Source of the DNA: Candidatus Saccharimonadota bacterium
GTDB lineage: Bacteria; Patescibacteriota; Gracilibacteria; BD1-5; UBA6164
Direction of reading: 5' to 3'
DNA: 32,000 nt
Assembly: GCA_963677765.1 (NCBI GenBank)
Contig: OY782392.1
Span: 90,001 to 122,000 of the forward strand
How positions within the stretch are numbered: the stretch's first letter is position 1; each line of letters starts with the position of its first letter. A program made the translations under genes and the position numbers. The notes below the pieces were generated by a model, which saw nothing but the letters and a program-made list of their open reading frames with translations, had not been told where the DNA came from and ran no database searches. Positions 1 through 32,000 of the stretch are shown here, in pieces.

Positions 1-1
1 G

Positions 2-577
2 CTAGAATCAATGATAGAAAACCCTATCCCTACTAGAGCAGAGGTTACAGATATATTTAATGCAGCAATGCAAAAAGCTGATTGTACAATGCTATCATGA
101 GAAACAGCAGCTTGAAAATACCCTATAGAAGCTGTAAAAACTATGTCTAGAGTCCTAGAATATACTGAAAAACAAATAACATATAAACATGATAAGTACT
201 TCATAAAAGACTTATGAGTTCATGAAGATAAAAAACAACTAATAAAAAATGCTGTTAATACTGCAGAAAATGTTTGAGCAAAAAATATATTAGTTTTTAC
301 TAATTCATGATTTATGGCAAAAACTATATCAGCATTTAGACCAAATTTACATGTATATTCTTTTACATTTAGTGATTTTCTAAGAAAAAAATTGACTATT
401 TTGTTTTGATTAAAAACTTTTTTAATTGAAAATAAATCAAATGAACAAAACTTAGAAGAAGCAATAAAAATACTAAAAGATAAATCATTAATGAAATCAT
501 GAGAAAAAATAGTTACTATATATGGTATAGAGAGAAAATGAAAAATAATACCAAGTATACAAGTAATTGAAATATAA
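2..577 (+). CDS. pyk: pyruvate kinase, C-terminal part (5' end outside window)
   Basis: Read with TGA=Gly, the frame starting at base 2 gives [48 protein letters not shown]... This contains the conserved PK motif MLSGETAxGxYP, and both Gly are TGA codons. The C-terminal domain runs to TAA at 575-577, and a hairpin terminator follows. Confidence 0.9.
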
Positions 578-604
578 AAAAACTAGGATTAAAACCTAGT
601 TTTT
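578..604. terminator. bidirectional intrinsic terminator between pyk and the convergent gene 596-1015
   Basis: Stem aaaaactagg (578-587) pairs with cctagttttt (595-604) around a 7-nt loop. A-run and T-run flanks let it work on both strands. Confidence 0.7.
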
Positions 605-1015
605 TATTTTTGAGAAAATTACTCTATTAATTTTTGGTAAGATATGATCAACTTTTATATCACCTGATATAACACAATTAACTTTTAGAGAAAAAAGTTT
701 ATTTATAATTTTTTCATTTATTATATATAAACTCTCTTGACCATAAGAAACTTTATTATTAATAAACAATATTACAACTACATTATTTACAAGTATATTT
801 TTATAAAAAGTTTCATCTTCTAAACTATCAGCATCAATAATAAAAATATTTAAAGAAGTTATATCTAGTTCCAATAAAGAATATTTTTCAATTTCTAGAT
901 AAGTAACAGCAATGCTAATATAATTTTTCATACTAACAAAGGCACTTTCTACATTTTTTTCAAAATCATGAGATACATTTAAATTATCCCCTATATATAG
1001 ATTTACTTTTAACAT
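596..1015 (-). CDS. hypothetical protein (139 aa)
   Basis: ATG at 1013-1015 (minus) to TAG at 596-598, with no TGA inside. Preceded by a canonical Shine-Dalgarno, aaaaagAGGAGGaattaATG (about 1016-1030). I recognised no family. Confidence 0.7.
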   Translation of the reverse strand: MLKVNLYIGDNLNVSHDFEKNVESAFVSMKNYISIAVTYLEIEKYSLLELDITSLNIFIIDADSLEDETFYKNILVNNVVVILFINNKVSYGQESLYIINEKIINKLFSLKVNCVISGDIKVDHILPKINRVIFSKIKN

Positions 1016-1084
1016 TAATTCCTCCTCTTTTTTTAAAAGTTTATTTATAGTATATATTTTATAAATATAGTCAAGAATAAAAAA

Positions 1085-1103
1085 ATAGACTAAATTAGTC
1101 TAT
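1085..1103. terminator. intrinsic terminator downstream of the RND gene
   Basis: atagacta (1085-1092) pairs with tagtctat (1096-1103), with an A-run upstream and a T-run downstream. The RND stop codon (1095-1097) lies inside the hairpin. Confidence 0.6.
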
Positions 1104-4100
1104 TTTTTTTATTCTATCAGTTTTTTTGTATAAAAACCAACTATAATATAATGATGGGACAACAAACAATGTCATTGTTGATCATGCTATCAATCAAAAT
1201 ACAATTGTAAATCATAATCAAGCCCAAAATTCATCTTGTAAAGCTAATGGTAAAACTCAAAAAACAGTTGTAAGAGTAGTAACTATTATTGGTTGTAATC
1301 TAGATTTTCAAGCAGAGATTACACTATGAATATTATCTATTCCTTTTTCTAAGTTTCTATTAATTCTATCTATTAATATAATAGCATCATTAACAACAAC
1401 TCATGTCATAGCAATAAATCAAATCATAAAAGTAATACTATATGGATTTCAAGTTAAAAATAATCAAATATTAACTCAAATAGTAGCAAGTATTACTGAA
1501 TATAATACTATTAATGGTTGTCTGAAACTATTAAATTGAAATACTAAAATAGAGAATATCAAAAACATTGATATAAACAATGACGCAATTGTAGATTGTA
1601 TTAAATCTGCATTTTCTTGATTTTCTCATCATTTTTCATAAGAAATTCATTCAGGGAAATTATAAGTAGAAGCATACTCATCAACCTTTGGTTGTATATC
1701 TGTAGATAATACTCAAGATTCTAAATCAGCTTCAACTGTAATTGTAATTTTTCAATCATCTCTAGTAATAGAAGTAATTGCCTTTGTAAATTCATAATCT
1801 GCAAAATCTCAAACTCTAAGTTTACCAGACCTAGTATTTATCATCAGATTTGATATTTCATCTGGACTTAATTCGTCTTCAAAGTCAGCAATTTTTAAAA
1901 CTATATCATTATCTTCATATTGAGACTTTATACTTCATGCTTTTAATCAATTTGTATATAAATATACTTCATTTACTATATCAGATGGAGTTAGTCATAA
2001 TTGAGATAATTTATTCTTATTAAATTTAAAAATGAACTGTCCTGGTGATTCACTACTTGTAGTAGTAATATTTTTTAGTCAATCAATAGTTCTAAATTCT
2101 TCTTTGAATATATTTGCTACATTTTTTAATTCATCTACTTTATTTGAATTATTTGCAACAAGTTTTACTCAAATAGCTTTTCAAGAAGGTGGTCAATTAG
2201 AAATAGTTTTTATAGAAACACTTAATCATTCTTCTTCTAGAGAAGATAAATTATTCATTATTTCTTCTTCTACTTCATAAACGTTTCTAAGTCATAATTC
2301 TTTTCTTTCATTTTTATTTAAAAGTTCAACATAAATATCTATTTTATTTCAAGAAACAGACATATTATAAACTTTTAATTCATCATGATAATTTATAGCA
2401 TTATCTATATCATCTAAATACTTAAGCAAACTATCTTCATTAGATCATTCCTTTGTTTCTATACTAGCTTGTATAACTGAATTATCAGTACTTGGAAATA
2501 AAATAAATCATATTTTTGGAGATAGAAAAACAAAAGTAATAACCATAAATACAATTGGAAAAACAATTACTACCCTTCTTATTGAGTTATTAATAACTAT
2601 TTTTTTCAACAAGTTATAATAAGACATAGAAAGTTTTCTAAGCGATTTATCTCTTAAAGATACTTTATCTACATTTTCAATTGTTTTTCATTGTCTTTCA
2701 TAAGATAAAAATTCTTTTTGTTTCTCTGAAAAACTAGCCTCTAATTTTTCATCAACATGATAAACTTTAGATTCACGAGCAAGCTTTATAAATAAGGCTG
2801 AACTTATAGTCAAAGAAAGAAAAAGAGCAGCAACCAAAGTAATAAAAACAGTTATTGGTATATAAGCCAAAAATTTTCACATAACACCAGGTAAAAACAT
2901 CAAAGGTAGAAATACAACCAGAGTTGTTAATGTTCATGAAATAAGAGGTGTTTTAAAATCTCTTATAGCTAATAAAACTGCCGTTTTTTTAGAATATCAC
3001 ATTTTCATTTTTTCACTAGCTCACTCTATAATTACTATAACTGTATCAATAGCAATTCAAAGAGTTAAAACAAGTGAAAAGTTAGTAAGAAAATTAAGAG
3101 TATATCACATATAGTTCAATACTATAAATGTAACAAAAAATGACAATGGGATAAGTATTGAAGCTATTATTGATTCTTTTAATCAAACAAATAATAATAT
3201 TGTAATAAAAACAAGAACTAATGTTTGTATAGCTGTAGTAGATAAATTTTTATAATCTTCTATAATAACTTCTGAAAGATCATTTATATAAAAAATATCT
3301 ATTCATTCTAAGTTATTATCACTTTCTAAAAACTTTTCTAACTCTTCCTTACTTATGTCTGAAACATCAAAAACATTTAGTCATTCATTTTTATTAAATA
3401 ATAATGAAGTGTAGTTTAATCCTGTTTTTCATTTAAATCATAATTTATTTATAGAATCATCTCAGTAGTCTTTTTCTATTGTAGATATATCTCTAAGTAA
3501 AACAGTAGAGTTTCAAGAGCTTTTTATTACAATATCTTTTAATTCTTCTATATTAGAAAGTTCTCAATCAAATCTAAAATCATAATTTAAATCTCATATA
3601 GTAAAATTACCAATAGGGGTATTTTTATTATAACTTCTTATTATATTTGATATATCAGCTATAGATAGAGATAATGTTTCTAATTTATCTTTATCTAATA
3701 AAACATTTATTTTATAATCATTAGCTCAAGAAATACCTCACATTCAACTCATATCAATAGATCATATATCTATTGATGATAATCATGGTATTTTTCATTC
3801 TAAACTACTTTTTATATATTGAGCTTTCTGTATAAGATCAAAATCTGAAAACTTAGAAGAATCTCAATATAGCAATACTTCAAACATCAAATCACTATTT
3901 GTAGACAATTCTGTAACAAGAGGATCTTCTGCATCTTCTGGTAAATCTACTTTATCTACTCAATCTTTTATATCAGTTAATACATCTCTTGTATTAGCTG
4001 TATTTTCAAGCTCAATTGTAATATTTGAAACTCAAACAGAAGAAACTGAATTAATACTTTTAATTCAATCTATGTCATCTATTTCTTTTTCAATCTTTTC

Positions 4101-4331
4101 AGTTATAAGTGAATCCATATCGTTTGGATTCACTCAAGGATATACAGTAGTAATTCATATAATTCAAAACTTTATATCAGGGCTAGATTCCTTAGGTATA
4201 GTTAACATAGAAAATAGACCTGCTACAAAAATCAAAAATATTACAAGATATGAAACTCTATATCTTTTTACCCAAAATCAAAAAAATCATTTTTCTAATT
4301 CTTTTTTTTCTCTTTCTATAGTACTATTCAT
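1095..4331 (-). CDS. RND-family efflux transporter permease (AcrB/HAE-like), 1078 aa
   Basis: The minus frame with TGA=Gly is open from ATG (4329-4331) to TAA (1095-1097).
- N-terminus: MNSTIEREKKELEKGFFGFWVKRYRVSYLVIFLIFVAGLFSMLTIPKESSPDIKFGIIGITTVYPGVNPNDMDSLITEKIE
- Internal: LVLTLGIAIDTVIVIIEGASEKM and LVVFLPLMFLPGVMGKFLAYIPITV
- C-terminus: GLIAGSTMTLFVVPSLYYSWFLYKK
Track ORF 2688-2870 is a fragment of this gene. Confidence 0.93.
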
Positions 4332-6183
4332 CTATTTTATTTTTAATTTTTAAATTAAATTTTTCTTCATCAAAATTATCTACATAATTTGTAATAATCA
4401 TTGTATTTTCATCTATCTCATCAAGAATTTCAACTTTTTCTCAATAAATATCTCAAACTTTTAAATCACTGGTATTAATTGATCAACTAGAATAGTAATT
4501 GATTGTTCAAATTCAAGAATTATTTATTTTTATAGAATCAAGAGATATTAATTTATTATCAAGTTGAATAGGAACCTCTATTTCAATAATATTTCAAATA
4601 TAATTAGCTTGATTAGGTAATTTTACCTTTGCAACATATTTAAGATTTTCATCAGCATTTTGAGCTATAGAATAAATACTTCAAGTATAAGTAGTATTAT
4701 CATTTTTGTAATAAACATCTTTTCATTCATAAACATATGATAATTCATCTTTTGTAAAAGAAATATTTATTTCATTATTTGTCTCACTAAGTATTTTAAA
4801 AGATGGAGTTCAAACTCATAATTCTTGTCATTCATCAATCATTATATCAGATATAATTCATGATATTGGTGAAGTTATATTTAACTTATCAGCTTGCTTA
4901 ATTGCTTGAGAGTATGCTATATTTGCATCTTCAACTCTTATTTCAGCATCTTTTATTGAAGTTTGAGAATCTTTTAATCATATTTCTAAATTTCTCAAAG
5001 TTAAATCTCTACTTTTTTTAGCTTCATCTAAAGTAGCCTCCATATTCTCTATTTCTAAATCTAAAGATCTAACATAAATTCATTTATCTTTTTCTAAATT
5101 TTCTATATTTTTTAGTAATGACTGCTCAGTATTTTGATAAGTTTCTAAGAAACTAGATATATTATTTTCCAATCAAATTAATTGAGTTTTATATCAATTA
5201 TAACTAGCTCTAAAACCAGAAACTTTTGCTTTGAATCAATCTATTTCTGCTTTTGATAAAGATCATGCACTTTCTATAGAATTAGATAATGTTTGATCAA
5301 ATTCTCTTAAAAATTCTATTATCAAATCATAAGAAATATTCAATTCATCTAAATATTTTTGATAATCCGTAGAATCGTTAAACTCAACTTCAAGATCATC
5401 AATATAATCTTTTTTTGATATCAAATTTCTTAATAGATTTTCTGTTTTTATTTTTTGTCAAGAATCTTTTGCTCATAAAAATGTTTCAAAAGAATCATTT
5501 TTATTTTTATTTCATGATGTAACTCAAAGTATTTCATCTGAAAAATAAGTTATATCATATAAGAAATCTCTTAAAACAATAAATTCTTTTTCTATATTTT
5601 TTTCAAAAGTAGTTAATGTTTCGTTATTAGATAATAAAAGATTATTATATTCTATTTCTAATTTTGCTAATGAATTTTCAATTTTTTCTAATTCCAAAGA
5701 AGAACTAGAATCTAGATTTTCTACATTTAAGTTTTTAAGGTTTCTTTCTAAATCAGATATTGATTTATCCAAATTTAACTTTGTTGTTTCAAAATTTATT
5801 TCTAATTTTTCATAGTTATTTTTTGCTACTTCTAATGAATTTTCAGCAGAAGCTAGAGCATTTTTTGATGATGCTACATTTAAATAATAATTAGCTATAT
5901 TATCGTCAAGTGTTGCTAATAATTGTCATTTAACAACATTATCTCATTGTTTAACAAAAATATTATTAACTCTTCAGTTAGCATTTGAATTAAGTGAAAT
6001 ATCTTGACTAGAAGATATTATTCATGTTTTTTTCAAAATAGCTTCATTAGATAATTCATTATATCATATAGTTTCAATAAGAAAATCTTTTTTTTCTTGT
6101 TTTTCTTCTACCAACTCATCAGTTCAACATGAATTAAGTAAAAGCATTCAAAATATAGTAAGTAAAATTATTTTTTTATTCAT
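4324..6183 (-). CDS. efflux periplasmic adaptor / membrane-fusion protein (HlyD-like) lipoprotein with very long coiled coil, 619 aa
   Basis: ATG at 6181-6183 (minus) to TAG at 4324-4326, overlapping the RND start by 8 nt (ATGAATAG). The N-terminus MNKKIILLTIFGMLLLNSCGTDE is a signal peptide with a lipobox-like Cys. The lipoyl-like motif is NGRVNNIFVKQGDNVVKGQLLATLDD. Several hundred residues of heptad-like sequence follow. Track ORF 5524-5772 is an in-frame fragment. Confidence 0.85.
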
Positions 6184-6206
6184 TTTATTATTTATTAAGT
6201 TAAAAA

Positions 6207-6428
6207 TTATTCAATTCTAATTCATTGAGTTTTTGCATGCTCAAAAAGCTTATTAATATCATCATTTTTTATTATAGAGATATGTTTATTTTCAGTAGAA
6301 TAAAGCATAACTACTTCATCTCATGGAGATAAACTTATAGCATCTCTTATATTTTTAGGTATTACTATTTGTCACTTAGAACCTATTGTAGTAGTACCTC
6401 ATAATTTTATAACACAATTATCTTTCAT
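6207..6428 (-). CDS. AbrB/MazE/SpoVT-family DNA-binding protein (73 aa)
   Basis: MKDNCVIKLGGTTTIGSKGQIVIPKNIRDAISLSPGDEVVMLYSTENKHISIIKNDD... matches the looped-hinge-helix signature G-x-IxIPKxIRdxLgLkpGDxV. The stop is 23 nt upstream of the MFP start, so it is probably the first gene of the efflux operon. Confidence 0.8.
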
Positions 6429-6516
6429 TTTTTAAAAAAGTTAGAAAAGTATGAAAAGTAATACAAATATTTTAACATTATAAAATCAAAAATCAAATTT
6501 TTTTATAGTTTTTCTA

Positions 6517-6544
6517 TTGCAAAATAACAAATGAAAATTATAAT
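6517..6544 (+). promoter_or_regulatory. putative sigma70-type promoter for elp3
   Basis: TTGCAA (6517-6522), a 16-nt spacer, then TATAAT (6539-6544). It lies 40 nt upstream of the ATG at 6584. Confidence 0.4.
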
Positions 6545-6583
6545 AAACCCCTATAAGTTATAAAGTAATATAAAAATACTATA

Positions 6584-8308
6584 ATGAGCTGAAATACAAA
6601 GCATACTATTAGAGAAAAAACTCAAGAAAAAATCAAAATAATAGATGAGTTATTAATAGCATGACTTGAATGAATAAAAAAACTATGATCTGAATTCACA
6701 AAAGATAATTTTCATAAAATAAAAAATAAAATTTATTGAAAATATAAGCTTGCAAAACCTATAGCTAGTATAGAGTTAATAGAAAGATATAACGAATTAA
6801 TAGCTACATGAGAATTAGAGGAAGACTTATTATTTAAAAAGATTCTTAGAAAAAGATGAGTTAGAAGTCAATCATGAGTTACAGTTATTTCTCTTCTTAC
6901 AAAATTTTGGTGATGTCCTGGTGAATGTGTATATTGTCCTACTTTTGAATGACTACCAAAATCATATATACCAAATGAACCTGCAGTAATGAGGGCTGAA
7001 TTAAATAAATTTGATCCTATAAAGCAAATACATAATAGATTAAGAGCTTTAGAAGTTACTGGACATAAGATAGAAAAGAATGATGTTAGAATAATTTGAT
7101 GAACTTGGTCTGTATATCCTAAAAAATATCAAGAAGATTTTATTAAATGAATATATGATGCTTTTAATACTTATGATGAAATGAAAGAATTCATAGAAAG
7201 CACTGATTTGTCAACTGATAAATTTGCTAATTTCAAAATAAGAGAAACTTACAAAGCAAAAATAGCTCCAACTTTGGAAGAAGCAAAAAAAAGAAATGAA
7301 AATTCTAGATGTAGAGTAATTTGAGTAGCTATAGAAACAAGGCCTGATTGGATAACTCCAGACGAAATAAAAAGACTTAGATCATACTGAGTTACTAGAG
7401 TTGAGATTTGATATCAAACTACTTTTGATGAAATAAATGAATTAAATAAAAGATGACATTGAAATAAAGAAAGTATAGAAGCAACTAAAATGCTGAAAGA
7501 TGCTTGATTCAAAGTAGTTGCTCATATGATGCCAAATTTATTAGGTTCTACACCTGAAATGGATAAAAAAGCCTTAGCAAGAGTTTTTGATGATCAATCA
7601 TTTAGACCAGATGAATTAAAAATTTACCCTATGGTTGTTACTGATAAATCAGAATTAACAGATATATGGAAAAAATGATGATTCAAAGCCTATGATGATG
7701 AAACATTGATAAACCTTACTGCAGAGTTAGAAGCAATGGTTCCAGAGTATATAAGACTTAACAGAACATATAGAGACATACCAGCAAGTGAAATATTAGA
7801 AGGATCAAAATTAGCTAATCTAAGACAAATAGTCGAAGATAAGCTAAAAAATGAATGAATAAAAATGGTAGATATAAGACATAGAGAAATTAAATTTTGA
7901 AAAAATGATCCTAAAAAAGCTGTATTAAATGATTATAGTTATGAGGCATCTGATTGATATGAACATTTTTTAACTTTTGAAGATCCTGAAGATAGAACTA
8001 TTTTCTCTCTTCTTAGATTAAGACTTGCAAAATGAAATGAAGAAATAAACAAAGCACTACCTGAACTAGAATGAGCTGCATTGATTAGAGAAATACATAC
8101 ATTTGGTGATCAACTAAGTATTTGAGAAAAATGATCAACTTTTTGACAACATCTATGATTTTGAAAAAGATTAATAGCAAAATCTGAAGAACTAGCTATT
8201 GAAGCATGATTCAAAAAAATGGCTGTAATTGCATGAGTTTGAGTTAGAGCATATTATGAAAAAAGATGATATCATTTAGAATGAGAATATATGGTAAAAG
8301 ATTTATAA
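6584..8308 (+). CDS. elp3: Elp3-like radical SAM / GNAT acetyltransferase (tRNA wobble uridine modification enzyme homologue), 574 aa
   Basis: Read with TGA=Gly:
- Radical SAM Cys cluster: RKRGVRSQSGVTVISLLTKFWGCPGECVYCPTFEGLPKSYIPNEPAVMRAE
- RIIGGTWSVYP, CRVIGVAIETRPDWI, LRSYGVTRVEIGYQTTFDEINELNKRGHG, AGFKVVAHMMPNLLGSTPEMD, PEYIRLNRTYRDIPA
- C-terminal GNAT part: REIHTFG...GQHLGFGKRLIAKSEELAIEAGFKKMAVIAGVGVRAYYEKRGY
Stop TAA at 8306-8308. Confidence 0.9.
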
Positions 8309-8327
8309 TTTTTAACTTGTTTGATTA

Positions 8328-8765
8328 ATGAAAAAAGTAGTTAGAACTTTCCTAAAAAATAATGAATGAAAATTTCTTTTTGTAAAACATAAATGAAAAG
8401 ATTATTGGTCTTTACCAGGCTGACATATAGAGTGAAATGAAGATATATACAAAGCTATAAAAAGAGAAATAAAAGAAGAATTAAATCTAAAAATAAAAAT
8501 TCTTTGAAACAAAATATGATTAGATATTGAAAATATAAAAGAACTAGCAACTCCTGTAGCAGTTTACAAAATAGAATTTGAAAATAATAAATGAAAAAAA
8601 CTAAAAAAGCTTGAATATATATTTCTTAGTGAGATAAAATCTTGAGATATAAAAATACAAGAAGAAGAAATTGATGAATACAAATTTTTTAGTGCTGATG
8701 AAGTATTAGAACTAGAAAATACTTTTTTACAAGTAAAAGAAATATTAAAAAAGATAGCTATATAA
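8328..8765 (+). CDS. NUDIX hydrolase (145 aa)
   Basis: The Nudix box GGHIEGNEDIYKAIKREIKEELNL matches GX5EX7REUXEEXGU, and three of its Gly are TGA. ATG at 8328, TAA at 8763-8765. Confidence 0.88.
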
Positions 8766-8781
8766 AATAGCTATCTTTTTT
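8751..8781 (+). terminator. intrinsic terminator after the Nudix gene
   Basis: aagatagcta (8751-8760) pairs with tagctatctt (8768-8777) and is followed by TTTT. The stop codon lies in the loop region. Confidence 0.75.
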
Positions 8782-8844
8782 AATATTAACTATATTTTTA
8801 TAAGTTAATATATATAATAAATTTATTAAAAACTAAATAATAAA

Positions 8845-10467
8845 ATGATAAACAAAATATCAAATATAATTATATCAATAACTATATTAATAATAACAAT
8901 TATTCATTCCAATTTTTTAAACTATTTTTGAATAAATATTAATGTGTTAGTCGATTGAAATTTTCAATTCACAAAATCTATTTTAACTAATATTTTAGTA
9001 TGAATACTAGGAATAATATTTTTTATAAAAAATTATAATAAAAAAATTATAATTCCCTACTATGTATGGATTGTATTATTAATATTTTTTTATTCTATAA
9101 TAAGTAGTGATTTTTTTTATACTAATATATTTTGAAATAATATAAAATGACAATGAATATTATTTTTTATTAGTTTAGTTATATTATTTTTAATATTTAT
9201 AAATAAAAGTAAAAAAGATATAGAAAAAATACTAAAATATATAATAATTTTTTCAACTATTCCCTTTTTAATAGCTATAAAAGAATACTATTACCCTAGT
9301 TTTGATTATTGAAACTTATCAAATAGAGCATTATGAAGTTTTTGACACCCTAACTACTTAGCCCTATATATATTAGCATTAATTCCATTTATTTTAGAAA
9401 AAATAAAAGAAAATAATTTTTATATAATAATATTATTTTTATCAATTTTTACTTTATTATTAACAAAGAGCTTAATAGCTATATTAATTTTTTTTATATA
9501 TTTATTAATAATTTTAAATAAAAAAAATAGTATAAAAAATAAAAAAATAATTTATTTTTTATTTTTTATACTAATATTAGTTTCAATTTATATTTTTTAT
9601 AAATTTTGATTAATAACTAAACTAAATTCTTTTATTTCTAGATTTTATATATGGGAAACAAGTTTTAAAATAATTTTTTCAGATATAAAAAATATTATTT
9701 TTTGAGTTTGAAATGATTCTTTAATATATTTATTTGAAAAATACAAATCAGAGGAATTATATATATTTGAGAATATATGATATTCAGCTGATAGATCTCA
9801 CAATATTTTTATTGATATATTTTATAGTTATTGATTGTTATGATTATCTTTAATATGATTTTTTATTTATAAGTTTAAAAAAAGGTTCAAAAATAATAGT
9901 TACTATATATCAATACTATTAACAATAATATTCCTATTATTTAATATTGCTTGAGTTTCATTTTATTTAATATTTATATTAATTTTAGCTTATATAATAA
10001 ATAAAAAATATAGAAAAAATTATTATAAAATAACTAAAATATTTTTTATATTTTTATCAATTTTAATAATTTATAGTTCTATTAATTACTATATATATGA
10101 GAATAAAATTTACAATAACAAAGATATTAATGAAAAAAGTATATATAAAAAAATATACCTGGAAAATCTTGAAAATAAAATATTTGAAAATGAAAATAAT
10201 ATAGAAAAAATATGTGAAAATTTAATTGATTTTTCTCAAAGTATTGAAACATATTTTTATTGCTGAAATAGTATGTATTATTCAAATAGAGAAAAATCCA
10301 TATATTATTACAATCTATGACTAAATAAACTACCAGATATGTATAATAGTCAATCTGATTATTATAATAACATCTTGATAAAAAATATTTTTAATTATGA
10401 TAGATTTATATCTGAAAAATATTCAAATATTCAAGAGATATTAAATAGAGTAAATAATAACAAATAA
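8845..10467 (+). CDS. O-antigen ligase / Wzy_C-family polytopic membrane protein (540 aa)
   Basis: Multi-span hydrophobic protein. Wzy_C-like motifs are RALGSFGHPNYLALYILALIP and GYSADRSHNIFIDIFYSYGLLGL. It has a soluble, Asn/Tyr-rich C-terminal tail. ATG at 8845, TAA at 10465-10467. Confidence 0.7.
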
Positions 10468-10473
10468 AAAATT

Positions 10474-11739
10474 ATGTTGTTCAATAAAAACAAAATAGAA
10501 TTATCAAAAGAAGAAATAATAAATGCAAAAGATTCGTTTTGAGATTTTATTAATGATACTCCTCTAGAAAAATCACAAAGATTGAGTAAAAAATATCAAG
10601 CAAATATATATTTAAAAAGAGAAGATTTACAAGAAGTAAGAAGCTATAAAATAAGATGAGCTTACAATCTAATAAATTCACTAACTCAAAAAGAAAAAGA
10701 TTCAGGTGTTGTTTGTGCTAGTGCATGAAATCATGCTCAATGAGTTGCTATATCATGCTCAAAACTAAAAATAAAAGGTACTATCTTCATGCCAATTACA
10801 ACTCCTGAACAAAAAGTATATAAAACAAAACAATTTTGATGAAAATATGTAGATGTAGTATTAGTATGAGATACTTTTGATCAAGCATTTAAAGCAAGTA
10901 AAGAATTCGAAAAAGAGAAAAAGGCAACTTTTGTTCATCCTTTTGATGATAGAAGAATTATATGTTGACAAGCAACAATATGACTTGAAATTTTTAACCA
11001 ATTACAAGGCATAGAAGCTGATTATATAATAAGTCCTATTTGATGATGATGAGTAATATCTTGATTAATAAATGCTAAAAATGCATTTAATAAAAAAACA
11101 AAAATAATATGAGTTGAGCCTGAATGAGCTCCATCAATGAAGAAATCATTAGAAAAATGAAAAAATACAACATTAGATAAACTAAATATATTTGTAGATG
11201 GTGCCTCAGTTGCTAGAGTTTGAGAGAATACTTTTAATATTGCAAAAAATGAAAAATTAAGAGTAATGACTTCACCAGAAGACAGAGTATGTTCTACTAT
11301 TCTTGAATATTTAAAAGAAGATTGATTAGTTGTGGAACCTGCTTGAGCTTTATCTACAGATATACTAAAAGACTTGAAAGAAGAAATAAAATGAAAAAAT
11401 ATTATCTTAATAATATCTTGATCTAACTTTGACTTTGAAAGACTACAAGAAGTAAAAGAAAGATCTATGAAATACGAATGATTAAAAAGATATTTCTTAG
11501 TTAGTTTCCCTCAAAGACCATGAGCACTAAAAGAATTTCTTAATTGTTTATGACCAAATGATGATATAGCAAGATTTGAATACCTTAAAAAATCAAATAA
11601 AAATAAAGCACCTGTTTTTATTTGAATAGAGACAGATAAAAAATCTAACTGGTCAAAAATAATAAAAAATATGACGGATTTATGATTTAAACATAGAGAT
11701 GTAACTGATGATGATTTATATTTTGATTTATTAGTTTAA
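10474..11739 (+). CDS. ilvA: threonine ammonia-lyase (threonine dehydratase), short form with one ACT-like regulatory domain, 421 aa
   Basis: YLKREDLQEVRSYKIRGAYN contains the PLP lysine motif. Also present are VVCASAGNHAQGVAISC and ISPIGGGGVISG (a tetra-Gly loop encoded as four TGA). The C-terminal part is RYFLVSFPQRPGALKEFL. TAA at 11737-11739. Confidence 0.9.
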
Positions 11740-11781
11740 TTGTGATAAAATTGATTATAATATTATATTAATAATAAAAAT

Positions 11782-12213
11782 ATGGTTTTAATATTTACAA
11801 ATAAAGACAAAGCCTCTCCCAAAATGGATAACGATGAGTTAAACTCATTGTTTACAGCATCAAAAGCACCATTAGCTATTTGACCTTACAGTAAAGCATA
11901 TAGTGCTTGAGATTTACTATTCTGCTCATGACAAATATGATTAGATGTAAATACTATGCAAATGGTTAAATGATGAATTGAAGAACAAACAAAACAAGTT
12001 TGTAGAAACATAAGTCATTTATTAGAAGAATATTGAACAAGTTTAAAAAATGTAGTAAAAACAACTATTTTTTTAAAAAATATTAATGATTTTGAAGCTG
12101 TTAATAATATATACAAAAATTATTTTGTATTAAAACCAGCAAGATCAACTGTAGAAGTATCAAATCTACCAAAAAATGCACTTATAGAAATAGAAGTAAT
12201 AGCAAAGATATAA
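11782..12213 (+). CDS. ridA: RidA/YjgF-family enamine/imine deaminase
   Basis: [29 protein letters not shown]...[24 protein letters not shown]...[23 protein letters not shown]. The longest ORF starts at 11782 (143 aa). An internal ATG at 11824 would give a more typical 129-aa protein. Confidence 0.88.
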
Positions 12214-12288
12214 ATTGATTAATAGATAAATCAATACTATAATTTATTATATATTGATTTATTTTTTTTATGACTAATAAACAAAGAT

Positions 12289-12882
12289 ATGAAAAAATAT
12301 ATAATATTTGATTTAGACTGAACTCTTATATATAGCGATATTCAAATAAATAAAATAATATTAGAATATATAGAAAATAATTTATGAAAAGATTATTTAG
12401 ATGCAACAAGATATTTTTTAAATAATATGAAATGAGGAACACTTAAATATCTTTTTGAATATTTATGAATAAATAATGAAGAAAATAAAAAACATTCCGA
12501 TATTTTATTTGAAGAATTAAAAAAAATAAAAAACATAGAATTCATAGAAGGAACTATTGAAAAAATAAAAGAATTAAAAAAAGATTGATTCATACTTTTT
12601 TTATCTACATGAAATAGTACAGACTTTGCAAAAAGGGTATTAAAAGATGCAAATATTGATATTTTATTTGAAAAAATAATGTGAAGTGATATTATAGCAA
12701 AGTCAAATGAACATGTAGAAATATTCAAAGAAATAGTTTGTGATGATAATTTTTATAAAAATTGTGTTTCAATATGAGATTGACAAAAAGAAGAACAAAT
12801 AGCAAAGGAGAATGATATAGATTTTGTGCATATATGAGATAAATATAAATCAATATCACAAATTAACTTTAAAAAAATATAA
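12289..12882 (+). CDS. HAD-superfamily hydrolase (197 aa)
   Basis: MKKYIIFDLDGTLIYSD carries motif I DxDGT with Gly=TGA. Also present are LFLSTGNS (motif II-like) and SIGDGQKEEQIAKENDIDFVHIG (motif IV-like). TAA at 12880-12882. Confidence 0.8.
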
Positions 12883-12925
12883 TTTTATGTTATATTTAAA
12901 TAAATAAAAAATAAATCGTTATATT

Positions 12926-14311
12926 ATGAAAAATAGATATAGATTAGATTGTAAAGAAAACATAAACAAAGAAGTAACTGATTTCTTAAGATTAGAAGAA
13001 AATGAAGAATTTATAGAATTATTATTTTTAGAATATAGTAGAGATATAAATTGAACACTTACAAATAAATTAGATTTATTTAATCTAAAATGACTAAGTG
13101 ATATAGAAATAGAAGAATTATTAAATGATTTTCTAAAAAATAAAACAAGAGAAATTCAATGTTGAAACTGAATATCTTATAACAAAGTAACAGTAGATGA
13201 TGAAGAATGAATTGATTATCTTAATTATATTTTTAAAAAAGCGCTTCATTTTTATGAAATTGAATTAAAATGACAATTACCTAGAAAATATAAAAATATA
13301 ACAGATTTTTTCAAAACAAAAGATGATGTTATTAATTTTTTAAAAAATACTACAAAAAATATTCAATCTTCTCAATTTAATTGTGTATTAACAAAAATAT
13401 CATATGCAGTTAATGAAATAATTGATACTCCTGAACTTCTAGAGCTAGATAAAAAAAGTTACTATCTTTTAAAAGAAAAAATATTACCTGCAGTACAACT
13501 AGATGAACCAAATTCAAATATAGATTTTTGATTTTTAAATTGAAAAATTTCTTTTTCATGAAAAATTATAGAATTTAAAATGAGAATGAGATGAAAAAAT
13601 GAAGAATCATGAACTTTTAAAATATTAAAAGATGAAAATTATTTAACAGCAAATAGTATAAAAGATTTAATATGAATTGAATTTGAAGTAAAAAATAAAG
13701 AAGATGCTTTGTTATTACTATCATATTTTTATCAAACTTTTTTCCATAAAACAAATGGTGATGGAGAAATTATAAATACAATTAAAGAATTCAAAGACAA
13801 ATGAATTATAAGTCAATCTATTGTAAAAAGATTAGAAAGAAAATGACTTATAAGCTGAGAATTTCTAGAGTTGATTAAAAAATCTAGTTCAAAATCAAAA
13901 ACAATGCAAAATATGCAATATAGTGATATAAAATTTGTTTGAGATATTGATTTACCGTTAAATTTGAATGATAAAAGATCCCAAAAAAAACCTCATTGAG
14001 TTGAATTAAGAGCAATTTTAGTTTGAAATACTAACGAAGAATGATTATCTGACCATAGAATATTACATGTATGAAAAATAGTTTTAACATGGGTTAGATT
14101 AAAATGATATATTACAGAAGCATTTATAAAACACCTAATAAATGATTTACTTGAAAACAATCCTGATTTAGATGAAAAGTTTTCAAATGATGAAATACTT
14201 GAATACTTTAAAGCTAAACTTATAAAAATAGAAAGAAATTGAAAAATAGATATTTATACTACAAAAAGTATGAACTCTACTATAGAAAATCAAAAACAAT
14301 TTGCAAACTAA
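12926..14311 (+). CDS. hypothetical protein, possible divergent RelA/SpoT-like (alarmone-synthetase fold) nucleotidyltransferase core, 461 aa
   Basis: The frame is open with TGA=Gly from ATG at 12926 to TAA at 14309-14311. Two central segments resemble the synthetase-domain pattern R-x-K...S...K / DL-x-G-I-R and E-I-Q-I-R-T...E-x-G...H-x-x-Y-K:
- FKMRMRGKNEESGTFKILKDENYLTANSIKDLIGIEFEVKNKEDALLLLSYFYQTF
- KKPHGVELRAILVGNTNEEGLSDHRILHVGK
The match is by eye only, so the functional call is tentative. Confidence 0.6.
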
Positions 14312-14391
14312 GTTTTTTTGAATAAAAAAATTATTATGTTTATTATAATTTTATAAATTGTAATAGTATATAATAATTTTTTTATTCAATT

Positions 14392-14637
14392 ATGGAACTA
14401 AAAGAATTAGAAGATATTGATATAAATCAATCTAATAATGAAACAGAAAAATCTTCTAGAATGCAAGTATTATTAATAATAGAATATTATAAAAATCAAA
14501 ATGATAAAATAATATCTGAACCAAATAATGAACAATGTATATATTGGATACAAAATTTTGCTGCTAGGTTTCGTGAATTATGGGATATGTGAATTAGAGA
14601 TCAAAAAGCTATAAAAAATAATTTATATAAAAAATAA
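14392..14637 (+). CDS. hypothetical small protein (81 aa)
   Basis: Track ORF 14392-14592 continues through one TGA (Gly) to TAA at 14635-14637: ...FAARFRELWDMGIRDQKAIKNNLYKK. A strong terminator follows. Confidence 0.6.
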
Positions 14638-14666
14638 TAATATCTAATTGATATTATTATTTTTTT
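14636..14666 (+). terminator. intrinsic terminator
   Basis: aataatatc (14636-14644) pairs with gatattatt (14650-14658), followed by aTTTTTTT. Confidence 0.7.
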
Positions 14667-14712
14667 ATTTATAATAATAAAAAAGGGGCTTTATATTTTA
14701 TAATAAAGGCTT

Positions 14713-15510
14713 ATGAAAAAAATTATTATTACTCTAGTATTTCTTATTATATCTATTAATAATACTAATAGTTATTATTTATTAAATAAAAATGATAAGA
14801 TAATAGAAAATAAATTAAGTTATGTTATATCAAAAAATATAGAAAATAAAAATTTAATTTATAGAGATAAATTATCACAAAAATTAGAAAATATAGCATC
14901 TATAAATCAAAAATATTACAAAATAATACAAAATGTAAAAATAAATAATTATTTATATAACTACCTAGATGAACAAAAATCAGAATTAAATAAAATTAAT
15001 ATAGATTATCAAAATATCAAAGACTATTGGATTGAATTACATAATATAGAAAGAGATAAATTAGAACTAAAAAATATTTATTCAAATAAATATCTAGATA
15101 ATACAGCATATCAATGGTCACTAGAACAATATAAAATATGAGAAATGACACATAAAAGAACTAATTCAAATGAAAACTATAATCATAAAGATATAGAAAA
15201 ATGGTTTAAAATTAGATGAATAAATTGTTATAATAAATGATGAGTAAGTGTAAGCGAAAGTATAGCGAAATATAGTTTTTATTGCCAAAATAGTAATTGT
15301 GAGCAAGAACTAAAAAAATCAATGAAAAAAATATTTGATATATATATGTCTGAAAAGTGATTAGATTATCCTATGGATGCACACTATAGAGCTATAATTC
15401 ACCCAAATATTAGTCAAATATGAATTTGAATAAAATTACAAAAAACAAATAATAAAAATTTTTACGAATATTATATAACAAGTCACTATTGTAGTGAGTT
15501 AATAAAATAA
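14713..15510 (+). CDS. secreted CAP/SCP/PR-1-like domain protein (265 aa)
   Basis: The signal peptide is MKKIIITLVFLIISINNTNS. The CAP-like part is WIELHNIERDKLELKNIYSNKYLDNTAYQWSLEQYKIGEMTHKR...SESIAKY...HYRAIIHPNISQIGIGIK...YYITSHYC. Track ORF 14713-15141 is the N-terminal fragment, and the true stop is TAA at 15508-15510. Confidence 0.75.
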
Positions 15511-15550
15511 CTTTACAAATAACAAAAAATTATTAAAGTCTTAGTATATA

Positions 15551-15758
15551 AAAGCGATTGAATGGCTATCAACCATGAGCTGGAGGAAGAAAGGATTAAC
15601 TCTTAGTAGAACCTCTCGAAGTCGAAGTACTTCGTTAAAAAACAAAATAGAGAATAACTTTAGGTGGTAACTCCCCTGTTTAATAAAATCAAGGGGCCGA
15701 AAGTATAAAAAATATATTTCAATATTAAAATGAAATTTATATTTTTTATACTTTTTTT
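15551..15758 (+). promoter_or_regulatory. T-box riboswitch leader, Ile specifier (AUC), terminator/antiterminator type
   Basis: This is the only noncoding stretch clearly richer in G and C than its surroundings.
- T-box sequence: ACUUU-AGGUGGUAA-CUCCCCU (15657-15677)
- Antiterminator: ACUUU (15657-61) pairs with AAAGU (15700-04), and CCCCU (15673-77) pairs with AGGGG (15692-96), leaving a bulge that carries UGGU
- Competing terminator: AAAGUAUAAAAAAUAUA (15700-16) pairs with UAUAUUUUUUAUACUUU (15738-54), followed by a U-run
- F-box-like UCGUUAA (15632-38)
- S-turn-like AGUAGAA bulge (15605-11) in a helix formed by GGAGG-AAGA and UCUU...CCUCU
- Hairpin AUGG-CUAUCAA-CCAU (15562-76), exposing AUC followed by A. 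Confidence 0.8.
15700..15758 (+). terminator. intrinsic terminator of the T-box expression platform
   Basis: A 17-bp perfect stem (15700-15716 with 15738-15754) encloses a nested atttca/tgaaat hairpin. A T-run follows to 15758. Its 5' arm overlaps the 3' arm of the antiterminator. Confidence 0.8.
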
Positions 15759-15777
15759 ATTTATAAATAAAAAGCTT

Positions 15778-15993
15778 ATGAAAACAAAAGATATTATAAA
15801 AAATATGAAAATTTATTTAGAAGAAGATAATTTTGAATCAATAGATGAATTATTACAAGAAATATTTTCTTCAGAATTACAAAAAGAACAAGAAGAAGCT
15901 ATATGAGATTTATTACAAGAAGTTACTCTATATAGTGAACTTAGAGAAGATGAGTATAAAAATGAGGCTCTAAATATAATAAATAATCTATAA
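15778..15993 (+). CDS. hypothetical small acidic helical protein (71 aa)
   Basis: The ATG is 20 nt after the T-box terminator: MKTKDIIKNMKIYLEEDNFESIDELLQEIFSSELQKEQEEAIGDLLQEV...LNIINNL. TAA at 15991-15993. Confidence 0.65.
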
Positions 15994-16000
15994 AAAATGA
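15973..16000 (+). repeat. direct repeat copy 1 at a gene junction (aatataataaataatctataaaaaa + ATGA)
   Basis: About 25 nt are identical to 16339-16363. The repeat covers the last codons (NIINNL), the stop and the next start codon. Confidence 0.85.
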
Positions 16001-16359
16001 AAAAACAATTAGATCAAGTATTAGAATTTCATAAAAAGTTTAAAGCATTAATTAATAATGAACCTAGTAATATAAGTGAGGATAGGTATTATCTTAGATA
16101 TAAATTAATGAAAGAAGAGATTGAAGAATACTTAATTTGAGCAAAAAATTGAGATAAAGAAAATATTGCAAAAGAATTATCAGATATTTTATACTCTGTA
16201 TATTGAACAATAATAGAACATTGATTACAAGAAAAAATAGAAGAATGTTTTAACGAAGTTCATAAAAGTAATATGAGTAAAGATTATTCTTCAACTAAAA
16301 TGATAAAATGAAAAAATTATTTTAAAGCTGATTTAAGCAATATAATAAATAATCTATAA
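15997..16359 (+). CDS. MazG-like all-alpha nucleoside triphosphate pyrophosphohydrolase (120 aa)
   Basis: The EXXE...EXXD metal-binding signature is present in LMKEEIEEYLIGAKNGDKENIAKELSDILYSVYGTIIEHG. It is followed by FNEVHKSNMSK, which is typical of the small MazG/YpjD-like family. The gap to the upstream gene is 3 nt. Confidence 0.75.
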
Positions 16360-16367
16360 AAAAATGA
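16339..16367 (+). repeat. direct repeat copy 2 at the next gene junction
   Basis: Same sequence as 15973-16000 with one extra A in the A-run. It again spans NIINNL, the stop and the next ATG. Confidence 0.85.
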
Positions 16368-16933
16368 TTACAGAAATAGAAAAAAAATATGCTTTCAATA
16401 AAGATGATTATCAAAAAATAGTTGATAATTGTAATTTTGAATGAGAAATAAATATAAAAGATTATTATTTAGATAATAGTGATTATGTACTATTTAAAAA
16501 TAAATATTATTTAAGACTTAGAGATGGTATTTATGAACTCAAAATAGCCAAAGTAGATAAAGAAAATTGATTAGTTACATCAAAAGAAATAATTTGAGAT
16601 GAAGAAATTGATCAAATCTTACAAGAAAACTTTTGAATAAGTATTGATGAAACTATTTGAGTAGTATTTGTTGAAACAAATAGAGAAAAATACTCTTATG
16701 AAATAGATTGAATTAAACTAAATATAGACATAGATAGCTTTCAATATTGAAAAAGATATGAAATAGAAGTAATATCTAACTCAAAAAAAGAGGAAGAAAT
16801 TAATGACATAATAGAAAAATTTAGAGATAAACTATGACTTTTTAGTAGTTATGATGAAAGCTCTTGAAAAATAATGGTATGTGCAAGAAACCAAAATATT
16901 GAAATATATGAAATAATGAACAATCAAATTTAA
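16364..16933 (+). CDS. CYTH-domain protein (triphosphate tunnel metalloenzyme; CyaB/ThTPase-like), 189 aa
   Basis: The N-terminal ExExK signature is in MITEIEKKYAF. It is followed by YYLRLRDGIYELKIAK, REKYSYEIDGIKLNIDIDSFQYGKRYEIEVI. TAA at 16931-16933. Confidence 0.78.
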
Positions 16934-16950
16934 TTTATAAAAAAGAAAAT

Positions 16951-17214
16951 ATGGAATGATATATACAAAGTCTTTTAGATAATCCAAGCAAAGAAAATTT
17001 AAATAGAGTAGATTATGAAATAAAAAGAACGAAAGATATAATAGATAGTTATTTTGAATCTATAAATTATATTTTAGCCTTATGATGAGAAGAGTCAGAA
17101 CATAAAGAAGAAATAGAAAGAATACAGAAAATAATAGATAATGAAAAAGAATTTTTAGAACATTGTAGAAAAGTATCAAAAGATATAGAAGAAGTTTTAA
17201 AAGAAAAAAATTAA
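16951..17214 (+). CDS. hypothetical small helical protein (87 aa)
   Basis: MEGYIQSLLDNPSKENLNRVDYEIKRTKDIIDSYFESINYILALGGEESEHKEEIERIQKIIDNEKEFLEHCRKVSKDIEEVLKEKN. It starts 17 nt after the CYTH gene. Confidence 0.6.
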
Positions 17215-17273
17215 AGTCCGTAATGACTTATTAAACTATAAATAAATATTTAATAATTAATTATACAAACAAA

Positions 17274-20200
17274 ATGTGTGATTGTAATAATAAAAAATAT
17301 CCTGAAGTAAATCCAAAACAATCATTTCCTCACTTAGAAGAAGAAATATTAAAATTTTGGAAAGAAAATTCTATATTTGAAAAATCTATAGAAAATAGAG
17401 AATGAAATGAAGAATTCAATTTTTATGATGGTCCTCCATTTGCTACTTGAACACCTCACTACTGACATATATTAGCTGGTACTATAAAAGATGTAATACC
17501 TAGATACCAAACAATGGCTGGTAAAAAAGTAGAAAGAAAATTCGGTTGGGATACTCACTGATTACCAATTGAAAATATAGTAGAAAAAAAATTAGAAATC
17601 TCATGAAAAGATGATATAGAAAATAGAGTATGAGTTTATGAATTCAATGAAGAATGTAGAAGAAATGTTTTTTGATATGTTGAAGAATGGAAAAAAACAG
17701 TTGATAGAATGGGTAGATGGGTTGATATGGAAAACTCATACAAAACTATGGATAGTGATTTTATGGAATCTGTATGGTGGGTTTATAAATCATTATATGA
17801 TAAAGGTTTGGTTTATGAAGGTCATAGAGTAGTACCATATTGTCCTAGATGTGCAACTCCTTTATCAAACTTTGAAGTAAATCAATGATATAAAGACAAA
17901 CAAGATAAAACAGTTACAGTAAAATTCAAAGTAAAAGGAAGTGAAAGTAAATATATACTTGCTTGGACAACTACTCCTTGGACATTAGTAGCTAATCTTG
18001 GTCTAGCAGTATGAGTAGACTTAGATTATGTAGAACTACTTGATTCAAAAACTAAAGAAACATATGTATTAGCTAAGGATAGAATATCTTCATACTATAA
18101 AAATGAAGAAGATTATAAAATAATTAGAGAATATAAAGGTGCTTGTTTAGTTTGAATTAAATACGAAGCAATTTTTGATGATTTTTGGATTTTAAATGAA
18201 GCTAATGATATGCCATTATGAATGGAATTATGAGAAAATGCATATTCTGTTATAAAAGGTCATCATGTAACAACAGAATCAGGTACAGGTATTGTACATA
18301 TAGCACCTGCTTACTGAGAAGATGATAATCTAATAGGTAAAGAAGAAAAACTTGGTTATGTTGCTCATATTGCCGATAATGGTAATACTGAAAATTTATT
18401 AAATGATAATGGTATTCAAGTATTTGAATACAACGAATTAGCAATTCAAAAATTAAAAGAAAAAAATGCTACAGTATTAATAAATACTTATGATCACTCA
18501 TACCCTCATTGTTGGAGATGTGATACTCCTCTTATATATAGAGCGATTTCAGCTTGGTATGTAGCAGTAGAAAAAATAAGAGATAGAATGGTAGAAAGTA
18601 ACCAAAATATAAATTGGGTACCTGAAGAAATAAAAAATGGTAGAATGTGAAAATGGTTAGAATGAGCAAAAGATTGGAATATTTCTAGAAATAGATATTG
18701 GGGTTCAGCTATACCAGTATGGCAATCTGAAGACAAATCAGAAGAAGTATGTGTATGAAGTATAAAAGAATTATATGAATTAAATAAAGACTTCTGACAA
18801 ATCGAAGAAAAAGATGGTAAATACTATTATACTGAAACAGGTAATGAAGTAGATTTACATAAACACTTTGTAGATGATATAAAAGTAAAAAATCCAAAAA
18901 CTTGAAATACTCTAACAAGAATACCTGAAGTATTAGACTGTTGGTTTGAAAGTGGAGCAATGCCTTATGCAAGTAAACACTTCCCTTTTGAATGACAAGA
19001 AGATTTCAAATTTCCAGCTGACTTTATTGCTGAATGATTAGATCAAACTAGATGATGGTTTTATACTCTTATAATTTTATGAGTAGCATTATACGATGTA
19101 GCTCCAATGAAAAATGTAATTGTAAATGGTATAGTATTAGCTGAAGATGGACATAAAATGTCAAAATCAAAGAAAAACTACCCAGATCCACAATTAATTT
19201 TTGATAAATATTGAGCTGATGCAATGAGATTTTATTTAATGAACTCTCCAGTAGTAGAAGCTCAAGACTTAAGATTTATGGAGTCATGAGTAGAAGAAGT
19301 AGTTAAAAAAGTAATACTACCTTTATGGAATACTTATTATTTCTTCACTACATATGCTAACATTGATGAATTTAAATCAAAATGATTACCAGAAAAATTA
19401 GATAACAATCTAGATAAATGGCTGATTTCTGAATTAAATGAATTATCATATGAAGTTGGTAAATGATTTGAAGAATACAAATTAAACAATGCAGCAAAAC
19501 CAATAGTAAAATTTATGGATAATCTTACTAACTGGTATATTAGAAGATCTAGAAAAAGATTTTGGAAAACTGAAAATGATGGTGATAAAATTCAAGCATA
19601 TGAAACTCTTTACTATACATTAGTAGAAGTTACAAAAATTATAGCTCCATTTATGCCATTTGTAAGTGATTATATATATAAAAACTTAACTAATGATGTA
19701 TCTGTTCATTTAACAGATTTCCCTAAATATGATTCTAATTTGATTGATGAAAAATTAAATAATGAAACTGATTTAGCTCAAAAAGTAATTACTCTATGAT
19801 TAGCTTTCAGAGCAAATGCTAAAATAAGAGTAAGACAACCTCTTACATCAATTACAATTACTTCAGAACTTGATGAATATTATAAAGATATTATAAAAGA
19901 AGAATTAAATGTAAAAAATGTATTAGTTGTAGATGGTAGCACACTTGCTCAAAAAATATGTAAACCAAATGGTAGAGCTATAGGTCCAAAATTTGGTAAA
20001 GATGTAAAGTTTATAATGAGTGAAGCTAAGGCTTGAAACTTTGAAGAATTAGAAAATGGAAATATTAAGGTTTGAGAATTTAAATTAGAACAATGAGATT
20101 TTGAACTAGTATATCAAGCATGAGATTCTTCATTAGAAATTGAATCATGATTTGGTATGGTTATATCAATGGATACTAATATAACAGAAGAATTAAAAAA

Positions 20201-20438
20201 CGAATGATATGTTAGAGATATTGTTAGACATATACAAGAATCAAGAAAAGAAGCTGATTATAAAGTAGATGATAGAATTGAAGTATGTATTTCATGAGCT
20301 GATTCTATTTTAGAAAACTTTAAATCATATATAGAATGAGAAACTCTTTCTACTATTGTAGAAAATTTAGATAAATCTGATATTGATAAAGATTTACAAA
20401 TAGAAGATTTAAATATAAATCTAAAATTAAAAAAATAA
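17274..20438 (+). CDS. ileS: isoleucine--tRNA ligase (type 2 / eukaryote-like architecture), 1054 aa
   Basis: [20 protein letters not shown] contains the HIGH motif, with its Gly at TGA 17463-65. Also present are [60 protein letters not shown] and [14 protein letters not shown] (KMSKS). Track ORF 19515-19799 is an in-frame fragment. TAA at 20436-20438. Confidence 0.95.
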
Positions 20439-20441
20439 TAA

Positions 20442-20468
20442 AAAGCTAGATAATTTTTATCTAGCTTT
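20442..20468 (+). terminator. hairpin terminator after ileS
   Basis: aaagctagata (20442-52) pairs with tatctagcttt (20458-68). The downstream T-tract is short. Confidence 0.6.
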
Positions 20469-20492
20469 GTATTAAAATATAATTAAATAAAA

Positions 20493-21068
20493 ATGAAAAT
20501 CGATATTAGTAATGAATTAAAAAAATTAGAAAAACTAAAAAAATCTAGAGAAAAAAAAGATATTGATTTAATAATAAGTGATTTTGATGATACTATTTTT
20601 TGTAGAAATGAACAATTAGAAAAATCAGAATTATTAAGAACAAATAGATGAAATGCTTGAAATGATATTATATTATCAACAATAGGTCTAGAAAACTATA
20701 TAAATGAGTTTTATAAATGAAAGAAATTTCCTGATGATATAATATCAAAAATGAATAAAGATTATGATTTAATACTTACTGCTTGATATAAGGTTTTACA
20801 AGATGCAAAACTTAAAGCAACTAATTTAATTAATAATTTAAATTATATAGTAGTAGAAAAAGCCGAAGATAAAATACTAGAAACTATTAGATATATAATA
20901 GAAGATTTATGATTTATTCCTAGTAAAATAACAATCTATGAAGATAGACCTCAATATTTTATTGAAAACAAAGAAACAATAGAAAATTTTCTAGATACAA
21001 AATTAGAAGTAATTTTTGTAGAAATGATAGATAATCATAATTCTCCAAAAACAAAAAAAGTAGCTTAA
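20493..21068 (+). CDS. HAD-like hydrolase family protein, function unknown (191 aa)
   Basis: LIISDFDDTIFCRN carries motif I DxDxT. I recognised nothing in the rest of the protein. TAA at 21066-21068. Confidence 0.6.
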
Positions 21069-21082
21069 AAGCTACTTTTTTT
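21054..21082. terminator. bidirectional terminator shared by convergent genes
   Basis: aaaaaagtagctt pairs with aagctactttttt. The stop codons of both flanking genes (21066-68 on plus, 21081-83 on minus) lie in or at the hairpin. Confidence 0.7.
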
Positions 21083-23399
21083 ATATTTTAATTTCTACAG
21101 TATCTCAAAGAGATGGTATAAGTATTTTTATTGATTTCCTATTTTTTAAAACTTCAGATTGTATTTTTTCTGAAAGTCATAAACGAGCTTCGCTTCAATG
21201 AGTTAATGAAATTTTTGCTCATCTATTAATTCTACTTTCATTTAGATATGTTAAGATTTCCTCTTCATCTATATGACCTGAAAATCATTTAATATCAAAA
21301 ATATTACACTTTACTTCATAAACATTTCAATCAATAGAAACTGGTTCTTTTGCCTTGATTTTTCATCATCTTGATTGAGGTGGAGTATATCAAACAAATA
21401 CTACAGTTGACATTCTATTTTCAAGATTTTTTTCCAAATGACTTAAAACAGCACCTCATTCACACATTCATGAAGAAGAAACAATAATCTCTTTTCTATT
21501 TTTTCTTTTTCATAAATATAATCCTTCTTGATCTTCTTTTGTATTAATATATTCAATTACTTCTCTTCAAAATAATTCAATTTGTACATCAGGATTCAAA
21601 AGATTATATTTCTTACCTAAATGATTTAAATAAATAGAAGTTATTTTTCTACTAAGAGGAGAATCTAATACAATATTTTGAAAGAAAATAGATCATTTAA
21701 CTTCATCAATATCTTTTTTTATTAAATCCATTGTTCTTTCTAATTCTTTTGCTTTGATTCAATTTTTATTTAATAGTGATTCATACTCTTTTTTAACTTC
21801 ATTTAATTCTCATTTTAATTCTTCTAATTCATGCTTTGCTCATAAATTATCTAGCATTCTTTCTAACAATGACATTAAAACTTCTTGAGTTCTTTGCATA
21901 GAAAATGTTGGTACAATAACTTTTGCTTTTGCATTTTCTATAGCATCAAAAAATTCAATCATAGATTTTTGTTTATTTGGATGTAATCTACCTGCATAAG
22001 TAGATTCCATTTGAATGTAATCTAATTTTAAATCAGAATATTCAGGCATTCAAGAAAGATTTGGATCTTTTATTCTACCTAAATCTCAACTAAACAATAA
22101 ATTAGTATGCTTTGTAGTTTTTCTTTTGAAACCTGGTATTGAAGCATCTTTTTTTGATAATATTTTTGCGACATCCTCAGTTATAACTGTTATAAGTGCT
22201 TGAACACTTCATTCTATATGTCATGCATCTAAAAATCTAAGCCTTATAGAATCAATTATTTTTCTATTTTTATCATTATTTGTTCTAAGCTTTAACTTTA
22301 TTTGTTTTTTTACTTTGTATAAAAAATCTAAATCATAATCAATTTGATATTTTGCTATCAAACAATCAGATATAGAATCAAAATCCTCAACTCAGTATTC
22401 TTCTAGTATAGCATTATATTTATCATATAATTCTTCAGATTTTTCTCTAGAAACTTCTTCAACAAAATGATAAGCTTCTTCTAATAAATGTTCTAAAGCA
22501 GAATTAGATTCTTCTATTTTTTGATTTTCATCAATAGCCTTCTTTGTATTTTCAATCATTTCATCTAGTTCTTCTCTTACTTGTGAATAAAAAGAAGTAT
22601 CAATATAAATATTTTCTCTAAATCAATTTTTAACTTTTTCCAATAATTCTGATAAAGTATTATTATTATAATTGTCTATATAATATGAATCATTTAATAT
22701 TTGTTCATCTCATATTTCCAAATATTTAACCAATGAAAAAGTTGCATCAATATCATACTCATCAAATAATAATTCAGGAACATCAATTAATTCTTTTTTG
22801 ATATCATCTAATTCATAGATTCAATATTCTTCTGTAACTGCCTTTGCTTCTTTGTATAGTTCATCTATACTTTTATCTCAATATTTTTTAAATAAATTTG
22901 CTTTTAGCTTTTTTCTATCTTCTTTTGATAATTTAGGTGACTTTAACTGAACATAAGAATCAATTATATATAAATAAGATTTAAACTTATTTAAAACTTT
23001 ATTATTTTTTGATTGAATTTCTTCTATTTTTGCTTTCATAATAGAAACATAATCCAATAACATTTCACGAGATTGTAATGCAGTTATTTTAGTCATATAA
23101 ATTGGTTTTTTATAACCATTTTTAACTAAATAAGGAACTCTACCACAATGATCTAAATGAGCATGAGTTAAAACCATCATATCTGTTTCTAATGCTTCCC
23201 TATCAATTTTTGAATTAGCATCTTTATCATTTCTTCATCATTGAAACATTCAATAATCAATTAAAACAGAAACATTTTTCATATCAGATTTAAATCTAGC
23301 AATAGTAGAACTACCTGTAAGAGTTTTAAAGTTTGGACTATCATTAAAACTACCTGTTTCTATTCATCATAAATATTTTATAGAAGCGCTTACTCACAT
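21081..23399 (-). CDS. metallo-beta-lactamase / beta-CASP family RNA-metabolising hydrolase with a large internal insertion, 772 aa
   Basis: ATG at 23397-23399 (minus) to TAA at 21081-21083. Family motifs are VLIDYGMFQGG, MVLTHAHLDHCGRVPYL (HxHxDH), FLDAGHIEGS, LLFSGDLG and VIVPTFSMQRTQEVL (beta-CASP). About 230 residues of charged helical sequence lie between HxHxDH and the AGH motif. Track ORFs 22878-23180 and 21840-22049 are in-frame fragments. Confidence 0.85.
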
Positions 23400-23482
23400 A
23401 TTTTCTAAAATAATGATATAATATACTCATAAACTATAAAATAATTAATAAAATAGTCAAATATATTTTTTATTTAAAATAA

Positions 23483-23515
23483 AAAACCATAAATTTTTCA
23501 ATTATTTATGGTTTT
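23483..23515 (-). terminator. intrinsic terminator for the acidic-protein gene
   Basis: aaaaccataaat (23483-94) pairs with atttatggtttt (23504-15). On the minus-strand transcript a U-run follows the stem. Confidence 0.75.
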
Positions 23516-23528
23516 TGGGTTAAGGCGT

Positions 23529-24404
23529 TTATTTTTTTGTTGGACTTGTTCTAGAAGTGTTTTTATCACTATTATCAAGTCATGTTTTCATTCTCTCTAA
23601 AGACTTAATATTTTTATTAATAGCTTGTTTTTCAGTATTTAATTTTTCGACCTCAATATTTTCATTTTCTACTTGAGATTCTAAATCTTTAATTTCCTCT
23701 TGCAATTTTGAAATATGATTTTCTCTATTAGATATATCTGAATCAATAACTTCTCATCTTTTTTCAAATTTTGAAATAGTATCTATAAGTATATCTTCCA
23801 TAGTTCAAATCGTATTAACATCACTAGAATCTTGTGTATTTACTAAAGAATTATCTTCTATAATATCTTCTTCTAATAATCAAGATGTTAAATCATCAGA
23901 CTCATTAACTTGTTTTGATTTTTCAGATGCATCAGATTCTTCATTATTTACTTCTAAATTATCTTCAGTATCTAAACTATCATCCAATAAACCATCTCAA
24001 AAAACTAAAGAATCTTCTTGATCCTCTTCTTTTTTATTATCAGATTCAACTAAGCCATTTTCTTTATCTTCTGTAATATTTTCTTCTATATCAAAAGATA
24101 AATCATTTCATAAGTGATCATCTTCTTTTATAATTAAGTCATCTTCCTTATTAGCATCTAACTTTACATCATCCATATCAAAAGACATTGTATCATCAGC
24201 TAATATAAAGTCAGAATTATCTGATTTTGATTCTTCTTTTTTTGAGTCTACAGATTCAACATCATCAAATGTAATAATACCATCAAGTGAATCATCAGAA
24301 TTAGATTCTTCTACTTTTGGATCAAAATTAAATTCATCTGAACTATCTGTATCATCTGACAAAATTAACAATTCTTCATCTTTGTTTTTGTCTTTAACTA
24401 CCAT
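23529..24404 (-). CDS. hypothetical highly acidic protein with C-terminal coiled coil (291 aa)
   Basis: Track ORF 24108-24404 extends through TGA codons to TAA at 23529-31. About 200 N-terminal residues are rich in Asp, Glu and Ser. The C-terminal part is heptad-like: ISKFEKRGEVIDSDISNRENHISKLQEEIKDLESQVENENIEVEKLNTEKQAINKNIKSLERMK. Confidence 0.7.
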
Positions 24405-24532
24405 TATATTGTTTATTAATTTTTAATATACAACAAAATAATATCACATATAAAAAATTTATGCAAAAATTTGATAATTAAAAATTATTTAATATAATAA
24501 GCCAGCAATTTTTAAAACTTAAATTTAATAAA

Positions 24533-24865
24533 ATGGACTTTTCAAAAGCATGAGAATTAATGAAACTTCAACAAGAAGCTATGAAAGTAAAAAAAGAATT
24601 AGAAAATACTTATATTGAATCAGAAGTTGATGGTTTAGTTATAACTGTTAATGGTGAAATGAAAGTTGAAAAATCTGAATTTGAAACTGCTAATTTAATA
24701 CCTGGTTTATCTAATGAACAAAAAGCTTTATTAGAAAAAGCTATAACAGATGCTGTTAACAAATGAATAAAAAAATCTCAAGAAGTTGCTGCTGAAAAAA
24801 TGCAATGAGTAATGGGACAAATGGGTATGGGTGATATGCTAGGAGGTTTACCTGGTATGAAATAA
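24533..24865 (+). CDS. ybaB: YbaB/EbfC-family nucleoid-associated DNA-binding protein (110 aa)
   Basis: MDFSKAGELMKLQQEAMKVKKELENTYIESEVDGLVITVNGEMKVEKSEFE...LLEKAITDAVNKGIKKSQEVAAEKMQGVMGQMG. Track ORF 24560-24766 is an internal fragment. Confidence 0.85.
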
Positions 24866-24866
24866 T

Positions 24867-24892
24867 AAAAAAGGCTAATTATAGCCTTTTTT
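24867..24892 (+). terminator. intrinsic terminator after ybaB
   Basis: aaaaaaggcta pairs with tagcctttttt around an atta loop. Confidence 0.75.
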
Positions 24893-24967
24893 ATTATTTC
24901 AAAAAACAATTGAAAAATAGTTTTTTTTAAATAAAATACATAAAGTATTTAAATAGTAAATAAATAG

Positions 24968-26458
24968 ATGAGTTTTAAAAAACAAAAAATTAAAAACAAA
25001 AGTATAAAAAATACCTCTAATTCAAACAAAAAAAATATTTTAAATATTATAGGTATTGTGTCAATATGATTAATTTTTATATTGGCACTATTTGTAGTTA
25101 AAAATATAAACCTTATAAAAATAAAAATAGATGAGCAATGAATGATTGCGTCAATTTCATGAACTACTGTAGAGGAAAAAACAAAAAATTCTCAAAATGA
25201 AAATAATGAAGAAGAATCTTGATCTTTGATATCAAATATTTTTTGAAAAGATGATAAAGAAGAAGTTATAAATATACTACTAACTTGAGTTTGATGAAGT
25301 AATCACGATTGAGGAACTCTAACTGACTCTATATTGTTAGCAAAAATAGATACAAAAGAAAAAGTAATAAGTTTACTATCAATACCTAGAGATCTTTATG
25401 TTTCATATAACTCTAATTTTCTTGCTGAATGAAGAATAAATTGAATATATTCATATTATTCCAATAAATGACAAAATATTGAGTATGGTATGTGAAAACT
25501 AAAATCTAAAGTACAAGAAATAACAGGAGAAAAAATAGATTATTATGTAAATATAGATTTTAATTGATTTATAGAATTAATAGATGCTATTTGATGAATA
25601 ACTTTAGAGATACCTGAAAATTTTGTTGACTATGAATATCCAGATGGAAATTGATGATATAGAACTTTAGTATTTAGAAAATGAACTTGGTTATTCTCAG
25701 GTGAAAATACTTTAAAATACGTTAGAAGTAGACATTCAACTAGTGATTTTGATAGATCTCTTAGGCAACAAAAAGTTATAATGGCTATAAAAGATAAATT
25801 ATCTTGAAGTTTTTTCTTAACATCTCCTTGAAAAATTAAAGAGCTTTATGATGTTTTTACATCAAATGTAAAAACAGATATAAGTTTAACAAAAGTAATA
25901 AGTCTTGCATATCTTATAAATTCAAAAGATGAGCTAAAAATATATTCTTCAAATATGAATGATTCTTGTTTTTATGATAGTTTAAACTGTAGTAAGTGAT
26001 GAATACTATATACTCCTATGAGAGAATTGTTTGATTGACAATCAGTTTTATTGATAAATGGAACTGAAAAATGAAGATTATCAAACTATGTACTATCAAA
26101 GAAGTATTCTGAAATTGTTTTTAAATATCCAAGAATACAAGAAGAAAATTATGAAATAAATATTTTTAATTCTACCTGAGAGCCATGACTAGCTTTGAAT
26201 CTGAGTTATAATATGAAAAGATTTGGTTTTTTAATGCCAGAATCAAATTTCTTATGAAATACAACAGAAGTCTATCCTAAATCAGTTATTTATTATAATA
26301 ATATAGATCCTAATTCTGATACTATAAAAGCAATAAAAGAATTTTATAAATGAGAATTAATAGAAGTAGAATATCCTAAATATTCTAAAAACGAAGCAAA
26401 AATCGAAGTTATAATATGACAGGATTATATAAGCAATAATCTAATATATAATTTTTAA
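24968..26458 (+). CDS. LytR-CpsA-Psr (LCP) family cell-envelope glycopolymer transferase with C-terminal LytR_C-like domain, 496 aa
   Basis: It has an N-terminal TM anchor. The LCP core is INILLTGVGGSNHDGGTLTDSILLAKIDTKEKVISLLSIPRDLYV...VNIDFNGFIELIDAIGGITLEIP...LKYVRSRHSTSDFDRSLRQQKV. TAA at 26456-26458. Confidence 0.88.
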
Positions 26459-26461
26459 AAA

Positions 26462-29400
26462 ATGAATATCAATAAAAATATAAAAAGAAGAAAAATAAAA
26501 AGAAACTACACTAAAAAATCTTCTTATTCAAAAAAGAAAAGTTCAAGTTGAATACTTAGAATTGTTACATATATAATACTATTTTTTATAGTGTTATCAT
26601 TTTTAATGGCACTTGTTTTATATACTAAATATATAAAAGATTTACCTAGTGTATCGGAATTAGAAAATTATAATTTAGATGAATCCTCTACAATATATGA
26701 CAGAGAATGAAATGAATTATACAAGTTTTTTACTGAAAAAAGAACTTATGTAGAATTTGAAAAAATATCAAATAATATGGTAAATGCAATAGTAGCATGA
26801 GAAGATCAAAGATATTGGGAAAACCCATGAATAGATCTTATTTGATTAGCTAGAGCATGAATATATTTTGTAACTTGAAAAAGTTGATGAAAAGTTGAGT
26901 GAACTTCAACTCTAACTCAACAATTGATTAGAAATACAATAATCACAAATGAAAGAAGTATTGAAAGAAAGGTAAAAGAAATTTACTTAGCATATAAATT
27001 AACTTCTTGAGTTTCCAAAGAAAAAATATTAGAATTATATTTAAATAAAATATCTTTTTGACATAATTCTTATGGTATAGAAGAAGCATCAAAAACTTTT
27101 TTCAACAAAAATGCTATTGATTTAAATATATTAGAATCTTCTATTCTTGCATCTCTACCAAAATGACCTACATACTATTCTCCTTATAATCATCCTGATA
27201 GAACATTATGATATTTATATTTTTTCAATGATGAAAATCCTGAAGAAACAACTCAAATAATAAATATAACTGAAGTTACAGAAAACCAAGAAATGGTTGA
27301 TTTATTTAAAGATTCTATATCAAATTTAAAATGAAAAAAAATAAATAACTCTGATGAGATTCTTATATGTTGAGTTAATGACGATTTATTCAAACAAAAA
27401 TACAATATAGATAATGAATGATGTATGGTTATAAATTATCCATCTTTATTGAATTTTTTAAATAATTTAAAATTTGAATATAATGGTAATATTTTAGAAT
27501 ATCAAACTTGAAGAAAAGACTTTATTTTATGAAGAATGCTTGAAGATTGATATATAGATTTTGAAGAATATAAACAAGCTATAATTGACTCTATTTGATA
27601 TGTTTTCAATAAAAATAAAGAAGCTATAAATTCTCCACATTTTGTTTTTTATGTAAAAGAATATATAGAAAAAAAATATGGAAGTGATATTATATCTGTA
27701 GGTTGATTAGATATATATACAACTATAGATCCAGAATTACAAGCAAAAGCTGAAGAAATAGTTAAAAATCAAGTATCAGCTAATACAACAAAATTTAATG
27801 CTAAAAACTGAGCATTAATAAGTATAGATAACAAAACATGAGATATATTATCTATGGTATGATCTTCTGACTATTTTGATGAAGAAAATAAATGACAAGT
27901 TAATGTTGTAACTTCTACCCTACAACCTGGTTCATCATTTAAGCCTTTTGTATATGCATTAGCTATATATAATTCAAAAATATGAAATAAAACTCCTGTT
28001 TATGATGTAGAAACAACTTTTTCATGAAATTATACACCTAAAAACTTTGATGGTAAATTCATGTGAAAAATGAACTTAACTACAGCATTAAATAATTCGA
28101 GAAATATACCTGCTATAAAAATGGTACCTCTTGCTTGATGAGAAAAAAATATAATTGATTTTATGAAAAAACTTTGAGTAGAATCATTAAAAGACCATTG
28201 ACAATATGGTTTATCTCTATGATTAGGTACATGAGAAATGACAGCTCTAGAATTGGCTTGAGCATATAGTGTTTTTGCTAACCTATGAGAAAAAGTAGAA
28301 ATAAATCCTATATTAAAAATAGTAGATACTAAATGAAATATAATAGAAGAAAAAACTGAAACAAAAAAAGAAAAAGTAATTAGTGATGCTCAAAGTTATA
28401 TAATTAATGAGATGCTTAGTGATACTTCTGCTCGTCCTAGTTTTTGGAATAATTATTTATCTCTAAACTGAAGAAAAGTTGCAGCTAAAACAGGGACATC
28501 AAATAAACAATTTTATATAAATTGAAGAAATGAGATATATCCATGAAACTTATGGACAGCATGATATACTCCACAAATAACAACTGTAGCATGGGCATGA
28601 AACACAAACTGAGAAAGGTTATATAAAAATGGTAGTTGACTAGAAGCTGCATGATCTATTTGGAAACAATATATGGAATTTGCACATAAAGACCTAAAAG
28701 CAGAAACTTGGTCTAGACCAAGTAGTGTAAAAGAATTAAATATATCTGAAATAACATGATTACTTCCTAGCCCAGATAATGTATGATCAAATATATTAAC
28801 AAAATCATTGTTTGTTAATTCACCTACTGAATATGATAATAGCTTTCAAAAAGTAAAAATTGATATGCTTTGTAATTGAATTGTATGACCAAATACTCCA
28901 GATAGTGCTATAAAAGAAGCTACTTTAGTACAATTTAGATCTCTTGATCCAAGCAGATCAAACTGGGAAATACCTGTTCAAGAATGGGCTAGATCAGATG
29001 ATGCAATACAAAGATACTGAAATATTCCGAATCTAATAACAAAGATAAATCAAAATACTTGTGATAGATGAGATGTAAAATCAGATATAGTTCTTAAAAG
29101 TAATATTGTTGATGGTTGAAATTATTCTATATGAGAAAATTATATAGAAATTGCATACTCTTCAACAAATCCAATAATAAAATTAGAAGTATACCTTTGA
29201 AATGATTTAATTGAAAGTATTGATATAGAAAATAAAAATAGTTGATCATTTGCATGAAATATATTTTTCTGAGCAAAATATAAAAATAAATCAGCTCCTA
29301 TAACTATAGAAGCTATAGATAAATATTATTACTCTAATAAAGAAACAAAAAATATAAATATATTATCAAGAGATAATGAAGCTCCTATAATAAATATTGA

Positions 29401-29665
29401 AAATCCAATAGATAGTAGTATAAAATTATACAATACTGATTTTTTCAATTTTAGAGCTGAAATATTTGATGTTTCAAAAATAGAAACTATTATATATATA
29501 GACTGAGTTCAAAAATTCAATTTAAATGATACTAGAAGAATAAAACAAGAAATAAATTCTCTAAGAGATTTAGAGATTTGAAATCATGTTATAACAATAG
29601 AATCTGTTGATATATATTGAAATAAATCAGAAAAAAATATTGATTTAGAAGTGATACAAAAATAA
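26462..29665 (+). CDS. class A penicillin-binding protein (GT51 glycosyltransferase + transpeptidase) with extra insertion and C-terminal Ig-like repeats, 1067 aa
   Basis: GT51 motifs are [29 protein letters not shown] and [13 protein letters not shown]. Transpeptidase motifs are [11 protein letters not shown] (SxxK), NNSRN (SxN-like) and AAKTGTS (KTG). It starts 3 nt after the LCP stop. TAA at 29663-29665. Confidence 0.92.
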
Positions 29666-29713
29666 AAGTCAAACAAAAATGAGAATAATTCTCATTTTTG
29701 TTTGACTTTTTTT
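29664..29713 (+). terminator. strong intrinsic terminator after the PBP gene
   Basis: An 18-bp perfect stem, gtcaaacaaaaatgagaa (29668-85) with ttctcatttttgtttgac (29689-706), is extended by A/T pairs and followed by a T-run. Confidence 0.85.
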
Positions 29714-29732
29714 ATATTCTTAATATCTTTAG

Positions 29733-29766
29733 ACTATACTTAATTTTAAAAGAACTTAAGTATAGT
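29733..29766. promoter_or_regulatory. 11-bp perfect inverted repeat upstream of the peroxiredoxin gene (candidate operator)
   Basis: ACTATACTTAA (29733-43), a 12-nt spacer, then TTAAGTATAGT (29756-66). It ends 31 nt before the ATG at 29797. No T-tract follows, so it does not look like a terminator. Confidence 0.4.
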
Positions 29767-29796
29767 GTATTTATTTATTAATAATTAAAATATTAT

Positions 29797-30408
29797 ATGG
29801 AAAACTTAGAATTCCCAATGATAGCAAAAATTGACAATCAAGCTCCTAGTTTTGACTTACCAGCTTATAATCCAAAAACTGATGATGAAGAAAAAATATC
29901 TTTAGAAAGCTTAAAAGGAAAATGGGTAGTTTTATTTTATTATCCAGCTGATTTTACTTTTGTTTGTCCTACTGAATTAAAAGACATGGCAGAAGAAGAA
30001 GCAAAATTTCAAGAATTAGGTGTTGAAATATTAGCAGCTTCTACTGATACTGTTTTTTCTCATAGAGCATGGGTAAAACATGAAAAACTTATGCAAGGTT
30101 TCCCTTATAAAATGCTTGCTGATCACAATACTGAAATAGCTGATTTATATAATATATTAGATGAAGAAACTGGTATTGCTGGTAGAGGTACATTTATAAT
30201 TGATCCAAAAGGTATAATTAGAGGTATAGAAGTTACTAGTGGACCTTTAGGAAGAAATAGTTCTGAATTAATAAGAAAAATTGAAGCATTACAATTTATG
30301 GAAGAAAATCCTGGTACTGCTTGTCCTGCAAAATGGGCAGTATGAGCAAAAACTTTGAAACCATCAATAAAAATTGCTTGAGAAGTAGGTGAAGAATTAG
30401 AAAAATAA
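29797..30408 (+). CDS. typical 2-Cys peroxiredoxin (AhpC/Tsa family), 203 aa
   Basis: WVVLFYYPADFTFVCPTE holds the peroxidatic Cys and GTACPAKW the resolving Cys. The track ORF ends at TGA 30343-45, but the frame continues as AVGAKTLKPSIKIAGEVGEELEK to TAA at 30406-08. Confidence 0.92.
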
Positions 30409-30413
30409 AAAAT

Positions 30414-30447
30414 AAAAAAATAGAGATTTTAAAATCTCTATTTTTTT
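30414..30447. terminator. bidirectional terminator shared by prx and the convergent ytxH-like gene
   Basis: Perfect palindrome aaaaaaatagagatttt / aaaatctctattttttt. The minus-strand stop codon (30438-40) lies inside it. Confidence 0.8.
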
Positions 30448-30926
30448 ATGTTCTTAATTTCATTTTTTAAATCATTAAATGAAGTTAATAATTTTTCTTT
30501 AAGTTCTTCAACTTTAGCTGGAGCAATTCATTTTAATTCTTCTATTTCTGATAATTTTTCTTTATATAATTCTTCTAATTTTTCAGAAGTTGTATAAATA
30601 TAAGATTTACCTTTAACTCTTAATTCTTCAATCAAAATATTTCATTTTTCCTTGTAAGAATCAATTATTTTTATTATTTCTTCTTTGTGTTCATTAAAAA
30701 TAGCTTTATTTTTTTCACTAAGTAATTCTTTTTTTAAGTCATCAATCATATTAGCATGAGTATCTACAAAGTTATCCATTATAACCTTAAAACTTCATTT
30801 ACCAGACTCTTTAGCTGATTCTAATTCTGTTTTTAATTCTTCAGGTTTTTTCTTTGAGTAAATAGAAGCTACTATTCCCCCAGCTATATATCAAGCTGCT
30901 AATAAAAAAATATTTTTTTTAGACAT
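30438..30926 (-). CDS. YtxH-like membrane-anchored helical protein (162 aa)
   Basis: MSKKNIFLLAAGYIAGGIVASIYSKKKPEELKTELESAKESGK... has an N-terminal Gly-rich TM helix, then a Lys/Glu-rich helical region, as in YtxH-family general stress proteins. Confidence 0.6.
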
Positions 30927-31187
30927 ATCTATATAATTAAAAATTAACTAAAAAAGCATACTTAAAAAAGTCTAGTAGTTTTTAACATAAAATAAAACCT
31001 TCAACTTTGTATAAAGCTTTTTTATGATATAATTAAAATAAGATACAAATAATAATTTGTATATGCTTATTAAAAGCTATATTTGATATTTTGTATTATT
31101 TTTTTATACAAAAAAGCAAAAATAGTCACTAATATTATACAAAATATTATAATATTTGCAAAAATTAATTATTAACAAAAAAGATAA

Positions 31188-32000
31188 ATGTCATATAACA
31201 ATTTTTCTGAATGATATAGAAAAGTATTAATAAATGCAGAAAATAATGCAAAAGAAGTTTGAATTAAAGAATTAACTATAGAAGATATATTTATAGAAAT
31301 TGTAAAAAATTCTACTTGATGAATAAAAGAGATATTTAATCTATATTGAATTAATGAAAAACTAACTATAGAAATAATAAACAAAGGTATATTCAATGAA
31401 ACAATAGAAAAAAGAAAATGAGTATATTCTTGAATGAATAATAGATTAAAAAATGCAATACTATGAAGTGTCAAAATAGCTGCATCATTTGCAAAAGACA
31501 AAGCATCTATAGAGGATTTTTTACTATCTATTATAGCAAATGATTCTTGGATAAATAGCTTTTTAGATTATATCGGAATAACTCCTAGTGATGTTGAAAA
31601 AAATCTAAGGGAGTTAAATAAACTATGAGCAATTGATTGAGTTAAACCTTGATTCCCTATAGAAGATGATTCTGAAGATATAGAGTTAGAATGAGAAGAA
31701 TCTATAAATAAATTATTATGAGCTTTGACTCAAAATTTATTATGAGAAAATCAAGCTACTCCATTTGATATGAACAAAGAACAAAAATGATCAAAAAATA
31801 GTGATTCTACTACTCCAGCATTAGATTTCTTTTCTACTGATTTAACAAAAGAAGCTAGAGAATGAAAAATAGATAAAATAATATGAAGAGATATAGAAGT
31901 AGAAAGACTTATAGCAATATTAAATAGAAAAACAAAAAATAATCCTGTTTTAGTATGAGAACCTTGAGTTGGTAAAACAGCTATAGCTGAGTGATTAGCA
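31188..32000 (+). CDS. ClpC/ClpB-type AAA+ chaperone ATPase, N-terminal part (3' end outside window)
   Basis: A Clp_N-like double repeat is followed by [63 protein letters not shown]. The Walker A motif is at 31953-31979, and two of its three Gly are TGA. Confidence 0.9.

Follow-up and report, generated by a model that had tools for sequence, protein, structure and literature searches.

UGA as the principal glycine codon in a 32-kb region of Gracilibacteria/BD1-5 DNA

The window (the whole 32-kb stretch of DNA that was analyzed) has a GC content of 22.8% and opens with the C-terminal part of a pyruvate kinase (2..577, plus strand; 8 in-frame TGA codons; Pfam PK and PK_C), its 5' end cut by the window boundary. 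Three minus-strand reading frames follow. The first (596..1015) is a hypothetical ORF of 139 aa and uncertain coding status, the sole long ORF without TGA, with a low codon-model score (0.23) and no match in Pfam or NCBIfam. The second (1095..4331; 1078 aa; 60 TGA) encodes an RND efflux permease of the AcrB family, and the third (4324..6183; 619 aa; 29 TGA) encodes the periplasmic adaptor, or membrane fusion protein, of an RND pump, matched by NCBIfam model TIGR01730 (RND_mfp; E 1.7e-24) at 86.3 bits, slightly below the 94.9-bit cutoff. On the plus strand come Elp3, a radical SAM/GNAT enzyme of tRNA wobble-uridine(34) modification (6584..8308; 574 aa; 36 TGA; TIGR01211), a Nudix hydrolase (8328..8765; 145 aa; 8 TGA; Pfam NUDIX), a polytopic membrane protein weakly resembling O-antigen ligases (8845..10467; 540 aa; 19 TGA; Pfam Wzy_C at E 2e-4, below cutoff), threonine dehydratase IlvA (10474..11739; 421 aa; 27 TGA; Pfam PALP), a RidA/L-PSP family protein that has 7 TGA and no GGN codon at all (11782..12213; 143 aa; Pfam Ribonuc_L-PSP), and a HAD-family hydrolase (12289..12882; 197 aa; 10 TGA; Pfam HAD_2, with motif I).

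Four hypothetical proteins, all on the plus strand, lie beyond these. The 461-aa product of 12926..14311 (22 TGA) is open only with TGA read through and found no match in Pfam or NCBIfam searches; the others have 81 aa (14392..14637; 1 TGA), 265 aa with a hydrophobic N-terminal segment (14713..15510; 7 TGA; shortened to 142 aa by table 11), and 87 aa (15730..15993; 1 TGA). Still on the plus strand are a MazG-like/PRA-PH family pyrophosphohydrolase (15997..16359; 120 aa; 5 TGA; Pfam PRA-PH, E 4.5e-15), a CYTH-domain protein (16364..16933; 189 aa; 9 TGA; Pfam CYTH, E 8.7e-9), a small hypothetical protein in the ORF 16879..17214 (5 TGA in the ORF) which probably begins with ATG at 16951, past the stop of the preceding gene, a type 2 (eukaryote-like) isoleucyl-tRNA synthetase (IleRS; 17274..20438; 1054 aa; Pfam tRNA-synt_1, Anticodon_1, and DUF5915), and a hypothetical protein of 191 aa (20493..21068; 5 TGA). 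The minus strand then encodes a metallo-beta-lactamase/beta-CASP ribonuclease-like protein with a long coiled-coil insertion (21081..23399; 772 aa; 32 TGA; Pfam Lactamase_B, Beta-Casp, and RMMBL), which matches the NCBIfam aCPSF1 and Cas14-type beta-CASP models far under their cutoffs, and an acidic low-complexity protein (23529..24404; 291 aa; 6 TGA). A plus-strand ORF antisense to the latter, at 23524-24426, was rejected as a shadow ORF, the codon model scoring 0.24 on the plus strand and 0.61 on the minus. The remaining genes are on the plus strand, except for a hypothetical coiled-coil protein (30438..30926, minus; 162 aa; 4 TGA): a YbaB/EbfC nucleoid-associated protein (24533..24865; 110 aa; 3 TGA vs. 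9 GGN; Pfam YbaB_DNA_bd), a LytR-CpsA-Psr family protein (24968..26458; 496 aa; 30 TGA; Pfam LytR_cpsA_psr, E 2.3e-27), a class A penicillin-binding protein (PBP) with GT51 transglycosylase and transpeptidase domains (26462..29665; 1067 aa; 61 TGA; Pfam Transgly and Transpeptidase), an AhpC/Prx peroxiredoxin whose gene has the highest GC content among window genes, 30.6% (29797..30408; 203 aa; 2 TGA vs. 12 GGN; Pfam AhpC-TSA, E 2.5e-39), and the N-terminal 271 aa of a ClpC/ClpB-type AAA+ chaperone (31188..32000; 20 TGA; related to PDB ClpC 3pxg), cut at its 3' end by the window.

Most of this content disappears under the standard code. Table 11 gives 19 ORFs that reach 60 aa, with a maximum length of 182 aa and a coverage of 18.2%; when TAA and TAG are the only stops, a greedy non-overlapping cover finds 27 ORFs and a coverage of 93.4%, and the three longest reach 1078, 1067, and 1054 aa (1079, 1068, and 1055 codons including the stop). 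Reading through TAA or TAG instead of TGA, as a control on the same window, produced no long ORFs. The first-pass annotation, made from the sequence alone, had asserted that long frames depend on reading through TGA and that 19 ORFs thereby become 28 genes of up to 1078 aa; the assertion holds, as do the 19 and the 1078, but the number of genes found is 27. Re-calling genes by table, as it had proposed, shows ORF length and coding density restored by table 25-type stops relative to table 11. A random sequence of the window's composition meets TAA or TAG once per 12.5 codons, and the longest ORF free of both among 20 shuffles was 148 codons. The small number and size of table 11 ORFs would suit a window in which the TGA codons are real stops and the sequence is non-coding, pseudogenic, or wrongly assembled. 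The chance of this is practically nil: 452 in-frame TGA but not one in-frame TAA or TAG occur over 10,004 codons; more than 15 families (AcrB, IleRS, class A PBP, IlvA, Elp3, RidA, and others) are matched at full length by genes with up to 61 in-frame TGA each; the TGA codons coincide with conserved glycine positions; and 25 independent relatives show the same pattern. With TGA masked as X, the ACR_tran profile is still matched from 2 to 1018 of its 1021 positions (residues 17-1063 of the permease, E 3.9e-120), and IleRS is matched to its last residue. TGA is a sense codon in this window.

The meaning of the codon emerges from the positions that it occupies. All motifs cited in the first-pass annotation as carrying TGA at glycine positions lie where it had placed them. 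The Clp Walker A motif VGEPGVGKT is written GTA TGA GAA CCT TGA GTT GGT AAA ACA (31953-31979), and the IleRS HIGH motif, here HYGH, is CAC TAC TGA CAT, with TGA at 17463-65. Further instances are the Nudix box PGGHIEG (8415-8435), HAD motif I FDLDGT (12307-12324), the pyruvate kinase motif MLSGETAAGKYP (MLSgETAAgKYP; 89-124), a GT51 motif of 12 residues (26801-26836), SAGNHAQG of IlvA (10720-10743), and the IlvA GGGG loop, which is four consecutive TGA codons (11041-11052). Alignments to solved homologs from five unrelated families (IleRS, IlvA, ClpC, PBP1a, and RND pump) put 78 of 149 aligned TGA codons opposite glycine, and none opposite tryptophan or cysteine; against a glycine background of 7.1%, the binomial P is 8e-49. 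A lack of glycine enrichment in TGA columns had been named in advance as a result that would tell against a glycine reading, and the enrichment found is the reverse. In the same alignments Gly lies opposite 31 of 47 GGN codons, and Trp opposite 24 of 30 TGG codons. By protein, TGA aligns to Gly 21 times and to Trp never in the RND permease vs. MexK (9xwg), 18 times and never in the class A PBP vs. PBP1a (4oon), at 21 of 27 codons in IlvA vs. 8y1j and 21 of 26 inside the alignment with E. coli 1tdj, and at 4 of 6 in the aligned stretch of ClpC (3pxg, E 5.6e-19).

Profile scores rank the possible translations in the same way for six of the six Pfam families compared: highest with Gly, intermediate with TGA masked, and lowest with Trp. 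Bit scores in that order are 251.2, 186.9, and 151.6 for PALP; 135.1, 118.0, and 108.4 for Ribonuc_L-PSP; 72.1, 56.3, and 50.7 for PK_C; and 62.0, 51.8, and 47.0 for NUDIX. The AAA profile matches to the ClpC/ClpB-type protein appear only in the Gly translation. These results bear on the alternative that the window uses table 4, with a tRNA-Trp(UCA) decoding UGA as tryptophan. Coding density alone cannot tell table 4 from table 25, and publicly available copies of IleRS and of Elp3 (the latter 94% identical) carry W at every TGA. The W residues in those copies fit a CheckM-type heuristic that chooses between table 11 and table 4 (10.64898/2026.05.24.727570), and the absence of any Trp among the 149 aligned positions, together with the low standing of the Trp translations, argues for Gly.

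IleRS (35 TGA, 32 GGN, and 22 TGG codons; E 3.5e-243 to PDB 8wnd) permits a column-by-column test against 137 cluster representatives, probably standard-code. TGA columns are 52% Gly and less than 1% Trp, with Trp at no more than 4% in any single column, even though the search query was a Trp-translated public copy, a bias against Gly. GGN columns in the same 137 relatives are 65% Gly, and because this figure is similar, the non-Gly half of the TGA columns is ordinary divergence among distant homologs. All six TGA columns conserved at 90% or better are Gly. Per-codon inference from columns at least 70% conserved assigns TGA to G in 12 of 12 and TGG to W in 19 of 19, and TGG columns overall are 89% Trp. 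The claim that TGG is retained for Trp, which excludes a Mycoplasma-type code, had been illustrated in the first-pass annotation with the GT51 motif, where W is indeed written TGG; that example is weak, since 4oon has Ala at the position, while the general claim is borne out by the conserved IleRS columns.

Comparison at the DNA level with 25 recoded relatives separates the two codons completely. At the window's IleRS TGA columns the relatives have TGA in 36%, GGN in 41.5%, and TGG in 0%; at its TGG columns they have TGG in 92.5% and TGA in 0%. Recoded IleRS genes contain 4-49 TGA, 59-85 TGA plus GGN, and 19-24 TGG each, whereas standard-code IleRS genes contain no TGA and 46-64 GGN. As judged by these alignments, UGG is still a Trp codon and does not exchange with UGA. 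Composition agrees. Trp from TGG amounts to 0.52% of residues; a Trp reading of TGA would bring it to 5.0%, roughly fivefold the usual content and implausible, with Gly left at 1.2% from GGN alone; counting TGA, Gly is 5.75%. On all of this evidence a table 4 code is very improbable, and the comparisons show that TGA means Gly, not Trp, just as had been proposed from the motifs.

Glycine is thus written with TGA in 452 of 575 cases (79%) and with GGN in 123, a ratio of 3.7 to 1, and TGA makes up 4.5% of all codons in the window. A former stop codon carrying so large a share of one amino acid illustrates how far codon takeover can go. UGA is the main Gly codon here and only UAA and UAG terminate, while the code otherwise looks standard. 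Each of the 26 genes with a 3' end inside the window stops at TAA (23) or TAG (3), in keeping with the earlier view that these two alone are terminators, and profile matches extend to within about 15 residues of gene ends and take in sequence that follows the last TGA. This pattern weighs against a context-dependent UGA, sense inside genes and stop at their ends, since no gene requires a TGA stop. Selenocysteine, for which UGA is the codon elsewhere, and cysteine are the related alternatives; TGA occurs in nearly every gene, at a frequency far too high for selenocysteine, no Rfam match of SECIS type was found in the window, and Cys never faces TGA in the structural alignments. Proteomics of a BD1-5 bacterium did record single peptides in which UGA corresponded to Trp, Ala, Asp, or Lys (PMC4032931), and some misreading at a low level may therefore take place, but as an account of the code in this window any of these readings has only a minimal probability.

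The code might instead depart from table 25 further, for example through reassignment of CGA or CGG to Trp, as has been put forward for Absconditabacteria and some Gracilibacteria; such a departure would leave table 25 incomplete. Shulgina and Eddy predict CGG as Trp in some Gracilibacteria (PMC8629427), and CGA, CGG, and CGC are all absent from the window's 10,004 codons, as expected if these codons are unassigned or very rare, whether ahead of such a reassignment or following it. With zero occurrences nothing in the window would be translated differently, and all other testable codons in IleRS columns behave as standard. We regard further reassignment as unlikely.

The window almost certainly uses table 25 and is probably chromosomal DNA from a Gracilibacteria/BD1-5 member (GTDB class JAEDAM01), a lineage in which UGA is recoded. 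The best matches of IleRS (69-97% identity) and of Elp3 (68-94%) are to Candidatus Gracilibacteria wherever a name is given, a placement taken from best hits and record names, not a tree; among 39 aligned GTDB species representatives, the nearest IleRS is 83% identical. NCBI names for the group are inconsistent (gTranslate preprint, 10.64898/2026.05.24.727570). The recoding itself is already known, as the first-pass annotation had said, and no new principle is involved. PMC8629427 cites Campbell 2013 and Rinke 2013 for UGA as Gly in BD1-5 and SR1, and itself treats the reassignment in Gracilibacteria and Absconditabacteria, with a tRNA-UCA-Gly identified; its criteria for glycine identity elements are G1:C72, C2:G71, G3:C70, and U73. 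Proteomics of a BD1-5 bacterium (Hanke 2014; PMC4032931) assigned 97 peptides solely to the Gly translation vs. 3 solely to the Trp translation, and prfB was undetected in any available BD1-5 genome (PMC6851277). By extension from this literature, a dedicated tRNA-Gly with anticodon UCA and the usual glycine acceptor-stem identity elements would read UGA; loss of release factor 2, with RF1 retained, would leave the codon without termination; and strong AT mutational pressure would afterward have driven GGN to TGA, GGA to TGA being one G-to-T change. The 32-kb window holds no tRNA gene, Rfam match, or release factor gene, and 30 loci of recoded relatives contain no UCA-anticodon tRNA.

Elp3 is rare in bacteria. 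Its Gly translation scores 513.5 bits to TIGR01211 (cutoff 350) over positions 13-522 of 522 and matches the Elp3 structures 5l7j/6ia8 at E 1e-95, and the identities across Gracilibacteria given above mark it as strongly conserved. There is a slim chance that Elp3 modifies the wobble uridine of tRNA-Gly(UCA), a modification that could allow the lineage to distinguish UGA (Gly) from UGG (Trp). Were this so, a U34 modification pathway of eukaryotic and archaeal type would form part of genetic code 25.

The consequences for annotation are substantial. The default bacterial code cuts the coding fraction from 93% to 18%, with every gene in the window lost or truncated. Falling back from table 11 to table 4 wrongly places Trp at 1-8% of residues per protein, often at catalytic glycines such as those of Walker A, the HIGH motif, and the PLP-binding GGGG loop. 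Proteins so translated score lower on family profiles (152 vs. 251 bits for PALP) and would probably lead structure prediction and alignments astray. The public protein collection already holds Trp-translated versions of the IleRS and Elp3 of the source genome.

Among known systems, the table 25 lineage differs from the window in no respect of kind: both place UGA at conserved Gly positions, keep UGG for Trp, stop at UAA and UAG, are very low in GC, and rely heavily on UGA for Gly, and the window's UGA-to-GGN ratio falls at the high end of the relatives' range. Code 25 phages and prophages of Gracilibacteria and Absconditabacteria (PMC10746230) share the dense in-frame TGA and go almost unannotated under code 11; in contrast, the window carries cellular housekeeping genes (IleRS, pyruvate kinase, ClpC, PBP1, IlvA, RND pump), Pfam and NCBIfam searches found no portal, terminase, or integrase gene in it, and identical public proteins come from a contig 1,048,296 bases long. 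Table 4 lineages (Mycoplasmatales/Entomoplasmatales and several insect endosymbionts) have likewise converted UGA from stop to sense in small AT-rich genomes, with a like effect on ORF calling and with RF2 loss reported (gTranslate preprint, 10.64898/2026.05.24.727570), but UGA means Trp there and Gly here. In table 4 one tRNA(UCA) harmlessly reads both UGA and UGG, whereas code 25 must separate the two (PMC8629427).

Under the standard bacterial code (table 11), the window, with a GC content of 22.8% over its 32,000 bases, holds 19 ORFs with a length of 60 aa or more, exactly the number of short ORFs counted in the first-pass annotation; six reach 100 aa, and none exceeds 182 aa, the length of the longest. 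When TAA and TAG are taken as the sole stops, as in table 25, 27 non-overlapping ORFs result, one fewer than the 28 genes previously claimed, and the top three reach 1078, 1067 and 1054 aa; the greedy non-overlapping ORF cover then takes in 93.4% of the DNA, versus 18.2% under table 11. No comparable ORFs appear in the window if TAA or TAG, instead of TGA, is read through. At the window's composition a TAA or TAG is expected every 12.5 codons, and the longest ORF free of both in 20 shuffles was 148 codons; the long frames are therefore not a chance product of dropping one stop. Across the 10,004 codons of these 27 genes there are 452 in-frame TGA and no internal TAA or TAG, and the 26 genes that end inside the window do so in TAA (23) or TAG (3). 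Two ORFs, 23524-24426 (+) and 31172-31567 (-), were rejected, the codon model marking each as the shadow of an opposite-strand gene. The sole sizeable ORF without TGA, 596-1015 (-), may not be a real gene, because its codon-model score is low (0.23), it matches no family, and its Gly content is 2.2%.

The family searches used translations in which X stood for TGA, so as to assume no amino acid. The AcrB ORF matched positions 2-1018 of a 1021-position profile across 60 TGAs, the IleRS ORF (17274-20438) matched all four domains up to the last residue across 35, and the class A PBP ORF (26462-29665) matched both domains across 61. Masked translations also matched the families of IlvA, RidA, Nudix, HAD, LytR-CpsA-Psr, CYTH, MazG-like, YbaB, AhpC and pyruvate kinase, and the radical-SAM domains of a protein later named Elp3. 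A standard code with genes decayed to pseudogenes is excluded, since these matches are full-length and TGA falls on conserved Gly positions. Nor is context-dependent termination at UGA needed, as gene ends at TAA or TAG fall within about 15 residues of the ends of the family profiles. UGA is a sense codon here, and termination takes place at UAA and UAG.

Masked proteins of five unrelated families were aligned to solved proteins of other organisms (IleRS 8wnd; IlvA 8y1j and E. coli 1tdj; B. subtilis ClpC 3pxg; PBP1a 4oon; MexK 9xwg). Among 149 TGA codons opposite a residue, 78 face Gly and 16 face Ala, with none facing Trp or Cys; against a Gly background of 7.1% in the structural references, P = 8e-49. 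In the same alignments GGN and TGG served as internal controls: 31 of 47 GGN codons sit opposite Gly, and 24 of 30 TGG codons opposite Trp. The Gly enrichment of TGA columns anticipated by the first-pass annotation is thus borne out, and the motifs it had quoted were all found in place, including four consecutive TGA at 11041-11052. Selenocysteine or cysteine as the meaning of UGA is excluded: TGA is too frequent, and its columns contain no Cys.

For IleRS, a search of 1.84 billion cluster representatives was made, and the 137 of the best 150 matches with normal Trp content, hence probably standard-code relatives, were kept. The query was P0001, a public copy of the window protein carrying Trp at TGA, so any bias runs against a Gly result. 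Across these relatives, the 35 columns where the window has TGA are 52% Gly, with Trp at 4% or less in any column, the 32 GGN columns are 65% Gly, and the 22 TGG columns are 89% Trp. All six TGA columns conserved at 90% or better are Gly, and TGG is the window codon in each of the 12 columns where Trp reaches 90% or more. Per-codon inference from IleRS columns at least 70% conserved assigned Gly to TGA (12 of 12) and Trp to TGG (19 of 19); the remaining testable codons were all standard, a lone CTG column being uninformative.

Pfam bit scores follow the same order in all families compared, highest with TGA translated as Gly, lower with X, and lowest with Trp, as for PALP (251, 187 and 152), L-PSP (135, 118 and 108) and NUDIX (62, 52 and 47), while the Clp fragment matches AAA families solely under the Gly translation. 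Over the 27 genes, GGN alone would give 1.2% Gly, rising to 5.75% once TGA is added; Trp stands at 0.52% from TGG and would reach 5.0% if TGA were Trp. Table 4, in which UGA is Trp, is contradicted by the column data, by composition and by profile scores, and is excluded, as had been argued for the Mycoplasma-type code from the continued use of TGG. One example in that earlier argument fails, the TGG of the GT51 motif (26801-26836, within the class A PBP gene) as a conserved Trp: PBP1a 4oon has Ala there, and it is the IleRS data that show TGG to be Trp. UGA is decoded as Gly and UGG as Trp, with the other testable codons standard.

With each GTDB species represented by a single genome, a scan gave 80 IleRS loci, 39 of which were analyzed at the DNA level. 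The 25 recoded loci, labeled Gracilibacteria, 'Peribacteria', Patescibacteria or Absconditabacteria, contain 4-49 in-frame TGA, 59-85 TGA plus GGN, and 19-24 TGG, and the 14 standard-code loci, from Treponema, Clostridia, Bacteroidota and others, contain no TGA, 46-64 GGN and 24-27 TGG. In the codon alignment, recoded relatives have TGA (36%) or GGN (41.5%) at the window's TGA columns and never TGG; at its GGN columns, 31% of their cells hold TGA; and at its TGG columns they have TGG (92.5%) and never TGA. TGA thus exchanges with GGN in the manner of a synonymous codon, and does not do so with TGG. Comparing IleRS loci L003-L006 with L011, L017, L022 and L025, counts run from 4 to 49 TGA at 22-26% GC. 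The takeover of GGN by TGA differs about ten-fold between lineages, and base composition is not its sole determinant.

Within the window TGA accounts for most glycine codons, 79% of them (452 TGA versus 123 GGN in the 27 genes). Its share is 14% in AhpC (29797-30408), 25% in YbaB (24533-24865) and 52% in IleRS, and 74-97% in all other genes with at least ten Gly codons. The genes poor in TGA are also the most GC-rich. Their low share could reflect selection on highly expressed genes, or it could reflect recent acquisition. Reassignment of CGA and CGG to Trp has been proposed in Absconditabacteria and some Gracilibacteria (PMC8629427); as the 10,004 codons include no CGA, CGG or CGC, the window is uninformative on such a further change. 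Its arginines are encoded by AGA (251) or AGG (14), with five CGT.

The best matches to IleRS (69-97% identity) and Elp3 (68-94%), the two being about equally conserved among Gracilibacteria relatives, are named Candidatus Gracilibacteria wherever the source names an organism; HOT-871 and 28_42_T64, both closed genomes, are among them. A phage origin of the window is excluded by its housekeeping gene content and by the presence of identical proteins on a megabase contig (1,048,296 bases). Entry P0001 of the public protein collection (NCBI/ENA) equals the window IleRS except for W at all 35 TGA positions, and entry P0271 is 94% identical to the window Elp3, the 6% mismatch being its 36 TGA codons; the latter is evidently, to judge from the sequences, the same genome's Elp3 translated with table 4. 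The genome is therefore already public, with both proteins mistranslated at conserved glycines. Relatives in the collection translated with table 4 show a mixture of W and G precisely at TGA columns, with W only at TGG columns. Many relatives' entries from non-NCBI sources show the same mixture. Such translations fit a widely used coding-density heuristic that picks between tables 11 and 4 only (10.64898/2026.05.24.727570).

Several other genes deserve description. The IleRS (+ strand) is of the eukaryote-like type 2, its closest solved matches being the cytoplasmic fungal enzymes 8wnd and 7d5c and the bacterial IleRS2 8c8v, whereas type 1 enzymes, 1ffy for example, match far less well; in some relatives it is fused to an additional C-terminal histidine-phosphatase domain (PF00300). 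A metallo-beta-lactamase/beta-CASP protein (21081-23399, -) has its halves split by a predicted coiled-coil insertion of about 400 residues, and its top NCBIfam models, archaeal aCPSF1 and Cas14-type beta-CASP, both score far under their cutoffs. An RND efflux permease and a 619-aa membrane-fusion adaptor form a gene pair (1095-6183, -) with an 8-base overlap (4324-4331); no outer-membrane channel gene occurs in the window.

By analogy with the lineage, UGA would be read by a tRNA-Gly(UCA), RF2 would have been lost, leaving UAA and UAG to RF1, and AT pressure would favor change from GGA to TGA. A tRNA of this kind has been identified for UGA as Gly in Gracilibacteria and Absconditabacteria (PMC8629427). 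The window contains no tRNA gene and no Rfam match of any kind, and 30 loci of recoded relatives yielded only tRNA-Ser(GGA), tRNA-Lys(CTT) and one tmRNA, with no UCA tRNA. The difficulty that wobble poses for splitting UGA (Gly) from UGG (Trp) has been pointed out (PMC8629427). Elp3, a radical SAM and GNAT enzyme of tRNA U34 modification, is encoded full length at 6584-8308 (+); it was named from its Gly translation (TIGR01211, 513 bits, cutoff 350), its closest solved match in PDB is Dehalococcoides Elp3 5l7j, and its conservation in this lineage is very strong. Because a code that splits UGA from UGG must control wobble at U34, Elp3 is an obvious candidate component, and it may be relevant to separating the two codons at the wobble position. 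Our literature search found no paper connecting Elp3 to the Gracilibacteria code or to CPR bacteria, and this idea is the sole reading here with some novelty.

The observation made in the first-pass annotation is confirmed and its interpretation supported. The practical value lies in corrected annotation of all genes here and in flagging public copies mistranslated with Trp. The recoding itself, as that annotation had noted, is not new in this lineage (PMC8629427, PMC4032931, PMC6851277): prfB is undetected in all available BD1-5 genomes (PMC6851277), proteomics of a BD1-5 enrichment found 97 peptides that fit the Gly translation alone versus three for Trp (PMC4032931), and UGA as glycine is by now textbook biology.

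Follow-up and report, generated by a model that had tools for sequence, protein, structure and literature searches.

The leader of an operon ending in ileS, located at 15551-15762 on the plus strand of the window (the whole 32-kb stretch of DNA analysed), is very probably, judging from its sequence and from that of its relatives, a T-box riboswitch of reduced architecture and specific for isoleucine. In the 5' to 3' direction, a base resembling a K-turn precedes a 4-bp specifier hairpin; a Stem II S-turn, a IIA hairpin, an antiterminator and a terminator follow. The leader has homologues, among which the structure, the AUC and UGGU motifs (both invariant), the terminator and the association with isoleucine genes are all conserved. 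A previous sequence-only reading had assigned the element to the Ile T-boxes. The features on which it relied were all found in place, and the assignment is upheld by the AUC, invariant in the loop of 52/52 members of the family, and by the isoleucine genes residing downstream. The evidence is comparative, not thermodynamic, because the folding of a single sequence is uninformative alone. Single-sequence folding of the window did not recover the T-box fold, yielding z = -2.1 with the terminator and a non-significant +0.7 without it.

Probing 80 ileS loci with the leader by nhmmer revealed 45 homologous leaders in 44 Gracilibacteria ileS loci, all located upstream of ileS and on the same strand. 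None was found in the spirochaete ileS loci among the 80. As loci fetched through ileS could bias the association with this gene, metagenomes were scanned by the T-box core motif CTTTAGGTGGNAMCTT, without using ileS. At least 120 matches were obtained; among those listed, 114 are chance matches, mostly in coding DNA, and six are true members, each carrying both AUC and UGGU. In the five metagenome members whose flanking DNA extends far enough, ileS invariably follows on the leader strand. Homologues are 51 as a whole, 45 from Gracilibacteria genomes and six from metagenomes, and the family includes 52 members with the window. A covariance model, R1, obtained from 28 leaders, aligned by MAFFT and annotated with the proposed structure, recovers 46 full-length copies, window included, at 76-155 bits. 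Run on the 32-kb window with filters off, the model scores 145 bits at the leader and 13.8 bits at the next-best site, and this search detected no further T-box in the window, for instance 5' of the ilvA gene at 10474. A weak match to the model in one of the loci (L026, 3264-3398, 21.7 bits) lies within coding sequence, and was not retained.

The proposed helices are maintained by compensatory changes (Table 1). In the raw MAFFT alignment the paired cells amount to 88.3%, whereas sliding the partners leaves 53% at most; 20 of the 33 pairs are changed on both sides. In the model-guided alignment of 46 leaders the paired cells rise to 92.1% (slid controls, at most 50%), and 29/33 pairs are compensatory; none of 500 shuffles reached the pairing and covariation values observed on this alignment. 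The covariation check on aligned homologous leaders, which had been indicated as a way to probe the T-box assignment, thus gave a positive answer. RNAalifold, run without a supplied structure, recovers de novo Stem I, both parts of Stem II, IIA and A2; the alternative which it offers for A1 has zero compensatory support.

Table 1. Elements of the leader and genes located downstream, in window coordinates.
Feature	Position	Strand	Composition	Support
Promoter-like site	15512-15539	+	TTTACA, 16-nt spacer, TAAAGT	Consensus scan only
Stem I	15553-15581	+	Basal helix, 3 bp: AGC 15553-15555 with GCU 15579-15581; K-turn-like internal loop: GAUU+GA 15556-15561 opposite GA 15577-15578; hairpin: AUGG 15562-15565 with CCAU 15573-15576; apical loop CUAUCAA 15566-15572	Hairpin 99.5% of cells paired, 4/4 pairs compensatory; basal helix 2/3
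Specifier	15568-15570	+	AUC, Ile codon, complementary to anticodon GAU	46/46 genome and 6/6 metagenome copies
Stem II	15582-15616	+	Base helix: GGAGG 15582-15586 with CCUCU 15612-15616; S-turn strands: AAGAA 15587-15591 opposite AGUAGAA 15605-15611; short variable apical helix above	Base helix 5/5 pairs compensatory
Stem IIA hairpin	15617-15637	+	CGAAG(U) 15617-15622 with (A)CUUCG 15629-15634; F-box-like CGUUA 15633-15637	4/5 pairs compensatory
Purine-rich linker, without Stem III	15638-15656	+	AAAAAACAAAAUAGAGAAU	AAAAU.AAGUA conserved in relatives
Antiterminator	15657-15704	+	A1: ACUUU(A)GG 15657-15664 with CC(G)AAAGU 15697-15704; bulge UGGUAAC 15665-15671; A2: CCCCU 15673-15677 with AGGGG 15692-15696	A1 6/7 pairs, A2 5/5 pairs compensatory; GGUGGUA invariant
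Intrinsic terminator	15700-15762	+	17-bp stem: 15700-15716 with 15738-15754; inner helix: 15717-15721 with 15731-15735; U-run 15752-15762, U-rich stretch past the stem 15755-15762	All pairs canonical (17/17 in the stem); hairpin and U-run equivalent in 46/46 copies
71-aa acidic ORF	15778-15993	+		Code 25 translation, Pfam
PRA-PH/MazG-like gene	15997-16359	+		Code 25 translation, Pfam
CYTH-domain gene	16364-16933	+		Code 25 translation, Pfam
87-aa ORF	16951-17214	+		Code 25 translation, Pfam
ileS, isoleucyl-tRNA synthetase	17274-20438	+	1054 aa	HIGH-type (HYGH) and KMSKS motifs in the translation

The specifier hairpin, AUGG-CUAUCAA-CCAU, spans residues 15562-15576, and exposes AUC followed by a purine, as originally described. 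Alignment of the relatives, by which its conservation was to be judged, revealed that the AUC in the loop is invariant, and that the helix covaries. The base 3' of AUC is A15571 in the window, and A in 44 of the 46 genome-derived copies. The apical loop is CUAUCAA in 30 of these copies, and about 40/46 loops are 7 nt long, and are organized like tRNA anticodon loops, in the order pyrimidine-U-AUC-A-N. Five copies feature a 6-nt apical loop, as found in Nocardia farcinica. The flanks of the hairpin, previously defined as UGA/GA, correspond to UGA 15559-15561 and to the GA at 15577-15578; a 3-bp basal helix lies outside. The base of Stem I may accordingly fold as a K-turn, in which GA is opposite to GA or AA among copies. 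A long Stem I platform had been reported as missing in the window. The same holds for all copies, in which Stem I is a 4-6 bp hairpin with a 6-7 nt loop, and the long Stem I, with its internal Specifier Loop, AG bulge and distal-loop platform for the tRNA elbow, is absent.

In Stem II the AAGAA and UAGA strings are invariant, and AAGAA and [A/U]NUAGA[A/C] are kept in 46/46 copies. The AGUAGAA helix had been cautiously defined as S-turn-like. On the strength of sequence conservation among relatives, the putative Stem II S-turn is a genuine conserved module. The F-box-like CGUUA, already spotted, marks the end of the IIA region, and in relatives a CGU[U/A]A motif and the IIA hairpin covary; six relatives lack the IIA hairpin altogether. 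A complementarity search in 40 copies detected no consistent loop-to-tail pairing compatible with a IIB pseudoknot. The linker at 15638-15656 contains no self-complementary stretch. The window and about 39/46 genome-derived copies are devoid of Stem III, but retain the flanking AAGUA purines; a hairpin corresponding to Stem III is inserted in the linker in eight relatives, six genome-derived (L005, L023, L025, L037 and L076 among them) and two metagenome-derived (L105 and L128). The absence of Stem III had been overlooked in the sequence-only reading. The shortest leaders measure about 125 nt before the terminator.

The antiterminator includes the sequence AGGUGGUAAC, at 15662-15671, and the UGGU had been correctly located in the bulge separating two helices, both of which covary. 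UGGUA[A/C]C is found in 46/46 copies, and UGGU resides in the bulge of all 52 members. An extra unpaired residue, U15672, is located 3' of the 7-nt bulge, and is nearly invariant among copies. The 17-bp terminator with a U-run had been described as alternative to the antiterminator, and the two structures indeed share residues 15700-15704. The overlap involves these 5 nt only, located in the 3' strand of A1; A2 is kept in both conformers, and A1 alone competes with the terminator. Because of the 5-nt overlap, and of the survival of A2, the competition is narrower than in textbook T-boxes. Folding of the two conformers, a further check that had been proposed, assigned -10.3 kcal/mol to the antiterminator and -15.7 to the terminator (-22.8 if A2 is kept), which is therefore the more stable of the two. 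The energies calculated for the two conformers fall within the range that TBDB gives for T-boxes. A hairpin starting inside the 3' strand of A1 and ending at a U-run occurs in 46/46 genome-derived copies, window included. Covariation extends to the base of the terminator, since pair 1 is U-A in 13 copies vs C-G in 30, pair 3 U-A in 24 copies vs C-G in 14. A built-in terminator scan found nothing because it demands at least three G-C pairs, and was replaced by a purpose-made scan, which detected no hairpin followed by a U-run between 15400 and 17300 besides the 15700-15762 terminator. The lack of further signals of this type is consistent with the hypothesis that one transcript reaches ileS at 17274.

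The Rfam T-box model, RF00230, had been expected to match a genuine T-box, and the lack of a match had been set down beforehand as evidence against the assignment. No match was found on the window, either at the gathering threshold or at E<=10 in a 451-nt search, and on this count the result formally goes against the assignment. We judge the test too strict, because RF00230 models leaders with a long Stem I, and because one relative, L037, aligns to it end to end. Out of three relatives tested, L025 and L076 gave no match, and L037, which keeps Stem III, gave a sub-threshold match covering all 219 model positions (score 23.5 bits against a curated gathering threshold of 93; E 0.0017 over the 271 nt searched). 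In this alignment the K-turn base, the GAA/AGUA S-turn, CGUUA, AAGU-Stem III-AAA and GGUGGUACC are in register, GAA/AGUA being placed at the S-turn of Stem II; 78 Stem I positions are replaced by a 7-nt loop, and upper Stem I is deleted. The failure of RF00230 on the window is the reason why independent comparative evidence was sought. Other Rfam models gave matches plausibly due to chance: pan (20 bits, threshold 36.2) and preQ1 (16.5 bits, threshold 39) are far below threshold, with E ~0.5-0.8 in 451 nt, the latter reflecting the IIA hairpin and an A-rich tail, and RefA9 matched the window weakly, below threshold.

The leader and ileS are not adjacent in the window. Four co-oriented ORFs (15778 to 17214) separate them, and ileS lies 1.5 kb downstream; homologues of the 71-aa ORF are the commonest first gene 3' of the leader among relatives. 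The IleRS of the window is 60-88% identical to the products of ileS in Gracilibacteria loci hosting the leader upstream. The leader directly abuts ileS in three loci (L025, L011 and L128); elsewhere, 0.3-7.3 kb of small co-oriented genes are found in between. It is likely on these grounds that ileS is the main target of the leader. In one genome (L046) the leader lies directly 5' of ilvA, whose product, a threonine dehydratase, carries the Pfam domains PALP and Thr_dehydrat_C, a regulatory domain, and ridA follows; in another (L052) a homologous 415-aa ilvA-like ORF is found at the position matching ilvA in the former. The leader is therefore upstream of an ilvA-type gene in at least two genomes, with ridA present in L046, and its occurrence before both ileS and ilvA(-ridA) suggests that the AUC element serves two isoleucine gene sets. 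If the promoter-like site at 15512-15539 were used, transcription might start at about 15546-15550, just 5' of Stem I, but sites of this type are no commoner in the window than in shuffled sequence.

The G+C content of the window is 22.8%, and the longest ORF measures 186 aa under table 11 vs 1078 aa under tables 4 and 25; from these lengths, the DNA can be read as protein-coding only if TGA is a sense codon. The genome had been described as of CPR type, and largely devoid of Shine-Dalgarno sequences. In keeping with this, the closest IleRS relatives among the 80 loci retrieved with the window protein are annotated as Candidatus Gracilibacteria (up to 88% identity), and a Shine-Dalgarno-like motif (GGA, GGAG, GAGG or AGGA within 20 nt of the start) precedes 0/23 window genes. 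ARAGORN, run on the window and on all 200 retrieved loci, identified no tRNA-Ile gene. Bacterial tRNA-Ile is here assumed to carry the anticodon GAU and A73, which UGGU matches.

In the mechanism that we propose, the leader would bind tRNA-Ile, sense its aminoacylation, set termination against readthrough, and be co-transcribed with ileS. The anticodon of uncharged tRNA-Ile(GAU) would pair with the AUC exposed in the 7-nt apical loop of the K-turn-based Stem I, and Stem II would dock its S-turn purines (AAGAA/AGUAGAA) on the codon-anticodon helix, as in the solved N. farcinica ileS T-box. ACCA, free at the tRNA 3' terminus, would then pair with UGGU in the bulge, stabilizing helix A1. As long as A1 persists, the 17-bp terminator, rich in A/U, would be unable to form its base, and RNA polymerase would read through into the small ORFs and ileS. 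Charged tRNA-Ile would be unable to stabilize A1, the more stable terminator would form, and transcription would stop at the U-run. On balance we lean, with some reserve, towards the view that such a decision on tRNA charging is made co-transcriptionally throughout the Gracilibacteria lineage, by a T-box of about 125-155 nt devoid of the elbow platform, usually of Stem III, and in some species of IIA/B, in which tRNA-Ile is captured via an anticodon-loop-like heptaloop, C-U-AUC-A-A, the loop-loop contact being buttressed by the Stem II S-turn. Features at odds with the T-box mechanism proposed are the lack of Stem III, elbow platform and IIB pairing, the narrow overlap between antiterminator and terminator, the absence of an RF00230 match on the window, and the 1.5 kb separating the leader from ileS.

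The definition of Class III published in 2023 (PMC10482949) calls for a short Stem I that lacks the elbow platform and exposes the Specifier in an apical loop of 5-6 nt; Stem II is indispensable. The ileS T-boxes of this class, from N. farcinica and Mycobacterium tuberculosis, share several traits with the window: an Ile-specific AUC with an A on its 3' side, exposed in the loop that caps a short Stem I, a K-turn (putative in the window) at the base of Stem I, the absence of the elbow platform, UGGU in the discriminator bulge, and ileS as actual or probable target. Similarity to N. farcinica T99 is marked. The latter reads GGC-GAC-GA-UCCGG-CCAUCA-CCGGG-GA-GCC, then UUCGG-AAGAA...AGUAGAA-CCGAA, then CGGG-UGAGC-CCCG-UCACA-GCUC (Supplementary Table 2, PMC10651847), the window AGC-GAUU-GA-AUGG-CUAUCAA-CCAU-GA-GCU, then GGAGG-AAGAA...AGUAGAA-CCUCU. 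The decoding halves match module by module, and the AAGAA/AGUAGAA strings are identical. The likeness rests on motif order and identity, as a sequence-only profile run on the N. farcinica RNA gave a non-significant -0.8 bits, plausibly because the window family is very A/U-rich. Differences are evident. Class III typically uses a Shine-Dalgarno sequestrator, the window family an intrinsic terminator with a U-run; the apical loop is 5-6 nt long in Class III, but 7 nt long and anticodon-loop-like (pyrimidine, U, triplet, purine, N) in about 40/46 copies of the family; the GAGC/GCUC IIB pairing of N. farcinica has no detectable counterpart; the window and most relatives have no Stem III; and the hosts are Gracilibacteria.

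Similarities with the other classes of T-boxes are also evident. The window shares with Class I elements (RF00230; Bacillus subtilis tyrS type) an antiterminator with a 7-nt bulge of the UGGN-ACC type opposed to a terminator, the K-turn at the base of Stem I, the Stem II S-turn GAA/AGUA, the F-box CGUUA, and the purines preceding the antiterminator; in both cases an aminoacyl-tRNA synthetase gene is regulated, or would be. In contrast to Class I, the family is devoid of upper Stem I (Specifier Loop, AG bulge and distal platform), and the window of Stem III; where A2 opens with a conserved G-U pair in Class I, the window has the unpaired U15672, and its terminator overlaps A1 only. Class II glyQS leaders are also reduced T-boxes still terminating transcription, but retain a long Stem I and the elbow platform and have dropped Stem II, the opposite of what is found here. 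Truncated-Stem-I ileS T-boxes acting on translation had been mentioned for Actinobacteria in the sequence-only reading, and correspond to Class III (PMC10482949); in the present family the truncation is joined to a terminator in 46/46 copies. Classes III and IV are said to control "mostly" translation initiation (PMC10482949), a wording that leaves room for precedents. We therefore rate the Gracilibacteria T-box, with its specifier hairpin and terminator, as a variant of the known Class III-type short-Stem-I T-box, and not as a wholly new type; leaders coupling a short Stem I to a terminator may not be wholly unprecedented. The TBDB short-Stem-I model has been run on two sets only, Actinobacteria and the sequences that RF00230 had previously detected, and our literature search retrieved no paper pairing T-boxes with Gracilibacteria, Patescibacteria or the candidate phyla radiation.

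The missing modules, and the failure of the Rfam model on the window, could be taken as signs of decay. Stem III is counted in the discriminator core sensing aminoacylation, and co-transcriptional T-boxes are held to need the elbow platform of Stem I for fast tRNA capture, a short Stem I being tolerated in translational switches, which are free from the time limit of a polymerase race (PMC7583486). With Stem III, platform and IIB pairing, three modules considered to matter for function are gone, and the leader might be a degenerate T-box, which still folds and terminates, working as a constitutive attenuator or mRNA-stability element, and has lost the ability to sense tRNA. We regard this as improbable, as the AUC, UGGU and S-turn strings have remained invariant in a set of species whose IleRS are ~48-88% identical, the helices have undergone compensatory changes, and the element has been recruited to a second isoleucine gene set, ilvA-ridA. 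The same decoding architecture is mostly tied to translation initiation (PMC10482949; PMC7583486), and the leader could alternatively act on translation, like the actinobacterial Class III elements, the 15700-15754 hairpin sequestering the ribosome-binding region of the first ORF. This is quite improbable, since a U-run follows the hairpin in 46/46 copies, the start codon at 15778 is unpaired and lies 24 nt past the stem, and Shine-Dalgarno-like sequences are found neither there nor before any of the 23 window genes.

That the region is not a T-box, but another structured RNA related to pan or preQ1, or a small ORF, may be suggested by the weak Rfam scores mentioned above, and by the existence, under code 25, of a 71-codon ORF on the minus strand (15544-15756). 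The hypothesis has hardly any likelihood. Pan and preQ1 scores are far under the respective thresholds, and have E values expected by chance; substitutions among relatives keep base pairs, not codons; insertions of variable length fall in hairpin loops; and the homologue L037 aligns with RF00230 over its full length. The T-box reading is the one that we retain.

A short decoder coupled to a conserved terminator is found in about 50 species. If the leaders work as inferred, they represent a natural test of the kinetic and structural rules established for T-boxes, and, being very compact, could serve as scaffolds in structural studies or engineering. Should the co-transcriptional mechanism be true, kinetic, termination-based control could dispense with both the Stem I platform and Stem III, and Gracilibacteria leaders would be among the smallest natural T-boxes known. 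T-boxes would be extended to the candidate phyla radiation, where the standard Rfam model misses them, and R1 is a covariance model ready to annotate leaders of this type. According to this view Gracilibacteria, in spite of their reduced genomes, would have kept feedback control of IleRS.

In the window and in other loci, genes lie in the interval between the leader and ileS. The commonest first gene in this interval, and the first after the T-box in the window, is a conserved acidic ORF of 71-77 aa (71 in the window), which has homologues in about 20 of the related loci (L numbers), no Pfam match, and is apparently co-regulated with IleRS. The interval, part of a putatively Ile-controlled operon, also hosts nucleotide "house-cleaning" enzymes, varying by genome, namely PRA-PH/MazG-like, CYTH, NUDIX and NTPase_I-T (ITPase-like) proteins. 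None of the 23 window genes carries a Shine-Dalgarno-like motif (GGA, GGAG, GAGG or AGGA) in the 20 nt before the start, and the regions upstream of these starts are nearly pure A/T.

Features of the window and of related loci (coordinates local to each locus)
Feature	Locus	Coordinates	Strand
Acidic 71-aa ORF, before ileS	window	15778-15993	+
Acidic ORF homologue	L068	7595-7828	
House-cleaning enzyme genes	window	15997-16933	+
House-cleaning enzyme genes	L018	5816-6274	
House-cleaning enzyme genes	L029	354-890	
Stem II apical insertion copy	L008	8093-8299	
Stem II apical insertion copy	L009	6851-7052	
Stem II apical insertion copy	L005	1197-1463	
Stem II apical insertion copy	L038	1573-1809	
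Stem II apical insertion copy	L147	3255-3484	
AUC T-box copies	L046	4945-5095; 7552-7704	
ileS insertion	L180	3698-4293	
ileS insertion	L167	2674-3206	
IlvA (threonine dehydratase) homologue	window	10474-11736	+
RidA-like gene, 3' of IlvA homologue	window	11782-12210	+

Leaders of the family vary in architecture. The Stem IIA hairpin and its F-box are entirely missing in a sub-lineage (L011, L012, L013, L014, L051 and L088) in which the purine linker directly continues from Stem II, and the leader measures about 125-140 nt up to the terminator. In five copies the apical part of Stem II hosts large insertions of 50-110 nt, and helix A2 is also interrupted by insertions in L052, L045 and L005; both are thus sites where the T-box scaffold tolerates extra RNA. 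The ileS gene itself carries an insertion of about 0.6 kb in several Gracilibacteria, after approximately residue 703 of the window IleRS. Besides L180 and L167, these include L033-L038, L057, L065 and L068, where the ileS match spans 3.7-3.9 kb vs 3.16 kb. Candidate identities for the insertion are an intein, an intron and an inserted domain.

Two T-box copies reside in the L046 contig. One immediately precedes ilvA-ridA; the other, farther upstream of ileS, is located 5' of a 256-aa ORF that matches no Pfam family and has a hydrophobic segment at its N-terminus. In L052, a homologous ilvA-like ORF lies immediately 3' of the T-box leader. In contrast, a search within the window found no T-box copy upstream of the ilvA/RidA-like pair. 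The AUC T-box regulon is thus not the same in every lineage.

Follow-up and report, generated by a model that had tools for sequence, protein, structure and literature searches.

Why is a T-box leader for tRNA-Ile separated from the isoleucyl-tRNA synthetase gene by four seemingly unrelated genes? This question is raised by a locus of a Gracilibacteria genome in the window, i.e., the whole stretch of 32,000 nucleotides analyzed here. The leader (15546-15765) is located upstream of g1, g2, g3, g4, and ileS, and a first-pass annotation had suggested that two of these genes belong to a starvation-to-nucleotide signaling module. The features of the locus are as follows, with the supporting evidence in brackets.

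15546-15679, + strand: T-box aptamer and T-box sequence, the part of the leader sensing tRNA-Ile (covariance model R1)
15552-15583, + strand: Stem I, with a K-turn-like base (AAGCGAUUGA ... GAGCU) and a 4-bp hairpin (automated hairpin test)
15582-15616, + strand: Stem II, with conserved purine-rich, S-turn-like GGAAGAA / AGUAGAAC and a variable apical hairpin (covariation)
15617-15640, + strand: Stem IIA hairpin, then F-box-like CGUUA (covariation)
15657-15704, + strand: antiterminator, consisting of A1 (ACUUUAGG / CCGAAAGU), a bulge, and the A2 helix (covariation, invariant GGUGGUA)
15700-15765, + strand: intrinsic terminator, a 22-bp AT-rich hairpin, then UUUUUUUAUUUAU (-15 kcal/mol; related leaders)
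15778-15993, + strand: g1, 71-aa acidic four-helix protein, the most widespread passenger (homologs in related loci)
15973-15997, + strand: direct repeat copy 1 (AATATAATAAATAATCTATAAAAAA), 3' end of g1 (alignment with L020)
15997-16359, + strand: g2, 120-aa all-alpha NTP pyrophosphohydrolase of the PRA-PH/MazG superfamily, DR2231-like (PF01503)
16339-16363, + strand: direct repeat copy 2, 3' end of g2 (alignment with L020)
16364-16933, + strand: g3, 189-aa CYTH / triphosphate-tunnel metalloenzyme domain protein (PF01928)
16951-17214, + strand: g4, 87-aa clade-specific protein (cluster of 8 loci)
17216-17238, + strand: hairpin-AAACUA element (GUC-C-GUAA-U-GAC ... AAACUA) in the g4-ileS gap (relaxed-pattern search)
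17274-20438, + strand: ileS, isoleucyl-tRNA synthetase, 1054 aa, the conserved regulatory target (homology, T-box linkage)
20442-20468, + strand: 12-bp hairpin 3' of ileS, then UUUGUAUU (terminator scan)

The leader is a real Ile-specific T-box, though missed by Rfam. Covariance model R1, which was trained on 31 relatives with the window and its closest relative (L020) left out, matched the window at 15546-15679 with 124.3 bits (E=5.4e-27), and this was its sole significant match within the window. Compensatory changes were found at 17 of 21 base pairs in the relatives' leaders. Here, 93.7% of the cells pair, compared to only 34-48% once the partners were slid, and the observed values were attained in none of 500 shuffles. 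RNAalifold recovered A2 and the terminator from the related leaders, again with compensatory changes. The initial assignment of an Ile T-box leader in front of five genes was therefore correct.

The leader has an unusual build: an "ultrashort" Stem I is joined to a classical terminator/antiterminator switch. The Stem I hairpin (15562-15576) presents the specifier AUC (15568-15570), followed by A, in its terminal loop CUAUCAA. This hairpin passed an automated test in 43 of 45 leaders, its complementary arms forming 19 different pairs. The loop reads CUAUCAA in 31 leaders, and none of those scored lacks AUC. Stem II shows double compensatory changes at all five basal and all four apical pairs. 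Stem IIA covaries at four of five pairs and is missing from L011-L014 and L051, while Stem III is mostly absent from leaders of this class. In the antiterminator, a 7-nt bulge (UGGUAAC, 15665-15671) precedes the covarying A2 helix (15672-15696), and GGUGGUA is invariant across the leaders. The leaders compared by eye close A1 with A-U, G-C, or G.U, and an A.C mismatch was not seen among them. The 5' arm of the terminator overlaps the 3' strand of A1, so that antiterminator and terminator share a strand, and the related leaders carry an equivalent hairpin and T-run.

From this architecture, a mechanism can be proposed. Transcription would start just upstream of 15550, and the short Stem I hairpin would offer AUC to the GAU anticodon of tRNA-Ile, assisted by the purine-rich motif of Stem II. 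With uncharged tRNA, pairing of the NCCA end with UGGU of the bulge would stabilize the antiterminator (15657-15704) and allow readthrough into g1 to ileS. With charged tRNA, the 22-bp terminator hairpin (15700-15754 plus U-run) would capture CCGAAAGU and transcription would stop. According to a review, transcriptional T-boxes need a long Stem I and an elbow-binding platform for fast tRNA capture (PMC7583486), a view that counts against the transcriptional switch with an ultrashort Stem I proposed here.

Gene calling requires code 25, with UGA read as glycine: the number of ORFs of at least 100 aa is 6 with table 11 and 32 with table 25. Of 35 in-frame UGAs in ileS, 21 fall in columns that are glycine in standard-code IleS, and none corresponds to tryptophan. 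The encoded protein is up to 88% identical to Gracilibacteria IleS (tblastn) and 91% to that of L020 (blastp). Under this code, g1 to ileS are indeed co-oriented and separated by 3, 4, 17, and 59 nt, as initially described. An AT-tolerant search for hairpins followed by a T-run over 15400-21200 identified three strong sites: the T-box terminator (15700-15754, -15 kcal/mol), the 3' side of ileS (20442-20468, -12.1), which is the probable operon terminator, and the 3' side of the next gene (21057-21078, -9.1). No such structure was found between 15765 and 20442, in agreement with the earlier statement that none precedes the end of ileS. Because the five genes are co-oriented and tightly spaced, with no terminator-like hairpin between them, a single T-box-gated polycistronic transcript, as suggested before, is the simplest reading; we infer both co-transcription of g1 to ileS and its dependence on tRNA. 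A promoter consensus scan was uninformative at 23% G+C (65 matches versus 66 expected), and further internal promoters may therefore exist.

The first-pass annotation had assumed that a T-box normally lies directly in front of its target. This does not hold in this phylum, where 0-12 intervening genes are the rule. In all 45 Gracilibacteria-type loci, the T-box is located upstream of ileS and co-oriented with it, whatever intervenes, with 76 nt to 7.3 kb separating the two. Of the 182 ORF calls in between, about 170 share the strand of ileS; among those on the minus strand, at least some are artifacts of translating through tRNA-Ser genes. The intervening proteins form 71 clusters, 42 of which are singletons. 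The gene directly adjoining the T-box is ileS in L011 and L025 and ilvA in L046. Synteny was conserved for the T-box and ileS, with the content in between varying. Judged from these comparisons, ileS appears to be the conserved target under selection, and the intervening genes changeable passengers in an evolutionarily fluid slot.

The passengers themselves seem to differ in age, g1 being old and widespread, and CYTH and g4 specific to the clade of the window. Counting the window, 27 loci have a g1 homolog between the T-box and ileS, and L007-L009 and L075 carry one at another position upstream of ileS. The homologs share the motif DDILQEATLYxELxxxEYKxxAL; the AF2 model of g1 has a pLDDT of 92.6, and no match was found in Pfam, PDB, or fold searches. 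The description of g2 as a MazG-type protein with EXXE...EXXD was borne out: it matches PRA-PH (PF01503) above the cutoff (E=8.6e-18) and MazG weakly, carries EEIE(40) and ELSD(60) as metal-binding pattern, and has DR2231 as nearest PDB relative (E=2e-5). More than 1000 homologs exist in Patescibacteria/DPANN (best non-self identity 74%), but none in any of the 80 other loci. In a pairwise alignment, the 25-nt repeat copies bracket a 366-bp insertion missing in L020; this length is the offset between the two copies and includes g2 itself. The repeat also explains why g1 and g2 share the C-terminus NIINNL and stop. Hence, g2 looks like an insertion that occurred very recently, and L008 has another cargo gene flanked by repeats. 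Likewise, g3 proved to be a CYTH protein with ExExK (PF01928, E=9e-11, above the cutoff; EIEKK at residues 4-8), with weak PDB matches to TTM3-like proteins and thiamine triphosphatase (E~3e-3). The T-box unit includes a CYTH gene in the window and in 8 related loci; in six loci, the gene is located outside the unit (L007-9, L012, L014, and L033, the latter with two copies). For g4, which had been called helical at first reading, no family match was found, and its homologs are confined to the 8-locus cluster of the window's clade, window included.

Taken together, we consider it likely, on the basis of sequence comparison, that a tRNA-Ile-responsive T-box attenuator gates a polycistronic g1-g2-g3-g4-ileS unit, in which ileS is the target and the passengers are coupled as a by-product. 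Three other readings were weighed against it. The T-box-like motifs GGUGGUA and AUC could have arisen by chance in AT-rich DNA in front of a long co-directional gene array, given that the Rfam T-box model RF00230 gave no match at E<=10 for either the window or the most GC-rich homolog and that the + strand carries most genes between 6.5 and 21 kb anyway. But R1 found the window without having been trained on it, and there were 47 hits in Gracilibacteria-type loci and, among those at E<=0.01, none in the Spirochaete or Treponema ileS loci; together with the extensive compensatory covariation, this effectively refutes such a reading, to which we assign almost no probability. A different objection concerns the 59-nt gap: when the window is compared with L020, conservation is much higher in this gap than in the coding sequence of g4. 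If ileS were mainly transcribed from its own promoter in this gap, the T-box would gate only g1-g4 or be largely vestigial for ileS. The hairpin-AAACUA element might act as an internal promoter or as a signal for RNA processing or a 5' end. A relaxed-pattern search of the window and loci gave 28 matches, 27 of them on the + strand upstream of ileS. The element recurs 50-64 nt before the start codons of ileS or cargo genes, and other loci have it 6-7 nt upstream of tRNA-Ser 5' ends. It is widespread in metagenomes, preceding phage scaffold genes and dnaK, and 12 of 74 intergenic copies follow a divergently oriented ORF. Its proximity to tRNA 5' ends and its position after divergent ORFs mean that it could be a promoter, which could provide ileS with T-box-independent transcription. 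However, its layout does not, in our reading, fit the -35/-10 pattern of sigma-70 promoters, and tandem arrays with a 27-nt period would be odd for a promoter. Its stem, GTC/GAC, never varies, and 11 of 14 distinct versions keep a GNRA loop, which hints at a role at the RNA level. A promoter in the gap with termination upstream of it had been named as the finding that would speak against a single transcript; the conserved element may indeed set the 5' ends of RNAs, but no terminator lies ahead of it. Moreover, g1-g4 have no link to isoleucine, and conservation of AUC and of the linkage in 45 loci is hard to explain unless readthrough gets to ileS. We therefore regard separate control of ileS as quite unlikely. 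Within the preferred polycistronic reading, the element probably gives ileS mRNA a 5' end of its own, through processing of the T-box-dependent transcript or as a second, T-box-independent start.

The remaining alternative is the proposed module itself: selection would hold hydrolases such as g2 and g3 under tRNA-Ile charging, so that starvation remodels nucleotide or alarmone pools, joined by a nearby RelA/SpoT-like enzyme. Genes of nucleotide-hydrolase families (CYTH, two MazG-type, two Nudix, ITP/XTPase) account for 33 of 166 inside the T-box-to-ileS interval versus 22 of 571 outside (OR 6.2, p=4e-10) and occur inside in 22 of 45 loci. The families differ between lineages (CYTH, MazG PF03819, PRA-PH, two Nudix clusters, NTPase_I-T), a pattern reminiscent of convergent recruitment. 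This six-fold enrichment indicates that the passengers may not be neutral. But the 'outside' hydrolases mostly adjoin the T-box on its upstream side, so that the association is with the ileS neighborhood and not strictly with T-box control; CYTH, ITP/XTPase, Nudix, and HAD genes are found there in many genomes, CYTH and ITP/XTPase genes lying inside or outside the unit depending on the genome. Furthermore, g2 is an insertion in a single lineage, PDB comparisons point to no substrate for g2 or g3, and many passengers are unrelated to nucleotides (PemK toxin, DUF559, GNAT, RidA, tRNA-Ser, small membrane proteins). The Nudix hydrolase noted nearby is present (8328-8765). The 'possible RelA/SpoT-like' protein (12926-14311, 461 aa) found no sequence support in Pfam or PDB; in fold searches, its matches to the catalytic domains of Rel and small alarmone synthetases were weak and nonsignificant (E>=0.12 on a pLDDT-60 model). 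A dedicated starvation-to-nucleotide module is not supported by these data, and we consider it unlikely. Instead, coupling of the passengers to tRNA-Ile charging would be a by-product, possibly a useful one.

Among known systems, the leader invites comparison with the actinobacterial ileS T-boxes, e.g., those of Mycobacterium and Nocardia, class II translational switches with an ultrashort Stem I (PDB 6UFG/6UFM; Sherwood et al. 2015, as presented in PMC7583486). Both have a very short Stem I that displays AUC in its terminal loop and lacks the distal elbow-binding platform, a purine-rich S-turn-like motif in Stem II, Stem IIA with an F-box-like sequence, a UGGN bulge, and a location upstream of ileS. 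In contrast to their Shine-Dalgarno sequestrator, the platform here is a hairpin and U-run terminator overlapping the antiterminator. Moreover, most leaders have no Stem III and those of five loci no Stem IIA/B, up to 12 genes separate switch and ileS, and the host, with 23% G+C, belongs to a CPR phylum. With the transcriptional T-boxes of Firmicutes (RF00230; e.g., B. subtilis tyrS, glyQS), the leader shares mutually exclusive antiterminator and terminator structures with one common strand, a 7-nt bulge (UGGNACC-like), the K-turn-like base of Stem I, the purine after the specifier, and an aminoacyl-tRNA synthetase target. But it lacks the long Stem I, AG bulge, and distal-loop platform, its specifier is in a terminal rather than internal loop, and the Rfam model is blind to it.

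The g2 protein resembles DR2231, its nearest solved relative, other MazG-like pyrophosphohydrolases, and HisE (PF01503) in its above-threshold match and EXXE...EXXD. It differs in falling under the cutoffs of the HisE equivalog models and in being a single-domain, 120-aa protein of a Patescibacteria/DPANN-wide family. As in CYTH / triphosphate tunnel metalloenzymes (PF01928; CyaB cyclase, ThTPase, PPPase), g3 scores above threshold with an N-terminal ExExK, but matches solved members at only E~3e-3, with no sign of cyclase, triphosphatase, or thiamine-triphosphatase specificity. The GP20-b RNA motif (Rfam RF03003) precedes phage GP20 genes and is a candidate cis-regulatory RNA. Two phage-like contigs (L129, L170) have GP20-b matches whose 5' part is the 21-23-nt hairpin-AAACUA element, whereas the copy in the window lacks the second GP20-b hairpin, falls below every Rfam threshold, and is located in a cellular operon. 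Finally, the slot resembles integron cassette arrays and phage 'morons', as a functional analogy only, in its small, mostly promoterless, co-oriented variable genes behind one regulated promoter and in two insertions flanked by short direct repeats. In contrast, neither the window nor the loci examined contain an integrase, and there are no terminator-bounded units; attC-like sites were not found between the four genes of the window, where the 3-59-nt gaps are too short for one. Another difference is that the fixed distal gene here is an essential synthetase.

With a G+C content of 22.8%, the window holds six open reading frames of at least 100 amino acids under translation table 11 versus 32 under table 25, in which UGA is read as glycine. 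The ileS gene contains 35 in-frame UGA codons, and in an alignment with IleS proteins from standard-code organisms glycine is found in 21 of the 35 corresponding columns and tryptophan in none. The reading of UGA as glycine is therefore shown in this analysis and not assumed. In tblastn, IleS shows up to 88% identity to metagenome-assembled genomes of Candidatus Gracilibacteria. Gene calling with code 25 reproduced the gene order of the first-pass annotation, including the gaps of 3, 4, 17 and 59 nt that separate the genes from g1 to ileS:

15546-15765, + strand, Ile T-box leader
15778-15993, + strand, g1, small gene following the leader
15997-16359, + strand, g2, PRA-PH/MazG-like protein
16364-16933, + strand, g3, CYTH protein
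16951-17214, + strand, g4, small gene
17216-17238, + strand, hairpin-AAACUA element (GUC-C-GUAA-U-GAC...AAACUA) in the 59-nt gap between g4 and ileS
17274-20438, + strand, ileS

The public database copies of g1, g2 and a 461-aa protein encoded at 12926-14311 (P0001, P0013 and P0133, respectively) carry tryptophan at UGA, as in code-4-style gene calling. Since the IleS alignment favours glycine at these codons, the deposited sequences contain systematic tryptophan-for-glycine errors, and public protein sets covering this region have to be used with caution. These database copies, with tryptophan at UGA, served as input for the structure predictions.

The Rfam T-box model (RF00230) returned no match at the gathering score or at E ≤ 10, neither in the window nor in L025, the most GC-rich homologous locus. 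The model gives a false negative here, and its silence is no evidence against a T-box; we attribute it to the lack of a long Stem I and the low G+C content. In a comparative set of 80 ileS loci, the core GCUUUAGGUGGUACC is located 5' of ileS in nearly all loci of the Gracilibacteria type. The specifier AUC is followed by a purine (AUC-A, within the loop CUAUCAA at 15566-15572) and was present in all leaders scored, 43 by an automated procedure and two by eye, the downstream gene being ileS or, in L046, ilvA. The T-box sequence AGG-UGGUAAC is found at 15662-15671, the last seven positions forming the bulge between the antiterminator helices A1 and A2. Its GGUGGUA portion is invariant across 40 aligned leaders, in which the bulge consensus UGGUA(C/A)C is followed by the A2 helix and the strand CCGAAAG(C/U). 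No tRNA genes were found in the window.

A covariance model (R1) was trained on the leaders of 31 relatives, leaving out the window and its closest relative. It gave a single significant match in the window (15546-15679, 124 bits, E=5.4e-27) and 47 matches in Gracilibacteria-type loci, but none at E ≤ 0.01 in the ileS loci of Spirochaete or Treponema. In the specified leader structure, 93.7% of the cells are paired, compared to 80.7% after shuffling and 34-48% with slid partners. Double compensatory changes occur in 17 of 21 pairs, and none of 500 shuffles attained the observed values. RNAalifold arrived independently at Stem II, Stem IIA, A2 and the terminator, and 24 of its 34 pairs are compensated. 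The helix that it places first, between GCUAUC and GGUGGU, was discarded as spurious, since it consists of invariant columns with zero covariation. Together with the AUC in every leader scored, these results bear out the initial identification of an Ile T-box leader.

Stem I was searched for by anchoring on its conserved flanks. Defining it as the longest hairpin around any ATC picked AT-rich artefacts, and this approach was abandoned. In all leaders Stem I is a hairpin of 4-7 bp with a loop of 5-7 nt, and 19 distinct complementary arm pairs surround the invariant AUC. A long Stem I with an AG bulge and a distal loop, which build the interdigitated T-loop platform, is absent from all leaders. 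The conserved flanks AAGC-NNN-UGA ... (G/A)AGCU at its base, with a 3-bp closing helix that is 100% paired and shows little variation, would fit a K-turn (GA motif). The Stem II helices covary, with GGAAGAA / AGUAGAAC, a candidate S-turn or purine string, near-invariant in the aligned leaders. Stem IIA covaries as well and is directly followed by CGUUA, a candidate F-box. Stem IIA/B is missing in five loci (L011-L014 and L051), where Stem II passes straight to the AAAUNAAG linker; deletion of Stem IIA/B from the Nocardia ileS T-box is reported to lower tRNA binding about 1200-fold (PMC7583486).

The apical loop of Stem II carries insertions of 40-80 nt with GC-rich palindromes (e.g. CTCTCTCTTTACAAGAGAAAGAG) in L005, L008, L009, L038 and L033. 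Similar GC-rich hairpins are also found in the intergenic gaps of these loci and may represent small mobile palindromic elements.

[quoted passage not shown] A2 and the terminator covary. Among the leaders extracted whole, the terminators of relatives are hairpins that start from GAAAG, have energies of -9 to -24 kcal/mol and are followed by T-runs. The closing pair of A1 is A-U, G-C or G.U, with no A.C in the leaders compared by eye. The terminator helix leads into a U-run and has the start codon at least 20 nt past it, an arrangement repeated in related leaders. A Shine-Dalgarno sequestrator, the hallmark of a class II translational platform, was not found. The predicted platform is that of a classical transcription-attenuation T-box.

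The first-pass annotation had proposed a single transcript from g1 to ileS, with readthrough depending on uncharged tRNA-Ile, and had seen no hairpin with a T-tract before 20442-20468. A terminator scan dependent on G+C content overlooked the T-box terminator, which is AT-rich, and was replaced by an AT-tolerant, energy-based scan covering positions 15400-21200. The only strong sites of a hairpin with a T-run were the T-box terminator, 20442-20468 (-12.1, after ileS) and 21057-21078 (after the next gene), in agreement with the earlier observation. A scan for σ70 consensus promoters was uninformative (65 sites versus 66 expected by shuffling). The genes are co-oriented, separated by short gaps and free of internal terminators, as a single operon would be, and a conserved element associated with 5' ends precedes ileS. 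The tiny gaps and the restriction of terminators to the T-box and to positions past ileS support a T-box-gated g1-g2-g3-g4-ileS unit.

The comparison between loci provides a stronger argument for readthrough to ileS than the gaps and the terminator scan. An AUC T-box is found 5' of and co-oriented with ileS in 45 loci, at distances of 76 nt (L025), 91 nt (L011) and up to 7.3 kb (L076), and the interval contains between 0 and 12 tightly packed genes, nearly all on the same strand. Since g1 to g4 are unrelated to isoleucine, the retention of an Ile-specific switch makes no sense unless readthrough extends to ileS. We therefore regard the T-box and the operon as supported, and it is likely that the T-box gates a single transcript of all five genes. 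The main reason for not trusting the model of one sole transcript more fully is the hairpin-AAACUA element, which may indicate an internal promoter before ileS.

Some loci differ in the genes next to the switch or in ileS itself. L046 has two AUC T-boxes, one directly before the threonine dehydratase gene ilvA (2940-3072) and one before the array of cargo genes and ileS (5547-5684). In L052, L053 and L076, one T-box lies ahead of ilvA-ridA...ileS. In the window, the region 10474-12882, which precedes the T-box by 3-5 kb, encodes on the T-box strand an IlvA whose C-terminal domain is ACT-like, together with RidA and a HAD hydrolase; in other genomes, ilvA, ridA and HAD genes are found inside the T-box unit. 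The ileS match extends over 3.7-3.9 kb in L033-L041, L057, L059, L065 and L068, 0.5-0.7 kb longer than in the window, and the code-25 ileS open reading frame reaches 5.1-5.5 kb in L072, L076 and L050. These long genes could contain an insertion domain or an intein or result from gene fusion, and the long frame of L050 (Fibrobacterota) may exist only because UGA is read as a sense codon.

The gap between g4 and ileS is far better kept between the window and its closest relative, L020, than g4 itself. The element in this gap is described by the patterns TTTGTCCG-NRA-NGAC-NNN-AAACTA (21-23 nt) and GTCCGNRANGAC-N(2-5)-AAACTA. A relaxed pattern gave 28 matches in the window and the 80 loci, 27 of them on the + strand and upstream of ileS, with the T-box-ileS intervals making up only 3.6% of the sequence scanned. 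Within the Gracilibacteria loci examined, the element appears confined to this interval, with copies at L003:6692, L007 (five), L010:823 and 1625, L045, L046:6537, L053, L065:5404 and L076:7845. The GTC/GAC stem is invariant, and a GNRA loop is present in 11 of 14 distinct versions. When any complementary 3-bp stem was allowed, only AT-rich noise was returned, indicating that the stem is sequence-specific. In the window and the loci, the element is located 50-64 nt ahead of the next start codon, and in several loci 6-7 nt 5' of a gene for tRNA-Ser(GGA).

A metagenome scan recovered the element on at least 120 contigs, with a G+C content of 23-72% among the matches listed. Among these, it precedes phage scaffold (GP20-type) genes, lies between dnaK and a gene of the same orientation, occurs inside tRNA arrays, is found 5-7 nt ahead of tRNA 5' ends and forms tandem arrays whose period is 27 nt. 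In L110, a match to eukaryote-type SSU rRNA has one end about 1 kb away from a copy of the element. In the intergenic cases among the matches listed, the upstream open reading frame has the same orientation in 62 of 74 and is divergent in 12 of 74, which is not decisive between a promoter and a processing site. A σ70 layout with -35 and -10 boxes did not fit the element, and a resemblance to T7/SP6-like promoters (TGACACTA) was not general. In the phage-like contigs L129 and L170, among the matches listed, the element makes up the 5' portion of Rfam GP20-b (RF03003), a candidate RNA motif (PMC10690425). GP20-b comprises two hairpins and a conserved 3' tail and is matched in full by L129 and L170, whereas the window has no Rfam match to RF03003 and has only the 5' hairpin-AAACUA part in common with it. 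The element could be promoter-like or act in processing or stabilisation of the transcript. By itself it leaves the link between T-box and ileS unbroken, since no terminator lies ahead of it in the window.

The T-box-ileS intervals contain 182 open reading frames, which fall into 71 clusters including 42 singletons. The commonest passenger is g1, present in the interval of 27 loci including the window and often the sole gene there. It is predicted to encode a four-helix protein (pLDDT 92.6), and despite this confident model nothing significant was found in Pfam, NCBIfam, PADLOC, a PDB profile search or Foldseek; matches to RsbU-N and TPR-like proteins were weak and were dropped. For g4 no family match was obtained, and PADLOC assigned none of g1 to g4 to a defence system. 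CYTH inside the T-box unit, in the window and eight other loci, and the g4 cluster, which comprises eight loci with the window among them, occur only in the clade of the window.

The families proposed for g2 and g3 were recovered by Pfam. The g3 product scores above the cutoff for CYTH (PF01928, 42.4 bits versus 23.2, E=9e-11) and carries ExExK as EIEKK at residues 4-8, and is distant from the solved triphosphate-tunnel enzymes. The g2 product matches PRA-PH (PF01503, 65 bits versus a cutoff of 21.3, E=8.6e-18) and stays below the cutoff for MazG (PF03819, 18 versus 22 bits). It has the metal-binding motif EXXE(n)EXXD as EEIE at 40 and ELSD at 60, and its nearest solved relative is Deinococcus DR2231, named a MazG-like NTP pyrophosphohydrolase in the PDB. 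The superfamily thus agrees with the first-pass annotation, and the enzymatic activity is a prediction.

No homolog of g2 was found in any other locus. Alignment with L020 shows a clean insertion, with a 25-nt direct repeat at 15973-15997 and 16339-16363 that accounts for the C-terminus NIINNL* shared by g1 and g2. The g2 family is large in Patescibacteria and DPANN and the best non-self match is only 74% identical, from which we conclude that g2 was acquired horizontally. In L008, a cargo gene for a membrane protein is likewise flanked by a 22-nt direct repeat, near 6846 and 7411, and in both cases the repeated sequence is the 3' end of the gene in front. These repeat-flanked genes suggest a recurrent mechanism of insertion into the T-box-ileS interval. 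A HAD gene inserted at the g1/CYTH junction of L024 was not counted, because only 13 nt are common, which is too weak in AT-rich DNA. The attC sites of integron cassette arrays are imperfect palindromes, whereas the junctions in the window and L008 show 22-25-nt direct repeats, and no integrase was found in the window or in the locus annotations examined.

In five loci, a gene for tRNA-Ser(GGA) is located on the + strand between T-box and ileS (L034:7851-7938, L045:5187-5277, L046:6563-6653, L052:7123-7213 and L053:5916-6006) and therefore nominally inside the tRNA-Ile-gated unit. L010 carries tRNA-Ser(GGA) upstream of ileS (850-937), and no T-box was found in this locus.

In other lineages, Pfam identifies different nucleotide hydrolases in the slot, namely MazG (PF03819), two Nudix clusters and NTPase_I-T, in addition to a HAD hydrolase without an assigned substrate. 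Also found there are IlvA, RidA, DUF559, a PemK toxin, small membrane proteins and the tRNA-Ser(GGA) gene. The first-pass annotation had seen in this neighbourhood a possible starvation-to-nucleotide signalling module including a possible RelA/SpoT-like protein. In favour of such a dedicated module, NTP-hydrolase families account for 33 of 166 genes inside the interval versus 22 of 571 outside (odds ratio 6.2, p=4e-10), but these counts are phylogenetically non-independent. Moreover, nearly all of the outside hydrolases are co-oriented genes that in other genomes sit shortly before the T-box: for example, NTPase_I-T lies outside the unit in L003, L004, L006, L012-15, L017, L030 and L068, and CYTH in L007-9, L012, L014 and L033. 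A conserved syntenic block thus surrounds ileS, in which the T-box occupies differing positions, and the hydrolases go with the neighbourhood of ileS, not strictly with control by the T-box.

The 461-aa protein is conserved in Gracilibacteria (12 homologs) and has invariant D-x-I-x-x-E-x-E and H-x-V-E-x-R / D-H-R residues, but no Pfam match at E ≤ 10, with PF04607 and HD domains sought, and no PDB sequence match, so that the RelA/SpoT-like assignment was not upheld at the sequence level. Its AF2 model (pLDDT 60) gave weak Foldseek matches to Rel (E=0.12), SAS1 (0.27) and Pol-beta-type nucleotidyltransferases, which are at most suggestive, and the protein may be a divergent nucleotidyltransferase. 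Since the hydrolases follow the ileS neighbourhood and g2 is found in no other locus, we consider a dedicated signalling module unlikely, and MazG and CYTH genes under T-box control should not be taken as an alarmone pathway.

Taken together, the original observation was confirmed and its interpretation is partly supported, namely for the T-box and the operon and not for the signalling module. The main interest lies in the switch itself and in the slot of fluid cargo that separates it from its essential target, and less in the specific combination of a MazG-like with a CYTH gene. A cargo of 0-12 genes between a riboswitch and an essential gene is an unusual operon architecture, and shows accessory genes of a streamlined genome borrowing regulation. 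A more far-reaching proposal, doubtful in its entirety, would be that Gracilibacteria possess an undescribed transcriptional T-box class without an elbow platform, that the T-box-ileS space is an "expression slot" repeatedly taking up small promoterless genes with 22-25-nt duplications, preferentially for enzymes sanitising the nucleotide pool, and that the element shared with phages (GP20-b) is a junction or 5'-end signal. If true, a regulator-poor symbiont would link house-cleaning and other accessory functions to the charging of tRNA-Ile.

Our literature search did not find the combination of T-box and Gracilibacteria, and the phrase "T-box riboswitch" was absent from the top-ranked CPR literature. 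In TBDB, the class II search was confined to genomes of Actinobacteria and to class I hits in which Stem I is truncated (PMC7778990). With its ultrashort Stem I, its terminator platform and no precedent found in Gracilibacteria or the CPR, the leader is classed here as a T-box variant of a CPR phylum that is invisible to Rfam. T-box riboswitches would thereby be extended to this phylum, and surveys relying on the Rfam model would undercount them, since this form escapes that model. The ultrashort Stem I, in place of a long one, makes the leader similar to the translational ileS T-boxes of actinobacteria, to which this feature has been tied (PMC7583486). In contrast to these, it carries an intrinsic terminator instead of sequestering the Shine-Dalgarno sequence. 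According to the review literature, a transcriptional T-box generally depends on a long Stem I with an elbow-binding platform for kinetic reasons (PMC7583486); an ultrashort Stem I combined with an intrinsic terminator would contradict this generalisation and provide a natural test case for it.
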